From IMG/VR virus record IMGVR_UViG_3300030329_004250, positions 1 to 56,363 of that record: a DNA stretch of 56,363 bases, one strand, 5' to 3'. The stretch comes from a virus (taxonomy: Duplodnaviria; Caudoviricetes). How positions within the stretch are numbered: position 1 is the stretch's first letter; every line of letters begins with the position of its first letter. Below the pieces are notes generated by a model that saw only the letters and a program-made list of their open reading frames with translations, had not been told where the DNA came from and did not search any database. The position numbers and the translations under genes were made by a program. Shown piece by piece: positions 1 through 56,363 of this stretch.

Positions 1-531
1 CCTGCCAACAATCCGCCTATAGCTGGTCTTGGTGTTGAAGTTTTGAATTTCAGCGCACCTGTCAATAACCCACCCATCGGCGCCTTGGGTATCGAGATTA
101 TAGGCAATACCACCAGTAGTGGGGGCGGTGGAGGTCGTGGGTTAAGAAATCATGTCGTAATCGGCACAGAAAGCGGAACAGAAAGAACAGTTTCGGGGTC
201 TGCCCCTAATTATGTAGTTTCATATGAACCTACTGGTCCTCCGTCAAGTTTAATTATTGGAGACTATGTTTATGTAGAAAAAAGGACTGCGGGTGCTGGC
301 ACTGGCAGCACGGTGCTTTCTACATATGTTTATGTAATTACAGCGGTATCATATGCTGGCGACGAGGGGTCGTCTGATGATATTACAATGAAGTACCTCT
401 ACGATACAGCCGAAACTGGTGACGATTCACCACTTGATTTACCTTCTGGCGGGGGTACTTCAGGCGATCCAGAACAGGCACCACACAAATTTGTGAAAAT
501 TCTAGGACCGGCATTCTCGATGTTTATGTAA
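1..531 (+). CDS. 5'-truncated putative virion protein with a 19-aa tandem repeat and Gly linker
   Basis: Frame 1 is open from base 1 (PANNPPIAGLGVEVLNFSA-PVNNPPIGALGIEIIGNT...), so the track ORF 43..531 is only the C-terminal part. Confidence 0.75.
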   Translation, partial: PANNPPIAGLGVEVLNFSAPVNNPPIGALGIEIIGNTTSSGGGGGRGLRNHVVIGTESGTERTVSGSAPNYVVSYEPTGPPSSLIIGDYVYVEKRTAGAGTGSTVLSTYVYVITAVSYAGDEGSSDDITMKYLYDTAETGDDSPLDLPSGGGTSGDPEQAPHKFVKILGPAFSMFM

Positions 532-540
532 GGATGACAG

Positions 541-693
541 ATGGAAGATATATATGAGTGCCAATGTCCTCAAGCGGGATATTGTGAGTTTTTTAAGCAG
601 GAAATGACTTATGATCCACCAAACTGGCAGTGGTGTCAAGGGGCTAGTAAGTCTGAACGAGATAAATATAACAACTACAGAAAATTGGTGTAA
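541..693 (+). CDS. 50-aa Cys-containing protein not in the ORF track
   Basis: Hand translation MEDIYECQCPQAGYCEFFKQEMTYDPPNWQWCQGASKSERDKYNNYRKLV*; AGGA upstream; fills the gap; shares CxCPxAGYCE with ORF 27634..28140. Confidence 0.75.
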   Translation: MEDIYECQCPQAGYCEFFKQEMTYDPPNWQWCQGASKSERDKYNNYRKLV

Positions 694-696
694 ATA
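687..696 (+). promoter_or_regulatory. candidate phage promoter motif GGTGTA(T/A)A, variant copy
   Basis: GGTGTAAATA about 35 nt before the ATG at 730; resembles copies at 4142 and 41384. Confidence 0.35.
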
Positions 697-729
697 CTAA
701 TGTAGACATACCTTTTAAAGGGTGAAGAT

Positions 730-1041
730 ATGGCGGCTAATGAAATACATTTAAACGATGTGGGAACACAGTTCAAGCTTACAATATCAGATGCTGGTAC
801 TGCGGTTGATGTGTCATCTGCCACAAAAACAATAAATTTTAGAAGACCTGACGGCACTTGTTACGCAAAAACCGCCACAAATTTTACTGATGGTACAGAC
901 GGTATAATATCATATATCACACAATCTGGTGATCTCGATACAACTGGCACATGGAAATTACAGGCTTTTGTGGACTTTGGGGCGACAGAATTTTATTCAG
1001 ATATCCACTCATTCCGAGTCCACAAGAATATATGCACTTAG
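730..1041 (+). CDS. BppU N-terminal-like (Ig-fold) virion protein
   Basis: Pattern D-x-G-T..L-x-I..G..VD....F-RRPDG ... DG-x-I-x-Y.....DLD..G-x-W-x-LQ resembles BppU_N-type small structural proteins. Confidence 0.6.
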   Translation: MAANEIHLNDVGTQFKLTISDAGTAVDVSSATKTINFRRPDGTCYAKTATNFTDGTDGIISYITQSGDLDTTGTWKLQAFVDFGATEFYSDIHSFRVHKNICT

Positions 1042-1050
1042 GAGATAAGT

Positions 1051-1554
1051 ATGGCTTGGCAAGATCAAATGTCAACAATAGTAAGATATGTCGTAAATGA
1101 TGTCGATAACTCAAATTATACATTTTCTGACGAAAGGGTAGAAACATCTATTTTAGTAGCTGCTCAATTAGTCAGTAACGAAATAGACTTTGTACAAACA
1201 TACACAATTGATGTAGAGGGTGGTACAATATCACCTGATCCAACCGTTACTGCTACCAAAGATAATGATTTCACGAATATCATCTCTTTAAGAGCGGGAT
1301 GTATAATACTGGGTAGTGAGTTAAAAACTCAAGGATTAAGTGCTGTGCGTGTCAGTGACGGTCCTTCCAGTATTGATATGAGTCGCACAATGGACGGTAT
1401 CAAAATCCTGTACGATGACGTGTGCAGACGATACGAAGAGGCTAAATTACAATACAAAGCTGACGGTGTTGTTGGCGAAGCAATTCTTTCACCATATGCA
1501 CCTGGGGCGGATGTGGTAAACCGGACTTATGATCACAGAGGATATTACTTATGA
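1051..1554 (+). CDS. putative head-tail adaptor/neck protein
   Basis: 167 aa, AGGAG SD; N-terminal VRYVVND...FSDE pattern and position upstream of tail genes. Confidence 0.45.
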   Translation: MAWQDQMSTIVRYVVNDVDNSNYTFSDERVETSILVAAQLVSNEIDFVQTYTIDVEGGTISPDPTVTATKDNDFTNIISLRAGCIILGSELKTQGLSAVRVSDGPSSIDMSRTMDGIKILYDDVCRRYEEAKLQYKADGVVGEAILSPYAPGADVVNRTYDHRGYYL

Positions 1555-1826
1555 GTTTTAAGACACAGACTGAACTTATTGCAGCTTCAACTGGATTATT
1601 TTACGATAATACAGTTGGTGCTATTACACCATCTGGTTTTCGTCAGATGCATGAAAATATTGCGGATTCTATGGTGCCCTACGATACATCTGGGGTATTT
1701 CAAGTAAAAGCAATTCCAACTGGTAGTGTTCCAACACCAACTCCAACTGGAGCTATGGTGTTTAATAGTGCGGCACTATTTGTTTTTGATGGAACTAACT
1801 GGCAAACTTTTTCTGCTGATACATAA
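1551..1826 (+). CDS. small putative virion protein
   Basis: ATGA overlap with previous gene; C-terminal GAMVFN..LFVFDGTNW resembles fibre/decoration modules. Confidence 0.6.
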   Translation: MSFKTQTELIAASTGLFYDNTVGAITPSGFRQMHENIADSMVPYDTSGVFQVKAIPTGSVPTPTPTGAMVFNSAALFVFDGTNWQTFSADT

Positions 1827-1837
1827 AGGGTAATAAA

Positions 1838-2044
1838 ATGGCTGACGTATTACAAAAAATAATAGAGGCTAGTGGGTATATTAATGGGGCGGCGATTGTT
1901 ACTGTCACACCATTACCAAATAGAGATAAAACCAGATTGCCACAAATTATTAATGATAATACTGGTATTGGTTCAATCAGTGGTGTTCTGGATACGAGAT
2001 TTGACGATCCTAGATATTACACAGGCGATAGCGGAGTTGGCTAA
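1838..2044 (+). CDS. hypothetical protein (structural module)
   Basis: 68 aa; tiles between neighbours; TAATG coupling to next gene. Confidence 0.6.
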   Translation: MADVLQKIIEASGYINGAAIVTVTPLPNRDKTRLPQIINDNTGIGSISGVLDTRFDDPRYYTGDSGVG

Positions 2045-2523
2045 TGGCTATTACTATACCATCTGATGTATTTGCAAAATACAAAGAATTTGCTGATGGC
2101 ATGATATCAAATTTTGGTATCACCTGTCAGCTTATATACACTGAGAAAATCGAAGAAATCTCAGAAAGTGTACCTAGACCAAAACAACGACGTTCCCTAA
2201 ATGTTAGAGATAGGGGCGATTCTGCTGGATTTGCTAGAGGTACTAAAAAGTATAAGACGGTAGAAAATACTGAAGACATTACTCTACGAGTATATTGGAA
2301 TAGAAAAGAATGGATCAAAATTGGTGAAATGGAAGTTCCTGATGGTTCAATCCAAACCATTGGTTATTTATCAGATTTACCTAAACTCAATAAGGCTAAG
2401 ACTTTACTAGTAAATAAAGACGCTCAGGGTTATGAGGAATACCGTTTCGTAAAAGCTGCGGAGCCATTTCCTTATGGTTTAAAGCAGGATAGATATGTTG
2501 TCTGTTTCTGGAGTAGATCATAA
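2044..2523 (+). CDS. putative head-closure/stopper protein
   Basis: 159 aa, beta-rich, in the adaptor-stopper-completion-terminator-tube position; function inferred from synteny. Confidence 0.45.
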   Translation: MAITIPSDVFAKYKEFADGMISNFGITCQLIYTEKIEEISESVPRPKQRRSLNVRDRGDSAGFARGTKKYKTVENTEDITLRVYWNRKEWIKIGEMEVPDGSIQTIGYLSDLPKLNKAKTLLVNKDAQGYEEYRFVKAAEPFPYGLKQDRYVVCFWSRS

Positions 2524-3176
2524 TGGCAGGTACTAGGTTAAGATTAGTTACTACACCTTCGCAGTTCGCTGCTACGGTACAGTTTCTAGTCGCACCTAAA
2601 GCTGATAAGATTCTGACGAAAGCAAAGCCCGCCATACAAAATCGTATATCTAATCTATTAAGGACCGCTATAGAAGGCAGTCCAACTATTCAGTCCTTAA
2701 AAGGTGGTGAATTACAAGTAGATTTTGGACTTACTGACGGAGCAGCAGATGCTGCGACTAGAGATATTGTAAATGCTGTAGTATCTGCCGTAAATGTATT
2801 TTTCCAAAAATCCAGACAGGGAAAAACTTTAGGAAATTTAGTTATCCAAATTGACCCCGCGATAGTTTCAACAGCCGTACAAACTTCTACAACTAATGGT
2901 ATATATAATAGTAACGGCAATCAAATTACTTGGTTAGACTGGCTAATGAACAAAGGTACTCAAGTAGTTATTGAGGGGTTTGAGGTTGTTTCAACTGCTA
3001 ATTACGACGAGAGATCAAGAAGTGGCGGCGGATTTATGTTGCCCACTGGTGGTGTTTTCCGTGTTGCTCCAGAATTTGCTGGTACTGCTGGTGATAATTT
3101 CATCACTAGAGCTATTATAGCCAACGGACCAAACATTAGAAAAATCATACAAGAAGAATTTAAGAGGTTATTCTAA
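2523..3176 (+). CDS. putative tail-completion/neck protein
   Basis: 217 aa; C-terminal GT-x-GDNFITRA resembles HK97-gp10-like termini; TAATG coupling. Confidence 0.45.
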   Translation: MAGTRLRLVTTPSQFAATVQFLVAPKADKILTKAKPAIQNRISNLLRTAIEGSPTIQSLKGGELQVDFGLTDGAADAATRDIVNAVVSAVNVFFQKSRQGKTLGNLVIQIDPAIVSTAVQTSTTNGIYNSNGNQITWLDWLMNKGTQVVIEGFEVVSTANYDERSRSGGGFMLPTGGVFRVAPEFAGTAGDNFITRAIIANGPNIRKIIQEEFKRLF

Positions 3177-4150
3177 TGCCGGATATAGATCTTAAAGGTT
3201 TTACAAAACTTGGTGATTCTACACTAGTAAACGACATCAAAGAAAATGTTATTTCTTTTTTTGATTGGGGTCTTCTAAAGAAGGACAACTATATCAATGT
3301 CAGTATCCCCTCTAGTGGTATTTACGGCGGGAACGAGCACCAATTACGCTTAGTAGACGACCCAAGATATACCGCAGGTCAAGTCTGGGAAGGCTTTAGA
3401 TCAAACTGGGTTTGGGAAAGTGGAATAACCGGCACTGATGGTGCGCCTCTCGTTGGTTCATCTGATGCAAACCCAGGTGTGTCAGGGGTTTACGTCGATA
3501 GCACTTTCTATCCGGTTACTACTACCGGTACTTACGCTCACCATGTGAACCACCCACAAGGTCGAGTTGTATTCGACACCGCAATTCCCACAACAAGCAC
3601 TGTAACTTGTGAGTATAGCTACAAATACGTCAATGTAACAGAATCAAATGGTTTACCGTGGTTTAAAGAATTACACAAAAGATCAGAGAGAGTGGATAAT
3701 TCCCAATTTACCACCACATCTGGTGACTGGTCGCAGCTTTCACAGAATAGATACCAATTACCTGCGATTGGGATAGAAGTCGCAAATACAAGGTCTGTAA
3801 GGGGTTATCAACTTGGCGGCGGTTCATCCTATGTTTACACGGATGTCCTATTCCACTGTGTAAGTGAAGACTCTTATATGCGTGATAGTTTGATGGATGC
3901 GGTCAGTTTACAAAACGATAAAGTGTTTACTATGTTTGATTTAAACGCAATTGCGGATGCAGATGCCTTCCCCCTTGACCATAGGGGTGTGCCAGCGTCA
4001 GGGGCGTTGCGTTTTCCAGATCTCACAACTGATTACAAATTTAAGGCTTTACGATTTTTAGACATGAAATTTGATTCGATCTACACCCTCAATCCTAATT
4101 TATTCGTTGGCACAGTAAAATGCACCACAGAATTAATTTTTGGTGTATAA
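3176..4150 (+). CDS. putative tail terminator-like protein
   Basis: 324 aa directly before the major tail gene; LPAIGIE...QLGG pattern. Confidence 0.4.
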   Translation: MPDIDLKGFTKLGDSTLVNDIKENVISFFDWGLLKKDNYINVSIPSSGIYGGNEHQLRLVDDPRYTAGQVWEGFRSNWVWESGITGTDGAPLVGSSDANPGVSGVYVDSTFYPVTTTGTYAHHVNHPQGRVVFDTAIPTTSTVTCEYSYKYVNVTESNGLPWFKELHKRSERVDNSQFTTTSGDWSQLSQNRYQLPAIGIEVANTRSVRGYQLGGGSSYVYTDVLFHCVSEDSYMRDSLMDAVSLQNDKVFTMFDLNAIADADAFPLDHRGVPASGALRFPDLTTDYKFKALRFLDMKFDSIYTLNPNLFVGTVKCTTELIFGV

Positions 4151-4151
4151 T
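4142..4151 (+). promoter_or_regulatory. candidate late promoter GGTGTATAAT
   Basis: Contains a perfect TATAAT about 40 nt before the major tail gene; motif recurs at 41384 (-) and 687. Confidence 0.5.
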
Positions 4152-4189
4152 ACAATAGAACATGTTCTTCTTTTAGCTGGAGATAAAAA

Positions 4190-5437
4190 ATGGCGGTAGT
4201 ACCAAATAGTAACACAAGAGTCTTTTATGCGACTCAAGCTGTAACGATTGGTGGTAGAGGCAACGTAGCCTCTCCACAAGATTCGTGGATCAGTGGCAAC
4301 TGTGATCAGACAGGTGCTGCTACAATTGTTCATGGTCTACAAAGTGTTGGTGTAGATACCAACTTTAACCTTGAACAGGCTTTCGAGCTTGGTCAGTTGT
4401 CACTCTATGAAAACATTGAAGATATTCCAGATATTTCTGTTAGTATGCAGAAATTTCTTGATGGGTATTCTTTACTTTACCATCTAGGTGCCAGTTTCAC
4501 TGAAGATGTTCATGCTTCAGACAATACTCAACTAGGAGTAACAAAAACAACACTTTCTGGTCGTGCCGATACTCGTGCAGATGTCCGCATGCTTGTAAAC
4601 GCCACAACAGAGGATGCTGTTACAAGTGGTGATTCTGGCGTTTCTGAACTTTATTGTTCTGGTATGTATCTGTCTTCTATATCATACACAATTCCAACTG
4701 ATGGCACCTGTACTGAAGATGTAACATTTGTTGGCAATAACAAAAAATGGATTGTTGATCCTGTGCTTGGTAGTGACAATGTGCTACTAGCTAATAATTC
4801 TGGTGTTGCTAGTGGTTTTGCTGCCATCTTTGGTAGTGACGAACCAAATGCACCTGGCAATCACGTTCTTCGTCGTGAAGATGTTGTAACCACAGCCAGT
4901 GGCGTTAAAGGTGGTGCTGGAATATATAGCACGGTTGTTCCAAGTATTATTGCTGGTGTTAGCGAAGGAGCTACAATTGGTACTAGAGAGACAGCAATGG
5001 CTGGTTTAGTTGATACTGATAATGTTCACCTTAACTCCTTTACTTGTTCAACAGATTTAGGTCGTGAACAGATTAACCAGTTGGGTACACGTACACCTTA
5101 CAACCGATATGTCACATTCCCAACTGAAGTTACATCAACAATTGAAGTTACAGCAACTGCTGGTGACAATGTTGATGCCGTCGAAACCGCTAGAACAAAT
5201 CTTAGTAATCACGAGATTTGTATGGTATTAAAAGATTCAACGATCCTTCACTTAGGTAAGAAGAACAAACTTGCTTCTATTACTTATGGTGGAGGTGACG
5301 CTGGTGGAGGAAATGCCACAATTACTTATAACTTCTCAAACTTTAATGATTTGGTTGTTCTACATAGTGGCGACCCAATCCGTGGAAGCAACACAGGAAC
5401 CACTGCGAGTGACTATTGGGGCGATAGATTCGTTTAA
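4190..5437 (+). CDS. putative major tail (tube) protein
   Basis: 415 aa, T/S/G-rich and beta-rich; two related halves (LEQAFELG / REQINQLG); GGAG SD; three genes lie between it and the tape measure. Confidence 0.65.
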   Translation: MAVVPNSNTRVFYATQAVTIGGRGNVASPQDSWISGNCDQTGAATIVHGLQSVGVDTNFNLEQAFELGQLSLYENIEDIPDISVSMQKFLDGYSLLYHLGASFTEDVHASDNTQLGVTKTTLSGRADTRADVRMLVNATTEDAVTSGDSGVSELYCSGMYLSSISYTIPTDGTCTEDVTFVGNNKKWIVDPVLGSDNVLLANNSGVASGFAAIFGSDEPNAPGNHVLRREDVVTTASGVKGGAGIYSTVVPSIIAGVSEGATIGTRETAMAGLVDTDNVHLNSFTCSTDLGREQINQLGTRTPYNRYVTFPTEVTSTIEVTATAGDNVDAVETARTNLSNHEICMVLKDSTILHLGKKNKLASITYGGGDAGGGNATITYNFSNFNDLVVLHSGDPIRGSNTGTTASDYWGDRFV

Positions 5438-5454
5438 TGAGTAGTTAGGATCTT

Positions 5455-6459
5455 ATGAAGGACTTAAATAAGATTTTATCCGGAAATATTCTCATTCAGA
5501 TGAGAGATAACTTACTTATTGTACGTCAGCCAAGTACCGAAGTCCGGTACTTGGCTGATTTTTTTAGTGAACAGGTTTATGAAGATGCGTTTAAGACTAA
5601 TATATACTTGCAGGAAGAACTAGAGGAATTAATAATTGAGAATGGTTGGTGGACTCAAGACGAAGAGGATGAACTAAAACAAATACCAAAAGATATTGAA
5701 CAAATGAAAGTAGATTATTTTAATAGTTTTTTGCGGGATAATGTCAAAGATCTAATAAAGAAAGGAATTAGGAAGAAGGAAGACGAGTTTGAAGATCTCA
5801 CAAAAGAAAAATACCGGTTCTTTAATTACACCTGTGAAAGCCTGAAAAGTCAGGCGTACACAATGTATATATTGGAACACTGCACTTTTTATGAAAACGG
5901 GGATAAAATATCTCTAGAGGATATTAGTATTCACGCACTTTATGGAAAATATAATGCGGAAATACTGGATGATAAAGATATACGGGAAGTTAGCAAAAGT
6001 CCAAACTGGCGGATGATATGGAATGCGGGCAAAGATTCGCGGGAAATATTTCCTTTACCCGCTTGTGACTTAACTGATATGCAAAAGAGTCTAGTCAGTT
6101 GGACACGTATGTATGATAGTGTTTACGAATCAATGGAAACACCATCCGATGGTATCATAGAAGATGATTACGCTATTGATGGATGGTTTACAGTACAAAG
6201 GAGGAAAAGAGATGATGACAGAAAAGAATCTCAAGGTGATAAGCTACCGGACTCTGCGGAAGTTTTTGTCCCAGTGTCAAACCAAAAAGAAGCACAGCGT
6301 GTGCATGATATGAATACACAACAAGGAAAACAAGTTATTAAATCCCGCATGAAGGATTTAGAAGAACAAGGTTCCTTGGAAGAAGGACAATTTAGTCATG
6401 TAAAACAGGATCTAGCCATGAAGGCGAACAAGCAAATGTTCGATAGGTACAAAAAATGA
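5455..6459 (+). CDS. hypothetical protein, possible tail assembly chaperone
   Basis: 334-aa charged helical ORF between tube and tape measure. Confidence 0.5.
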   Translation: MKDLNKILSGNILIQMRDNLLIVRQPSTEVRYLADFFSEQVYEDAFKTNIYLQEELEELIIENGWWTQDEEDELKQIPKDIEQMKVDYFNSFLRDNVKDLIKKGIRKKEDEFEDLTKEKYRFFNYTCESLKSQAYTMYILEHCTFYENGDKISLEDISIHALYGKYNAEILDDKDIREVSKSPNWRMIWNAGKDSREIFPLPACDLTDMQKSLVSWTRMYDSVYESMETPSDGIIEDDYAIDGWFTVQRRKRDDDRKESQGDKLPDSAEVFVPVSNQKEAQRVHDMNTQQGKQVIKSRMKDLEEQGSLEEGQFSHVKQDLAMKANKQMFDRYKK

Positions 6460-6767
6460 ATTCAAAGGACGATCTTTATAAGGAAAAATCTAAGGACAGA
6501 TTGGCTAAAAATTGTAAGAAAAAAGTACAGACCACCATGATTGGCGCACTAAGTAGTATCGAAGATCACTTAGGTTTTTTATGGGGTCACAAATCTGATG
6601 AGGCACTCTCAGAAGAACAAGAGAAGATGAGGCAGCTTTATGAGGAATTAAGATCGGAGATACTGGACAAAGGTAATACGCAAATGCGTAATATAGACGC
6701 TGAACTTACTCAATACGATATTAACTGGAATCGCTATCAGTACCAGATTCCAATTAAACCCCTCTGA
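6456..6767 (+). CDS. hypothetical protein
   Basis: 103 aa, ATGA overlap. Confidence 0.7.
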   Translation: MNSKDDLYKEKSKDRLAKNCKKKVQTTMIGALSSIEDHLGFLWGHKSDEALSEEQEKMRQLYEELRSEILDKGNTQMRNIDAELTQYDINWNRYQYQIPIKPL

Positions 6768-6778
6768 GGAGAATTACG

Positions 6779-7657
6779 ATGGAAGAAAAAAGAATCACTG
6801 TAAAAAAAGAAACCGGCGAAGGTAAAGACAAAGTTGTAACAGAAACTGATTTGATTATTACTAAGCCCACCAACAAGCAAATGCTGGAAGCTGAACGTGT
6901 CTATAAAGGCGCATTCAGAAAAGCCCTTGAACAAGGTGCAATGCTTCGCAAAAAACTTGGTAATTATATGACGGATCAGGGCATTTGGACTGATAAGCAG
7001 GAAGAAGAATATAACAAAGTTGTCAAAGAGATCAACCTACTAGACTACCAGCTAAACAAAGGTAGGGACGTAGATGGCAACAAGCTCAAGCTAAGTCAAG
7101 CCAAGGAAATGGCCTTTGAGTTGCAAGATAAAAGAATTGAATTCCGGGATTTGATTGCTGAAAGACAGGAGCTTGACCACATGACCGCAGAAGGTCAGGC
7201 AGATACTGAAAGATTCAGTTATCTCGTCTATCTTTGCACAAAAGATTTCCTGACGCAAAAACCTTATTACTCTTCTTATGAGGACTACCAAAATAGGGGC
7301 AATGAGCAGGAAGCTGTAGAAGCCGCCAAGACTGTAGGTGAAATTGTTTACGAAATAGATGAGGATTATGAAGGAACTTTGACGGAAAACAAGTTCCTCA
7401 AACGATTTAAGTTTGCTAATGACAAAAATCAATTAATTGATAAAGATGGAAACCGTATCGATAGAGAGGGTAATAAAGTTGATGAAGAAGGTTATATTCT
7501 AAACAAAGACGGTAAACGTGTTAATGTTAATGACCTTCCTGCTTTAGAAGATGATGAAAAAGTTGACAATGCTGACTTTGAGGACGATTTAGGTGTAGTA
7601 ATAACTGAGGAGAAAAAAGCGACTACCCGGAAGCGGACAGTTAAAAAGAAAGAGTGA
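6779..7657 (+). CDS. hypothetical protein, possible tail assembly chaperone
   Basis: 292 aa, GAGGAG SD; short (D/N)xxG beta-hairpin repeats (DKDGNRI-DREGNKV-DEEGYIL-NKDGKRV); directly before the tape measure. Confidence 0.55.
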   Translation: MEEKRITVKKETGEGKDKVVTETDLIITKPTNKQMLEAERVYKGAFRKALEQGAMLRKKLGNYMTDQGIWTDKQEEEYNKVVKEINLLDYQLNKGRDVDGNKLKLSQAKEMAFELQDKRIEFRDLIAERQELDHMTAEGQADTERFSYLVYLCTKDFLTQKPYYSSYEDYQNRGNEQEAVEAAKTVGEIVYEIDEDYEGTLTENKFLKRFKFANDKNQLIDKDGNRIDREGNKVDEEGYILNKDGKRVNVNDLPALEDDEKVDNADFEDDLGVVITEEKKATTRKRTVKKKE

Positions 7658-7663
7658 AACGGT

Positions 7664-7717
7664 GGGCGTGAATTCTTATGATGTTTTAACATCGTGGGTT
7701 TTCCACGCCCTTTTTTT
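7664..7717 (+). terminator. intrinsic terminator / long hairpin
   Basis: GGGCGTG...CACGCCC stem with inner CTTATGATGTT/AACATCGTGGG helix (G-U pairs) followed by T7. Confidence 0.7.
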
Positions 7718-7731
7718 ATTGGGAGTGAGAT

Positions 7732-10700
7732 ATGGCTAACGATAGTATTCTGATCCAAGTACAGCTAGGTAGTCCCACTAAGGCCAATATTAATGCTGTA
7801 ACTAAGCAAATACAGAGTGCTCTTAGTAATGTTAGCGCAAATGTCCAGATTCAGAATGGCCGTCAAGCTGTACAGACTCTTCAGAATCTTAAAAGAGGAG
7901 CAGATAACGCTTCACGCTCTATGAATTCTTTTGGTGAAGCTATTGGTTTATCTGGTAGACGGTTTTTAGCTTTTACTTCCGCTGTTGCTGTAGTTGGTAG
8001 ATTGACATCTGCACTTTCTCAAGCAACTAGAGAAGCGATAAAGTTTGAAAGAGAATTTGTAAAATTAGCGCAGGTTTTTGATACAGATGTTAAATCGCTT
8101 GGTAGGCTGCAAAACTCCATGTCTGATTTAGCTCAAGAATTTGGGCTTTCAGCAACTGTTATTGCTAGGACTAGTGTTGTTCTTGCTCAATCAGGTTTGA
8201 CTGCTAGGCAAACTGAACAAGCTATGGCGGCACTTGCTAAAACCACATTAGCTTCTACATTTGATAATATAGCATCTACTACTGAAGGTGCTGTTGCTAT
8301 TATGGCGCAGTTTGGTACTCAAGCCAATCTATTAGAGTCTCAACTTGGTGCTATTAACGCCGTTTCTAAGAAATTCGCTGTTGAATCTGGAGACATCATC
8401 GAGGCGGTGAGACGGGCTGGTGGTGCCTTTAGAGCCGCAGGTGGTAACTTTGAAGATTTCATATCACTCTTCACTGCTGTTCGTAGTACGACTCGTGAAA
8501 GTGCTGAAACTATTGCCACTGGTTTTAGAACAATCTTTGCTAGAATTCAGCGTCCTAGAACTATTGAGTTTTTCCGGGAGTTGAATATTGAGCTTACTGA
8601 TGGCAAGGGCAACTTTATTGGAGCGTTTGAGGCTGTCAGAAGATTAAGTCAGGGTTTGCAACGTGCCGGTATTGAAGCTGGTAGTTTAAAATTTGCATCA
8701 GTTGTTGAACAGCTTGGTGGTATTCGTCAGGTCTCTCGTGTAATTCCATTATTGGGTGAATTTACAAAAGCTGAAAAAGCTAGACAAGTTGCTCAACGGG
8801 GTGCTGCATCATTAGATGCTGATGTCGCCAAGGCACAAGAAACATTAGCACAATCATTTGCTAGAACCACAGAAAACTTTAGGGCGTTGATCCGTGAGAT
8901 ATCACAGACTGCAAGTTTTCAAGCAATCGTTAGAATTGCTCTGGATCTTGCTAATGCATTTATTGAAGTTGCTAGATCGCTTAAGCCTTTAATACCTTTA
9001 ATTGCAACTTTTGCTGGATTTAAATTAAGTGGTCTGATTGGCGGCGCATTAAGGAAAGGTTTTGGTGGTGCTGGTGGTACTGGTGGACTTGGGCAGGGAT
9101 TTAATAGGGGTGGTTTTGTTCCAGGTACTGGCAATAGTGATACAGTGCCAGCGATGTTAACTCCGGGTGAGTTTGTTATTCGTAAGAGTGCCGTTCAGGC
9201 ATTTGGTGCGGAAAATTTGGCGGGGATTAATAAGTATGGTAATGGCGGTAAGACCGGCAAACAACGTACACGACGTAAACGGCGTACAAAACCTACAGAT
9301 CTTGGATCTGTTGGAATGATTGTTCCAAGACTTGGAAAAGATGGTAGGGATGCTACAGAAACCATTACTTTTAATAACAAAAAATTTGTAGCAGATGTTA
9401 AAGTTTCATCTGTCACTAAAAATTCTAGAAAATTTACATCAGAAGAACAAAAACTAGAGAATGCACTTAGTGATTCTGTTGATTCTTTTGGTCTTGACGA
9501 AGGCGCAAAAAGAAGTGTGATTGGAAAATCTAAAGCTGCATTAGGTCAGCTTTTTGAAGAAATAGTTGTTCAAACTGCCGGATTGAACAAACCTGGCTCT
9601 AATTTATTGGATATTCCGCGAGTTGCACGCAGTGGAATAAATAAAATCATACGTGATCCTTTAAGTAACGTCACTTCAGCAGATATTAAAAGAGCAAATA
9701 ATCAAAAAAATAGAAAAGATGTTGTAAGGAAAATAGCACAAGCTAGATCACCTAAAAAGAAAGCCGCAGGGGGATCAATTTCTGGAACAGATACAGTCCC
9801 CGCTCTGCTAACCCCCGGCGAATTTGTAGTCAATAAGCAATCAGCTAAATCTTTTGGTTATGGAAATCTAAGGAAAATCAATAAGTACAATAAAGGCGGG
9901 GTTGTACAAAAATTTCAAAATGGAGGTACTGTTGCTGAAGGCGATGGTGGTTTTTTTCAATTTCCAAAAGTTGATGATAAACCATTTAAAGTTGTTGGAA
10001 AGACAATGCAACAGCAAAATGAGGAACTAAAAAAGAATATAAAAACACAGAAAGCCCAAACACAAACAATTGAGAATAAGACAAAGAAACAAAAACAATC
10101 TTCAAAAGAAATAGGTGATAGTTCGGGCAAGTTGATTGCTTTATCTCTTGGTATAGAAACTCTATCAACGGCATTTGCGGATCAAGAAAGTGCAACAGGG
10201 AGAATTATATCTACATTAAGTACTATGGTTTCTACACTGATAGCTGTTGAAGCTGCACTAGGAGTATTTGGTCTTAGTTTAAAAACACAGGCTGTTTCTA
10301 ACTTTATAGGCTCAATTCCTGGAGCGGGTGTATTTAAGAGCCTTGGTAAGAATTTAAAAGGTTTTGGTGCAACCCTAAAAAGCGGTCTTTCTAGAGGTTT
10401 CAAATTTGGTGGCAAGGGCTTTATCGCTGAAGGCGCAAAACAAGCTACTGTTAAAGCTGGTGGTAGACTTGGTGGTGCTGCATTTAGAGTTGGCGCAATT
10501 GGTAAACAATTGGCTCCATTTGCAAAAGGATTAGCGGTAGCAACTTTAGTGACGAAAGCATTTACAAGTGTCGTTGATGCCGGAAGAGGAATTGAAAAAA
10601 ATAAACAAGATGCTATTAAAGCGGGAAATGTTGAACAAGCAAAAGCCGCTGCTACCACCTCTGAAGCTGCTCGTGGAGCAAACAACCTTGCAGTGGCGGC

Positions 10701-13700
10701 GGTTAGTATTGGTTCGGTTCTTGGTGGTCCTTTCGGTGCAGCCCTTGGTGGTGTTGTTGGTGGTTTGGGAAAGGTGGCAGAGACATTTGGGCTTGTTGAT
10801 GAGTCGTTTTTTATAGACGTTCAAAATGGTTTAAGCACTCTTTCATTAGGGCTGATAGGCAGTGCGGATGAGGCTATTGAGCAAGCTAGGGTTGCGGCAC
10901 AAGCCAATAAAGCATTGGCTGGACTGGCTGAAGTTTCTACTACAACTCAAAATGCTCTCGAAGACTATGAAGCTGGGTTGATAGGTTCTAATCAAGTGTT
11001 GGCACAAGGTCAGGGACTACAAATAGGTAAAGCAGCTAAAGCACTTGAAGATGCCGGTAAAGAACTAGAACCAAGTAAGGTTAGAACTTTCTTTGCCAGT
11101 TTCGGCCTTGCCGATACTAGTGCTGGAACTGTTGGTTCAAAAGAAAATATTGAAAAATTAACGCAAGGGCTAGAGGAATCAATGGCCAGTTTGCGCCCAG
11201 CATTTGATATTATACAAAAGGAGGTTATTGAATCAGGCGGTAGCTTTGGAGATTTTCAAGATGCAGTGAAAAAACAATTTATTGAGGGGGCTATTGCCAA
11301 AGGCGGTAAAGAACGAGACGGAATAAAATCATTTAACGAGTTTATGAAAACCGAGACAAGAGAAAGATCGCAGAGTTTTAAGAGGGCGCAGGAGATTGCG
11401 CGGACTGAGTTAGCCGCAAAGAAGAAAGCATTTTTACTAGTAGAAAAAGAAAATCAGGAAAAACGAAGACAGATAGCTATTTTCGCAAAACAAAATGCAT
11501 TATTGAACAGTTTAAATGCCACGGTTAATTCACTTACTTTATCAGCACAAAAATCTGCCGATGCACTGGCTAATGTGAAAGCTGCGGCTGATTTAACAGC
11601 GACTTCTACTTTTGGAGCTTCTGGTGCTGAACAGTTGGGTGATATTACAAATATTGTTGATCCGCAGAAATTTAGTCAAGCTTTAGGTAAAGCTGTATCA
11701 TTAGGTTTTGATCCAAGTTCTGCAAGACAAGTTGCTGCTGGAGCGCGTGCATCGGAGGCTATAAAACGTCCTGGTGGAATCGCATTTCAGAGTAGACGGA
11801 ATATTCAAGGTTTTGTTCAAAGAACAACTCAAGATCCGGCAATTCAAGCTAGTATTAATGAACAATTGGATAAGCTACAGAAGGATGTAGATGAAAGAAA
11901 TAAACAGGCTAGAGAAGCTGGCCTAGCTGAAACAGCCGTAGTTGATCCAAGAGATGTTCAGAAAATATTGGAAGATAATCTTGTAAAACCATCACAAGAA
12001 GCAGCAAATAAAATGGCCGAAGGATTAAAGGCCAATGCGGAAAGGTTGAACAATTTTGCTGCCTCATTAGATGTTTATGCTGATTCTATCAATAAAGTTA
12101 GAGCATCTCAAAGAGAACAGCTAGAATCTCAAATCGATTTTGCCAGAAGATTAAAAGAAGCTACTGGAGGAAAAAGATCCAAGAGCGATCTTGTAAGAGA
12201 AGCTAGAGCTAGACAGACTCAAACATTAGGAGGTCAAACTACTTTTCAAGGGCAAAGCTTAATTAATAATCCAAAATTAGTTGGGCAAGCTATAAGGAAA
12301 TTGCAGAAAGAAATTAATGAGCGGGGTAAAGCCATACGTGCTGGTGTTGGAGATGAACAACTTGCGACATTGCAGAAAAGTCAACAAGAAAGATTAAAAG
12401 ATCTTAATAAGGCACTAGATGAACAAGTTGATGCGTTAAAAGATTTCAAAGATGTTCTACTTGAAGACGTAAAATTAGCAAAACAAAAACAAGACCAAGC
12501 AAAAGAAGAATTGAAAAATCTTCTTCAAAAGAATGTGGCACAAAGGAAAGAAGGTGTTAATGTTGAAGTAGCTACCACTGGTTTTCTGAAAGGTGTTTTT
12601 GATAAACGATTACTTACAACGGGTGGATTAGCTGGTGCAGCACAGGCAAGAGGTCTGTCTGGTGAACAGGCTGAAACTTTAGAAAAACAGCGGCAGTTAG
12701 TTGTTGCAAATCTTGAAAAGTTAGCCGCTGCTGACGACAAACGCGCACAAGCACTATTAAAAGGTCTGAAGAGTGAAGAACTATTTCAAGACATAAGGGC
12801 AAAATTGATAGGAGAAGAACTTTTACAAGCAAAAGACAAACGCTTAACGGTAGCTAAATTAAAAGAAATTGATAAAGACGCTAGAAAACAAGCAAAAGAG
12901 CAACTTGATATAGCTCAAGGTAAAGGTGTGCAAAAGGCGGCAGACAGGGCTAAGGTAGGTCAAGAATTCTTGGGCCAAGCTCAAGGGGTAAAAACGGACA
13001 CTAAACGGGGACAGTCAGACATAGTATTACGGGAAACTCAAACACGGGATGTACAACAAAAGCAAGCTAGGACCGCTGAAGAAGCTGCTAAGGCTGGTAA
13101 GGCTAATGCAGCCACCATGAAGCGGACTGAAAAAACCAATAGAAGAGGATTTTCAAATAGCGTAAAAACCACAGAACGAGCCAATAGGGAAGCGAGTCAA
13201 AGGGTGGCGGGAGGTGTGTTTACTGTTGGTGCAAGACAAGTCGAAGGAGATGACCGTCGTGAAGATCTTCTTGAAGATATTAGTGCGAAGGATCTTCTTA
13301 CAGATATTAGAGATAGAGCTATAGAGATTAGAGACAATGTACAAATAGGATTTGTTACTTTAGCTCAACTTTTTCAAACAGATGGGAAAATGCTTGTTAC
13401 AGATAAAGGAACACATGTTTTAATCACAGCCCTGGGCCGCGCACAAGGAAATAATCCCGCTCAGTTTCAAAACTTACAGAATGCGATTCGAAGTCTTCAA
13501 CAGGCCGGTCCTGGAGCGGCTGGTATTCAACAAGGTCTTCTAACATACAACAGAGGTGGTGTTGTCTATGCTAACGAAGGCACATTAGTAAATTACCAAC
13601 CAAAAGGTACTGACACTGTACCAGCAATGTTAACCCCCGGCGAATTTGTTATAAGAAAATCATCTGTTGATAAATATGGCACAGGAATGATGAAAGCTAT

Positions 13701-14103
13701 CAATAGTGGTAGCTTTGCAAACGGTGGTAAGGTCAATTATTTACAGGGTGGTGGTAATGCATTGTTTAGACCGGGACTAGTTACTGCTACTACTCAATTA
13801 TTATCAGAAAGTGTCAGAAACTTTGGTTCATTTTTAAGTGGCGGCAGTTTAGACAACTTTGCATCATCTGTCAATACACTAGTTAGTTCAGAAGGTTTTG
13901 GTGCATTTTCTCAAGCAGTAAATAAATTCGAGGAAATACCAAAAGACTTTACTATGACTGTAGCTCCAACACAAGTTACTGTTAGTATAAATGGCGCAGA
14001 AATACTAGCACAAATTATGCCCGAAATTCAAAGTGAAATTTTAAGTCAAACTAGTTTTAAAATTGAAGAGTTTAGGCAGCAACTTAAGAGCGGGGATGTA
14101 TAA
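7732..14103 (+). CDS. tail tape measure protein
   Basis: 2123 aa, Ala/Gln/Lys-rich and helical; N-terminal TP901-type region (RESAETIATGFRTIFARI); three DTVPAxLTPGEFV motifs. Confidence 0.9.
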   Translation: MANDSILIQVQLGSPTKANINAVTKQIQSALSNVSANVQIQNGRQAVQTLQNLKRGADNASRSMNSFGEAIGLSGRRFLAFTSAVAVVGRLTSALSQATREAIKFEREFVKLAQVFDTDVKSLGRLQNSMSDLAQEFGLSATVIARTSVVLAQSGLTARQTEQAMAALAKTTLASTFDNIASTTEGAVAIMAQFGTQANLLESQLGAINAVSKKFAVESGDIIEAVRRAGGAFRAAGGNFEDFISLFTAVRSTTRESAETIATGFRTIFARIQRPRTIEFFRELNIELTDGKGNFIGAFEAVRRLSQGLQRAGIEAGSLKFASVVEQLGGIRQVSRVIPLLGEFTKAEKARQVAQRGAASLDADVAKAQETLAQSFARTTENFRALIREISQTASFQAIVRIALDLANAFIEVARSLKPLIPLIATFAGFKLSGLIGGALRKGFGGAGGTGGLGQGFNRGGFVPGTGNSDTVPAMLTPGEFVIRKSAVQAFGAENLAGINKYGNGGKTGKQRTRRKRRTKPTDLGSVGMIVPRLGKDGRDATETITFNNKKFVADVKVSSVTKNSRKFTSEEQKLENALSDSVDSFGLDEGAKRSVIGKSKAALGQLFEEIVVQTAGLNKPGSNLLDIPRVARSGINKIIRDPLSNVTSADIKRANNQKNRKDVVRKIAQARSPKKKAAGGSISGTDTVPALLTPGEFVVNKQSAKSFGYGNLRKINKYNKGGVVQKFQNGGTVAEGDGGFFQFPKVDDKPFKVVGKTMQQQNEELKKNIKTQKAQTQTIENKTKKQKQSSKEIGDSSGKLIALSLGIETLSTAFADQESATGRIISTLSTMVSTLIAVEAALGVFGLSLKTQAVSNFIGSIPGAGVFKSLGKNLKGFGATLKSGLSRGFKFGGKGFIAEGAKQATVKAGGRLGGAAFRVGAIGKQLAPFAKGLAVATLVTKAFTSVVDAGRGIEKNKQDAIKAGNVEQAKAAATTSEAARGANNLAVAAVSIGSVLGGPFGAALGGVVGGLGKVAETFGLVDESFFIDVQNGLSTLSLGLIGSADEAIEQARVAAQANKALAGLAEVSTTTQNALEDYEAGLIGSNQVLAQGQGLQIGKAAKALEDAGKELEPSKVRTFFASFGLADTSAGTVGSKENIEKLTQGLEESMASLRPAFDIIQKEVIESGGSFGDFQDAVKKQFIEGAIAKGGKERDGIKSFNEFMKTETRERSQSFKRAQEIARTELAAKKKAFLLVEKENQEKRRQIAIFAKQNALLNSLNATVNSLTLSAQKSADALANVKAAADLTATSTFGASGAEQLGDITNIVDPQKFSQALGKAVSLGFDPSSARQVAAGARASEAIKRPGGIAFQSRRNIQGFVQRTTQDPAIQASINEQLDKLQKDVDERNKQAREAGLAETAVVDPRDVQKILEDNLVKPSQEAANKMAEGLKANAERLNNFAASLDVYADSINKVRASQREQLESQIDFARRLKEATGGKRSKSDLVREARARQTQTLGGQTTFQGQSLINNPKLVGQAIRKLQKEINERGKAIRAGVGDEQLATLQKSQQERLKDLNKALDEQVDALKDFKDVLLEDVKLAKQKQDQAKEELKNLLQKNVAQRKEGVNVEVATTGFLKGVFDKRLLTTGGLAGAAQARGLSGEQAETLEKQRQLVVANLEKLAAADDKRAQALLKGLKSEELFQDIRAKLIGEELLQAKDKRLTVAKLKEIDKDARKQAKEQLDIAQGKGVQKAADRAKVGQEFLGQAQGVKTDTKRGQSDIVLRETQTRDVQQKQARTAEEAAKAGKANAATMKRTEKTNRRGFSNSVKTTERANREASQRVAGGVFTVGARQVEGDDRREDLLEDISAKDLLTDIRDRAIEIRDNVQIGFVTLAQLFQTDGKMLVTDKGTHVLITALGRAQGNNPAQFQNLQNAIRSLQQAGPGAAGIQQGLLTYNRGGVVYANEGTLVNYQPKGTDTVPAMLTPGEFVIRKSSVDKYGTGMMKAINSGSFANGGKVNYLQGGGNALFRPGLVTATTQLLSESVRNFGSFLSGGSLDNFASSVNTLVSSEGFGAFSQAVNKFEEIPKDFTMTVAPTQVTVSINGAEILAQIMPEIQSEILSQTSFKIEEFRQQLKSGDV

Positions 14104-15647
14104 TGCCGGTATCAATATCAAAAGATGATGGGGTCACAAAAAATTTATTAGTACCCGCTCCTACTGTTACTTTCTCCAAAGCCTATTTAAAAACAGGTGA
14201 TGGTGGGGTCATTGGGGCGGATTATACTATAAATCTTACAGGACAGTTGCTGGATAATAAAGGCACCCCCGTATCAACCGGTAGTTCTCCAAGTGTAGCA
14301 CATGCAACCGGTGGTGTTTATTCCACGCAATCTCCAGATGATGATCCAGTAAATAGCGATATTGATACAAGTAATCAATTAACATCTATCATGAAGAAGC
14401 AAGAACTTCTTCGTAGCGCATTTGCCACTGGCAATTGTATCTTAATTGAAATAACCGGCTACAATGAGTCGAAAGGTATTAAAGCTTATTGTGATGTAGA
14501 AAATATCGATTTTGATGATCAAAGTCGTTGGACCAATCGATGTGGTTACACTATTACTTTAAAAGTAGTAAGGTTTACTGAATCCTCGGCCAGCGCATTT
14601 TCTGCAAACTCCACGGAAGATAACTTTACATGGTACGTTAATTCCGCTGATGAGTCATGGTCAATACAGGAAAATGATCAATTTCATGCAACATTTACTG
14701 GTAGCTCAATTGGCGATATTAAACGTCTTTATACACTAACGCATAATGCGAGTGCTGTTGGACAAAGAGTGTGTGCAAGTGGTGGTTTTGCGGATGGCTA
14801 CTCACCTTGGCAGCAAGCTAGTGGCTATGTCCATAATATAATCGGTATTGGTACAACGAATGCTCCTAGTGGATACCTAGACCCATTAAATACTATGGGT
14901 TATTTGCCATACAATCATAAATTTACAGAAAATATTGATAACAATGCTGGAAGTTATTCAGTATCTGAAGAATGGACTTTATTTGAATCTGGCGCAATTC
15001 CTGCTGTAGAAGATGTATCATTTAATGTTGATACTGATTTAGGTGGTATTTCAAGACTCAGTATTAATGGAACAATTCAAGGTTTAGCGGAAAGTGGTTC
15101 GACATTTGAAAATACCGATAAATACTCTAATGCGCTCAATTACTATAGCACAAACTGTAATGACACTCAAGTGCTTTTGAGGGCAAGTGGTGTGTCAGGA
15201 CTTAGCTGTTTAAATTCCGCATCAGCATCTAAAGCGATTGGTTATAATCCAAATGCCGGAACTGTTACATATGCTTTAACTTTTGATGAAAGAATAGGAG
15301 CAACTATAGGCAATGCATTGACAGAAGATATACAAGTTAGTGATATTTACCCCGGACAATTGATAAGTATTACGCCGGTTATCGGTAGAAGTCAACCTAT
15401 TATACAGTATGTTAATTCAAGAAGTGAATTTAAGAAGACATTACAAATTAGTGCGCAAATGAAAAGAAGTAGCTGTAGTGCTTTTCATCAGCCACTTACT
15501 GCGGATATACAATCAATATACAATAGCTATGTTCCAACAAGTGTTGCAGTAGCTGGAAAAGTTTTTTATGGACCGCCAAATGAAAGCTGGAATCCATCAA
15601 CTGGACAGTACAGTTATTCTGTCGAATGGACTTATGAGAGAGCATAA
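14103..15647 (+). CDS. putative distal-tail/baseplate protein
   Basis: 514 aa directly after the tape measure; repeated ESW...YS.S.EW beta motifs. Confidence 0.55.
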   Translation: MPVSISKDDGVTKNLLVPAPTVTFSKAYLKTGDGGVIGADYTINLTGQLLDNKGTPVSTGSSPSVAHATGGVYSTQSPDDDPVNSDIDTSNQLTSIMKKQELLRSAFATGNCILIEITGYNESKGIKAYCDVENIDFDDQSRWTNRCGYTITLKVVRFTESSASAFSANSTEDNFTWYVNSADESWSIQENDQFHATFTGSSIGDIKRLYTLTHNASAVGQRVCASGGFADGYSPWQQASGYVHNIIGIGTTNAPSGYLDPLNTMGYLPYNHKFTENIDNNAGSYSVSEEWTLFESGAIPAVEDVSFNVDTDLGGISRLSINGTIQGLAESGSTFENTDKYSNALNYYSTNCNDTQVLLRASGVSGLSCLNSASASKAIGYNPNAGTVTYALTFDERIGATIGNALTEDIQVSDIYPGQLISITPVIGRSQPIIQYVNSRSEFKKTLQISAQMKRSSCSAFHQPLTADIQSIYNSYVPTSVAVAGKVFYGPPNESWNPSTGQYSYSVEWTYERA

Positions 15648-15649
15648 AT

Positions 15650-18600
15650 ATGACAAGTAGAACAGTCATAGGTACAGATACTGCTGTAGCCAATCCAAAT
15701 ATTGGTACTCAAACTTTTATGGGGGGAACAGTTGTTGATTTTAGTTGTAATTCCAGTTGGGATTCTCAAGGGGCAACTTTGACAGTTAACTTAATAGAAG
15801 ATAGTAGCGAAGGACAGAGAATTGATAAAGACGCAGTTGTTGGTCAACCGAGATATTTTGAAATATTTGACGGTAGTAATAATTTAGTTTTTTCATTTTA
15901 TGGTATTTTAAAAAGCATAAATAGATCAGTAAGTGCAAATGGAGAAAGAAGATATTCCGCGACACTACAATCACCAAGTATTCTTTTAGAAGCTGCCTCA
16001 ATTATTACAGATCATTATGCTGGTCCTGGTGATGCCACAGAAGCCGTTGCACCAAATACTGCTACTAGTTTAGAATTTGGTCATATAAATAGTAGTATAA
16101 ATCCAGCCAATATTTACAATTTATTAAACCCGTTTGGTGTTTTTGAAAATGATGACTTTGGATTATCCACACCTAAAGGGTTTGGTGCGGCCCAGGTAAA
16201 TGACGAAGGTATTAGAATTGATAGATTCGTTGCCGCCATCGATGCGTTAATTAATGGTAGTAGTGTAGCAAACCCTCAGCTTGGTAGGCCAATACAGTAT
16301 GGTGCAAGTGCATGGGGTGGTTCAGTGTCACCTTATTATTATACATTTGACATTTATGGTTTTGTAAATAGCATATCATCGTATATACCAAATGACTATC
16401 GGGTTAAATCTACTACTTTAATGGATTTTGTTGCAGAGTTGTGTGATGAAATTAATTTTGTTTATATGGTTGATTTGAAAAAACCATCGGGAAAAGGTAA
16501 TGCTGCTATAGTTGGCCCATTTGGTTCGGCTAATCCCTACTCATCAGCATCAGAAGGAGTTGGTATTTTTGGTGGTGAGATATTTATTATCACACAGAAT
16601 AGAAACGTGTATGGGGCTACTAAGTTTCCATTATCATATCAAATAATCCGTAGAGAAGTTTCAGATAAGGCTGGTGCTGGTGGCGCTTCAACTTCATTCT
16701 CAACAGCCTTTACTGTAGGTTTTGGTGGTAATGATTTACCGTTAGACTTTTCATGGGCTGGTGCAGATAGTCATCCAGATGGACCTCCTAACGCAACATC
16801 GCCATTTGGTGGGGAATATCCTTACGAAGATATTGATCAAGATAATCTAGAAAGATACACAAGCACTAGTTTAGATGTTTCATTAAATGAAAGCGCTGTT
16901 GGCGGCAAAGTTGTTGTTGGTGGATTTCAATCTAGAATTGGTTTTGTTCCGTATGGTGCTGTAGATAACGAGAATGTTTACCAATACTGGGGCGAAATAA
17001 AAAGATTAAACGAATTTGGTTCTAACGCAAGTGCGACAGATACTGCATCAAGATCTGTGCCGGTAGTAACAAAACATCTTGCTGGTAATGACTTAAGAGA
17101 TCTAATAATGCTTGATTGCCAGGATCTTCTTGGTAATACAAATGTGGCCCACGCATTTAGGAAGGGTATCTATGTCGCAAGTATGTTAGAAGTAAGATAC
17201 GCAATGACAAGCTATGAAGCTTGGATGTTTTTTATGACAACAACTAAGCCTCAAAAACTAGATGGAATCTTTGCGGCATTTAATCAAACATATAATGAAA
17301 TAAAAGCAAGAATTTTTAATGGGGATGGTTCCCTAACGTATGCCGGAAAAGCATATACAGCAGGAGCTTTAACAACTTTAGCTTCTTTCAATACTTCATC
17401 GTTTAATATATCTTCCGACTACATTGATTGTTCTGCCGGAATAAATGCAACGGCTTCTATGCTTAACATAGAACATGAAATGTTTTTACAAAAATTACAC
17501 GCAAAAATTAAAGCTATGGGTGATGAACATTATGGGAGAAGCTGGTTGGTGAAACAACCGGCATTTACTACTAAGCTGGATCAAAATGAAGAATCAGTCA
17601 TAGGCGACTTTGTAAAATCTTGGGAGCTATCGGATGATGCATACTTGGAACCAGTTAATTTTTCAGCCTATGAAGCGCCCCAAAGTCCATATTTTGTTAG
17701 TAATGGTAGAATAAAAGCATATGTAAACTACGATGCGCATTTCTCAAACTCACTAGTTCACGGTGGTAATACTGTAAACTATAACTTTAAAGAATACTTC
17801 GGAGAAAAATTTGGACAAACCCAAATTGGTAGTGATTACATATTTCATTTCTTTACAGATGTAAAAAAAGAGTATATATTTTTACCAACAAATTATTTTA
17901 CCAACTATGATGAAGGTCTTGTTTCATCAATTGTAAACTCAGCCGGTAAGGTTACAAATCTAGCTAATATGGTTGGTATAGATAGTTCGACAACAGAAGA
18001 TATGGTAGATTATCTTATGGGGGCTGGAGATCCTTTCTGGGTAAAAACCAACTATGACTCACTTGGTAACGCTGTTAGTACTACTAATATGTATTCAATA
18101 AGTGATCAGGGTATCAGTATGGCTCCATACGCCTTGTGTAAAACAAAATTTGTTGGAGAGCCATTATTAACTGGTTCTGTTAGTAGTTCAATTGATCCTA
18201 ATTATGAAAATTATTCTATTGATAATTTGTTATCAGCGGCACAAATGTCGTGTAGTGCAAATAAAGCTCGTCAAGCAAATGTTGGTGGATCTTCGAGTTT
18301 CTCTACTAAACCACATCCTATATCTGTGGCTCCGAGATCATTTGGTATACCGCAACAATCAAATAGATTTGTATACGGTCCTTGGATTACAAACAGTATC
18401 AAACTTGATTATGCCACTAGAGTTGAGTATGAACAGGATGATAATTTAGTACCGGAAAATTATATCATACCTTCAACAGTAACTATTGGTGGAACGGCAA
18501 CTACTTTAACTTCCGGTTTGGGTGGTTTAAATACTGTTGGTCAAGCAAAAGCAAATACTATAGATAATTTTGATTATTTATTTACTGAACAAGGTAGTGT

Positions 18601-18823
18601 AACTCAGCCCGGATTGCCAGCAGTTACTAATTTGGCGGTTTCTTTGCTTTCTAATGGACCATTAGTATCTGATATATCAGTAAACATTTCTGCTACAGAT
18701 ATAACCACAAATTACTCTATGAAAACATTTGCACCTAAACTTGGACGAACTAATAAGAGAATAATTGATCAACTAGGAAAACTGGGTAAAAGAATTAATT
18801 CTATCGCTAATCTGGTGAAATAA
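15650..18823 (+). CDS. putative tail hub/tip protein
   Basis: 1057 aa; N-terminal TLTVNL...FYGIL..I pattern typical of hub proteins; position. Confidence 0.55.
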   Translation: MTSRTVIGTDTAVANPNIGTQTFMGGTVVDFSCNSSWDSQGATLTVNLIEDSSEGQRIDKDAVVGQPRYFEIFDGSNNLVFSFYGILKSINRSVSANGERRYSATLQSPSILLEAASIITDHYAGPGDATEAVAPNTATSLEFGHINSSINPANIYNLLNPFGVFENDDFGLSTPKGFGAAQVNDEGIRIDRFVAAIDALINGSSVANPQLGRPIQYGASAWGGSVSPYYYTFDIYGFVNSISSYIPNDYRVKSTTLMDFVAELCDEINFVYMVDLKKPSGKGNAAIVGPFGSANPYSSASEGVGIFGGEIFIITQNRNVYGATKFPLSYQIIRREVSDKAGAGGASTSFSTAFTVGFGGNDLPLDFSWAGADSHPDGPPNATSPFGGEYPYEDIDQDNLERYTSTSLDVSLNESAVGGKVVVGGFQSRIGFVPYGAVDNENVYQYWGEIKRLNEFGSNASATDTASRSVPVVTKHLAGNDLRDLIMLDCQDLLGNTNVAHAFRKGIYVASMLEVRYAMTSYEAWMFFMTTTKPQKLDGIFAAFNQTYNEIKARIFNGDGSLTYAGKAYTAGALTTLASFNTSSFNISSDYIDCSAGINATASMLNIEHEMFLQKLHAKIKAMGDEHYGRSWLVKQPAFTTKLDQNEESVIGDFVKSWELSDDAYLEPVNFSAYEAPQSPYFVSNGRIKAYVNYDAHFSNSLVHGGNTVNYNFKEYFGEKFGQTQIGSDYIFHFFTDVKKEYIFLPTNYFTNYDEGLVSSIVNSAGKVTNLANMVGIDSSTTEDMVDYLMGAGDPFWVKTNYDSLGNAVSTTNMYSISDQGISMAPYALCKTKFVGEPLLTGSVSSSIDPNYENYSIDNLLSAAQMSCSANKARQANVGGSSSFSTKPHPISVAPRSFGIPQQSNRFVYGPWITNSIKLDYATRVEYEQDDNLVPENYIIPSTVTIGGTATTLTSGLGGLNTVGQAKANTIDNFDYLFTEQGSVTQPGLPAVTNLAVSLLSNGPLVSDISVNISATDITTNYSMKTFAPKLGRTNKRIIDQLGKLGKRINSIANLVK

Positions 18824-18824
18824 T

Positions 18825-20444
18825 ATGGCTAGGGATCATCAAGAAAATACGGGCTTTTCAGATTCATTAGGTGAGCACGACTATTCTACAAAATTTGCAT
18901 TTATAGGTAGGTCGCAACCAAAATATGTAGAAGTATCAGGTATTTCAAGCGGTAATTTTCAAGCAATCGAAGTTGCCGCTATGTCTATCCCTGGAGCGGT
19001 TGCTGACTTATCGACAGATGCCGCAAATAAAGCACTCGCCGGTTTTGATACTATATTTTCGCCTTACACGAATGCGTCTGGTCATTCCGAACTTCCGCAT
19101 TTCGGAATTCCAACAAATCTTTCTGAGCCAAACGCTTTTACTTTAGATCCATTTAATCCCAATAACATTTTCAGTACCGGAAATTCTCAAGCTGCTAATA
19201 ATCAGATTTATCAAAATAGCGGTCATAATATACAGTTGGCAAACACTTGGACAACTGGTGATATCGGTGGAGCAACGAAAGGTGATGTATTTTTTGCTAA
19301 AGATATATACAATTATGGGGAATTTACATATGACGGAGTAAAATCGATTGGTCTTCGCGCCCCAATGGTTTTGACAGGTTGGGGTTTTGATATAGATGGT
19401 CAACCTGTTCCAGCAGATACTGGTGACTCAACTATATTTGCTCCTGATGCTTTTAGAAATCCTAATAATTGGAAAAGTGGTCCGCTGGATGTGAGATGGG
19501 ACGATGAAAGAAAGGTTTGGGCGGCTGGGACAAGCACCAAGATTTTTTTAACAAAAACTACAAATGTATACAATCCCCCATACTTCTCTTATGAGGTTGA
19601 TAGAAGCGATAGTAGATCACAATTTACAAGATTTGGTCCACCAACTTTAAAATCATTTAGTGCCACTGGAGACATTCATGATCCAGAATATCTTGCTTAT
19701 ACGGCAAATCCTGATAATGTTGGCGGTTATGAGCAATTAAATTATGCTGGCATAGAATATCCGCATTATGAAGCATTCATCATACGTGAGACTAAAGATG
19801 ATACAAGTAGTAGCTCATACTACAATATTTGGACAGACGATTGTAATGACTGTGGGCATATAACAAACAGTGGCTGTGGAACACAGCATGGTAGTCCTTC
19901 TAAAGATAAGAAGATAATAATTGAAAACCCGTTGCGGCAGAGCTTAGAAGTTGGCGATTTGGCTTTTACTGTAAAAACCGGAAAAAAACAAAAGGTCAAT
20001 ACCGGAACTTTCACTGGTGGAAGTGGCACTGGTGCATCAGGCAATATAGAAGTTGATGTAAGTGGCAATGCCACAACAAATATTACAGCGACTGGGACTG
20101 GTTACGGTTTGGGCGGCATAGGTCTAGCGAGTGGAATTTGTGTGAATATTAGTTTAGTTTTTGCAACCGCAGAAACTGGATTAAGTGTAATAAATGTATC
20201 ACCTTCCGGAGGACTTCGCCCCGGAACTTACAATTTGGATATAATACCTAATGACGCTATCGCAGATACAGAAGAGTTAGATATTCATTGGATTTTACAA
20301 GCAGAGTTTAAAAGTCAACAAATAGTTACTCATGTGGAGTGTGAGGGTGGATTGCTCCAAAGTTGCTCTATGAAGATACAAACCCAGGGTTTCAAAACTT
20401 GTGAATGGTGTGGTGAAGATACTACATTCATCAACGCATTCTAA
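18825..20444 (+). CDS. putative tail/baseplate protein
   Basis: 539 aa; GWGFDIDG...GPLDVRWD; Cys-containing C-terminus; shares a Gly/Thr module with the next gene. Confidence 0.55.
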   Translation: MARDHQENTGFSDSLGEHDYSTKFAFIGRSQPKYVEVSGISSGNFQAIEVAAMSIPGAVADLSTDAANKALAGFDTIFSPYTNASGHSELPHFGIPTNLSEPNAFTLDPFNPNNIFSTGNSQAANNQIYQNSGHNIQLANTWTTGDIGGATKGDVFFAKDIYNYGEFTYDGVKSIGLRAPMVLTGWGFDIDGQPVPADTGDSTIFAPDAFRNPNNWKSGPLDVRWDDERKVWAAGTSTKIFLTKTTNVYNPPYFSYEVDRSDSRSQFTRFGPPTLKSFSATGDIHDPEYLAYTANPDNVGGYEQLNYAGIEYPHYEAFIIRETKDDTSSSSYYNIWTDDCNDCGHITNSGCGTQHGSPSKDKKIIIENPLRQSLEVGDLAFTVKTGKKQKVNTGTFTGGSGTGASGNIEVDVSGNATTNITATGTGYGLGGIGLASGICVNISLVFATAETGLSVINVSPSGGLRPGTYNLDIIPNDAIADTEELDIHWILQAEFKSQQIVTHVECEGGLLQSCSMKIQTQGFKTCEWCGEDTTFINAF

Positions 20445-20457
20445 ATAGGATCTAAGG

Positions 20458-23400
20458 ATGGCTGTTTTTCAAGAAAAATGCTGGCCTTGTGGCAAACAAT
20501 GTATTAATGCAGAATTTTGCGGTATTGATGAAACATATCAATTACCAAGAAATATTAAAGTTAAAGTTATAGCTAATAGTGAATTTTGGGGTTCTAGCAT
20601 TAGTGGAACTGTTATTGAAGGTTATGCACACTTTGATAATAGTCATTATGATTTTTTTGATGGTTTTGATCAGCACCACAAAGCACTTGATTGTGGTAAG
20701 ACTACATCATCCAGAGATGAAAGTAGACCTGATATAAACTATAGATCAGTATATGATCCAGATAGTGTAACAGTTGTTCATTATGGTGCTGGTGGTTCAC
20801 AAGATGATATAGATCGAGGCGGCGCAGAAGTCTATCTGGTAGATAGAGTATCACAAAATGCAACTGATAGTCCGGCCTGTCCTACTACCGACCCAACAAA
20901 AGTCTTTAAATGGTTTCCTGAAAAATTTGGATTTGGGACTAAAATACATTTTCATAATAATATTTATAAAAATATTACAGGTGGTTGGAGATTAATCGAC
21001 CCAACAGGATGTTATACTGAATCTTTTACGACACCTCCTGGATCTGGTGGGTATCTACATCAGTGTACCGGAGTTGACAAGCAGAATATAAGAATTAGGG
21101 AGCATTCCGAAGGTACATATTTACAATATCATGAACCATCAAGAATAAGACCTATACAGTCCGGTATGACTTTTCATGACTGTTTTGCTGATGGTCAAGT
21201 TGCCCCAGAATATTCTGGTGAATTAACTCAGCTACTTAGGCATACTGGAGTTGCTGAATCTGGATTTATAATCGCCACATTAAATTATGACGGCGCAGCC
21301 GCTAGTGGTTTAAGAAACGCGATGGAGATTCTTGTTACAAATGATGTTGATACAACATATAATAAGGCATACAGAATATTTGATGTAACACATAGTGGCT
21401 CCAGTACAGATGTTAGCCTTGTCGGTACTTATGACACCGGAAACGCAGTAGATGTCAATACCACCGGTAGCGGAAATTGGATAGCATTTGGAACTCACGA
21501 TCCATTAAGATGTTGTGGTGGTTCTGCTTATGGAATTGATAATCTTTTAAAGCAGTCTGCCAACAAAACTAACTACCACACTGACTTTAGAAGGGTATTT
21601 AATGACGCCAAGAATCTGAGACAGTCAAATAGGATTTTAGAAAACAGAAAAAATCATGACATAAATGTTGTTTTCAGGGCAGATGAAACAGGTGTTAGAC
21701 CCGATAAAACGTACCCATCAACAAATGCAGACGGTAATCCAACCTTGGTATTTGATAGAGGACTACCATATTATGGACCATTTCATCAGGTAGATCAATA
21801 CGATGGTGCTACCAGATTTGACCAAGTTAAAAATGCTATTAAAGCAAGAAATGCAACTTGTTATAGCAAAAAGGCAACTCTTGAAGTTTTCCCCGACTGT
21901 CTTACGCAGTATGAAGAGTTCCTAAACTGTGAGGTTCAAACAGAATATAAAATAAACCGCTTACCAAGACTAGCTTTTGTTTACCGGGGATGTAACTATG
22001 ATGAATTTTGTTCATTCGATGAATCTGGTAGACCTTTAGGTGATTCAGGTATTTACGGTGGGTGGACAACTAGTGGTCCCGCAACATTAGAAGATATAAA
22101 AAGAGGTCTTCCCGGTCAAGAAATTACAATGTTTATCAATGTTGCTGACGCATGGGGCGGTGAATATAAAAGATGTCCCTGTGCTTGCGATGGGTCCGTC
22201 CCAGGAAACTTTCCTCCACAACATACACTTATTGAGTCGCCTATTACATTTCCCTGCTTCCCGGATTTTGATAAATACCCAGTTGCCAATGGGTGTAGAG
22301 AAAAAAGATTCCAATTTAACCAGTACGCTAGATATATTGAACAAGTCGCTGGATCAACTCTATCTAATGCAGCATGTGATGAATTACCAGGTGTAGATGC
22401 TGCTTGTAATGTAAGACAGCCATATACAACCTATGGTCACATTTCTCATTTATGTGGTTGGGAGTTTGGAAACGCAAAAACAACTTTAACAAATGCTTTT
22501 GCTAAAGAAAGACAAGACGGCACATATACACAAAGATCACCAGAATCTGGCAATGTTAATGAGCCGATGTACTGGGCTTTTGAGTGCCCAACACCCACAG
22601 AAAGTGGAATACCAGTTAATAGTGGGGTTTGGGCAAGTGGAACAGATGGTGATAATAAGATAACAAATGTAAGTGGAGAATTTTACCCCTATTGGGGACT
22701 AACAGACGGTGAAGGTAGACTAACGACACCGTATTATAATGTAACAACAGCCCCTAATTTAGGATGCTGTGATTCACCAATAACTTTCCTAGACTATGAC
22801 GATGTATATACTTTCTTTAATGGTTGGCCTACATCTGGTGTACCGTTCCTAATAGAATTAGAGACTGTTGACAATTGCGTAGGTTGTGCCACCACTGTGA
22901 TGGAAACTGGTAGCTTACATTTAAGTTTTCAAGGATTAAGTACTGCATATTTACACGATGTTCCTACTAATAATAATACTAACGCCTATGGGTTCAATCA
23001 TTGTAAATATGAACCTTTGGATATAGTTCTCAAAGATAGAACTAAATTAGAACCTAATTTTAATTGTACAAGTGGTTTTCCAGTTACTTATTGTGAATCC
23101 GTTGAGCCTGGTTCAGAGATTAAAAATGATAGGTACTGGATAAAGTATGGTCAACCTTATACAGGAAGTACTTGTGAGTGCATAGATGCTTTCGACACTT
23201 TAACGCTTAGTCCAGTTATCATTGATGGCAGCACTGATATTATTATAGGCTGGAGAACGGTTGGAAGCGGAAATGGATTTGTCCAATTAACAAGCTGTAA
23301 CAGCACAGATTCTAATTTTCTTGAAAGTGATACTGAAAATCTACCAGGTGCTGGATATACAACTTATGGTAAGTTTACTGTAGCCTGTGAAGAAAACATA

Positions 23401-26400
23401 GAATTTGTTGATCCGCCAACTTTTCCAAACGCATATTATGAGACATCTGCTGTTCATAACTTATATAGTTGTGGAGGATGCACTCACAAAGAACCAGCAC
23501 AAATAGCTGGTCAAGGAAACTTAACACTTAAATCTCAATTCTTTGTAATCTCTAATCTCCATAAGCATGTTTTTGAGGCTCTGCCTCAAGATTATTTTAA
23601 CCGTTTTTATGGAGATGTTGAGTTGGCTACACGAAATATTGATGATTTTATACCTTGGCCAGAATATAGTGGGGTACTGAAGAATTTGACTTTATGTTCT
23701 GGTGATAAAATACTGGAATATGGTTGCCTTTTAGGCAGTGAATTTTATGGCTGTGGCAGTGCTCATACTGCTTGTGCTGGAAATACACTGTGTAACACAT
23801 GTGATGAGTTTGGGGTATCCTGTCAGTGCGATTCGGGAATTTTTAATGATTATACTGATCCAGACACAAATTTTGTAACTAGAAGATATCCACCACAATT
23901 TGATTGGGCACAGGATCATGGACTGAATTCCTGTTTTTGTGATTGTAAAGATCCAACATTAATGAGAATATCGGCTGTTTCTGGTAATCATCCATCTGAA
24001 GTTCTTATTGAAGAATGGAGACATGCTGGGGCTTGTGACAATTCAGTAAATAAGTTTACACCTTGGTTTGCTATTAGTGGTGTGGGCGGCACTGTAAGCG
24101 AACCAATATGGAAAGGGCAAGCACCACCAGCACCGTTTCTTGGTAAAGGCTTTAATCCGACTTATTCTGAAGACTGGTTTAGTTTCTCTCACGGAGCGAA
24201 TAGGAGTGCAACGGGTATAGCCTACAGATTGGATGAGCCAGTTGCAGATAATTGTGGTAATTTAGATCCAGATAGTTGCGCTAGTGGAGATTGTATCGAT
24301 CAAAGAGCAAGAACTTCAACATGTTTAGATCCAATACAAAGTGTTACTGGTGTACCACAAGAATGGGCGTATGGTAATGCAAATGTCACGGTTAATAAAA
24401 GATACTGCTCCCCAGAAATAATGGTCGTTTCTAAAATTGAGTGCTTACCTGGAAATAGTGGTTATAATTTAACAGTTTCTAGAGAATATCATGAACATGA
24501 TAGAACATGGAGACAAGCGGGGTCAACGGACTGTGCCTGTGTAGAAAAATATGCTGGTGCATATAAATGTCCAAAATTAGTCCCAGTATCAAGTGGAACT
24601 GGAGCATCCGGTCAGTTTACAGTTGATGTTGGAGGAACGGGCCACTTTACAGTAACGAGTGCTGGTTCAGGTTATGTGTTCGGTGGTACGGCGGTAATTC
24701 CAACCTGTGTAAGTGGAACCACAACTTACCCATGTTGTACAGGTACACCAACTCCAGCTTTTTCTGCAACTTTTGGTGGGGCGAACAATTCATTAACCGG
24801 AGCGTCTATATCACCACCAACCGGATACTCACCAACTGGTCTAGTTTGCAATGTGTCTATTATTGCAGGTACTGGACCATCAGTTCTTGGTACAGGATGT
24901 ACTGTAATACCATATGCAGTTCCTACAGATTCTGTAACACCTGCCTATCAAGGTCCATGTAGTATACATCCGTCTTCTGGAACTTTTGTTAATCAAGATT
25001 TTAGAATACAATCAACCTGCGAAAGTGGTGATCCCGTATGGAATTATTACAACTTATTCTATAGTGGTGACTCAGTTGGAGTGCCACCAGTTGTGGGTGC
25101 CGCAAATACTTATGAATCTGGTTATTACTATGGGGGTATATTCATACAAACTGATCCAGACGCTCCCGGTGGTTGTGGGCCAAATTGCGATATAATAATA
25201 GATGCACCAGATTTAGATCCAGGCTACCCAAATACTATATTTGATCAAGCTTTATTTAACAGCCCACCTGGAAGATTTGGTATTGATGCAACAAATAGAA
25301 AACATAGTTGCATACAAGATATCACCCAATGTGGTGGTGAGCTATGGTGTAACAAATTATTTTTCCCAAGAAGATCTTATAAGAATGAAACAAAAGTCGC
25401 GCCATTTGGATCAAGCCAAATATGCACGCAAAATGCAGAATTTTTAAATAGAACAACGCTTGGTTATGGAAATATTACTGACGCCGACATTTTACAAGAA
25501 AGTACATTTTATAGATATATAGACCTTTGTGATCCAGATATTATAGCGACTACACAATCAGGGGTGGGAATTGATGATGTTGTTATTACAGTTGATGATT
25601 ATCTAAGGTTAATGGGTGTTGTTCATCCAGGTTGGAGATACAATCTTGATATGAAAAGTTGTACAATTGTTGAAAGTGGAGATTGTGGTGGAACATTGCC
25701 GCCAACACACTCTGATATGACAATTCACGCCGCCGTACATGAGCCAAAGACATGGACAACTGACGGATGGGAGTCTTTTGGTTATTACCTAGATAAAAAT
25801 GGCGTTTCTGATTCTAGTGGTAGTGGTATTGGAGCTTCTGGCTCTGATAATTGCTTGTTCGATCCGTTTAAAATTATGGTTGATGTAGAATGTTCTACAA
25901 ATCATATAAAAAGAAGGGGTATTGAGACCGACGATCCAACACTGCTAGATGCCATTATTGACATGCCTGCGGCAGCGTGTAAAGGTACTGTGCATCCCCC
26001 GCCATGTTCTTGTGTTGATAGTGAATGTAAATTTTGGAATCAACATCCTAATCAGCATTGTTTCAAATATTTTGCTATTAATGACATCTTTACAAAGATA
26101 GACGATGCTCTTATTTGTCCATGTGATCCAAATAGTTTAGCCAATGATAGGCTTACTCATGAATGTGAGGGTGAGCATTGTAATACTGGAGTTCACATTT
26201 GCAGTTCAGCAGCAGCAGGAAGTAGTCCTGCTATTTTCCCTGCCTTTTCTCAGTGGCTACAGAACAAATATGTTCTAGGAAACGCCAACGAATTCATCGA
26301 TAATATACCTCTTAATATTAATCCATTTACACCAATATTAGAATTTACAGGAATCGCCGCTAATGTTTCTGGGGTCAATTATACATATACTGGGTTATAT

Positions 26401-27570
26401 GACGCAGGACTATTAAGGAAAGCATGTGGCTGGGAAGATGAGATAACTTGTGAGGGTGGTGGTGACAGTGTCGGTGGTGGTGATGGTGGTGATTCAACCA
26501 CACATAGTGGTCACTACTCGTGTGCAGGTACTGATAATTGGGCAAATGTATATGTATGGTGTGATGACCCAGATATTATTGTGACTAGAACCGCCCCCAC
26601 TTCCGACGACACCGATGAATCTCAAGTCACAGGTTTTCAACTGCCAACTTGGGAATGCAGCGGAGATTTCGGAATCCGTTGGTTGACAGACTCTAGACGA
26701 ATTCCTGCGGTTAGTGGATGTTGTGATATTATAACTGATAACGATGGACTATGTGAAACGGATGTTTATGTATTAGGATACGATGGGGCCGATAATCCAC
26801 TGATGGATTGCAACTCAGACTTAGCAGATGATAATCCAGGTGGGATGGTTGTTCTTAGCAATTGGTCAGGTATACCTGAATTTAGTACTATGTGGGCAAG
26901 TGGTTGTGGCTGTGACAAGCCTATAGACGAAGCAGAGGACGAGTGTGGAACAGATTCAAAAGTCAGAATAACAATAACGCAAGACCCAATTTATGGTGAA
27001 GTAGTAAAACCTGACCCACCATTATCTCCATCAGATGTCTTGGCCATAGTCTTTATAGACGAATCTACAGATTACTCAGTTGATGTCGCAGGTGAAACGG
27101 AGTTCATAACAGATATTATAGCTTGGGAAAATCATATGACTGCCCAAGGTTTGGACTCATCCATATTGTTATTACAACCGGTGGCTCCGGGATTATACGA
27201 CTACAAAGATTTAATTCCTCCTAGTAGGCAAGCCCTATCTCCAAATACAGGCCGTGCATTCCCCGATTTCGTGCAGTATGGAGAGATTGGTCGAGGTACT
27301 GCATGTGAACTGGAGGATATCAGATCGCACTTCTTGGCTGCTGCACACACTACTGTGCCGAGAGCTTTAGGTATTTTCATTGATAGATCAGGTTCAATGA
27401 CCAGATCAACTGTGACACCATGTGTAGATGATTTTATAGCTTGGTATAAGCAATGGTCGCTAGAGCAAATAGGAACGGAAGGATGTGTAACAGAAGTACT
27501 GACAGATGATGAACGATGGATAAGTGAGGCTTTACGCGCACTTATACTGGCAGATGCTCAATGTCCGTAA
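20458..27570 (+). CDS. giant Cys-rich putative tail fibre/adhesin with C-terminal vWA-like domain
   Basis: 2370-aa uninterrupted ORF, about 100 Cys by hand count; IFIDRSGSM (DxSxS) near the C-terminus. Confidence 0.6.
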   Translation: MAVFQEKCWPCGKQCINAEFCGIDETYQLPRNIKVKVIANSEFWGSSISGTVIEGYAHFDNSHYDFFDGFDQHHKALDCGKTTSSRDESRPDINYRSVYDPDSVTVVHYGAGGSQDDIDRGGAEVYLVDRVSQNATDSPACPTTDPTKVFKWFPEKFGFGTKIHFHNNIYKNITGGWRLIDPTGCYTESFTTPPGSGGYLHQCTGVDKQNIRIREHSEGTYLQYHEPSRIRPIQSGMTFHDCFADGQVAPEYSGELTQLLRHTGVAESGFIIATLNYDGAAASGLRNAMEILVTNDVDTTYNKAYRIFDVTHSGSSTDVSLVGTYDTGNAVDVNTTGSGNWIAFGTHDPLRCCGGSAYGIDNLLKQSANKTNYHTDFRRVFNDAKNLRQSNRILENRKNHDINVVFRADETGVRPDKTYPSTNADGNPTLVFDRGLPYYGPFHQVDQYDGATRFDQVKNAIKARNATCYSKKATLEVFPDCLTQYEEFLNCEVQTEYKINRLPRLAFVYRGCNYDEFCSFDESGRPLGDSGIYGGWTTSGPATLEDIKRGLPGQEITMFINVADAWGGEYKRCPCACDGSVPGNFPPQHTLIESPITFPCFPDFDKYPVANGCREKRFQFNQYARYIEQVAGSTLSNAACDELPGVDAACNVRQPYTTYGHISHLCGWEFGNAKTTLTNAFAKERQDGTYTQRSPESGNVNEPMYWAFECPTPTESGIPVNSGVWASGTDGDNKITNVSGEFYPYWGLTDGEGRLTTPYYNVTTAPNLGCCDSPITFLDYDDVYTFFNGWPTSGVPFLIELETVDNCVGCATTVMETGSLHLSFQGLSTAYLHDVPTNNNTNAYGFNHCKYEPLDIVLKDRTKLEPNFNCTSGFPVTYCESVEPGSEIKNDRYWIKYGQPYTGSTCECIDAFDTLTLSPVIIDGSTDIIIGWRTVGSGNGFVQLTSCNSTDSNFLESDTENLPGAGYTTYGKFTVACEENIEFVDPPTFPNAYYETSAVHNLYSCGGCTHKEPAQIAGQGNLTLKSQFFVISNLHKHVFEALPQDYFNRFYGDVELATRNIDDFIPWPEYSGVLKNLTLCSGDKILEYGCLLGSEFYGCGSAHTACAGNTLCNTCDEFGVSCQCDSGIFNDYTDPDTNFVTRRYPPQFDWAQDHGLNSCFCDCKDPTLMRISAVSGNHPSEVLIEEWRHAGACDNSVNKFTPWFAISGVGGTVSEPIWKGQAPPAPFLGKGFNPTYSEDWFSFSHGANRSATGIAYRLDEPVADNCGNLDPDSCASGDCIDQRARTSTCLDPIQSVTGVPQEWAYGNANVTVNKRYCSPEIMVVSKIECLPGNSGYNLTVSREYHEHDRTWRQAGSTDCACVEKYAGAYKCPKLVPVSSGTGASGQFTVDVGGTGHFTVTSAGSGYVFGGTAVIPTCVSGTTTYPCCTGTPTPAFSATFGGANNSLTGASISPPTGYSPTGLVCNVSIIAGTGPSVLGTGCTVIPYAVPTDSVTPAYQGPCSIHPSSGTFVNQDFRIQSTCESGDPVWNYYNLFYSGDSVGVPPVVGAANTYESGYYYGGIFIQTDPDAPGGCGPNCDIIIDAPDLDPGYPNTIFDQALFNSPPGRFGIDATNRKHSCIQDITQCGGELWCNKLFFPRRSYKNETKVAPFGSSQICTQNAEFLNRTTLGYGNITDADILQESTFYRYIDLCDPDIIATTQSGVGIDDVVITVDDYLRLMGVVHPGWRYNLDMKSCTIVESGDCGGTLPPTHSDMTIHAAVHEPKTWTTDGWESFGYYLDKNGVSDSSGSGIGASGSDNCLFDPFKIMVDVECSTNHIKRRGIETDDPTLLDAIIDMPAAACKGTVHPPPCSCVDSECKFWNQHPNQHCFKYFAINDIFTKIDDALICPCDPNSLANDRLTHECEGEHCNTGVHICSSAAAGSSPAIFPAFSQWLQNKYVLGNANEFIDNIPLNINPFTPILEFTGIAANVSGVNYTYTGLYDAGLLRKACGWEDEITCEGGGDSVGGGDGGDSTTHSGHYSCAGTDNWANVYVWCDDPDIIVTRTAPTSDDTDESQVTGFQLPTWECSGDFGIRWLTDSRRIPAVSGCCDIITDNDGLCETDVYVLGYDGADNPLMDCNSDLADDNPGGMVVLSNWSGIPEFSTMWASGCGCDKPIDEAEDECGTDSKVRITITQDPIYGEVVKPDPPLSPSDVLAIVFIDESTDYSVDVAGETEFITDIIAWENHMTAQGLDSSILLLQPVAPGLYDYKDLIPPSRQALSPNTGRAFPDFVQYGEIGRGTACELEDIRSHFLAAAHTTVPRALGIFIDRSGSMTRSTVTPCVDDFIAWYKQWSLEQIGTEGCVTEVLTDDERWISEALRALILADAQCP

Positions 27571-27633
27571 TAGCCTGACTGTTAGCGATAAGAATATAAA
27601 GGACTGAAATTTAAATAATTTAGGATCTAATTA

Positions 27634-28140
27634 ATGCAAGATAATAAAAATAAAACGCGATGTGAGTGCCCATTGGCGGGATACTGTGAAAGGCACGGGG
27701 TAGACAAAAATTCTCACCTTCACACCATGTGCCAAAATCATATTGGTTATTTTAACATGTGGGAAAATTGTAGAGGTCCAGGACAAAACCCTCTATCATG
27801 CAAAAAGCCCACAGAAAGTGGGCAAGAAGCTACAAAAAGCGGGCAGGAAGAAGAATCTAGGTGTCAGTTCTGTGGCGACAGAAACTGTTCAGGTGAATGT
27901 AGAAATTCTCAACAGTTACCATCAAAAATACAGATGGCTAAAAATCTAGCAAGTGCGACTAAGGATCATGCTAAAGCAGGTTTTGCACAAGCCCAAGACG
28001 AATTACAAGCTGAACGCCTAGAGATATGTAAGGGGTGTGAATTTTATATTCCGGATCAGGATAGATGTGGAAAATGCGGATGCTTCCTAAAAAGCAAATC
28101 CGCATGGAAAAGTAGCAAATGCCCTATTGGGAAATGGTAA
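27634..28140 (+). CDS. Cys-rich protein with DUF6171-like C-terminal domain
   Basis: RLEICKGC...CGKCGCFL..K......CPIGKW pattern; 168 aa. Confidence 0.65.
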   Translation: MQDNKNKTRCECPLAGYCERHGVDKNSHLHTMCQNHIGYFNMWENCRGPGQNPLSCKKPTESGQEATKSGQEEESRCQFCGDRNCSGECRNSQQLPSKIQMAKNLASATKDHAKAGFAQAQDELQAERLEICKGCEFYIPDQDRCGKCGCFLKSKSAWKSSKCPIGKW

Positions 28141-28401
28141 TCACTCCTTGCAACACTTTTCCTTTTTACAAGTTTCTTCTTTTGGTATAAGTTCTTGATA
28201 CGTACCAATACCCAATAACATAGCTTCAAGGTAATCTCTATCCAGTGCTATGTAGTGAACATGGCCACCAACCTCATGTCTAATGATTGGTTTATCCCAG
28301 ATCATATTCTCGAACTGATCTTCTTCGACCTCTTGTTCAATAAGGTCAGAGAACATGACTTGGTTATCTTCGACTTTGAAAATTAATCTAAAGTATTTCA
28401 T
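28141..28401 (-). CDS. hypothetical protein
   Basis: 86 aa, AGGAG SD; stop codon abuts the stop of the convergent + gene. Confidence 0.7.
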   Translation of the reverse strand: MKYFRLIFKVEDNQVMFSDLIEQEVEEDQFENMIWDKPIIRHEVGGHVHYIALDRDYLEAMLLGIGTYQELIPKEETCKKEKCCKE

Positions 28402-28414
28402 TTTATCTCCTATT

Positions 28415-28445
28415 AAAAAAAGGGGCCGGGAATTCCCGACCCCCT
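28415..28445 (-). terminator. intrinsic terminator
   Basis: Minus strand GGGGTCGGG-AATT-CCCGGCCCC followed by T7. Confidence 0.85.
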
Positions 28446-28517
28446 AATCTACTACTAAGTGAAGATTTGAACCTGGATTGAACCAGATGATGCATTGAAC
28501 TTAGATGATGTAGACTA
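28445..28517 (-). repeat. structured non-coding element, copy 1 (core 28455-28504)
   Basis: Minus strand CTAAGT-TCAATGCATC-ATCTGG-[TTCAAT]-CCAGGT-TCAAATCTTC-ACTTAG; outer stem TAGTCTAC/GTAGATTA starts at the upstream stop codon. Confidence 0.8.
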
Positions 28518-28844
28518 TTCTTCTTTTTGAGTTTCCGGGTTCCACTTAACCCATCCACGGTCAGGTAGCCAATTGCCATCGGCATCTTTCCGCTTTGGAA
28601 ATAGCCCGCCACCCTTCTTGTGACAACCAAATGCTAGTTTAGCACCACAGTCTAGACAACGTACTTCATAGTATTCGTTATCCTCAACCTGACGCACCAC
28701 AAACTTGACATTTGTTGATCCACATTTTCCACAGGTTGTTTCGTCAAAAACTTCCTGAAAGGCCGCGAGTTGCCCAAATAGATCTCTCTGGGTTTCCCCT
28801 TCAAGTTCTACTGACATTTTACCTGTGTTGTAAGTAACTTTCAT
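28515..28844 (-). CDS. zinc-ribbon protein
   Basis: CGKC...CLDC pairs; 109 aa; coupled to the annealase gene. Confidence 0.7.
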   Translation of the reverse strand: MKVTYNTGKMSVELEGETQRDLFGQLAAFQEVFDETTCGKCGSTNVKFVVRQVEDNEYYEVRCLDCGAKLAFGCHKKGGGLFPKRKDADGNWLPDRGWVKWNPETQKEE

Positions 28845-29552
28845 TTAGCTTCTCCAGTTTTCTTGATAACCTAAGACTTCTTGTGGAATTTGTGATTCTT
28901 GGCGAGATGCACTATTTAACATTTCTATTATTGTGGACGCCTGCTTTTTTGTTAATCTCTCTATTCGATCATGTCTCTCCCCGTTGGAATTCACTAATCT
29001 CATAACATCTACATTTAGTTGCTTACATTTGGCATTCATGAACTTAATTTGGTTCTCAGTTATTGAATCATCAACTGAGATATTGCCTGTTGCTTTTACC
29101 TTTACTTTTAGTTTATCAGAAATTTCTTCCGCAGTGCATACTTTGAGTTTCAAGGCTTTTCGTAGGGCACGACCTTCTGCCCGTGTAGATGCAGTAGCTA
29201 AAGCAAACACGATAAAATTATCGTCAATATTGCCAGATTGCCCGTCGTTGAAAACATCAGCGACATCTGCATAAGTACGTTCTGAACCATCCCACCACCT
29301 AAACGTGATAGAATAAGATACGGTAGCTCGCCCAATACCATTGCCCATTACCGGAAAAACTTCAGTAGGTTTACTATCTATTATATCCCCTAAAAGCAAT
29401 TCACCAACTCGCCTTAATCCATCAGCTTTGGGATATCCTTCATTTAGTTCCGTCTCATCTAGTAAAGACATGACAAATGGATGCCAATGAAGAGAAAGAT
29501 AGAATGCGCGTTTTTGTTCGTTATCAAGTTCAGCAAATTCTTCAAACGTCAT
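28845..29552 (-). CDS. Rad52/Sak-like single-strand annealing protein
   Basis: ATASTRAEGRALRKAL helix after beta strands; C-terminal TENQ...LTKKQAS..I motif typical of SSAP tails. Confidence 0.6.
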   Translation of the reverse strand: MTFEEFAELDNEQKRAFYLSLHWHPFVMSLLDETELNEGYPKADGLRRVGELLLGDIIDSKPTEVFPVMGNGIGRATVSYSITFRWWDGSERTYADVADVFNDGQSGNIDDNFIVFALATASTRAEGRALRKALKLKVCTAEEISDKLKVKVKATGNISVDDSITENQIKFMNAKCKQLNVDVMRLVNSNGERHDRIERLTKKQASTIIEMLNSASRQESQIPQEVLGYQENWRS

Positions 29553-29554
29553 AA

Positions 29555-30337
29555 TTAAACCTCGATTTCTATTAGCCTGTTTTCTTCATCTGGAAACGAG
29601 TCAGCAATTTTGTCTAATTGTTCTACGATACTATCAAGCACAGTTCTCATCTTTTTTTGAGATAGACTTTTAGTCATTTGCTTGACACGAATTAAAACAT
29701 AGCCTTCATTGATTAGCAAGCCTGTTTTTACGGCATCGGACTTCTGATGTTTTTGAAGACTTTCTACTCCCCAAATAGGCAAGAAATGTGACGGACCATC
29801 AATCTCAATAGCCGTTTTAATATCGGAAATATAGAGATCAACCTCCAACTTATTATCTGGAATTAGGTTTCTCTCGTGAAATCTAACAGTCCAGCCTTGT
29901 TCTGTCAAGTTCTTTCTGAGGAATCTTTCCGTTTTTGATCCCTCTGTAGCAGCCTCTCTGACCGCCTGTGCCGCGAGACTTCTAAGGTTCTGCTTCTCCT
30001 CCTCAGACATCGCCAACCAGTTGTCTTTGCTGATCTGAGACAGCCTCTCGCGTTCCTCGTCAGACGTTTCAGACCATGCCTTAGCCCGTCCCTCACTTAC
30101 TTTGAATTTGTGGTCCTCTGTAAGTTTAGAACCTTTCTCAATTGGTGGTTTACTCCTACCTCTTTTAAGAGCTAACTTTTGAGCTTCTGAATAGTCTCTT
30201 TTTTCCGCCCCTAGAAACTTTAGTGCTCTCAAAATCTTAGTTGAGTAAGTACCAAGGTTTTCCGCTATTTCGTAACTGCTACAACCCTCTTCATGCATTC
30301 TCAAGATCTGCTCTTTATTTTCTCTGGCAAATCTCAT
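29555..30337 (-). CDS. putative free-standing endonuclease (HTH + NUMOD3-like + DUF559/Vsr-like nuclease)
   Basis: N-terminal SSYEIAENLG HTH; TEDHKFKVSE repeat-like segment; E...VDLY...AIEIDG.SH. Confidence 0.7.
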   Translation of the reverse strand: MRFARENKEQILRMHEEGCSSYEIAENLGTYSTKILRALKFLGAEKRDYSEAQKLALKRGRSKPPIEKGSKLTEDHKFKVSEGRAKAWSETSDEERERLSQISKDNWLAMSEEEKQNLRSLAAQAVREAATEGSKTERFLRKNLTEQGWTVRFHERNLIPDNKLEVDLYISDIKTAIEIDGPSHFLPIWGVESLQKHQKSDAVKTGLLINEGYVLIRVKQMTKSLSQKKMRTVLDSIVEQLDKIADSFPDEENRLIEIEV

Positions 30338-30788
30338 AAATCTTCTCCAGGTTAAAATCCTCGTCTATACCATCTACTTCTACATTGAAGTTATTCTTTA
30401 TTATATCTGCTTGTAGCTGACTACGAACAATTTTTTTAATCTTTGGGTTCGACAATATGTTGTACACACCATAGAAACTAAATGGATGACTCATCCAGTC
30501 CATTTGCCAAATGTAGAAACATTTATCTGAATTTACAGATGTCTTATTCATAACATCTGCCCCATCCAAAGATGTTGCAACAACAAGTCCATTATTGAAA
30601 TGCGCTATATCGCTAATATTGGAATACGCAAAGAAAGTATCTATAACCTTATGGCTTATATTTGTTAAAAATCCACAGATTTCATCATTGTGAGTATTTA
30701 CAAAACTATTTATTTTATCCATCAAAGTATAATTTTTATCGCTCTTGATAAAATCGTCGAATATTACGCCTATTTTCATTCTACCCAT
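30315..30788 (-). CDS. hypothetical protein, possible glycosyltransferase-like fragment
   Basis: 157 aa; VVATS...KCFYIWQMDW resembles GT-B N-terminal domains; last gene of the GT cluster. Confidence 0.45.
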   Translation of the reverse strand: MGRMKIGVIFDDFIKSDKNYTLMDKINSFVNTHNDEICGFLTNISHKVIDTFFAYSNISDIAHFNNGLVVATSLDGADVMNKTSVNSDKCFYIWQMDWMSHPFSFYGVYNILSNPKIKKIVRSQLQADIIKNNFNVEVDGIDEDFNLEKIYEICQRK

Positions 30789-31216
30789 CCTGAAATAAAG
30801 TCACTACATATTCCCATGTAATCACCGTTTGTGATTATGGTATTTTCTTCCGGCAGCATTATAATAGATTTTGGAAAAATTGATCCAGCATATGAAAGTA
30901 CAAAATTACGATTGGTCATAATTAAGTTATCCGATTCACGCCAGAAACAGTGGTATCCCTCTTTTAAAAGACGTAAGAGTGCTGTGGGGTTTCTAGCTTG
31001 AATTAGTAACTTCTCTTTATCGAATACATTTAAGTTAATCCCAGTAGAAGGGTGGTCTGTGCCTGTAACGGTTTTGTCCTTTATGACCCAAATATCAGTC
31101 TTAACACATACTCCAGCTTCTAAAGCTTTTTCGAGATAATCTGGCTTGTTCTCTTCATCGGGATCTTTGCCGCCAAGATTACCTCTATTAGAAATATAAA
31201 TCTTTTGTTCTTGCAT
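30776..31216 (-). CDS. GDPD/PLC-like phosphodiesterase-fold protein, degenerate active site
   Basis: ISNRGN...EEN...AL..G...KTDIW...GTD...GICSD aligns with HRG...EN...E-x-D...HD...SD, with His/Glu substituted. Confidence 0.6.
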   Translation of the reverse strand: MQEQKIYISNRGNLGGKDPDEENKPDYLEKALEAGVCVKTDIWVIKDKTVTGTDHPSTGINLNVFDKEKLLIQARNPTALLRLLKEGYHCFWRESDNLIMTNRNFVLSYAGSIFPKSIIMLPEENTIITNGDYMGICSDFISGWVE

Positions 31217-31964
31217 TTATTGTACTCTTGCATTTTTGTGCGGATTTCTTTAAACCTAATTTATTGAAAATATTCGCCCACTCTACAAAAGGATTGTACT
31301 TTTTAATTGTATCGTTTCTTATCTCGCTAATATCTTTAGCTTCATTGTTTATTAGATATTCTGCTTTTTGTTCAAAATCTTCTTGAGAATCAAAAACCAT
31401 TTCTTCTGGAAGATTTGAGTCTTTAATATTTGTTAGAGGTGTGCCGCCAGATTCTAATATGCGATATAGTGAATATTTGTCTAATGCAATGTTTACTTTT
31501 GAAGAGGCGTATAAATCGCCAGCATTATTTTCCGGGATTGTGCCACAATAATTAAATGTATTTATAGGCTGTTTTGAGAAAATCTTAAATCTATTTTTCA
31601 ACCTAATAAATTTAGTTACTAATTGCAACAAGTTTGGATCTGGATTGTTCACTGACATGTCGCATTTTAATTCGTCTCTGACTTGACCTTTACCAATTAG
31701 TATACAACATTCATTTATTTTATATGAAACATTGTTATTTACAAATGAAATACTAAAATCTTCTTCTACTTCCTGATTTGGGTTATTATAGTTTTCAATC
31801 TTAATACCATCTATTTTTGGTATATCCTTTTTAAATTCAAAATCATAAACTAAAATATCACATGGTTCAATTGTATTGACAGCCTGTACATCATAGCCCG
31901 CATGAACCAAAGTAGAGACAAAACCTATTAGATCTTGATTTTTTGATATGACATTTATCTTCAT
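31188..31964 (-). CDS. glycosyltransferase-like protein (GT-B C-terminal type)
   Basis: LYASSKVNI...YRILESGG...F.S.EDF..K..YL pattern. Confidence 0.5.
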   Translation of the reverse strand: MKINVISKNQDLIGFVSTLVHAGYDVQAVNTIEPCDILVYDFEFKKDIPKIDGIKIENYNNPNQEVEEDFSISFVNNNVSYKINECCILIGKGQVRDELKCDMSVNNPDPNLLQLVTKFIRLKNRFKIFSKQPINTFNYCGTIPENNAGDLYASSKVNIALDKYSLYRILESGGTPLTNIKDSNLPEEMVFDSQEDFEQKAEYLINNEAKDISEIRNDTIKKYNPFVEWANIFNKLGLKKSAQKCKSTINARTKDLYF

Positions 31965-32653
31965 ATAACATCCTTCATTGAATGTACTTCTTTTATTTTG
32001 CCTTTTGGCGACTCATAATAGGCTATCTTATGTCTGCCTTTTATTAACTCATTCATGAATTCAAATGATGACATGTTATTATCGGCAGTATTTAACTTAG
32101 TTTTTATGTAGTTAAAAATAAATTTTGGGAAAAACGCTATTTGCGACCACTTATCTGGTAAACCATACGAAAAATTTTGTACATGTTCGGTATCAGTTAT
32201 AACGCCAACAGCAGTTTTATCAAGTCTGCAATTCTTATCAATAGGTACACAAATATTATCTTGAGACGGTGGTTTTATAAAACTCTGCGAAAAGATCAAA
32301 TCACCATGAATAAAAAATACATTGCTTTCTAGACAAGCATTTATACCCTTTTTCATGCTCTCGACTATGTGCGTAGAATCAAAAAATGGGTTTTCTACTA
32401 ATCGCAAGCCTTGTACATCTCTTATTACTTTATCAGACATGTACCCTGTAACAAGAACTATATCTGTATTTGCGCCATATGCTAATTTAATAGTTTCAAC
32501 TTGATGGTCTATAATTCTTTTATTGCCATAAGGTATTAGAGATTTATTGCCATAATTTTTTGTTCTACGTCCAGTACCAGCACTTAATATAATAAATGTA
32601 TTATTATCTGATGTTCGCCTAGTGCCTGTTATATATCTAGTTTGTCGTGACAT
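31961..32653 (-). CDS. sugar/phosphocholine nucleotidyltransferase (NTP_transferase family)
   Basis: IILSAGTGRR....NKSLI, VTGY, ENP.F, HGDLIF motifs. Confidence 0.8.
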   Translation of the reverse strand: MSRQTRYITGTRRTSDNNTFIILSAGTGRRTKNYGNKSLIPYGNKRIIDHQVETIKLAYGANTDIVLVTGYMSDKVIRDVQGLRLVENPFFDSTHIVESMKKGINACLESNVFFIHGDLIFSQSFIKPPSQDNICVPIDKNCRLDKTAVGVITDTEHVQNFSYGLPDKWSQIAFFPKFIFNYIKTKLNTADNNMSSFEFMNELIKGRHKIAYYESPKGKIKEVHSMKDVI

Positions 32654-33128
32654 GATATAAATCTAGTGGTATATACTTGACTATCCCTTGGCACTTTGAT
32701 AAATCAAATAAATCATCTGTATTCTCAAGTCTTCTGCAAGCCACGATTGGATTATTTTGGATCATTAGTACGTCGTCAATTGTATAATCGCAAACTGTTG
32801 CAAAGATATTTCCATCTTCCATTGGGGAAAATAGTTTGTCTACTACATCTTTTTTTGGAAAAGATTGTTTATTAAAAAATAAGATAGCGTTACACTGTTT
32901 TTCAACAGCGGTTCTAATAGCTATGTTTAACCCCTCATTTCTCTCTTCGAAATCCAACCCAATAAAGGAAAAGTCATCCTCGCTGTAAGATCCTTCGGCA
33001 TTATGTAATCCGTTGTCGAAGAACAAAGTAACTTTATCAAAAGCCGTTTTAGTGGCATCCATGAATTCTTCGATAGTATCATTTGATGGTTTATCAGAAC
33101 CAAAGTCTTTAGAGACTAGTATCTTCAT
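32637..33128 (-). CDS. hypothetical protein, weak GT2-like
   Basis: RNEGLN.A......ILF segment resembles GT-A, but there is no DxD. Confidence 0.4.
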   Translation of the reverse strand: MKILVSKDFGSDKPSNDTIEEFMDATKTAFDKVTLFFDNGLHNAEGSYSEDDFSFIGLDFEERNEGLNIAIRTAVEKQCNAILFFNKQSFPKKDVVDKLFSPMEDGNIFATVCDYTIDDVLMIQNNPIVACRRLENTDDLFDLSKCQGIVKYIPLDLYHVTTN

Positions 33129-33813
33129 TTATATCTTCCCATGTAAAGATCATGCTATCTATCTCTTGTTCCTGCTGTGATTCCACAAGCTTATCTTTAA
33201 AAGATACATCTTTGTTGCCTTTTAGCATTTTAAAGATTACGTTATTGACTACAAACGGCGAATTTTCAATAAGGGCCAACCTGTTCATTTTTATGTTGAT
33301 AAACTCATTTACTTTATCTAAATCTTCTTTCGAAATTTTATCATCTTCATGTAGTACTATAGTGTATCCATTTTTTATCTTATTAAACGTGTCGTCCATG
33401 TATTCAAATACTGTCTTTTTTTCCTTGAAAGAATTTGTTATAAAATAGTTGGGCTTATTGCCGATTTTTAAACTCAATGCTTTAAAGTTTTCTTTAGTTG
33501 CTAGGCACACGCGATTGTCTTCTGTAACAAGATTCTCTATAGAATCAAGTATAGAGAATGTTTTATCTATGTCTGTGTCAACAATTATAAAGTGAAATCT
33601 GATATATTTTTCTTTTAGTATTTCTGCTTTTGTTTTATCTTCCGTGGTTCTAAAATTACAAATTCTATCAAATTGATAATCACCGTCTACTATTTCACAC
33701 TTTGAAGACTTTGTTTTTATTGTTTCTAATATACCAAGTTGACATGAGGTTTGTTCTTCATTTTCTTTTACATTGAATGTGCAGTCTTTGCAAGACATGC
33801 CTATTTTTGACAT
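33109..33813 (-). CDS. hypothetical protein with N-terminal Cys cluster
   Basis: Start moved to MSKIG (GAGGAG SD); CKDC...C.LG...C N-terminus. Confidence 0.65.
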   Translation of the reverse strand: MSKIGMSCKDCTFNVKENEEQTSCQLGILETIKTKSSKCEIVDGDYQFDRICNFRTTEDKTKAEILKEKYIRFHFIIVDTDIDKTFSILDSIENLVTEDNRVCLATKENFKALSLKIGNKPNYFITNSFKEKKTVFEYMDDTFNKIKNGYTIVLHEDDKISKEDLDKVNEFINIKMNRLALIENSPFVVNNVIFKMLKGNKDVSFKDKLVESQQEQEIDSMIFTWEDINEDTSL

Positions 33814-35450
33814 AACCAACTCTCCTCTGGAAACTGTATATTTCCAATTCTCGCATTTTCCCAAAAGTTTTTATTCTTAGCTTTTTCTCTAAACATGTTT
33901 ATTATATCGTCACGAGTAAGCGGTCTATAATTTTCTCTGTTAAAGATGGACATCTCCCCATAGAAGAAGCCACCGGGATTATTCTTAAACTGTTGAAAAT
34001 TGAAATCTCTTAATATTTTATTAATGCTGTAACTGTTGAGCATCTTTGGTTCATTGACAACATGCATAACTAAAAAGTTAATTAAATCTTTATTGTTCTC
34101 AGTCTGTGGGATGTCGGCATCTGGTCTTCCAAACTCTGTAGCCATATCCCATGTGCCGTAATCTAGTTCATCAATACACTGTTCCCAGATTTTAGCTGTT
34201 TTATCCCATCCATAATTTTTCTCAAATGCGGCTCTTGTTTTCTTCCTATCTTTAACTCTAAGAGCTTCTGGTTTAGGTAGTAACTTTTCCCATAACTCTA
34301 TGATATGTTCATGATCTGGTAAAGCGCGGTAACAACCAGTTTCCATTTCTAAATGTTTTGATCTTAGCTTAATTGGATAACCCTGAAGCTTTCTTACTTC
34401 ACTCTCCATAGCTGAGTAATCAGTTGCCATAACTGGAACACCACAAGCCGCCGCTTCTACAATGGGCAGACCAAATCCTTCGCTATTGGCCGGTTGGATA
34501 TAAACATCAAAAAGATTGTAAATATAAGATAAAGTCTTTGTGTCTACACCATCGCCAACATTTGTTAGTTTTGAACCAAACTGGCCACATTTTTTACATG
34601 GGATAACTGTATCGGAAAATCTTTGACATGATGCTGCACCACACGCAGCGCATAAATATGTAAATATCACTCTAGAACTTATTTCATTTTCAAATAAATA
34701 CTTGGGCAAGTCCCATCCATTATCTGGGTATGAAGTATGACAATACAGGTACGTATTAGTATCGCCAGTCTTTTTAAGATACTTACCAAATGCCTCGAAA
34801 AGTTCTGGAAATAACTTTCGACGCTGATTTCTCATGACTGTGCCGATAATCTTCCATTCGGGATTTATCCCCATTTTTTCTTTATGAGCAGTTTTATTTG
34901 GAACTTCTGCAAAATCTTCCGATGCAGATGGTGGTGCAGCACATTTCACATTCATTCTATCAGACTGGGATTTTAGAACATCCACAGCCCAATCAGAGTA
35001 TGTGAGCACAATGTCAGCATCTGAAAAAGAGTCGATCCACTCTTCATTCTGTGGTGAAGCATCCACAGTTGGCATCCATACCCATTTAAAGCATTTTCTT
35101 AATGGGGAATGCTGAATAAAAGCGTCCATCCACCAGTCACGGATGGTAAGTACAACATCTGGTTTAAAGTCTAAACAGGCTCTGTCAAATCGCCACTTAC
35201 CAAACTGATTAAGACCGTCTTTACCATAAATTTCGTTTTGTTCTTGATTTCCCGCTTGCGGCATATTTGGATAATTTTTCCAAGGGATGGTGCCGCGATC
35301 TTTATGGTCCTCTGTGCCATAAGTTGAGAATTCTGCTAGTTCGTACTTCCCAGTAGCATGAAGTCTTTTTAGTACTTCTCTGCTATATGTCGCATATCCA
35401 GTATTTAAATAACTAGCTTCAGAAACGAAAAGTACTTTTTTTTTATTCAT
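33801..35450 (-). CDS. GT4-family (GT-B) glycosyltransferase with Zn-ribbon insertion
   Basis: TGYA, RNQRRK, EGFGLPIVEAAACG motifs; CAAC...CKKC insertion. Confidence 0.9.
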   Translation of the reverse strand: MNKKKVLFVSEASYLNTGYATYSREVLKRLHATGKYELAEFSTYGTEDHKDRGTIPWKNYPNMPQAGNQEQNEIYGKDGLNQFGKWRFDRACLDFKPDVVLTIRDWWMDAFIQHSPLRKCFKWVWMPTVDASPQNEEWIDSFSDADIVLTYSDWAVDVLKSQSDRMNVKCAAPPSASEDFAEVPNKTAHKEKMGINPEWKIIGTVMRNQRRKLFPELFEAFGKYLKKTGDTNTYLYCHTSYPDNGWDLPKYLFENEISSRVIFTYLCAACGAASCQRFSDTVIPCKKCGQFGSKLTNVGDGVDTKTLSYIYNLFDVYIQPANSEGFGLPIVEAAACGVPVMATDYSAMESEVRKLQGYPIKLRSKHLEMETGCYRALPDHEHIIELWEKLLPKPEALRVKDRKKTRAAFEKNYGWDKTAKIWEQCIDELDYGTWDMATEFGRPDADIPQTENNKDLINFLVMHVVNEPKMLNSYSINKILRDFNFQQFKNNPGGFFYGEMSIFNRENYRPLTRDDIINMFREKAKNKNFWENARIGNIQFPEESWLCQK

Positions 35451-35913
35451 TTACTGCTCTTAACTTATTATAAAATGACCTGACTTTAGCTTTATAGTCC
35501 TTTTTTGACATATCCAAAATATCCCTAATTTCCATATCTTTGTAATTTGATCTTTTGTAGTAAAAGATAGCTTGTTCTTCAATATCTAAATCATCTGGCA
35601 AAACTTCATCTATAGCTGTTTTATCATAAGTTGTAAAACTGCCTAGAAAGTCGCTTAATGCTATATCTCTGTTTTTGTTCTGTTTTTTAATAAACTTAAT
35701 TAGATCATTTCTAATACAGAAAGTAGCAAATGTAGAAAAGACACTTCGGCTAGGGTCGTGCTTCCTATATGCTTTAAGCATTGACATTAAAGCCACTTGT
35801 ATTATATCCTCAAAATCATAATTATGACCGTGAGAATAAAACTTACGGGCTAACGAAATCGCTAACCCGTAGTTTTCATTTATAAAATCATTTTCAGTAT
35901 TCTTCATCTGCAC
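35443..35913 (-). CDS. sigma-70-family RNA polymerase sigma factor (short, regions 2+4)
   Basis: DFEDIIQ.A...L.A...DP...FSTFA..CIRN; C-terminal HTH; ATG at 35907 is a likely start. Confidence 0.8.
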   Translation of the reverse strand: MQMKNTENDFINENYGLAISLARKFYSHGHNYDFEDIIQVALMSMLKAYRKHDPSRSVFSTFATFCIRNDLIKFIKKQNKNRDIALSDFLGSFTTYDKTAIDEVLPDDLDIEEQAIFYYKRSNYKDMEIRDILDMSKKDYKAKVRSFYNKLRAVNE

Positions 35914-36211
35914 TCGTCTGTAAGTTATTGACTATCTTAAATTCATTGACTCTAAAAGTTACTTTACCGTTACCGCTACGTGCTGTACAGTTTACCACCA
36001 AAGAGTCTCCTACTTCACAATGGTCATAAATAGTTTGCGCGCCACTGTCCCATGCTTCAAAGAATAGGAAGTTCCTATCTCTAATTTTCTGACCGCTTTT
36101 ATTTTTGCGGTACTTATCAATTGACATTTTAAATCTAAGAACTTTCGTGTTGAATTCTTCTGAGATATTCATGTCTTCAGCAATACGTCCAAGAAAAACA
36201 CAATTATTCAC
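35894..36211 (-). CDS. ssb: single-stranded DNA-binding protein
   Basis: MNN.VFLGR..D ... F.AW...A.....GD OB-fold signature; acidic tail ADEEY. Confidence 0.8.
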   Translation of the reverse strand: MNNCVFLGRIAEDMNISEEFNTKVLRFKMSIDKYRKNKSGQKIRDRNFLFFEAWDSGAQTIYDHCEVGDSLVVNCTARSGNGKVTFRVNEFKIVNNLQTSADEEY

Positions 36212-36215
36212 AACG

Positions 36216-36485
36216 CTACCTCTTTTTAGTTAAGGAGTTAAAACGCGAAAAAGCTTCGTTATAGTTATGATACTGTTCAATAACCTCTTTTGATCCTTTA
36301 TTTGATTTGTAGATCTGTATTCGAGGTTTTTCTATATCATATCGACTACGAGAACGAGAGCGAAAAAAGAAACGTAGATCACACATTTCTACGTCATATT
36401 TTTTTATAATACAACCATCAAGCAAGACTTTCTTATAGTAGTCCACTTGGTTTAAGAGATTGGTTTCCCAGTTTTGATCAGTCAT
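36216..36485 (-). CDS. hypothetical protein
   Basis: 89 aa; ATGA overlap with the DnaE C fragment. Confidence 0.65.
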   Translation of the reverse strand: MTDQNWETNLLNQVDYYKKVLLDGCIIKKYDVEMCDLRFFFRSRSRSRYDIEKPRIQIYKSNKGSKEVIEQYHNYNEAFSRFNSLTKKR

Positions 36486-38014
36486 ATCTGATTTATTTCG
36501 TTTACGATGAACGAGTTTCGGTCCCTAGCACGCTGACCAAACATTAAGACTGTAGCGGTCTCATATATTATATCCTGATACTGATGATATATGTCAGGAA
36601 AAACGACAACATTTTCAATTTCTACAGAATCGTCTCTAACTGATAGAAATGCCATCTTGTCTTTGTTCTTGGTCGTGTGCTCTTTTACTTGAGTGATTTC
36701 AACAGCTAGTATACTTTTATTCTTCTTACCGTCAAGCACTTCTTTGCAGGTCGTGTTGGCGAAACTAGCGTCAGCACAGCCATCTACTTTTGAGTAAGAG
36801 ATAGGGACACCAAGCAGGTTTTCTTCACTAATTGAAATCGACATGGGATTGTCTTTTAATGATCTGCCGGGATTTTCTAATCTATTAATTATATCTGAAA
36901 ATGCTTCTAGTCTTTTGGTCGTTGCAACAGCACCGCCGTCTTTTTTTAATCTATTCAGGTTTATGAGATTATCTTTTAAAGATAGGGAGGAATCTACTCT
37001 GTCTTGCAGGGTCTCCAATTCTTTCTTACTCAGATCTTTTATGCAAGAGAATTCGTGGGTCATTTCTGATCTTGACTTTTTCAGTCCCGCGAAGAATCCA
37101 ACTGCAATAAGATTGTTTACCGCCCTTTTATTTACATTGGGTAAAATGTTCACTACATATTCTACCCAGGTTTTTGGTTTTAGTTCGTTAAGAAAATCCT
37201 TGAGTTTGATGAATTCATTTACTCCAACATTTTTGACATTGGTTATGCCGAAGTAAATGTCCCTATCCTGTATAGAGAAGTTTGATTCTGGATATTCATG
37301 TAGGGGTGTTTTTACGTTGATATGGTCTAACTTGGCACTCTCTACAAGTTCATAAATTTCCTGATTGGGATCGATTTTTTCTTTTGCATTTGACAGCCAG
37401 TGAAGATAAAACTCCAACTTTTTATTAGCTTTTAAATAGGCAGACCAGTACGCCATCAGTGCATACGATACTGCGTGTGATTTGTTGAAAGAATACCGGT
37501 TAGACTTTTCGATAATATCAAAGATTCTATCAGCATCTTCTTGTGTATGTCCTTCTTTTAGGCATCCTTCAATGAACTCACCTTTGACCTGACGCATGAG
37601 GTCAGCTTTTTTCTTACCAATCGCTTTTCGCAAAGTATCAGCTTGTGACTCTGTGAAGCCAGCCATGACCTGTGCAATTTGCATAGCTTGTTCTTGGTAA
37701 ATGATAATATTATAGGTTCTGGAGATTACCTTGTCAATAGGTTCGTACAGACTTTTAGTTTCTTCTATATTATGTTTTCTGTCCACGTACCTTTGGGTCA
37801 TGGACTTCCCGTCTTCGATAGCTTTTAGTGTACCGGGACGGATGATAGAAATAACGTCAGCCAGTTCCTCGATATTGCGGGGTTTAGCCTCTTTGCACCA
37901 ATGTTTACCAAGATGAGTTTCTAACTGGAACACGCCTTTGGTATGACCGGAACAAATCAAGTCCCAAGTTTTTTTGTCTTTAAGATTGCATTTTGTGATA
38001 TCAATAGTGTCCAT
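36482..38014 (-). CDS. dnaE: DNA polymerase III alpha-like, C-terminal fragment (fingers, HhH, OB)
   Basis: TKGVFQLE, IRPG, IIYQEQ.MQIA, LRKAIGKK, YSFNKSHAVSY, MAFL OB fold; GGAGG SD before ATG 38014. Confidence 0.92.
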   Translation of the reverse strand: MDTIDITKCNLKDKKTWDLICSGHTKGVFQLETHLGKHWCKEAKPRNIEELADVISIIRPGTLKAIEDGKSMTQRYVDRKHNIEETKSLYEPIDKVISRTYNIIIYQEQAMQIAQVMAGFTESQADTLRKAIGKKKADLMRQVKGEFIEGCLKEGHTQEDADRIFDIIEKSNRYSFNKSHAVSYALMAYWSAYLKANKKLEFYLHWLSNAKEKIDPNQEIYELVESAKLDHINVKTPLHEYPESNFSIQDRDIYFGITNVKNVGVNEFIKLKDFLNELKPKTWVEYVVNILPNVNKRAVNNLIAVGFFAGLKKSRSEMTHEFSCIKDLSKKELETLQDRVDSSLSLKDNLINLNRLKKDGGAVATTKRLEAFSDIINRLENPGRSLKDNPMSISISEENLLGVPISYSKVDGCADASFANTTCKEVLDGKKNKSILAVEITQVKEHTTKNKDKMAFLSVRDDSVEIENVVVFPDIYHQYQDIIYETATVLMFGQRARDRNSFIVNEINQI

Positions 38015-38186
38015 ACAAGCAAACCTCCGCATCAACTTTTTGAATTACCCATTTTTTAATTGTACGGGTCGTCCCGTATTTTTCAAGACTGATTCCACGA
38101 ATGAAATCTCTCCAATACTGTGTCTCTATATCTTCTGGACTTTTTTCTTTAGTTTTTCTATTGTTGGACCACTTAACCTGTTCCAT
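38001..38186 (-). CDS. possible small hypothetical protein
   Basis: 61-aa ORF filling the gap but overlapping both neighbours; no recognisable motif. Confidence 0.3.
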   Translation of the reverse strand: MEQVKWSNNRKTKEKSPEDIETQYWRDFIRGISLEKYGTTRTIKKWVIQKVDAEVCLYGHY

Positions 38187-38824
38187 AATTGTAAGCCGCT
38201 CCTGAATTCTATATAGTTCACCGATACAGCGAAGTCATTATACTTTGCATCTATTTCTTCGTTAGGTATAATAAAAGAGTAGATTTTGATCTTGCCCTTT
38301 GAATCTTCAACCAGCATACTTTTAAAAAACTCATGTGGCACAACCACATCTTCACCAATTTTAGAAAATGGTTTGGTGATATCGAACACGGGTCCGCTGA
38401 TAGAATAAACCTCTACCACATTTTCTTTAAGAGCCATTGTCCTAGCTTCTTCTTCTAACATCCTCCAAACTTTACGATTTAAATCTGGATGTTGCGGAGC
38501 CATGTTAGACATTAGAAATGTTTCACTATTTTCCAATCTGCTCGAATTCCGATCCGCAGAAGGCACCAGATGCCCCCTATCGTAGCCTGAACCGCGATAA
38601 TCCGCTAGACTGCACCGGAAGGTTTCTGGGATTCTCAAGTCCGGTCTGAAGCAATCCTCGCGGTCTACAGAGACATCCTCTGCCTGACCGTCAATAATGT
38701 GCATGGACCATCTTGGTTGCCGGAATAAGTAGGAATAGCCGATCAAATAATTCCGGTTTGGAAGGATCTGATCGGCAGTTGGCATACCGTATCGTGTTTG
38801 TGGGAATAAGCTTGGTATTTCCAT
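38126..38824 (-). CDS. DNA/RNA non-specific endonuclease (NucA/EndoG-like)
   Basis: SGYDRGHL, TFLMSNMAPQ..LNR..W..LE, VP.EFFK motifs. Confidence 0.92.
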   Translation of the reverse strand: MEIPSLFPQTRYGMPTADQILPNRNYLIGYSYLFRQPRWSMHIIDGQAEDVSVDREDCFRPDLRIPETFRCSLADYRGSGYDRGHLVPSADRNSSRLENSETFLMSNMAPQHPDLNRKVWRMLEEEARTMALKENVVEVYSISGPVFDITKPFSKIGEDVVVPHEFFKSMLVEDSKGKIKIYSFIIPNEEIDAKYNDFAVSVNYIEFRSGLQLWNRLSGPTIEKLKKKVQKI

Positions 38825-39504
38825 TAGGCAAAAGCTCCTTTAAACTTTTTGTTATATACAAATCTTCTAAACATCTTCATGGTTCTACAGAATAACTCAG
38901 CAGTCATGAGAACATCACTAAGTGCATCATGGGCCTCGCCTTGTGAGTATCCCATGTAACCACGCACTAGGTTATCATTAGATAGTGAATTAACCTCTTT
39001 GTTATTTTCAAAACAGCAGAACATCAAATCTAATGTGTCCACTATATTAATTGGATTGAATAAAGACTGCCGCCTACCATCTTTATCTTTTGGTCCGTAA
39101 CCCCAAGGTTTTTCACAACAAATCCTGTGAACAATCGGCATGTCAAACCCGCGAATATTATGACCAACCGCAATTGGTGCATACCAAGGGGTCTTTTTAA
39201 AATTGTATTCATTCACATAATCAGTGAAGTTTGACCAGACTGATTTTAGTGATGGAGCCTTCTTGAGCATGGCTTCGGTTTTACCATGAACAGCGACAGC
39301 ACCATCTTCAAGAACATCGACTCCAGCTTTAGCACATTCTTTCTCGTCGAAGATAGGCTGGATTAAAGATTGGAATTCTGAGTTAGGTATGACCTCCAGC
39401 TTCCTGCCGTGAATCGCCACAGCAGCAATTTGCACTGGCTGAGTGGTATCTGGATATTTGCTCGTAGTTTCAAAGTCGAAAACAATGTAGTCTTTGTAAT
39501 TCAT
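38824..39504 (-). CDS. DEDDh 3'-5' exonuclease (DnaQ/epsilon-like)
   Basis: VFDFETT, GHNI.GFD, AHDALSD motifs. Confidence 0.9.
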   Translation of the reverse strand: MNYKDYIVFDFETTSKYPDTTQPVQIAAVAIHGRKLEVIPNSEFQSLIQPIFDEKECAKAGVDVLEDGAVAVHGKTEAMLKKAPSLKSVWSNFTDYVNEYNFKKTPWYAPIAVGHNIRGFDMPIVHRICCEKPWGYGPKDKDGRRQSLFNPINIVDTLDLMFCCFENNKEVNSLSNDNLVRGYMGYSQGEAHDALSDVLMTAELFCRTMKMFRRFVYNKKFKGAFA

Positions 39505-39524
39505 AATAATCCTTTGTAAGAAAA

Positions 39525-39599
39525 TGGGGCGTCTAAGTGAAAGCGTGAATCTGGATCGGCATTACCGCCCAGATAATTACCTAAACTTAGATCACCCCA
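39525..39599 (-). repeat. structured non-coding element, copy 2 (core 39533-39590)
   Basis: Minus strand TGGGGTG-A-T-CTAAGT-TTAGGTAATT-ATCTGG-[GCGGTAATGCCGAT]-CCAGAT-TCACGCTTTC-ACTTAG-A-CGCCCCA; its TAA is the DnaE middle-fragment stop. Confidence 0.8.
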
Positions 39600-40429
39600 C
39601 ATGTTTCATGTATTTTCTTTAATAAATTAACACCAAGGATGTCGAACTTGACAGCACCAATAGCCTCAAGATCACCCATTTCCATCCCCGCGATTTTTTC
39701 ATTACCGCGAGTTTCTTTGACCATAGGGCATAGATTATTCAGATCTATAGATGATACTACCACACCAGCGGCGTGTTTTCCTTGAGTTTTGAATGTTCCT
39801 TCAATTCTAAGAGCTTGGGCAAAATCTCTAGCAAAGTCGCCGTGTAATTCACCATCTTCTTCCCAACAGTATTCTCTTAGTGTATCCGGGTCATTTTCCA
39901 AGGCCCATCGAATAACTGATGGCTCATCCATTTCTTCTAATTTATCAGAGATTGCAGCTTCTTGCGGAATCTTATTTGTGATATCGTTCATCTGGTCGAA
40001 TGAGCAACTCTCATTAACTCTTAGAACTTCTTTTAATGCGGATCTACCTTGGAGTCTACCAAACGTCAGCATCTGGCAAACCCTATCTTCTCCGTATTTT
40101 TCTTTTAGATAGATGATGACATTCTCTCGTTGGTCTGGCGGGAAGTCAACATCAATATCTGGTAATGACGCTTTTGCTTCCACAAAAATTGTTGGAGCGT
40201 TTTCGTCCACGCTCTTGACTTTATCATAAATCCACATGATGTAACTGTTTTTAGGATTATCTGATGATAAATCAATATTGTTTATTATATGTTTATAATA
40301 TTCCTTTCCTTTTTTCATTTTCAGAACTACGTTCATTTCTTCCTGAAAATGATTGTTTTCGGAAACTCGATTAAACCGTTTTTCATTTGGAAGTTTACCA
40401 AAAAATGTTTCAAGTTCTGTAATATTCAT
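39587..40429 (-). CDS. dnaE: DNA polymerase III alpha-like, middle catalytic fragment
   Basis: SLPDIDVDF, YL.EKYG, TFG, GKHAAGVV, KFDILG (all three catalytic Asp). Confidence 0.92.
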   Translation of the reverse strand: MNITELETFFGKLPNEKRFNRVSENNHFQEEMNVVLKMKKGKEYYKHIINNIDLSSDNPKNSYIMWIYDKVKSVDENAPTIFVEAKASLPDIDVDFPPDQRENVIIYLKEKYGEDRVCQMLTFGRLQGRSALKEVLRVNESCSFDQMNDITNKIPQEAAISDKLEEMDEPSVIRWALENDPDTLREYCWEEDGELHGDFARDFAQALRIEGTFKTQGKHAAGVVVSSIDLNNLCPMVKETRGNEKIAGMEMGDLEAIGAVKFDILGVNLLKKIHETCGVI

Positions 40430-41342
40430 TAACCTTGTCCCATTTACGATTTAGTTTTATAGTGTTTTCGTCAAAGGTGTTAAGTTTGGTTAAAATCTCC
40501 AAAACGTCATTTTTTGCTGACCATCGTACATCGTACAGTTCTTGATTTTTTTTCTTGTATATTCTTTTACTCTTAAAACCAAGAGTGTCACACACTTCTG
40601 TTAGTGTGTCTTTTAAGTAGGAGCAAGCGCCTATATTTGGGTAACGATATTCTTTTCTGTATCTTTTATTATATGTAGTTTTAATTCCGACCCATCCATC
40701 AGCATCTATAAAACCACGAATAAAATCGTATTGATGTGTTTTTGGCACTGGTATGATCTGATCATAAGTTTTTCTGTTGATGATTCCATTATTTTTTAAG
40801 TTATCAACTAAATATGGATTCGTTACTCTTAATAAGCTCTTGGTTTTATATTTATAAACCCTATCCACCCCATAGATATAGTTAGACAGTTTTATCAGAT
40901 GACCTTCATCCTTCTTTGACAAACATACTTGCAAATTCGTATAATTTTTATCAACTGACCCGTCACCAAAAATAAATCCCAACCAATACGAGGATTCTGG
41001 AGTTATCTCAGAAAAGTTATTAATGACATCAAACCTTTTATGCTCTATAAAACACTGGTGTGAGCAGTACTTAGCTTTTCTACTTGGGGATCTTTTAACT
41101 ATTTCTTTACAATTTAGACATCTGATCTCTTCTTTTATAGAAACCATTTGTTTTCTAATTGGGCACCATTGACTACAAGATTTTATTTTTAGTTTTTTCA
41201 ACTGCTGTATTTGAATAGTTCTCTTTTTTCCACAATCACAGATACAATCAACCACCTGTCTTCTATGACTGCCGCAGCCGTATTCTTCCAAGTAGTAAGG
41301 GGTAGATATTACTGTTAGTAAATCATATTTAGTGTTCTTCAT
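40410..41342 (-). mobile_element. free-standing double-motif LAGLIDADG homing endonuclease gene
   Basis: YWLGFIFGDG and FIRGFIDADG motifs; N-terminal CICDCG and CxxC/YCS..C modules; lies between two dnaE fragments. Confidence 0.85.
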
Positions 41343-41383
41343 TTTTAAACCTTTAGTAGTGGGTATAAAACTCTCCGTAATAG

Positions 41384-41392
41384 TTATACACC
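41384..41392 (-). promoter_or_regulatory. candidate promoter GGTGTATAA inside a hairpin
   Basis: Same 9-mer as 4142-4150, about 42 nt before the LAGLIDADG ATG. Confidence 0.45.
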
Positions 41393-41402
41393 CAAACTGG
41401 GT

Positions 41403-42716
41403 CTATTTGAAGTTTTCCAGATAATTTAATTCGTCAAATGACACATGTTTTTCGTATGATCTACTATTATTATAGAAACGACTGAATACCAACCCGTACT
41501 CAATGGGATCAATTAAGGTAATACCTATTAAATAGGAAATGAGACATCCTGCGGCACTGCCACGACCTGGCCCAACCAGAACACCCCTGCGGCGGAACTC
41601 GTTTACATAATCCGCAACAATGAGGAAGTAGCCTGAAAGATCCGCATCTTCGATGACTTCTAACTCTTGAAGAATTCGATCTTTGTAAATTTCTATATCT
41701 TCTTTTTCGTCAACCTTGCCGGTGGGCATGAGAACATTCCTCCACCCATCACGACAAAGCTGTTTTAGTTCCTCGATCTGAGATTTATTTTTGGTTTCAA
41801 CTTGCGGCAGTCTTGGTTTAGCCAAGATCGTATAAGCTGAACATTTCTTATTTATCTCACCAACGGTTTTAATCTGGTCTTTTGAATATGTTTGCACTTC
41901 TTCTTTACTAGGAATATAGTAAGAGTTAGACTTGAAATATCTAACATACCTATAATTGTCTTCTTTTAGAAGGTCTTTATTAACCTTATTTAAAGTTGTT
42001 CTCATCTTGGAACATAGCAAAACTCTATGATCTTTTGAGTCTGCCATTTCTCCGTAATAAATATTTGCTCCAGCAAGAAGGTTTTTAAAACCAATACTGT
42101 CAGCAACTTCATCGACACAGTTAGAGATCAATTTAGTGGCGGCAAAAGTCTCAGAATCTAACTTATTTATTTCAAGGTAGTAATCATCACCAAACTTTTC
42201 TGTGAACTTACTAATGTGTACAACAGCGTCTTCTTTGTATTCTCTCTTTAGGCACTCACCAGCCTCGTCGTATTCTGAACAACTATAGATACATTTGTTA
42301 TCTTCTATAAACTCGTTGAATAATGCACTGCCAACGTAACCATCTATGCAGATGAAGTTTTCATCAACAAGTTCAAACAGTTGATCTATAGGAATAGCCG
42401 GATGTTTCTTGAAATTATCGGCATCATTACATGCTGATACTATTTCAAGAAGTTTAGCCCAGCCCTTTTCGTTTTTACAGATCAGCGTGACTGTGGTATT
42501 GTTGGATGTTTTGAGAGGTATTTCACAACCAAGAATTGGCTTGATGTCATTATCTTCGCACTCCTGCACAAACTTGACAGCACCCGATACAGAAGCAAAG
42601 TCAGTCAGTGCCGCAGTCTCATAACCAAGTTCTTTACATATTTTTACAATTCTTTTAGGCTTGAGGGTTGACTGTAGTAGAGAATAGTGCGAATGTATTC
42701 TGGTTGGGAACCACAT
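41403..42716 (-). CDS. dnaE: DNA polymerase III alpha-like, N-terminal fragment (PHP + first palm segment)
   Basis: HSHYSLL, ALTD, IKPILGCE, YFLIVAD, VGPGRGSAAG, DP..YGLVFSRF. Confidence 0.92.
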   Translation of the reverse strand: MWFPTRIHSHYSLLQSTLKPKRIVKICKELGYETAALTDFASVSGAVKFVQECEDNDIKPILGCEIPLKTSNNTTVTLICKNEKGWAKLLEIVSACNDADNFKKHPAIPIDQLFELVDENFICIDGYVGSALFNEFIEDNKCIYSCSEYDEAGECLKREYKEDAVVHISKFTEKFGDDYYLEINKLDSETFAATKLISNCVDEVADSIGFKNLLAGANIYYGEMADSKDHRVLLCSKMRTTLNKVNKDLLKEDNYRYVRYFKSNSYYIPSKEEVQTYSKDQIKTVGEINKKCSAYTILAKPRLPQVETKNKSQIEELKQLCRDGWRNVLMPTGKVDEKEDIEIYKDRILQELEVIEDADLSGYFLIVADYVNEFRRRGVLVGPGRGSAAGCLISYLIGITLIDPIEYGLVFSRFYNNSRSYEKHVSFDELNYLENFK

Positions 42717-43766
42717 CTACTTATCCTTTTCAACTCTGTCTTCTGCTAATCGACCACCACCGTCACCATACTTTGAAATCTTTGAGATATCGCCGTATTG
42801 CTCGATGGTCTTTACAATTCCTTGAGATTTTACCATATCTCGGAAGAAATGGCAAGTGGACTTTCCAGAATTTTCCCATTCTTCCGAAAATTTGCACAGA
42901 TATTTACATTTCCAGTGTGTGTTTTCTGATGATAAAAGTCTGGGCTGTTCAACGGACCTAATATACTCAAACTTTTGTCTCAGTATGTCTTCTGCCTTTT
43001 GGTAATCTTCTTCATCGAAGACCATGCTAAACAAACCACCCGGAACATCCACCCCATCTATCTTTGAGTCATTAATATAATAAATGCTAACAAAGAATTC
43101 CCAATCCGGATACATATTCTTAAGGGCGTAGTAGTACAGAAGAAGCTGAGTGTCTTTCTGTAGTTTTTCTGGGGTTTTGATTTCTCCAGTCGCCCAATCA
43201 ATCCGTTTGCCGGTTTTATAATCTAATACCTGAAAGTACTTATCGTCTTCTTGGGTGATTAAATCTATAGTTCCTTTAATAGATAAATACCCTTCGATTT
43301 TTTCCCCGCCTACATCATAACTATATTTTGCCCACGGTTTCTTGATTTCAATATCAAAGAATAATTCCGTAGCATGGACATTTTGATTTCTTGGATCTAG
43401 CTCACCGTCATTGTATGCTACCGCTTTCTGGACCCATCTTATGCAGGTTCTCAGGTCTGCTTTGGTTAGTTCGACCTCTGGCTCATGTTCTGCATAGTAG
43501 TCAAAACATAATTCAGTTATGTGCGGTAGGTCATCACATTTTTTGTAAGATAGGTTGGGGATATCATCATTGATAACCTTACCGACCTTGTTCTTCTGCG
43601 CCAGATTCTTGTCTGCCAATAGCTGCAATGCGCGATGAACAACCGTACCAAGAAGTGCCTTCCTGTTGGTTTTATCGCGTAATGACAGATTGTATTGGAG
43701 AAAGAATTTCTGTTCACAAAATTCTAACTGACCAAGTGAACTAGATCTGTGGTAGCATACTAACAT
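42717..43766 (-). CDS. Cas4/RecB-like PD-(D/E)XK exonuclease
   Basis: SSS....FC, GT.VH, GTIDL, DYKTG, QL..Y, C-terminal CKYLC...C. Confidence 0.8.
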   Translation of the reverse strand: MLVCYHRSSSLGQLEFCEQKFFLQYNLSLRDKTNRKALLGTVVHRALQLLADKNLAQKNKVGKVINDDIPNLSYKKCDDLPHITELCFDYYAEHEPEVELTKADLRTCIRWVQKAVAYNDGELDPRNQNVHATELFFDIEIKKPWAKYSYDVGGEKIEGYLSIKGTIDLITQEDDKYFQVLDYKTGKRIDWATGEIKTPEKLQKDTQLLLYYYALKNMYPDWEFFVSIYYINDSKIDGVDVPGGLFSMVFDEEDYQKAEDILRQKFEYIRSVEQPRLLSSENTHWKCKYLCKFSEEWENSGKSTCHFFRDMVKSQGIVKTIEQYGDISKISKYGDGGGRLAEDRVEKDK

Positions 43767-43783
43767 AATTGCTCTTATAAATT

Positions 43784-43854
43784 ATCGAGGGGTCTAGGTA
43801 AGGTGTTGAACCCGGACTAAACCGGATGACGACTTGAACCTAGATCCCCTCGAT
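43784..43854 (-). repeat. structured non-coding element, copy 3 (core 43794-43843)
   Basis: Minus strand ATCGAGGGG-A-T-CTAGGT-TCAAGTCGTC-ATCCGG-[TTTAGT]-CCGGGT-TCAACACCTT-ACCTAG-A-CCCCTCGAT; its TAG is the dNMP kinase stop. Confidence 0.8.
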
Positions 43855-44604
43855 GTATTTAGGTAAAATCCCCCATGCCTGAATCTGTTCAAGCACAAGC
43901 TTATTCTGTTCTTCTACACTAGTATTAGTATTATCAATAATACAATCATAATGATCTTTATATTCAGATGCTTTTTCACTATCATGCCCATCTGATGATT
44001 CTGAATTTCTAGTAAAGTAAATAACCTTACCGCCAGCTTCGTGGACCGCATCTATTTCGTTTTTGAATCGGCAGTCGCCAATAAGTGCTAGGTTGGGGTT
44101 TTCATCTTTGATCTGTTTGATACAGAGTGAAACCCAAACATCGTCTTTTATCTTACGGCAGATGTCTGTACCAAAAGCTTGCATGAACTCGCGGGCAGTC
44201 ATGCGACCACTTGAGTCTTGTGAAACATTGTCCCACAGAATATCGGTCAGACTATTCTTTTGCTCATCTGTACCATAGCACTGCTCCCTATCAAGACCAA
44301 ATAGAGATATGCACAATCTCTTTAGTGGGTCTGCAAAATTATAAGCTTTTACAAAAGGCCAAAACGTAGTTGACGCATAGTCGGCAAAGGTCTGACTTTC
44401 CTGAAAAACATCAAACACGCCCATAGATTCAAATTCTTTATCATTATCATCTAAATATTTCGCATTTACTACTAGCCTACCAGCCTCATCTATGAAAAAT
44501 TGCTTAATGAAACCATGAGACTTCATCTCATGACCATGCAGGAAGTTGACAGATGTAGTTTTGCCAGACTGTTTAGCACCAGCAAATGCGATAATGTTTG
44601 ACAT
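43840..44604 (-). CDS. deoxynucleoside monophosphate kinase
   Basis: GAKQSGKT, FADPLK, REFMQ.FGTD..R, DCRF.NE, H.SE motifs. Confidence 0.88.
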   Translation of the reverse strand: MSNIIAFAGAKQSGKTTSVNFLHGHEMKSHGFIKQFFIDEAGRLVVNAKYLDDNDKEFESMGVFDVFQESQTFADYASTTFWPFVKAYNFADPLKRLCISLFGLDREQCYGTDEQKNSLTDILWDNVSQDSSGRMTAREFMQAFGTDICRKIKDDVWVSLCIKQIKDENPNLALIGDCRFKNEIDAVHEAGGKVIYFTRNSESSDGHDSEKASEYKDHYDCIIDNTNTSVEEQNKLVLEQIQAWGILPKYIEGI

Positions 44605-45665
44605 TAGATATATTTCTTTATCTGTGGTATAATTTGTTCTTTGATTTGATCAACTGTTAAGTCGCCAATATCCTTCTTATCGAAGTCTACAGTTTTCAAA
44701 TTGAACATTGTTTTATATTGTTTGATAATCTTATCTCTACCCTGACGACCTGCCTTGTCGTTGTCAAGAGCGAGGATGATATTATCTATAGATGCTCTCT
44801 CTAGGAGTATACTCTGCTCTTGATTTAAATCACAGCCAAAAATACCGACACAGTTGAGAATGCCAGCTTCGTAGAGTCGGATAACATCACCCTGCCCCTC
44901 CACCAGCACCACCGATCCGGTCTTTTTCATTCTCTCATATGCTTTATTGTATCCAAAGAGATTCTTGCCAGCATGAAATCCTTTGCTGAATTTCCATTTT
45001 TCTTTAGTATTATCGTCTATGGCTCTGCCGACAACACCAACAATTTCATTATTATCGAAGTTTCCCGGATTAAAAATTGGGAACACACTTCTGTTGTACA
45101 TTGGCTTTGTTTTATCACCACAAAAACCAATACCAAATTCTTCCAAAACTTCTTTAGAGAAACCTCTTTTAACAAAATATGGGCATGGAATAATCAGCGT
45201 TTTAAGAAGTCTATCTCTATGGCAGAGTATGCTGTTATCTTGTTTTTTATTAAAGACTTGGTGTACTACATCATAGTTATTCACTCTTATCGCAGTTTTG
45301 TCAACTGAAATAACAGATTCAATATAATCAAGCGTTTCTTGAAATGACACTTGCTTGTTCATTTTTCTACTCAAAATGCCTTGGATTAGACCAAGTATAT
45401 CATTAGGAAATTTTTCATGACATTTCTGCGTATTGCAAAACCAAGCACCGCCCCATTGTGACTCAGCATCAGAATTAACATTGAATCCAGACGGGTTGTC
45501 ACCACCATGCACTGGACAGGGACCAATCATTTTATCAGCACTATGAAATAAATCTATGTCAAGTGCCGCCATCAACTTCTCTATCTGGAGAATCGCTGAC
45601 ATCTTGATCTGAGTCTTCTTCGTCTGCGAATCCATCTTTTTCTTCTTTGTGTATTCTTTCAGCAT
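44604..45665 (-). CDS. dnaG: DNA primase (DnaG-like)
   Basis: CPVH..DN zinc finger, GR, VEG..D, DNDKAG TOPRIM; true start may be ATG 45635 or later. Confidence 0.88.
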   Translation of the reverse strand: MLKEYTKKKKMDSQTKKTQIKMSAILQIEKLMAALDIDLFHSADKMIGPCPVHGGDNPSGFNVNSDAESQWGGAWFCNTQKCHEKFPNDILGLIQGILSRKMNKQVSFQETLDYIESVISVDKTAIRVNNYDVVHQVFNKKQDNSILCHRDRLLKTLIIPCPYFVKRGFSKEVLEEFGIGFCGDKTKPMYNRSVFPIFNPGNFDNNEIVGVVGRAIDDNTKEKWKFSKGFHAGKNLFGYNKAYERMKKTGSVVLVEGQGDVIRLYEAGILNCVGIFGCDLNQEQSILLERASIDNIILALDNDKAGRQGRDKIIKQYKTMFNLKTVDFDKKDIGDLTVDQIKEQIIPQIKKYI

Positions 45666-47067
45666 CTCGTTTAGTACCTATCTCTTCTAGTCTCGCTAAT
45701 TCACCTGTCATTCTCATAAATATACTGTTGCCGTCCATTCCTGGACCATGACGTGCAACAACAGGTATCAATCTCCTGTTTACTCTACTACCTATGTTTT
45801 CTTCCGCTATTTCCTCCTGACCTCTCGCCTTAAAGATAGAAAATGATGTACACAACCAGATCAGCCTATCCGACCCAGAAATAACATCCTCAGATTCTCT
45901 AGTAATACCGTCTCTATTTAATTGAACAAATGCCAAGCATGGGACATCATGCTCGACACAGAAGTTATGCAATTGTGTAATTTGAAAACCTAATGCTTGG
46001 AACTCCGCAAGATTATTATTTATGCTTTCCGAAGTCATTAGTTTGAGATAGTCATAAATTATTAAGCAGTCATTCATTCTGCCTTCTTCATTATAACCCA
46101 CATGCTTAAACAGCCATCTTCTAGCAATTCCTAGAATTTCATCAAATGATCTACCGGCAACACTTATATAGTGGTACGGCATTTCTTTTACTGTTTCAGC
46201 AGCCTCTTCTACATTATCAATAAGTTGTTTTTCTTTATTGAATTTACTGCTTGAGATATCGTTGATTGCAATGCCCGAAAGGTTGGCGAGCAGCCTATTC
46301 CAATGATCTTCTTGGGACATTTCCGTATCAAGGATCAACACCGGAGTGCCGCGATTCGCAATATTGACTGCAACATTGTCAGCGAGTGTAGACTTGCCAC
46401 ACTTTGCTCTAGCACCAATCAAATCAACGGCACCACGCCTGAACCCACCACCAATCGCCTTATCATAGATGGGAAAGCCACTACTTATTCCGGGTTCGGT
46501 TTCCTCATTTGCTTTTAAATGTGAAATATACTCGTCTAGGTCTTTCCCGATTAGCTTGGTTGTGCTATTATCTTCCCGGATATATTTTAGGCAGGCGTTT
46601 TGTATTTGGGTTTCTGGAATTGAGACAATCTCCGTCACTGTCTCGTCGCCATCAACTTCTGATAATTCTGTATAAATTGATCTTAATTCATTCTGTAAAT
46701 CTCTAGCTAATTGTAGTTTGCGAATCTTTTTGGCATGTTGCCTGATGTTGTCAACATGGACATCATAGTGCATCAAGTGTTTGATATGATTTAGCGCATC
46801 CTTCTTTTCTATAAACTCAGACAGGTCAAGCTGTTGAGCCGCTGAAAGAATGGATGTCAAATCTACATTTTGTGAAGTCTCAAAAATCTTAGAAAGGCAT
46901 TTGTATACAACCTTATTTTCGTCAATTGTAAAAGTCTGTTCTTCTACTAGACCAGACACATCAAGAAAAGCATCATAACCGTATCTTATCATCCCAGACA
47001 ATACGGCTTTTTCAGATGCCACATTGTTAACTGTTGGGACATTTTTGTCCGAGTTTGATGAAGTCAC
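45559..47067 (-). CDS. dnaB: replicative DNA helicase (DnaB-like)
   Basis: GARAKCGKS Walker A, DTEM, YDYL, QLNR, ARHG. Confidence 0.9.
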   Translation of the reverse strand: MTSSNSDKNVPTVNNVASEKAVLSGMIRYGYDAFLDVSGLVEEQTFTIDENKVVYKCLSKIFETSQNVDLTSILSAAQQLDLSEFIEKKDALNHIKHLMHYDVHVDNIRQHAKKIRKLQLARDLQNELRSIYTELSEVDGDETVTEIVSIPETQIQNACLKYIREDNSTTKLIGKDLDEYISHLKANEETEPGISSGFPIYDKAIGGGFRRGAVDLIGARAKCGKSTLADNVAVNIANRGTPVLILDTEMSQEDHWNRLLANLSGIAINDISSSKFNKEKQLIDNVEEAAETVKEMPYHYISVAGRSFDEILGIARRWLFKHVGYNEEGRMNDCLIIYDYLKLMTSESINNNLAEFQALGFQITQLHNFCVEHDVPCLAFVQLNRDGITRESEDVISGSDRLIWLCTSFSIFKARGQEEIAEENIGSRVNRRLIPVVARHGPGMDGNSIFMRMTGELARLEEIGTKRDAERIHKEEKDGFADEEDSDQDVSDSPDREVDGGT

Positions 47068-47488
47068 AGAAATAAGGTTCCCGTTTAAACTGTGGATTGA
47101 TTTCTATATTTTTTTGACAGTCTTGGCAGAAGACGCTTACATTCTTGTGAGGTTTTCTTTTTCTCTCGACGGGCTTAACATTGTCATTTACTAGCTCGTA
47201 GCCTTCTTCGGCCTCTGTGTCAAGGCCAGGATCAAAATTATTTACAAATTCTTTTTTTTTCGCCTGAAGCTTATGTTTGTCCATAGTAAAATCTGGTTCT
47301 AAGAGTTGGACATTCTCTGGTTCAGGTGTGTAAGTCTCTGTTGGTGCTGCGGCTTTTTCTACAGTTTTTGGTTCATCTAGAAAGTTAATCTTTTCACCAG
47401 TTAATAAGAAATACCCTTCTTCAATAAGTGATGTATTATTGGTCTCAATACCCTTTTTTAATTTTTGAAGTCCTTGTAGTAATTTCAT
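47027..47488 (-). CDS. hypothetical protein with C-terminal Cys cluster
   Basis: 153 aa; CQDC...C...C. Confidence 0.7.
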   Translation of the reverse strand: MKLLQGLQKLKKGIETNNTSLIEEGYFLLTGEKINFLDEPKTVEKAAAPTETYTPEPENVQLLEPDFTMDKHKLQAKKKEFVNNFDPGLDTEAEEGYELVNDNVKPVERKRKPHKNVSVFCQDCQKNIEINPQFKREPYFCDFIKLGQKCPNS

Positions 47489-47982
47489 TTTGTTCTCGCT
47501 AAATTGTTTAAGGTATCCGCCATTTTTCTGAATGGTTCAATAACATCATCATATAAAATTAGCACACTGTGTATCTTCCTCATAAGCTCCCTTAGTTTAA
47601 ATGTTGTTTTACATTTTTCACAAATCATTTGTTCTTTTGCTTCGTATTTTGTGAATTCAGGAAAACTCATAGAAGGAAGATAGTGGTTAATCGCGTCTTT
47701 ATAGGCGGATTCTATTTGTTGGAATATCACCTTGTGCCTATTTCTCTCTGTAATTATACGACTAATGTGGGACTGTATTAGGTATGCACTATGGTAAACA
47801 TCTTCAGAAGACATTTCTGCCATAGTTGCCCTATCAATATTTAAAGACTCGCAAACTGCTGGATCTAGTTTTACCAGCCCTAGGTTGCCACCAATCTCAT
47901 ACTGATTGATAAAACTTTCAATCTTCGCAATAAGTTCTTTTTCTTCTTCACTTATAACGAGTCTATGATCAAGTTTTTCCAT
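47485..47982 (-). CDS. hypothetical helical protein (possible UvsY-like mediator)
   Basis: 165-aa coiled-coil-like ORF between recA and the helicase; function is positional guesswork. Confidence 0.5.
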   Translation of the reverse strand: MEKLDHRLVISEEEKELIAKIESFINQYEIGGNLGLVKLDPAVCESLNIDRATMAEMSSEDVYHSAYLIQSHISRIITERNRHKVIFQQIESAYKDAINHYLPSMSFPEFTKYEAKEQMICEKCKTTFKLRELMRKIHSVLILYDDVIEPFRKMADTLNNLARTK

Positions 47983-48368
47983 TGGTCTTCTTTATTATAA
48001 GGTAGCACAATTATTGTAAAATCGTTTAACTCACACCATTCGATCTTCTTTTTATCTCTTTTACGAGATTTCATGAAGTCGGCTTTTGTCTTGTGAAAGT
48101 GTGAGCAATATTCATAGTGTTGCTTACCATGAACTTCCACAATAATATATTTATTGGGAATAAGAAAGTCTGCATACAGCAGACCAGTAGAAATGGTTTT
48201 AGAGCCGGGAAGAGTTACTTCTTCGTATATCCTCTGATACGGGAACAACTCAGAAAGTAACTCTCTAGCTCTAATATGATGGGAAGATTTATTATCTCGT
48301 CCTGAGTTCCCCCTGAACCTTTTAAAGGTCAGGGCGTGTTCCCTCCCATCAAAGCCGGTAACTTTCAT
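47952..48368 (-). CDS. DUF559/Vsr-like PD-(D/E)XK endonuclease
   Basis: EEV...ADF...IVEVHG.QHY...RD..K..WC. Confidence 0.75.
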   Translation of the reverse strand: MKVTGFDGREHALTFKRFRGNSGRDNKSSHHIRARELLSELFPYQRIYEEVTLPGSKTISTGLLYADFLIPNKYIIVEVHGKQHYEYCSHFHKTKADFMKSRKRDKKKIEWCELNDFTIIVLPYNKEDQWKNLIIDSL

Positions 48369-49396
48369 ACAACAAATTCTTGCAATTCTGTTTCAAGATT
48401 TTTCATAACTTCTACATTTTGTTTTAGAAAATCGTAGAGTTTGGGTACACCTTGGAACTTGTAATTTTTCTCTTGATAGTCTTTGTCGTACTTCTCCATG
48501 AACGGAAGAGAGTACCAAGACCCAGATTTATCAACAACATCAAAAGATTCTGCTAAATCAATAATCTCTTGCACGGCATCGAGACCTTCGTTGTATCTAA
48601 AGTAGCTGGTGGCTTCAGTTCCACTAGCGCCCAAAGAAGATGTCGCAATTTGCCAAAGAATGATCTGCCCGATCTTTTGACCGTCTACCATCCAGGGGTC
48701 ACTCTTTTTAACAGTTATCGCAGTATCAGCTTGATACTGAATTTTGATACCGCCATCAGCGATATGCTTTTTACCATAACCACTGGTGTTAGTAATCAAG
48801 TGCCCAATTAAAACCACAATAGCTCTAGTTCTAGGAATAACCTGACCCATTCTCTTGGTAAAATCAGAGAGAATCTTAGGCAATCCGGGTCGTCGCTCAC
48901 CGTCAACCATTTCATCCAAGTCTCTGGACGGGATTAGACTTGACATTGAATCAATGATAACTACTGCTTCTTCATACTCTTTTTCTTGGAGTAGTTTTTC
49001 TAGTAAACTAAGGAATTCTTCAGCACTTAGGATCTTGTCTTCAGGAGACCTGATCACCTTTATGGCATCTATGTCAAGACCATCAATGCCATCTAAGTTA
49101 TGGCTTTTAAGTCTTCCTTCAGCATCTAGATAAATTACTTTTCTGCCTTCTTTTTGCGCGTTTGCTGCTAGGTGCAGCATGGAACTGGTCTTACCAGTCT
49201 TTGGAAGACCAGTCACAGTAACCCACGAACCCTCTTGGACACCACCATTAAGAGCAAAGTCTAACGCTGGACTAATCTTTAACGTCTTTAAATTCTTCTT
49301 TTCTTCGTACACTTCTCTACCTGTCACTACACACTTTCCCATATTCTTAAGTAACTTCTTAAATTCAGACTGCTTCTTATCTTTTTCTTTACTCAT
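48365..49396 (-). CDS. recA: RecA/UvsX-like recombinase
   Basis: S.ALD.AL.GG, GLPKTGKT, YLDAE, IIDS, GG..I.Y, KSGSWY. Confidence 0.9.
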   Translation of the reverse strand: MSKEKDKKQSEFKKLLKNMGKCVVTGREVYEEKKNLKTLKISPALDFALNGGVQEGSWVTVTGLPKTGKTSSMLHLAANAQKEGRKVIYLDAEGRLKSHNLDGIDGLDIDAIKVIRSPEDKILSAEEFLSLLEKLLQEKEYEEAVVIIDSMSSLIPSRDLDEMVDGERRPGLPKILSDFTKRMGQVIPRTRAIVVLIGHLITNTSGYGKKHIADGGIKIQYQADTAITVKKSDPWMVDGQKIGQIILWQIATSSLGASGTEATSYFRYNEGLDAVQEIIDLAESFDVVDKSGSWYSLPFMEKYDKDYQEKNYKFQGVPKLYDFLKQNVEVMKNLETELQEFVV

Positions 49397-49411
49397 AAAA
49401 ACTTCTTGCCT

Positions 49412-49825
49412 TTAATCTAATTCTGAGAATAAATTCTTTTTGCCTAATGGCTTTCTAGTTGTCCTAACACTCTCATCTGATTTTTCAATAATAGTGTTAT
49501 CAATTTCCTTCTGATATTTCTCAATAATCGGTACGAGTTTCTTGTTACGAAATGAAAGAATATATTTAGCGTCTTTGGAATCAATAGCTTTTGATATTGC
49601 CAGCATAGAATATTTTTGGAGCAATTTATTCGCAGCTACTATTTGCCCTGTGTACTGTCCTTTGTACTTAGGGAGATTCCAAAACTTATCTGGTAGTTTG
49701 CCTTCATTGTTAACAATAGCTCTTTTTTGAAATATTTTTTCACAAAGCCGATTGCCATCAGTTATTTTTGGTTCTTCTTTTTCAGAAAAAGCATCGAACT
49801 GACTATCGTATTTTTTTGACTGCAT
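49412..49825 (-). CDS. hypothetical protein
   Basis: 137 aa; tiles the operon. Confidence 0.7.
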   Translation of the reverse strand: MQSKKYDSQFDAFSEKEEPKITDGNRLCEKIFQKRAIVNNEGKLPDKFWNLPKYKGQYTGQIVAANKLLQKYSMLAISKAIDSKDAKYILSFRNKKLVPIIEKYQKEIDNTIIEKSDESVRTTRKPLGKKNLFSELD

Positions 49826-50141
49826 TGTTATAGTACTTACTTTTCAAACCTGCGCCACGGGATGCATCACCCTGTTGTGATGCTGCCTCGGTCATAACAA
49901 CCACACCATAATCTTCTTTTTTAATCATAAAATCATCAGTCGTCGTCGGTTTCTCTTTTTGTTCTTGTTCTTCTTCTTTTTTCTGCTCCCTTTTCATCTT
50001 CTTTTGATATCGATCTATTACAGCCTCTGGTATACCAAGCTCTATCGCTAGACTTTTAGCGTCTGAATCTGGATGATGGTCTATATAAAACTTTTCTAAC
50101 TTGGTCATCCTATGTCTAGTTGCAGCTTTTTTCTTAGCCAT
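49803..50141 (-). CDS. hypothetical protein with HTH-like segment
   Basis: AKSLAIELGIPEAVIDRY; AGGA SD. Confidence 0.65.
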   Translation of the reverse strand: MAKKKAATRHRMTKLEKFYIDHHPDSDAKSLAIELGIPEAVIDRYQKKMKREQKKEEEQEQKEKPTTTDDFMIKKEDYGVVVMTEAASQQGDASRGAGLKSKYYNNAVKKIR

Positions 50142-50454
50142 ATTGCTTTCTCCTAGCGATTGTCAAAAATCTTTGTTCTCTGGTTTTTAGGTATTTCAAA
50201 TAAGAGTGGAAAGATTCTTCAGTGACTTTCTTGAATGACATTTCTCTTATTTTTCTTCTTGAGCAGTCTTCGCCCCAAGGATCAATAAGAACATTCATTT
50301 TACAAAGTATGAAATGACTAATTGAATTGATTTGGTCTGAGACTTTTTCTATCTTTTTAGCAAAGCAATGCTCATTGTCTACGCACTCTTTACCTTTGTC
50401 ATTATAAAAGATTTCATTATACTGGATCGGCCTGAAAAACTCATCCATTGTCAA
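50134..50454 (-). CDS. hypothetical protein
   Basis: 106 aa; GAGG SD; overlaps neighbours. Confidence 0.7.
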   Translation of the reverse strand: MTMDEFFRPIQYNEIFYNDKGKECVDNEHCFAKKIEKVSDQINSISHFILCKMNVLIDPWGEDCSRRKIREMSFKKVTEESFHSYLKYLKTREQRFLTIARRKQYG

Positions 50455-50782
50455 TATACCTCTGCTTTTGGGATTCGCTCATTTTTCCTATTTGCTTAAT
50501 TTCTTCATTATATTTCTTTAATCCAGCATCCGTTTCTTCTTTTGTTTTCGCTCTCTTGTCCTGCAACTCATAATGTCCCATTTTTTTTGTATTGTGTTCG
50601 GCAAGCTGACCTAGAGTTGTCGCCTCGCCTCTGGTGAATACATGAATACCACCAAAAAGTATTCTGTCAAGGGTCATTTTGGAACATTTTGGACATTTCT
50701 TCTTTGGTGCATCATTTATACTTTGTATAACATCTTGCCACAAAAATCCACAGTGATTACATCCGTAATCATAAGTTGGCAT
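50441..50782 (-). CDS. FmdB-family zinc-ribbon protein
   Basis: MPTYDY.C..CG.....Q........CPKC. Confidence 0.85.
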   Translation of the reverse strand: MPTYDYGCNHCGFLWQDVIQSINDAPKKKCPKCSKMTLDRILFGGIHVFTRGEATTLGQLAEHNTKKMGHYELQDKRAKTKEETDAGLKKYNEEIKQIGKMSESQKQRYIDNG

Positions 50783-51146
50783 CTACAGACCTCGGTATAA
50801 AATAGTCGTGCATATATAAAAATAACCATATTTGAAAAAGGAAAACACCTACTGTCACCCTATGTGCTCTTATTCTGCCGTCTCTTTTTGATAGTAAAAA
50901 CCAGTTTTGTAAAAAACCTAAAACCAAAACAGTGCCAGCAACTTTTAATCCCATAAATAGTGATATATCATCCGCATCATATTTTATTAACATCCTACCG
51001 AATGGATTTTCTTCCATCTGTGGAAGCATTTCTCTCCATTTTATCGCATAGTATACATCAATTGCAGATATAAATCCAATTAAATACCATACGATATTAA
51101 AAGTCCAAACTATATAGGATGTTCCTCCTTTTTTACTAGCTCGCAT
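50769..51146 (-). CDS. membrane protein (DUF5658-like)
   Basis: Three hydrophobic segments with D...EENP...K pattern. Confidence 0.55.
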   Translation of the reverse strand: MRASKKGGTSYIVWTFNIVWYLIGFISAIDVYYAIKWREMLPQMEENPFGRMLIKYDADDISLFMGLKVAGTVLVLGFLQNWFLLSKRDGRIRAHRVTVGVFLFQIWLFLYMHDYFIPRSVDANL

Positions 51147-51325
51147 TCTACAACCCTAACGCTATCGAATGATAGTCTTTTATTTTTGGGTAGTTTCTTG
51201 TTTTTATTTTTTATATAGTTCTTAGCAGCAGTTTTTGCTGTTCCTAGTGTTTTGTAACACCAAGTTCCTCGATAGGTTCTTATAGGATTATCTTGGTTGT
51301 CTCGAATAAGATAAATCTTGTTCAT
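51110..51325 (-). CDS. hypothetical basic protein
   Basis: 71 aa; tiles the operon. Confidence 0.6.
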   Translation of the reverse strand: MNKIYLIRDNQDNPIRTYRGTWCYKTLGTAKTAAKNYIKNKNKKLPKNKRLSFDSVRVVECELVKKEEHPI

Positions 51326-51989
51326 CTTCTAGTGCCACCAGAATACAACTGATTATTGAATTACGTTGTATATCATTGTGGTTAAATTCGCAAATACCAA
51401 CACCCTTTATATCATTCAATTTGTTTATACATATTCTTAAACCACTACCATCTTTTAAGTCAGTTTGTTTTATATCACCATTTATAATTACTTTACTATT
51501 TTCTCCAATTCTGGTGATAAACATTTTTATTTGATCTAAAGTACAATTTTGAGCCTCGTCTAAAATCATATATGAGTTGTGAAAACTGGCACCCCTCATT
51601 AATTCAAGTGGCTCAAACTTTATTATATCCTCTTCAATCAGTCTGTTGAATCTTTTATTGCCCAAAAAGAATTTTAAATTCTCTTCCATTGGTTTGAGAT
51701 AAGGCTTTACCTTGTCATCAACCTCGCCGGGAACAGCACCTAAATTCTTTCCTGCACAAACCAGCGGTCTAGTGACAATAATCTGGGATGTTTTATCGTG
51801 ATTTAGATGTTCTGCCGCGATTCCTGCCGCCACAAAACTTTTGCCAGTTCCACTAGGACCAAAACAGAATGTAATATCATTCTCTACAATTGAGAGAATG
51901 TAAGCCTTTTGGTTCTTAGTTTTTGCCCTTAGTGATTTTACTTTGTCTCCTTCAAAAAAGTCCTCTTGACTTCTTTTTTCTTTTCGCAT
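51288..51989 (-). CDS. phoH: PhoH-family ATPase
   Basis: GPSGTGKS, TRP, LG..PG, MRG.SF, LDEAQN, TRIG, GD..QTD; start moved to ATG 51989. Confidence 0.92.
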   Translation of the reverse strand: MRKEKRSQEDFFEGDKVKSLRAKTKNQKAYILSIVENDITFCFGPSGTGKSFVAAGIAAEHLNHDKTSQIIVTRPLVCAGKNLGAVPGEVDDKVKPYLKPMEENLKFFLGNKRFNRLIEEDIIKFEPLELMRGASFHNSYMILDEAQNCTLDQIKMFITRIGENSKVIINGDIKQTDLKDGSGLRICINKLNDIKGVGICEFNHNDIQRNSIISCILVALEDEQDLSYSRQPR

Positions 51990-51990
51990 A

Positions 51991-52422
51991 TTATTTACCT
52001 GATGAACCAAAACCTGATGAACCACGATCTGTATCGTCTAGTTCCTCAGTCTCCACCAGATCGAAGTGCGGCACTTTCTGGAAGAGGATCTGCGCAATCC
52101 TATCACCTCTGTTTATAAAATAGATATTATCTTCATGAGAAGAACGGCTATTGGATAAAGCCACTTTTACCTCTCCTCGATAACTGGAATCTACTACTCC
52201 TGCGTGACGGTGAATTCCTTTACTACCAAGTCCAGATCTGTCCCAAATTAGCCCTGCGTAACCATCTGGTGTAGCAAAGGCAATTCCGGTACTAATTAGT
52301 TTTGTATCTTCTGGATAAATCGCAACGTCTTCATCTGCGTATAGGTCATATCCAGCATCAGTTGTTCTAGATTTCGTTGGGACAATTGCTGTATCAGTTA
52401 GTTTTTTTACTTTAATTTCCAT
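51991..52422 (-). CDS. dut: trimeric dUTPase
   Basis: AGYDL, RSG, GVVD..YRGE, GDRIAQ, RG..GFGSSG; start moved to ATG 52422 (AAGGA SD). Confidence 0.95.
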   Translation of the reverse strand: MEIKVKKLTDTAIVPTKSRTTDAGYDLYADEDVAIYPEDTKLISTGIAFATPDGYAGLIWDRSGLGSKGIHRHAGVVDSSYRGEVKVALSNSRSSHEDNIYFINRGDRIAQILFQKVPHFDLVETEELDDTDRGSSGFGSSGK

Positions 52423-52579
52423 TTTTACTATCCTTCTCAGTTTTGTAAAACCCGTAGGCAAAAATTCCGCTTGTTAGCGACTGTATCAATAGGTAGTAAA
52501 GTACTACTGATCCATGAAATATAAAAAATAGTGCAGTCCAAAATGCTAAAGATGTAATTATTAGGTTGGATAGCTTCAT
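52412..52579 (-). CDS. 55-aa membrane protein not in the ORF track
   Basis: MKLSNLIITSLAFWTALFFIFHGSVVLYYLLIQSLTSGIFAYGFYKTEKDSKNGN*; ATGA overlap with the RNR stop; overlaps the dut start. Confidence 0.65.
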   Translation of the reverse strand: MKLSNLIITSLAFWTALFFIFHGSVVLYYLLIQSLTSGIFAYGFYKTEKDSKNGN

Positions 52580-54783
52580 AGTTTTGTTACTTCGCAGTAT
52601 CCACCAGCACAGGCTGATTCACCTTCGAAATTAGTTACATCATTTTCCTCGATAACATTTTTAAAATCAACATCTACATATTCTCTTTTGAGTTCCGTCC
52701 ACAATTTATAATTGTACACATCCTTCATGCAATAAGTCAGGTTTTTAACTTGTGAGTTAAAGTATTTATCAGAAAATTTCTTACATCTTTTGATCCATTC
52801 ATGCTTGGCTTCACCCTTGGGTTTAGCCCCAATACCAAGTAATGAATCACAAGCTGCCCAGAGATTATCTTCCCAAAGTTTCAGGGCAGCTTCAATAAGT
52901 CCACTGACAAACATTGCACCATCACCATAATGGCTTACTACCTTACTAGGTAGGTAGACAGCCGTAAAGGGTGCTTGTGGATAATCTTTGTCTCCAGTAA
53001 CTGGTAAAAGAGATATTCCGCAGAACCATTTTCTGTTGTCGTAGATGAAATCTTCTACATCACCCCATTCTTCAGCAGTTACGTTAATTGTATTGCTAAC
53101 ATTGTGTACTAGCCAAGGCTGAGTGCATAGATTTTTATTAGTGCCACCAATGACCCAATTCTGCTGCGTAGATTTCACAGATTTAAGTAGATCAATAGCA
53201 CTGATTTGATTCTTGGTTTTTGATCCGTCTGGAACTTCGATACAGAATGAAATCACATCATCTGTGTCATTTGCAGACCAGACAGATTCCTCACAGGCAC
53301 GAGGATTGATAGACTGGAAGTACTTGTAGATGTCTTCCATCTTGTTAGCCTGAACACGCCTGATGTACCGTTTAGCGTGGTGTGGGTGAATTCCAGAGGA
53401 AGTACCCAAGATGCAACTCGCTGTCCCTTCTGGCTTGACACAGGTGCATCTGGCAGCTTGGTTGATAGCGATCTTCTTGGCTATCTCTTTGTTGACCTGT
53501 TTTACAATTTTTGCCGCTTCTTTTTGGATGGTTGGTGATAGACAGATTTCATGCTGCTCCATGATACCGGTCATCGAAACACCAATAAGTGCTTCTCTAT
53601 CAATAATTGACCTACTGGTTTCTTCTAGATAACCAACATCTGTAAAACCAGCTTGTAAAGTGCCAATAATAGTTGCTGCTCTAGCGGCTTCGAAGAACTC
53701 TTCTTCAGTCTTTACTTTTGAGCAATTGATAGTAGATAGATTGCACGCCTGCCAACCAGACTTGCCAGTCTCTTCACAGACCGGCCAGAACGAAATCTCT
53801 ACACATGGGTTGACAAGAAGTTCTGTACTGTCAGACCAAACAAAACCTGGCTCACCAAATTCTTTGACAGATTGCATAAGTTCTGAAAATTGCTCTTTTG
53901 TAGTCTCGTCACGGACTAATAAAGCTGAGTTATTTGATCGACCTCGCTGCGGATTTTCTGCAAACCAGTTACCGGTTTTAGCCTGTGCCATTTCCTTATC
54001 ATCAGGCGAGAATACTGCAATCGTCGCAGACCTTCTAACGCCGCCTGAAATAACAGCGTCAGCACTGTGCATAATAATATCATAGCAATTAATTGGACTT
54101 AATCTTCTGCCACTCTTGATTACAGAATCCAGAAGTTCTCTAATTTTAGTTAATGTGTTTTTTAGGGGTTCTGGACCGGGAGCTTTACCTCCGTGAGATA
54201 GTGGCGTTCCCGCTTCTCTAATAAGAGAATAATCAAAAGAGATGTTCTTACCTAGATATTCTTCTGCGGCATGAACATTGTCATCCCAGTGCGGTGATTT
54301 GATATTAAAATACGATCCAACCAGAACACCAATAGCGTCAGACCAGCCCTCGATAGAATCTTGGATCATCCATTTCCTACTGCCGCCCTTTTCCTTTACT
54401 AAGGTTGGTAGATTTTTGACATGGTGCTTCTGTACTGAAAAGCCTGTGCCACAGCCACACAGTAGTAGGTACATGCACTCTTGGAAAAATCGCGGTCTGT
54501 CGCAAAAGCTCGATATGCAGTTAAACATCCTCATATTATGTTTGAGGATAGGTGATCCGCCAAACTGCAAAGCTCGCTGTGAACCTAATGCACGACGCTT
54601 TCGCATCATTTCATAAGCCCACTCAATATCTTCATGAACATCTGGAAAATCAGCATACTTTTCCAGCATCATTTTCTTAACGCGATCTACAGTTTCAGAC
54701 CAAGTTTCTCTTCTCTTTTTATCATTTAAATGTCTTGCATATTTTGAAACAAAGGTGTAGTCTTGTAGAGCTTTAATCGACAT
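52576..54783 (-). CDS. nrdJ: class II (adenosylcobalamin-dependent) ribonucleotide reductase
   Basis: RETW.ETV.R, FNC, GG.RRSA, NPCVEI, CNL, VKPEGT, C-terminal CAGGYC; no beta-subunit gene adjacent. Confidence 0.8.
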   Translation of the reverse strand: MSIKALQDYTFVSKYARHLNDKKRRETWSETVDRVKKMMLEKYADFPDVHEDIEWAYEMMRKRRALGSQRALQFGGSPILKHNMRMFNCISSFCDRPRFFQECMYLLLCGCGTGFSVQKHHVKNLPTLVKEKGGSRKWMIQDSIEGWSDAIGVLVGSYFNIKSPHWDDNVHAAEEYLGKNISFDYSLIREAGTPLSHGGKAPGPEPLKNTLTKIRELLDSVIKSGRRLSPINCYDIIMHSADAVISGGVRRSATIAVFSPDDKEMAQAKTGNWFAENPQRGRSNNSALLVRDETTKEQFSELMQSVKEFGEPGFVWSDSTELLVNPCVEISFWPVCEETGKSGWQACNLSTINCSKVKTEEEFFEAARAATIIGTLQAGFTDVGYLEETSRSIIDREALIGVSMTGIMEQHEICLSPTIQKEAAKIVKQVNKEIAKKIAINQAARCTCVKPEGTASCILGTSSGIHPHHAKRYIRRVQANKMEDIYKYFQSINPRACEESVWSANDTDDVISFCIEVPDGSKTKNQISAIDLLKSVKSTQQNWVIGGTNKNLCTQPWLVHNVSNTINVTAEEWGDVEDFIYDNRKWFCGISLLPVTGDKDYPQAPFTAVYLPSKVVSHYGDGAMFVSGLIEAALKLWEDNLWAACDSLLGIGAKPKGEAKHEWIKRCKKFSDKYFNSQVKNLTYCMKDVYNYKLWTELKREYVDVDFKNVIEENDVTNFEGESACAGGYCEVTKL

Positions 54784-54785
54784 TT

Positions 54786-55298
54786 TTACCCTAAGTAAGA
54801 AAAGTACTTTTTATTACCTTGTGCAAATTGCACGAATTTATCCATATCAAAATCAACATAAGAAATTTTCAGTCCGCTTCTTAGTAGAAGCTGCAATACT
54901 TGTTCTTCTTCTTCTGAATAGTTTTTAACTGAGGGTGGTACATTTTCAAAACTCATGCAATCTTTTGGTATGTACCATTCTCTAATATTATTTTGCCATA
55001 GTAACTTAGAACAGTTAAGGCATGGCATCCTAGTGCAATATAGAGAAGCACTACTAGGTTTTATTACTAAATTAGATAGTGCATTCGCCTCGGCATGGAC
55101 AACGTACTTGTATTTTCCGGGCCGAGTCGTGTCAAGACCATTTTCCTCGATTCCTGAACAAAATCCATTATATCCTCTGGAGATTTCTTTCTTCTCAGAG
55201 TCTACCAAAATGGCACCAACTTTTGACTGGGTATCGTGACTACGAAACGACGCCAGAAAAGCTGATGCCATAAAATATTCATGCCAACTTGGTCGCAT
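54786..55298 (-). CDS. dCMP deaminase
   Basis: RPSW.EYFM, VGA, GYNG, HAEANA, PC..C. Confidence 0.92.
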   Translation of the reverse strand: MRPSWHEYFMASAFLASFRSHDTQSKVGAILVDSEKKEISRGYNGFCSGIEENGLDTTRPGKYKYVVHAEANALSNLVIKPSSASLYCTRMPCLNCSKLLWQNNIREWYIPKDCMSFENVPPSVKNYSEEEEQVLQLLLRSGLKISYVDFDMDKFVQFAQGNKKYFSYLG

Positions 55299-55547
55299 TT
55301 ATCTTCCTATCGATAGAGCCATGATTTTATACTGTTCTGTATAATCAATGCCTTTGTGTATTAACTTTCTTGAGTTATACTTTTTTATAAAATCTTTCTC
55401 TTCGTCGTTTAAATGCTCACCTTTTGCGACTCTAGATAAATTCTGTGTAGCAAACTTGAAAGCAATGCCTGTGAGAGGATCTTTTAAAATTCCTATAATC
55501 GTTCCTAAAGACCCTCCTATACCCATAGATATTAAGAGGGATGCCAT
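55299..55547 (-). CDS. hypothetical protein with hydrophobic N-terminus
   Basis: 82 aa; AGGAG SD. Confidence 0.65.
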   Translation of the reverse strand: MASLLISMGIGGSLGTIIGILKDPLTGIAFKFATQNLSRVAKGEHLNDEEKDFIKKYNSRKLIHKGIDYTEQYKIMALSIGR

Positions 55548-55550
55548 GAC

Positions 55551-56363
55551 TTACTCCTGTGGTGTGGGTTTTGGTTCTTGCTTTTTAGGCTTCTCTTCAG
55601 ATTTCAGTCCGAGTTTTTTCATAGCTCTATTTGCAAGAAAACCCCTGATTCCACCACTCGCGTGACTAGCACCTATTAAAGCTAATAGTGCGGCAATCAC
55701 TCTTTGGAAAATTGTCCTCTCTTCTTCATCTTCGTCTTGAGATTTTTTGAGTTCCTCGATGGCTGGCCCCAGATTTTTAATAACTGTTCCGGTAATCTCG
55801 TCTTTTGATGGAACGACAATACCAGCAACATTGCCCTTGAGGTCTCCAAGGTCTGCTTTGATCTCGGAAACAATAGCGTCTTTAAGAGACACTTCTTTTT
55901 CTTCTGGAGTCTGGTCTGCTACTGTCAGAGACTCTGTAATAGCAACATACGACGCTTTATGGATTCTCTCAAAGACAATCTCAACGGGAGTACCCTCTGG
56001 GATTTTATCTTTGACAGATCTTTCTACTTTACCAGCAATTAGTGATTTAAGTCCAAGACTTTGTTTCTTAACAAGGACTATGATGTAGAACGGACTTGGA
56101 TCAACTCCAGCAGCCTGAGTAAATGAGGCATACCTATTCGGTTGTGTTCTTTCATCAACAAAGAATAGATTCGCCTTGCCTTCAAATACCTCAGCATTTG
56201 CTCTTTGCAGTGGACCTTTGATAGCCTTAAGAGCAATCGTAGCAACCTTGTTCCTGACGTAACCTAGATCATTTTTCTTGGCTGCCACTATTATTGATAC
56301 GTTCTCCCAATCAATCACCTCTTCTGTTGGTGCTGGTGGTGCGTCTTCATCTGGTGGCGGCGG
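55551..56363 (-). CDS. 5'-truncated hypothetical protein with Pro-rich linker and C-terminal hydrophobic helix
   Basis: Frame stays open to the window edge (PPPPDEDAPPAPTEEVIDW...); VIAALLALIGA segment. Confidence 0.7.
   Translation of the reverse strand, partial: PPPPDEDAPPAPTEEVIDWENVSIIVAAKKNDLGYVRNKVATIALKAIKGPLQRANAEVFEGKANLFFVDERTQPNRYASFTQAAGVDPSPFYIIVLVKKQSLGLKSLIAGKVERSVKDKIPEGTPVEIVFERIHKASYVAITESLTVADQTPEEKEVSLKDAIVSEIKADLGDLKGNVAGIVVPSKDEITGTVIKNLGPAIEELKKSQDEDEEERTIFQRVIAALLALIGASHASGGIRGFLANRAMKKLGLKSEEKPKKQEPKPTPQE

Follow-up and report, generated by a model that had tools for sequence, protein, structure and literature searches.

A recurrent two-fold symmetric hairpin with hypervariable loop centres behind genes of uncultured marine tailed phages

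Introduction

Why does a tailed phage carry the same folded element behind three different genes? The locus lies in a 56,363-nucleotide stretch of viral DNA (Duplodnaviria; Caudoviricetes; positions 1 to 56,363 of IMG/VR record IMGVR_UViG_3300030329_004250), which as a whole is called the window. A preliminary description made from its letters had pointed to three hairpins at stop codons on the minus strand. It suggested a folded single-stranded signal read by a homodimeric protein, with mRNA processing sites, integron attC sites and box C/D guide RNAs as possible kin. As a whole, this interpretation was partly supported; beyond it, we found an association with terminators, hypervariability of the loop centres, and gain and loss of copies.

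Results

Three hairpins in the window

The elements and their neighbours are as follows.

28443..28516, minus strand: copy 1 (locus type A), hairpin, by pattern match, fold and covariance model R1 (69.3 bits)
28495-28491 and 28467-28463, minus strand: loop centres (N5) of copy 1
28515-28844: 109-aa Zn-ribbon ORF, stop codon immediately preceding copy 1
28420..28445, minus strand: canonical intrinsic terminator, an 11-bp G+C-rich stem and then a T run, abutting copy 1
39521..39602, minus strand: copy 2 (locus type B), hairpin, by fold and covariance model R1 (64.4 bits)
39581-39577 and 39545-39541, minus strand: loop centres (N5) of copy 2
39587-40429: middle DnaE fragment, stop codon inside stem 1 of copy 2
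38824-39504: RNase T-like exonuclease gene, on the other side of copy 2
43782..43855, minus strand: copy 3 (locus type C), hairpin, by fold and covariance model R1 (81.4 bits)
43834-43830 and 43806-43802, minus strand: loop centres (N5) of copy 3
43840-44604: dNMP kinase gene, stop codon inside stem 1 of copy 3
42717-43766: PD-(D/E)XK nuclease gene, on the other side of copy 3

When the window was scanned, the pattern of the 5' half and that of the 3' half each gave exactly three matches with 0 mismatches, confirming the three minus-strand copies. Any other match in the window needed 3 mismatches, and the chance expectation at up to 3 mismatches was 1.84 for the 5' half and 1.09 for the 3' half. 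All three copies folded as had been proposed, with an outer helix, a 6-bp stem, a 10x10 internal loop, a second 6-bp stem and an apical loop. The energies of copies 1, 2 and 3 were -18.8, -40.4 and -36.7 kcal/mol on the sense strand (z -3.2, -7.5 and -7.2), and -13.4, -31.1 and -38.7 kcal/mol on the opposite strand. The stop codons also lie where they had been placed: TAA at 39587-39589 and TAG at 43840-43842 are both within CTAR, and the TAG at 28515-28517 starts the outer helix of copy 1. Note that copy 2 is aberrant: its apical loop has 14 nt, and its 5' loop edges are TTA/TT.

The copies had further been said to have no U-tract of their own. This is correct for copies 1 and 3 but not for copy 2, the only one of the three with its own tail, which is directly followed by AUUUUCUU; furthermore, copy 1 is followed by the terminator listed above, and most relatives are U-tailed. 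A search of the whole window against Rfam 15 gave 0 matches at gathering thresholds, and in E-value mode copies 3 and 1 matched best to mir-331 (19.6 bits, threshold 80) and L20_leader (25 bits, threshold 58.7).

A hairpin family in related phages

The three hairpins are members of an undescribed family of folded elements of about 75 nt. Pattern scans and the covariance model recovered 47 distinct copies in related marine phage contigs, spanning at least 8 locus types and including 12 orthologous copies of type A and 9 of type B. One 44-kb contig carries 5 copies. The copies are spaced 1-11 kb from one another, and each follows a gene of its own. As far as searched, the family is confined to one clade of uncultured marine tailed phages; in bacterial genomes no copies were found, the 7 pattern matches there all scoring at most 20.6 bits.

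The covariation of both stems, first noticed among the three copies, holds in this larger set. In the 47 distinct sequences, pairing was kept in 97.5% of 564 stem cells, and compensatory changes on both sides occurred at 4 of the 12 stem pairs (38 cells); the observed pairing or covariation score was reached by 0 of 500 shuffles. On the sense strand, the consensus is CUARGU/ACYUAG for stem 1 and AUCYGG/CCRGAU for stem 2, which carries a small apical loop. In divergent copies, stem 1 is swapped for CGCGGU/ACUGUG or CACGGU/ACUGUG with pairing kept. All copies have an outer helix (6-16 pairs) whose sequence is unrelated between the 8 locus types, as had been described for the three copies, and the lower helix (outer helix plus stem 1) is 13-23 bp long. 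No homologue was found that keeps the half-site sequence without pairing, and the variable loop length of copy 2 together with the covarying outer helices argues against a duplex operator.

The internal loop has the two-fold symmetry and conserved edges that had been claimed for it. Among 44 distinct loop pairs, both loop strands are always 10 nt long and read UCA-N5-UC, with UCA and UC invariant or nearly so and a variable segment of 5 nt on each strand. The two loop centres vary independently of each other.

Strand preference and placement

Stem mismatches had been described as G-U on the mRNA strand, and this was mostly the case: among 552 stem cells of 46 sequences, non-Watson-Crick cells on the sense strand comprised 31 G-U, 9 A-C and 4 others. 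The 9 A-C cells would read G-U on the opposite strand. The sense fold was the more stable in 32 of the 47 copies (mean -29.3 vs -26.2 kcal/mol for antisense) and the antisense fold in the other 15, so that the sense-strand preference is not absolute. In 7 of the 8 locus types, the hairpin is sense to an ORF ending within about 40 nt; of the 40 copies that these types comprise, 37 show this and 3 have too short an upstream sequence. Type D has the orientation of the operon that it precedes, reversed copies included. G-U bias, fold stability and ORF orientation all point to a folded signal on the mRNA-sense strand, as had been proposed.

The hairpins are located just past stop codons or lead an operon. 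They are flanked by conserved replication genes, and the neighbours are different at each locus. A U-rich tract or separate terminator follows 41 of the 47 copies. Specifically, types A and A2 (18/47 copies) are followed by a separate canonical terminator, which stands behind 12/12 type A copies, and in types B, D, E and F (23/47) the outer helix is followed by a U-rich tail of the element itself; in types C and G (6/47) the tail is weak or absent. Type D stands alone in a divergent intergenic region and has its own U8 tail. At three of the four type E loci scanned (L078, L055 and L080), the element ends about 10 nt before tRNA-Met. Promoter-like sites were not enriched in a consensus scan (64 vs 61.6 in shuffles); the apical loop is TGGTATAAT in some relatives, but its key second position varies.

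Conservation and hypervariability

Pooled divergence between orthologs was 7.0% in stems and 3.8% in loop edges, compared with 16% upstream and 29% downstream. Relatives that differ at 40% or more of their 4-fold sites still share orthologous copies at the same loci, with stems and loop edges near-invariant. At 8 loci, silent sites are far less conserved than the stems and loop edges, which indicates that selection acts on the sequence of the latter and not only on their structure.

On the other hand, the loop centres, whose variability the three copies already displayed, change extremely fast. The turnover of the four central bases of each loop strand (N4) was about 25 times that of 4-fold degenerate sites, an estimate from phylogenetically non-independent pairs, in which N4 differed at 56% (18/32) where 4-fold sites differed at 4.1% (8/194). 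N4 changes comprised 29 transitions and 60 transversions, a random-like spectrum, whereas the flanks had 82 and 52. A plain protein-binding site does not account for loop centres that evolve at this rate.

Gain, loss and exchange

Close relatives differ by the gain, loss or breakage of copies. Record G001 has an empty site in place of copy 3, which is also missing from contigs of runs X6 and X10, where 43768 is joined to 43856; relatives with and without copy 3 are 5-10% diverged. The outer helix is locus-specific and absent from empty sites. Between two records, 21 of 34 differences over 10.7 kb fall within 560 nt around the element, and the silent-site differences form a conversion-like patch centred on it. 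In L073, a type E half-element adjoins a 1.1-kb gene insertion whose breakpoint falls exactly at the apical loop; thus, for copy 3 and for this type E element, indel or replacement breakpoints between close relatives coincide with the hairpin. In addition, the central 32 nt partly act as an exchanged block, and on one contig two different loci (L081 and L053:525) have near-identical cores.

Discussion

Our best reading, tentatively held and drawn from sequence data, is that the hairpin may be a transcribed RNA module of 3' ends, bound by a protein of two-fold symmetry and having spacer-like centres, and that it may also act as a recombination junction. We infer its transcription as a stable RNA, its protein partner and its function as follows. 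The module would be transcribed with the genes and folded on the mRNA-sense strand, and, as a U-rich tract is usually fused to it or a separate terminator comes behind it, phage transcripts would have it as their last structure. It is a candidate binding site for a dimeric protein reading the conserved stems and loop edges, and the complex may act on RNA 3' ends, whether by processing or protecting them, by releasing a small hairpin RNA or by controlling read-through. The loop centres, 4-5 nt and of fixed length, would be spacer-like, either unread or conferring specificity under diversifying pressure. Recombination and indels between related phages could, as a by-product, have their junction in the conserved core. 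The homodimeric reader of the preliminary description agrees with the pseudo-symmetry of the element, whereas searches for partner proteins were negative in five or six partial records.

By analogy, the hairpins, read on the sense strand, might instead be dispersed dual-spacer guide RNAs of the TIGR, box C/D or bridge-RNA kind, whose spacers, displayed within the internal loop, would direct a symmetric Nop-like dimer to a nucleic-acid target, which we regard as unlikely. According to the available text of Faure et al. 2025 (PMC12045711), a TIGR unit has a variable palindromic stem and two motifs flanking a spacer, twice, with a linker between, and is bound by a symmetric dimer; the systems are common in phages, the spacers are 8-12 nt, and tandem arrays, mostly of 5-15 units, stand beside a tas gene. 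The hairpins match this architecture in that the same motif pair (UCA 5', UC 3') flanks both variable segments, the palindromic stem is variable, the pseudo-two-fold symmetry suits a protein dimer, and several units occur per phage genome. The fixed-length, hypervariable, random-like and mutually independent loop centres and the stand-alone type D with its U8 tail also fit guide RNAs. However, the variable segments are 5 nt in the 44 distinct loop pairs, units are single and dispersed behind genes rather than arrayed beside a tas gene, a conserved 6-bp hairpin forms the linker, and the motifs are UCA/UC instead of the CCA/UG of TasR arrays. In six-frame searches, Pfam Nop (PF01798) had 0 matches in G000 and 0 in G001-G005 (partial records, 12-37% complete), and IS110 DEDD and Transposase_20 had 0 each in the five of these six records covered; these are Pfam models, and not the custom profile that, in the available text of PMC12045711, was needed for Nop-domain Tas. 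For none of the six loop strands was a complement found elsewhere in the window.

A box C/D RNA on the opposite strand, as had been suggested, was not supported. Box C/D sRNAs have C (RUGAUGA) and D (CUGA) boxes that form k-turns, and guides of about 12 nt. The antisense strand of the hairpin resembles an archaeal box C/D sRNA in that GA...UGA flanks each variable segment, loosely in C/C' and D/D' order. It has only GAUGA/GUGA and UGA, a spacing of 5 nt vs about 12, and no 3-nt bulge for a k-turn; moreover, the pairing favours the other strand and the phage genes are bacterial-type. Rfam C/D models scored copies 3 and 1 at 10.6-12.8 bits, compared with gathering scores of 39-50. Still by analogy, we consider it quite unlikely that the hairpins form a dispersed dual-spacer RNA class presenting two fast-replaced 5-nt specificity segments to a symmetric phage protein. 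If they do, they would be minimal guides related to those of TIGR, bridge-RNA and box C/D systems; phages may use them to tell kin from non-kin or to target the nucleic acid of competitors or hosts, and the rapid replacement of the 5-nt segments would be an arms-race signature.

Gain and loss of copies and the conversion-like patch fit a DNA-level element equally well. A hairpin in single-stranded DNA, or duplex half-sites, would then be what a phage nuclease or recombinase (homing-type, attC-like or HUH-like) acts on, and cutting or crossover in the loop centres would both make these hypervariable and cause flanking genes to be gained, lost and exchanged. The breakpoint at the type E apical loop, the exchanged central block and the near-identical cores at two loci of one contig are in line with this possibility, as is the presence of several phage nucleases (a LAGLIDADG protein, Endonuclease_NS, PD-(D/E)XK and, at a sub-threshold score, a DUF559-like protein). 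We nevertheless judge it improbable, given that orientation tracks transcription units even in reversed type D copies, G-U wobble pairs are common in the stems, U-rich tails or terminators accompany most copies, and six-frame searches found 0 tyrosine recombinases (PF00589) and 0 Y1 transposases in 5/5 related partial records. Integron attC sites end in R'' (RYYYAAC) and R' (GTTRRRY) boxes and work with an integron integrase in a cassette array. The hairpin shares with them an imperfect, strand-specific palindrome at gene 3' ends, the order of stem, unpaired central spacer, stem and variable terminal loop, and the gain or loss of copies with genes. Its ends are ATCTARG and CYTAGAC or other locus-specific sequence, its stems are conserved in sequence and not in structure alone, and there is no cassette array. 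With the boxes absent and no integrase in 5/5 records, the suggested attC kinship was not supported.

Breakpoints at a repeated motif are also known from PeSL, the composite terminator/promoter motifs of T4-like phages (Comeau et al. 2014, PMC4122927; Arbiol et al. 2010, PMC2839356). As far as the available text of these reports goes, PeSL likewise combine a short conserved motif with a stem-loop, are repeated at gene boundaries of a large lytic-type phage and coincide with indels and gene swaps between close relatives. In contrast, the conserved part of the hairpin is a covarying twin-loop structure and not a promoter with a simple stem-loop, it has no demonstrable promoter in the scan above, and hypervariable loop centres are unmentioned for PeSL in the available text of PMC4122927.

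It is similarly doubtful that the hairpin is an ordinary signal, that is, an elaborate intrinsic terminator or a T7-type site for host RNase III, conserved through duplication and having unconstrained centres. The intercistronic placement, the long lower helix and the U-rich tails in types B, D, E and F are what such a signal would have. T7 RNase III sites are intercistronic mRNA hairpins with two stems around an internal loop, cut by RNase III in that loop or next to it and present at several junctions per phage, and it is by placement and two-stem shape alone that the hairpins resemble them. However, the hairpins have a large symmetric 10x10 loop with conserved edges and hypervariable centres and an upper stem of 6 bp only, and six-frame Pfam searches of 5 or 6 partial records found no phage RNase III. 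Types A and A2 have a separate strong terminator right behind the hairpin, and therefore termination is not its own job there. Moreover, the conservation of stems and loop edges far exceeds that of silent sites, and lack of constraint cannot yield the turnover rate of the loop centres.

A selfish miniature palindrome (MITE-, REP- or Correia-like), inserting into terminator hairpins or gene ends and functionless for the phage, would explain dispersed copies with a conserved core that are gained and lost and seem embedded in terminator-like stems, but is very improbable in view of the long persistence of near-invariant orthologs, the lack of a clean insertion footprint or target duplication (the outer helix being locus-specific and absent from empty sites), the lack of a transposase in the partial records and the lack of copies in bacterial genomes.

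Three copies of the hairpin in the window

The window, whose completeness is estimated at 37% (IMG/VR virus record, 56,363 bases), has a structural arm on the plus strand, which encodes a 2123-aa tape measure protein, and, from 28141 upward, a minus-strand arm with replication and nucleotide-metabolism genes. The three copies of the element were confirmed on the minus strand, where the preliminary description had placed them:

28443-28516, minus strand: copy 1 (type A); a 109-aa Zn-ribbon ORF lies upstream, and a canonical terminator (28420-28445) follows directly, then the last ORF of the arm
39521-39602, minus strand: copy 2 (type B); at the end of the middle piece of the DnaE polymerase, which is split into three ORFs
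43782-43855, minus strand: copy 3 (type C); flanked by a dNMP kinase gene and a PD-(D/E)XK nuclease gene

Each half-pattern has three exact matches (0 mismatches) in the window, any other match having three mismatches, and a search with R1, a covariance model built from 13 sequences, found no further copy there. All three copies fold on the minus strand as had been proposed, with an outer helix, a 6-bp stem (stem 1), a 10x10 internal loop, a second 6-bp stem (stem 2) and an apical loop. Folding energies of copies 1, 2 and 3 were -18.8, -40.4 and -36.7 kcal/mol on the minus strand (z -3.2, -7.5 and -7.2), and -13.4, -31.1 and -38.7 on the plus strand. The stop codon of the upstream gene lies within CTAR in copies 2 and 3 and at the start of the outer helix in copy 1, as originally noted; in types other than those of copies 2 and 3 it was found outside CTAR, and it is therefore not a defining feature of the element. 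Note that copy 2 is an outlier within type B: its apical loop is 14 nt long and contains a mini-hairpin, and its loop edges on the 5' side are TTA/TT, as against a 6-nt apical loop and TCA/TC edges in the remaining eight type B copies. It may be a decaying or variant copy.

Family size and distribution

Three pattern scans of IMG/VR returned 25, 12 and 12 stretches, with the full two-half element in 4, 7 and 12 of them, and an R1 search of a related record gave one divergent copy (38.6 bits). A scan of metagenome contigs yielded 48 stretches, 40 with R1 matches and 8 that were chance pattern matches; the long contigs among its results measure 61-128 kb. Together with the covariance-model search for relatives that had been suggested, the pattern scans gave 47 distinct 74-mers, all from marine or estuarine assemblies insofar as run labels show. 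Among the sequencing runs listed for the window, none is an RNA run. Flanking sequence sorts them into eight locus types, and five copies stand on a single 44-kb contig.

Locus types of the element and number of distinct copies
Type A: 12 copies, including copy 1 of the window
Type A2: 6 copies
Type B: 9 copies, including copy 2 of the window
Type C: 5 copies, including copy 3 of the window
Type D: 7 copies
Type E: 4 copies
Type F: 3 copies
Type G: 1 copy

Kinship with a known family, another check that had been suggested, was not found in Rfam, which gave 0 matches at gathering thresholds and noise only in E-value mode. A host or cellular origin was rejected: 185,579 species genomes contained 7 pattern matches, none scoring above 20.6 bits with R1. 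A tRNA-like origin was also rejected, as ARAGORN found no tRNA gene in the window and a resemblance to the T-arm fails across copies. Megablast of 7 kb found no cultivated relatives, the best DnaE match by tblastn being 30% identical. Full-text literature searches returned no description of the motif; related phage loci might be listed in the supplementary locus tables and array figures of the TIGR paper. The element is an undescribed structured family of marine phages, which is strongly supported, and the initial observation is real and considerably richer than noted. Even on a modest reading, RNA family databases would gain a new, well-supported motif, of which 47 distinct members are known.

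Pairing and strand preference

The covariation claimed for both stems held in the larger set: among the 47 distinct sequences, standard pairs fill 97.5% of 564 cells and both-side changes occur in 4 of the 12 pairs (38 cells), in an alignment that was fitted to R1 and is therefore biased in favour of structure. For example, one pair is A-U in 22, G-C in 18 and G-U in 7 sequences, and another is U-A in 30 and C-G in 13. None of 500 shuffles reached the observed pairing or covariation score, and pairing dropped to 3-56% in slid registers. Furthermore, stem 1 of types F and G has different sequences with pairing kept, partly via G-U, and an outer helix of 6-16 pairs is present in all copies, with a sequence that is unrelated from type to type.

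The sense strand has 31 G-U cells against 9 A-C cells, and the sense fold is more stable than the antisense fold in 32 of the 47 copies. In seven locus types the element is in sense with an ORF that ends at most about 40 nt away. Type D is placed in a divergent intergenic region, where no sense ORF lies upstream and its orientation is that of the operon downstream; type D is far more stable in sense (about -33 vs about -17 kcal/mol in antisense) because of its many G-U pairs, and its 3' end is a run of eight U. Genes for a cupin, a glycosyltransferase and methyltransferases stand beside the stand-alone type D copy. The preference for the mRNA-sense strand is real, not absolute.

Placement at transcript ends

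A separate canonical terminator lies within a few bases 3' of 18 of the 47 copies (types A and A2), a U-rich tail directly follows the element's own G+C-rich outer helix in 23 (types B, D, E and F), and the tail is weak or absent in 6 (types C and G). Because of this survey, the earlier statement that the copies have no U-tract applies to copy 3 only; it does not hold for copy 1, with its terminator at 28420-28445, or for copy 2, a type B copy with a U-rich tail. Of the four type E loci that were scanned, three (L078, L055 and L080) have a tRNA-Met gene, followed by tRNA-Ile, about ten bases beyond the end of the element. Adjacent tRNA-Met (CAT) and tRNA-Ile (TAT) genes were located directly 3' of type E at L078:3906-4056, L055:2259-2410, L073:7503-7653 and L080:746-1282 (metagenome contig stretches).

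Turnover of the loop centres

Both loop strands read UCA-N5-UC, with at most five exceptions per conserved position, and are always 10 nt long on both sides (44 distinct loop pairs). Their centres (N5) diverge far more than anything around them.

Pooled divergence between ortholog pairs
Loop edges: 3.8%
Stems: 7.0%
Upstream 300 nt: 16.4%
Outer flanks: 22.6%
Downstream 300 nt: 29.4%
N5: 60.7%

The fast positions are the first four (N4), the fifth being largely specific to the locus type. We set N4 pairs against 4-fold degenerate sites of the flanking ORFs.

Differences at 4-fold degenerate sites and in N4
4-fold sites 0/99 (2 pairs): N4 0/16
4-fold sites 8/194 = 4.1% (4 pairs): N4 18/32 = 56%
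4-fold sites 15/229 = 6.6%: N4 21/32 = 66%
4-fold sites at higher divergence: N4 plateau near 65%

After Jukes-Cantor correction the rate excess of N4 over 4-fold sites is about 25-fold, a rough figure from overlapping and phylogenetically non-independent pairs. In 19 close pairs the N4 differences comprised 29 transitions and 60 transversions, the 1:2 ratio of random change, against 82 transitions and 52 transversions in the flanks. Such a spectrum speaks for replacement or saturation and against a few ordinary point mutations. Differences in stem 2 and the apical loop were also seen, in a linked manner, at 0.39-0.52 of close pairs, and part of the N4 signal may therefore be exchange of the central 32-nt block.

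The two centres of one copy vary independently, and pairing between them is neither sought nor avoided (74/176 positions vs 66.8 +/- 5.7 in shuffles), which leaves quasi-palindrome template switching without support. Copying of centres between loci was likewise rejected, with only 2 five-mers common across locus types and about 4 expected by chance (rough count), as were self-targets, the window having 0 complements of the 6 loop strands elsewhere (12-mers, at most 1 mismatch). Three causes of the turnover could be envisaged: diversifying selection for some specificity, a mutational process acting locally, or micro-exchange at very high frequency within a large pool of copies, with the conserved core as its seed. 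If the element is what its sequence suggests, it has a rare property in these two tiny patches of fixed length, whose rate of change is about 25 times that of silent sites within a strongly conserved fold; such patterns are otherwise known where short sequences set specificity, as in guide spacers, incompatibility loops and crossover regions.

Gain, loss and recombination of copies

A comparison of two related records showed 34 differences over 10,705 positions, with 21 of them falling within 560 nt around the type B copy and 8 inside it; several of the flank differences are spaced by three bases, like imported silent changes. Copy 3 is absent from one related record (G001), where the gap between the kinase and nuclease genes is 15 nt rather than 85 and the kinase ORF is three codons shorter at its end, and from contigs of sequencing runs X6 and X10, which have 18 nt in place of 87. 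As the outer helix is likewise gone there, a clean insertion of the core does not account for the difference. A joint from 39517 to 39600 across copy 2 is present in contigs of runs X5 and X10 (side 30; joint coordinates only). The type E copy of L073 retains its 3' half only, with about 1.1 kb carrying a methyltransferase ORF leftward from the apical loop instead. On one 44-kb contig, the A2 copy L081:115-188 and the B copy L053:525-598 have near-identical cores, with one loop centre identical and one near-identical; this is a clear case of exchange between two loci and a sign of recent conversion between paralogous copies in one genome.

The closest parallel for such behaviour as exchange junctions is found in the PeSL motifs of T4-like phages (PMC4122927); a promoter could not be shown in the element. 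The element offers a ~75-nt object for studying conserved hairpins as seeds of modular gene exchange between marine phages.

Possible function and comparison with known systems

Covariation and sense bias, together with an orientation that follows transcription units and the association with U-tails or terminators, point to an RNA module that would be transcribed and lie at the 3' ends of transcripts, and the conserved stems and loop edges, repeated two-fold, point to a symmetric, probably dimeric reader. We hold this combined reading tentatively, as a real possibility somewhat short of probable. Its action on RNA ends could be processing, protection, release of a hairpin RNA or control of read-through. 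However, a module with a dimeric reader leaves the fast turnover of the centres without explanation. If the reading is true, the element would be an undescribed structured RNA family of phages, usable for asking how phages mark or process transcript ends.

A guide-like function, suggested by analogy, is the boldest reading and in our view an unlikely one. The nearest published architecture is the stem-loop form of TIGR units (PMC12045711), which has a variable palindromic stem and two spacers, each with box C-like and box D-like motifs, joined by a linker, and is read by a symmetric Nop-domain dimer. The element has this layout on its own sense strand. On the other hand, its spacer is 5 nt as compared with 8-12 in TIGR units, its units stand outside tandem arrays, and no adjacent Tas gene was detected beside it with Pfam models in the genome fragments. 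It departs from TIGR in three defining features and is therefore not filed as TIGR. The element could be used for asking whether guide-like RNAs occur outside arrays. An attC-like site and a C/D-box-like dual guide on the opposite strand, both among the candidates of the preliminary description, were dropped, as membership failed on the features tested in each case.

A promoter reading is without support. In some relatives stem 2 with the apical loop reads TGGTATAAT or TGGTAAAAT, an extended -10-like word (L050, L057, L059, L060 and L064 of type A; L063, L073 and L055 of type D). It is not conserved family-wide and its second base is variable, and we would read it as a coincidence. A 156-aa ORF of the window (35443-35913, minus strand) matches phage sigma-factor families, so that the phage probably relies on a sigma factor of its own for some of its transcription.

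The search for a partner protein yielded none. PDB sequence searches with four unknown ORFs of 235-258 aa gave nothing below E = 0.1. In the ESM Atlas, the first of two ORFs had no named relatives and gave a weak lead to an annealing protein, and the second was glycosyltransferase-like.

Other genes of the window

The 2370-aa ORF (20458-27570, plus strand) and the three ORFs before it (514, 1057 and 539 aa; 14103-20444, plus strand) had no PHROG match, and the structural arm is largely unrecognisable by profile search. A 260-aa ORF about 1 kb upstream of copy 1 (29555-30337, minus strand) weakly matches both helix-turn-helix and DUF559 (Vsr-like endonuclease), in each case below Pfam cut-offs, and could be a free-standing homing-type nuclease.

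The DnaE polymerase is encoded in three pieces:

41403-42716, minus strand: piece 1, profile positions 45-440
39587-40429, minus strand: piece 2, profile positions 440-614
36482-38035, minus strand: piece 3, profile positions 623-1055

The first gap contains a LAGLIDADG ORF, and the second contains genes for an RNase T-like exonuclease and Endonuclease_NS. The second split (36482-39586, minus strand) falls at profile positions 614/623, and its arrangement with these two genes is kept in 9/9 type B loci. The first corresponds to an intervening sequence of 1309 nt (40176-41484, minus strand) whose LAGLIDADG ORF has two domains (40410-41342). An intact intein was ruled out there by frames and stop codons, and Rfam found no group I intron in it. 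Contigs of runs X5 and X7 join 40175 to 41485 through 24 other letters; by arithmetic this joint restores one reading frame, and therefore an insert-free DnaE allele circulates.

Follow-up and report, generated by a model that had tools for sequence, protein, structure and literature searches.

The window analysed here, a whole stretch of 56,363 nt from an uncultured marine phage, encodes a bacterial-type replicative DNA polymerase (DnaE) in three colinear minus-strand open reading frames (ORFs). The two breaks in the polymerase, each with a gap that holds further genes, are arranged as follows.

41403..42716, minus strand: DnaE piece 1, 437 aa; PHP domain and N-terminal palm with the GRGS nucleotide-binding segment
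41343..41402, minus strand: spacer with a hairpin, 60 nt
40410..41342, minus strand: LAGLIDADG homing endonuclease gene, 310 aa, free-standing, with a Cys-rich N-terminal part
40175..41459, minus strand: mobile cassette of 1.28 kb (tail, hairpin, endonuclease gene, leader)
39587..40429, minus strand: DnaE piece 2, 280 aa; 85-codon leader, then catalytic palm and thumb (PDIDVD strand to KFD strand)
38824..39504, minus strand: DnaQ-like (DEDDh-type) 3'-5' exonuclease gene, probable proofreading subunit, in gap 2
38126..38824, minus strand: DNA/RNA non-specific endonuclease gene, in gap 2
36482..38014, minus strand: DnaE piece 3; fingers, helix-hairpin-helix and OB-like C-terminus; frame open from 38035

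Pfam places the PHP domain (E = 9e-28) and positions 2–99 of DNA_pol3_alpha in piece 1. Positions 98–260 of the latter profile lie in piece 2, matched only from residue 86, and piece 3 contains DNA_pol3_finger (E = 2.5e-46), HHH_6 (E = 9.6e-6) and a weak OB match. These domains, together with the ORF coordinates, bear out the first-pass annotation of three separate, colinear DnaE ORFs. Break 1 falls at profile position 98/99 and, as that annotation had stated, separates the GRGS segment from the PDIDVD strand with its catalytic aspartates. At break 2, which lies between palm and fingers and had been described as clean, the palm profile is complete (260/260) and the finger profile starts near its beginning (19/166). 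The ATG at 38014, with GGAGG 9 nt before it, is the likely start of piece 3, in agreement with the earlier assignment. The catalytic and binding motifs are intact in the translations. The contents of the gaps, the 18 extra codons on piece 1 and the 85 codons leading piece 2 had been overlooked. The annotation had also taken the two breaks together, without recognizing what lies behind each: they differ in kind, break 1 being a mobile LAGLIDADG cassette and break 2 an old, family-wide arrangement. Its claim of “no intein or intron signature” cannot stand as worded, as gap 1 holds a LAGLIDADG homing endonuclease gene, a classic passenger of mobile introns and inteins.

Codons 1–419 of piece 1 are colinear with relatives (tblastn matches residues 1–419 to loci L001–L003). 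Codons 420–437 (41406–41459) form an 18-codon, cassette-borne tail past this homology, which ends in TAG; each of the three stop codons is in use as a stop in the window, with 12 cases of TAG. The cassette is exactly absent from L001–L003, in which piece 1 residue 419 continues in frame to piece 2 residue 86. Across 74 related loci, pieces 1 and 2 form one stop-free frame in 65, and the endonuclease gene and leader are present in nine, all near-identical copies of one phage. Two pairs of loci with and without the cassette could be compared, namely the window with L002 (93–95% nucleotide identity) and L030 with L062 (about 99–100% away from the site). Each pair shows a fall in identity only beside the junction (39/57 for the window pair, 44–51/60 for the L030 pair), which is the pattern expected of co-conversion tracts. 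One metagenome (run X7) contains cassette-bearing contigs and a contig that skips 1309 nt (40175..41485), with 24 other letters between; since the contigs were matched at 90% likeness, this empty-allele joint may belong to a co-occurring relative. The cassette is mobile: the nearest relatives are without it, and both alleles occur in one metagenome.

The endonuclease gene matches LAGLIDADG_3 (E = 2.9e-6) and LAGLIDADG_1 (E = 9.4e-5) in Pfam as well as PHROG 4645, “endonuclease” (E = 2.8e-25), and its last 20 nt are shared with the start of piece 2. Copies are found at the same place in L076 (75% identical; dN/dS 0.117) and in L030-type loci (31% identical). A 77-nt stretch at its start (41336–41412) folds at −23.4 kcal/mol (z = −3.69), and 1 of 200 shuffles folds as well. 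In this conserved hairpin the endonuclease gene has both its Shine-Dalgarno GG and its AUG base-paired, which would probably hold endonuclease translation low on the long operon transcript. The spacer agrees with that of L076 at 55 of 60 bases, 40 of them consecutive, versus 72% identity for piece 1 overall.

The tail differs from that of L076 at 8 nt, six of them at third codon positions (dN/dS 0.043). An alignment of 21 stand-alone proteins of 45–87% identity shows the leader (40175–40429) to be conserved, with residues E31, Y44, Y45, N58, N61, S62 and W66 invariant. Among the matches listed, 51 of 120 stand-alone proteins align with 90% or more of piece 2 including the leader (45–99% identity), and some stand-alone piece 2 proteins sit on contigs of more than 100 kb. 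Some phages have, at this site, an uninterrupted in-frame insert of about 100 residues that begins as the tail and finishes as the leader. L092, L094 and L102 read through tail, leader and palm as a single ORF; in L101 and L096 the same arrangement is split, and no endonuclease gene is present. Such patterns indicate that tail and leader are conserved as protein and not as intron and, because they form a single insert in some phages, the endonuclease gene appears to lie in the linker of an inserted module. In the AlphaFold2 model of piece 2, the leader forms five helices (pLDDT 86–94), for which a search of the Atlas returned no usable structural neighbour, and the palm and thumb match single-chain DnaE structures (Z = 8–13.8). 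For the tail and leader module predicted on its own, model quality was poor (mean pLDDT 60, tail below 50).

The exonuclease gene in gap 2 matches RNase_T (Pfam, E = 2.2e-16) and PHROG 192, “DNA polymerase exonuclease subunit” (E = 5e-25), and its product is probably the proofreading subunit. It lies between the palm and fingers genes in 71 of the 74 loci holding both parts, the L011 locus being cut short; the three that are unsplit at break 2 (L073–L075) are the most distant. The three-piece layout of the window recurs in several diverged lineages. The second gene in gap 2 (Endonuclease_NS, E = 2.3e-45) is found in this gap only in L001–L003 (3/74 loci); it is a lineage-specific extra and probably does not belong to the polymerase.

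The reading that we favour, with a probability of about 0.7, is a C-family replicase made from separately translated proteins that would assemble non-covalently, with no splicing of either RNA or protein. The earlier proposal of separate polypeptides that share a composite active site remains the best description. None of the RNA runs listed contains the locus. Piece 1 (PHP and GRGS palm), piece 2 (aspartates and thumb) and piece 3 (fingers, helix-hairpin-helix and OB) would come together into an active enzyme, most likely joined by the exonuclease encoded between pieces 2 and 3. As break 2 is arranged around a proofreading-type exonuclease gene, the enzyme likely consists of at least four chains, and not of the three of the heterotrimer first suggested. 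Break 2 would represent an old split of the gene between domains, passed on by descent, and break 1 a recent event in the lineage of the window, made or maintained by the mobile cassette. The tail and leader halves might re-associate and, as a clasp, help to hold GRGS of piece 1 beside the aspartates of piece 2.

It is also possible, although appreciably less probable, that the pieces assemble while tail and leader are idle, the native palm interfaces being sufficient. Both add-ons would then derive from a break region that was duplicated as the endonuclease gene went in, and would now be decaying, the tail of piece 1 as a pseudo catalytic strand and the leader of piece 2 as a pseudo N-palm. 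In line with this, the L030 tail aligns with the start of the catalytic strand of empty-site L062, with the aspartates replaced, and BLAST matches of piece 2 to unsplit Gordonia and Bacillus phage DnaE are colinear through the leader into the GRGS region. Structural alignment likewise places model residues 5–280 on E. coli alpha residues 290–572 (VIA-align rows 5, 10 and 13), but rows that include the leader have an r.m.s.d. of about 9 Å, and profile comparisons of leader with N-palm give no significant likeness (probability 0.3% in hhalign; in hmmsearch, scores that shuffled sequences also reach). Moreover, neither the invariance of leader residues across proteins only 45% identical nor the low dN/dS of the tail resembles free decay, and an origin by duplication is compatible with a present clasp function.

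Improbable in our view is that the pieces are remnants and that replication relies on host Pol III or on a phage polymerase encoded beyond the 56-kb record. Endonuclease genes can disable the genes that they enter, and another polymerase may exist in this phage, given that the record is rated only 37% complete. However, dN/dS lies between 0.03 and 0.13 in every piece (piece 1, 0.05–0.08 versus L001/L002; piece 2 residues 86–277, 0.03–0.05; exonuclease, 0.03–0.13; piece 3, 0.04 versus L001), which indicates purifying selection and not decay. Catalytic and binding motifs are intact, and the three-piece layout is shared by diverged lineages. An intact polymerase elsewhere, which the first-pass annotation had named as evidence against its proposal, was sought in a 152-kb relative rated 100% complete and with a layout like that of the window: its DnaE palm matches are the two pieces only, with no further DnaE match and no PolA or PolB match.

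Very unlikely, too, is a self-splicing group I intron at break 1 that would leave a two-piece DnaE after mRNA joining. LAGLIDADG genes are typical group I passengers, the insertion is exactly colinear with the uninterrupted allele, and about 115 and 235 nt flank the endonuclease ORF. Yet Rfam yielded 0 matches at E ≤ 1 over 35000–44000; at E ≤ 10, each flank gave three chance-level matches (E = 0.19–10), far under gathering scores and none to an intron family. Rfam can miss group I introns with a large ORF, and a gathering-score scan of eight related loci gave no intron that could serve as a positive control. The 3' flank codes in frame for a conserved leader that dozens of stand-alone proteins share, the 5' flank changes mainly at third codon positions, and an intron could not persist as the in-frame ORF kept without an endonuclease in L092, L094 and L102.

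We give as little credence to an atypically split intein, with tail and leader as a very short N-part and a long C-part that ligate the pieces post-translationally. Natural split inteins with N-parts of about 16–25 residues exist, and true split inteins with a free-standing endonuclease are present in relatives (L067 piece 1, L072 piece 3). Host halves, free-standing endonuclease and hairpin also make up the arrangement of “fractured genes”, as described by Dassa et al. 2009 (PMC2677866). Against this, no Hint or intein family matched the fragment ends, tail region, leader or contiguous L094 module at E ≤ 1, in a search in which inteins of L002, L067 and L070 scored E = 1e-6 to 1e-8, and the earlier statement that the fragments carry no intein ends is upheld. 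The leader is predicted to be all-helical, whereas Hint domains are β-rich. In the leader family alignment the junction has no conserved Asn or nucleophile: no conserved Asn precedes the catalytic strand, the first residue after is S, A, Q or E, and the first tail residue varies among relatives. The Hint/intein and Rfam searches thus point to nothing able to splice the pieces together.

Among known systems, break 1 resembles nrdA of Aeromonas phage Aeh1, which is reportedly split into nrdA-a and nrdA-b by the free-standing mobE without intron or intein. In some T4-related phages, gp43 PolB is likewise encoded as two genes, split by a free-standing endonuclease. As in the window, a selfish endonuclease gene divides an essential enzyme of nucleotide metabolism or replication into two ORFs close to its active site, the gene is uncut in relatives, and a hairpin precedes the endonuclease start. 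The comparison with Aeh1 made in the first-pass annotation fits break 1. The window differs in that its host gene is a C-family (DnaE) polymerase, its endonuclease is of LAGLIDADG type, and its cassette carries a conserved 18-aa tail and 85-aa leader, elsewhere one in-frame insert. To our knowledge, no such protein add-ons occur in the Aeh1 or gp43 cases.

The fractured genes come from marine and lake metagenomes and include three dnaE loci; Aeh1 is referred to in the same paper (PMC2677866). They share with the window two host ORFs with a free-standing endonuclease between them, a hairpin upstream of the start codon and a phage-like environmental origin, and L067 and L072 are true examples within the window's own DnaE family. 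Their halves are ligated by split inteins with N-parts of 88–105 aa and all Hint motifs (PMC2677866), whereas the add-ons of the window (18 and 85 aa) are helical and without a Hint match. The endonucleases of the fractured genes belong to GIY-YIG or Vsr-like types, and the text of the paper does not mention LAGLIDADG. Cyanobacterial DnaE, also in separate genes, has a trans-splicing intein (Wu 1998 and Caspi 2003, cited by PMC2677866), but its integration point is different, its loci are distant and its halves are intein-joined, and the window has no intein match.

The Pol III core of E. coli (alpha and epsilon) and single-chain DnaE structures (5lew, 4iqj, 2hpi, 2hnh and 5fkw) have the same fold and motifs as the window, and a separate DEDDh exonuclease is likewise the likely proofreader. 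Pol III alpha is one chain in all solved cases, in contrast to the three of the window, where the exonuclease gene lies inside the split gene. A cultured phage, Tenacibaculum phage Larrie (ON950054, genus Cbastvirus), has its “DNA polymerase III alpha subunit” annotated as two neighbouring CDSs that part at the site of break 1, just before the catalytic-aspartate strand. These are 2 nt apart with no endonuclease gene, and the add-ons are unlike those of the window (the first CDS is longer by about 55 residues and the second by about 18). The second CDS, 29% identical to piece 2, runs through the fingers with no break 2.

As the first-pass annotation had stated, three ORFs of the window lie in an order colinear with DnaE. 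They match the Pfam models PHP, DNA_pol3_alpha, DNA_pol3_finger and HHH_6 and, weakly, OB. The description was incomplete, however, as the contents of the two gaps between the ORFs had been left unreported: a LAGLIDADG endonuclease gene lies in gap 1, and gap 2 is occupied by genes for a DnaQ-like exonuclease and a non-specific endonuclease. The three polymerase pieces and the endonuclease gene of gap 1 are listed here.

Predicted polymerase pieces and the endonuclease gene between the first two
41403-42716, minus strand: piece 1, with Pfam PHP and DNA_pol3_alpha (profile positions 2-99)
40410-41342, minus strand: LAGLIDADG endonuclease gene, 310 aa, with LAGLIDADG_3 (residues 117-149) and LAGLIDADG_1 (residues 209-297), both barely above cut-off, and PHROG 4645 (E = 2.8e-25)
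39587-40429, minus strand: piece 2, with DNA_pol3_alpha (positions 98-260), the match beginning at residue 86
36482-38035, minus strand: piece 3, with DNA_pol3_finger, HHH_6 (HhH) and a weak OB match

PHROG 405 spans all three pieces colinearly, and the elements of a C-family DnaE (PHP, a palm with GRGS and aspartates, fingers, HhH and OB, in colinear order) are found across the three ORFs. A model of piece 2 matched the palm and thumb of DnaE with Z-scores of up to 13.8 and an r.m.s.d. of 3.9 Å over 175 residues. The probable start of piece 3 is the ATG at 38014, with a GGAGG located 9 nt upstream.

The window is an entire viral metagenome record of 56,363 bases with a completeness rating of 37%, in which a structural block of the tailed-phage type is accompanied by a replication block on the minus strand. 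The latter carries genes for RNR, dCMP deaminase, dUTPase, PhoH, a UvsX-like recombinase, a DnaB-like helicase, primase, dNMP kinase and a PD-(D/E)XK nuclease, together with the DnaE pieces, SSB, a sigma factor and a glycosyltransferase. When cultured relatives were sought by blastn with positions 36000-43000 against 50,697 phage records, no match was returned, and none of the matches listed for a tblastn search of the phage records with piece 3 exceeded 30% identity. Because two further HNH-type endonuclease genes (PHROG 559; 29555-30337 and 47952-48368) are present in the replication block, the genome contains several selfish nuclease genes. An ORF of 89 residues (36216-36485) separates the polymerase from the SSB gene and shares 4 nt with the stop end of piece 3; the three nearest related loci conserve it at 62-93% identity, and its sole Pfam match, to DUF6821, is below threshold. 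The structural block includes two very long ORFs, one tape-measure-like (7732-14103; 2,123 aa) and one with no PHROG match (20458-27570; 2,370 aa).

Break 1 separates the GRGS segment of piece 1 from the catalytic aspartates of piece 2. In the three nearest loci (L001-L003; piece 2 94-98% and piece 1 76-98% identical), piece 1 residue 419 runs in frame into piece 2 residue 86, and the window therefore has 1,285 extra bases (40175-41459). These comprise 18 codons and a stop on piece 1 (the tail), a 60-nt spacer, the endonuclease gene, whose predicted product has two LAGLIDADG-type domains in one chain, and 85 codons that open the piece 2 ORF (the leader). The same cassette is present at L076, a related locus with a 75% identical endonuclease, and in the L030-type loci, a distant lineage in which piece 3 is 38% and the endonuclease 31% identical to the window. 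L062, a locus near-identical to L030, is uncut at break 1. For both pairs of occupied and uncut alleles, DNA identity drops locally: between the window and L002 each bin has 54-60 of 60 identical positions until the final one ahead of the junction, which has 39 of 57, and between L030 and L062 it is 60 of 60 and then 44-51 of 60 beside the junction. Such a drop is the pattern expected of co-conversion in homing or of allele replacement. In the public sequencing run X7, contigs with the cassette were found together with one contig that skips 1,309 bases at the site, with 24 other letters between (window region 39500-42800); X7 is a sample other than the window's probable source and its contigs were matched to the window at 90% likeness, so that this empty allele may belong to a co-occurring relative. 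The features of a split gene of the Aeh1 kind, namely an endonuclease gene between the halves, an uncut allele in relatives (L001-L003 and L062) and signs of homing, are all found at this locus, and both alleles occur in run X7. From the comparison of these alleles break 1 is a mobile cassette. A scan of bacterial and archaeal genomes with an alignment of the tail and leader returned one locus only; it lies on a contig of a MAG and shares 99-100% identity with the L030 phage. In two other runs (X6 and X8), contigs lead from 40684 back to 39611 across 30 other letters, a joint below the listing threshold, and loose contig ends lie at 40664. A relative in which a related endonuclease fragment follows the palm gene may be the source of this joint.

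The tail and leader are conserved as protein. Among 5.8 billion proteins, searched at lengths of 154-490 residues, 410 relatives of piece 2 were found. Of the 120 that were listed, 51 span 90% or more of piece 2 including the leader, at 45-99% identity, with some located on contigs of more than 100 kb. The leader contains invariant residues in an alignment of 21 stand-alone piece 2 proteins, and between the tail and its L076 counterpart 8 bases differ, of which 6 occupy the third position of a codon (dN/dS 0.043). A motif scan of IMG/VR returned 29 loci, 17 of them with DnaE pieces. The endonuclease gene is present in 12 of the 17 (nine copies of the L030 phage plus L086, L100 and L109) and absent from five. 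Tail, leader and palm form one continuous ORF in three of the loci that lack the gene (L092, L094 and L102), which makes tail and leader the two termini of an in-frame insert, or module, of about 100 residues; in the other loci without the gene, the module is split by a single stop (L101) or by a short dead spacer (L096). The predicted endonuclease gene occupies the variable linker of this inserted module.

Since some phages have the module as one inserted domain, tail and leader should pack together, and a cut in the linker would leave a two-part clasp formed by the tail as an N-terminal strand and the leader as a helical body. The leader consists of five helices in the AlphaFold2 model of piece 2 (pLDDT 86-94). 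An AlphaFold2 model of the L094 module alone (102 aa, 10 sequences) had a mean pLDDT of 60, with the tail below 50, and was too poor to interpret. An ESM Atlas search with the leader returned no feature match, and all structure rows had TM values below 0.5. We put at about 0.4-0.5 the probability of this clasp role. Tail and leader may constitute a portable, splicing-independent protein clasp, the halves of which would re-associate after the cut in the linker.

As to their origin, the two add-ons may represent a decayed duplication of the break region. When compared by reading, the L030 tail corresponds to the beginning of the catalytic strand in the uncut L062, with the aspartates replaced, and BLAST alignments to unsplit phage DnaE stay colinear across the leader and on to the GRGS segment. 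Three VIA rows placed the whole piece 2 model onto residues 290-572 of E. coli alpha, but with an r.m.s.d. of about 9 Å. A direct hhalign comparison of the leader with the N-terminal palm, however, gave a probability of 0.3%, which is not significant, and a 26-sequence leader profile (hmmsearch) scored real sequences at no more than 3.4 bits, compared to up to 9.0 bits for shuffles.

An intein at break 1 would be in keeping with the layout, as a free-standing endonuclease gene between the halves and a hairpin before its start are both present in the window. Neither Hint nor Intein_splicing models of Pfam matched the tail region of the window, the leader or the L094 module at E ≤ 1, and the same run recovered inteins that served as positive controls in three related loci (L002, E = 1.6e-8; L067, 7.6e-7; L070, 4.4e-6). 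The earlier claim that no fragment carries intein ends is borne out by this result. No intein nucleophile or terminal Asn is conserved at the add-on junctions, and the +1 residue is S, A, Q or E across the family. The lack of a Hint match, the predicted helical leader and the unconserved junction residues make an intein at break 1 very unlikely.

An intron at this position is very unlikely, given the protein-coding flanks and the retention of the module as one ORF in L092, L094 and L102. Non-coding flanks, as expected for a group I intron, were not found: the 3′ flank is the in-frame leader, conserved to 45% identity, and the 5′ flank has third-position changes. Rfam returned no match at E ≤ 1 over 35000-44000, and at E ≤ 10 the matches in each flank numbered only three, all at chance level (E = 0.19-10) and all outside the intron families. 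Introns that bear an ORF can escape Rfam, and an intron positive control was lacking, as a scan of eight related loci found no intron. The statement that the locus bears no intein or intron signature is not confirmed, as gap 1 harbours a LAGLIDADG homing endonuclease gene.

Stop-codon recoding was considered because the ORFs of piece 1 and the endonuclease are in the same frame with one TAG between them, and is rejected because TAG terminates 12 of 57 chosen window ORFs, so that this single TAG is a genuine stop. Decay of the pieces beside an intact polymerase elsewhere, a refuting condition named in the first-pass annotation, is very unlikely given the low dN/dS values (piece 1, 0.05-0.08; piece 2, 0.03-0.05; exonuclease, 0.03-0.13; piece 3, 0.04; endonuclease, 0.12; 0.03-0.13 overall) and the 152-kb L030 record, which is rated 100% complete, has the same three-piece layout, lacks any PolA or PolB match and has DnaE palm matches only in its two pieces.

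Break 2 separates the palm (piece 2) from the fingers (piece 3). A search of IMG/VR with piece 3 returned 75 loci at 26-96% identity, 74 of which contain both parts; L011 is truncated. The exonuclease gene is located between palm and fingers, with the parts as separate ORFs, in 71 of the 74 loci, whereas in the three most distant (L073-L075) a single stop-free frame covers palm and fingers and the exonuclease gene is missing. The break had been described as clean. The palm profile indeed ends where the cut falls and the finger profile begins nearby, and neither side carries additional residues. As reading frames across break 2 differ between loci, it is not an in-frame element. Judged by its distribution, break 2 is old and family-wide, and a two-gene palm/fingers DnaE is a widespread and apparently undescribed arrangement. 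At another related locus, L100 (1839-4025), break 1 with the endonuclease gene and leader is combined with a fused palm-fingers ORF and no exonuclease gene between, which indicates that the two breaks occur independently.

The product of the exonuclease gene matches Pfam RNase_T (E = 2.2e-16, residues 7-205) and PHROG 192, 'DNA polymerase exonuclease subunit'. Three exo motifs are readable in its translation, with the acidic residues and the last-motif His that mark DnaQ-like DEDDh exonucleases. The gap between palm and exonuclease gene measures 82 nt in the window and about 80 nt in L001-L003; at the related locus L004 (7012-7206) a 64-residue ORF with no counterpart in the window lies between the two genes. 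The non-specific endonuclease gene (38126-38824) overlaps the exonuclease gene stop and is found in gap 2 only in the window and L001-L003; it may serve host DNA breakdown or be another selfish nuclease.

The polymerase locus comprises four to five adjacent minus-strand genes. Counts from a promoter and terminator scan of 36000-44000 were not above those of shuffles (33 versus 25.8, sd 4.2, and 8 versus 5.5, sd 2.5), and no minus-strand terminator-like site lies in the gaps between these genes; the one minus-strand site is within the non-specific endonuclease gene. No RNA run was listed as containing 39500-42800, and the one RNA run compared matched next to nothing of this region. Shine-Dalgarno-like sequences precede the exonuclease gene and piece 3, and the end of the endonuclease gene overlaps the start of piece 2 by 20 nt. 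In the spacer, a hairpin (-23.4 kcal/mol, z = -3.69) draws both the ribosome-binding-site GG and the start AUG of the endonuclease gene into base pairs. L076 has the 40-nt hairpin core unchanged, although its piece 1 is only 72% identical. The pieces would be translated separately and would assemble such that GRGS of piece 1 faces the aspartates of piece 2, with piece 3 docking at the palm-fingers boundary and the DnaQ-like protein, a putative partner, acting as the proofreader. The separate halves would probably form an active enzyme, which purifying selection and the lack of another polymerase in a complete relative support indirectly. The proposal of a heterotrimeric polymerase with a composite active site is partly supported, as break 1 is an Aeh1-like endonuclease split, but break 2 is old and has an exonuclease gene in its gap.

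Genes split by free-standing endonuclease genes are known, such as nrdA of phage Aeh1 (mobE) and gp43 of some T4-type phages. Our finding is of this kind, with an added two-gene palm/fingers DnaE. The 'fractured genes' of Dassa et al. 2009 include dnaE loci, always with split inteins, and hairpins are described before the start of gene-fracturing endonucleases (PMC2677866). Compared to these fractured genes, break 1 of the window has the same layout of between-halves endonuclease and hairpin but no intein match. Neither an intein-free phage DnaE split nor an exonuclease gene inside dnaE was found among the titles listed in a search of the openly accessible literature. The cultured Tenacibaculum phage Larrie (L112, ON950054, 3442-7022) is annotated with two adjacent DnaE CDSs that are 2 nt apart and cut at the break 1 site; its add-ons differ from those of the window, as the first CDS has about 55 extra residues and the second about 18. 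The opening of the second CDS resembles that of a C-terminal intein half, and the Larrie split may be a dead split-intein remnant.

To our knowledge, C-family replicases have been studied solely as single alpha chains, and every solved structure among the listed matches of the piece 2 model is one chain. A replicase with its nucleotide-binding segment, aspartates and fingers on three proteins would map the cuts that this fold tolerates, and a three-protein polymerase would offer a simple co-expression system for palm assembly and proofreader docking. The cassette appears to live in essential coding sequence without RNA or protein splicing, travelling with protein add-ons. If these form a clasp, this would be a third way, besides introns and inteins, for homing endonucleases to reside in an essential enzyme core; together with the older palm/fingers fission, it would yield an active site from two chains and DNA-binding fingers from a third, and the add-ons might provide a small non-covalent protein-complementation tag. 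The locus is available uncut, cut once at either site, cut twice, with the module fused, and with the module split, the endonuclease gene being either present or absent, and this natural series of states makes the order of events testable.

Inteins occur elsewhere in the related loci. In piece 3, canonical in-frame inteins with HNH endonuclease domains are located after the RPG motif (L002:7197-8000, L067:8140-8860 and L068:8140-8850) or in the FNK/SH motif (L070:8490-9305), and the window has neither. The PD-(D/E)XK nuclease gene upstream of DnaE, uninterrupted in the window (42717-43766), contains at L030:2036-4024 (also L017, L050-L056 and L067) an in-frame, intein-like insertion of about 330 aa with a LAGLIDADG_3 domain, ending in His-Asn before Thr. 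Genuine split inteins of the fractured-gene type are present in the same polymerase family in piece 1 (L067:5052-6265) and piece 3 (L072:8525-9826). In these, an N-terminal split-intein half ends the upstream ORF (with a Hint match in L067) and the host gene resumes after about 1.2 kb, in another frame in the case of L072.
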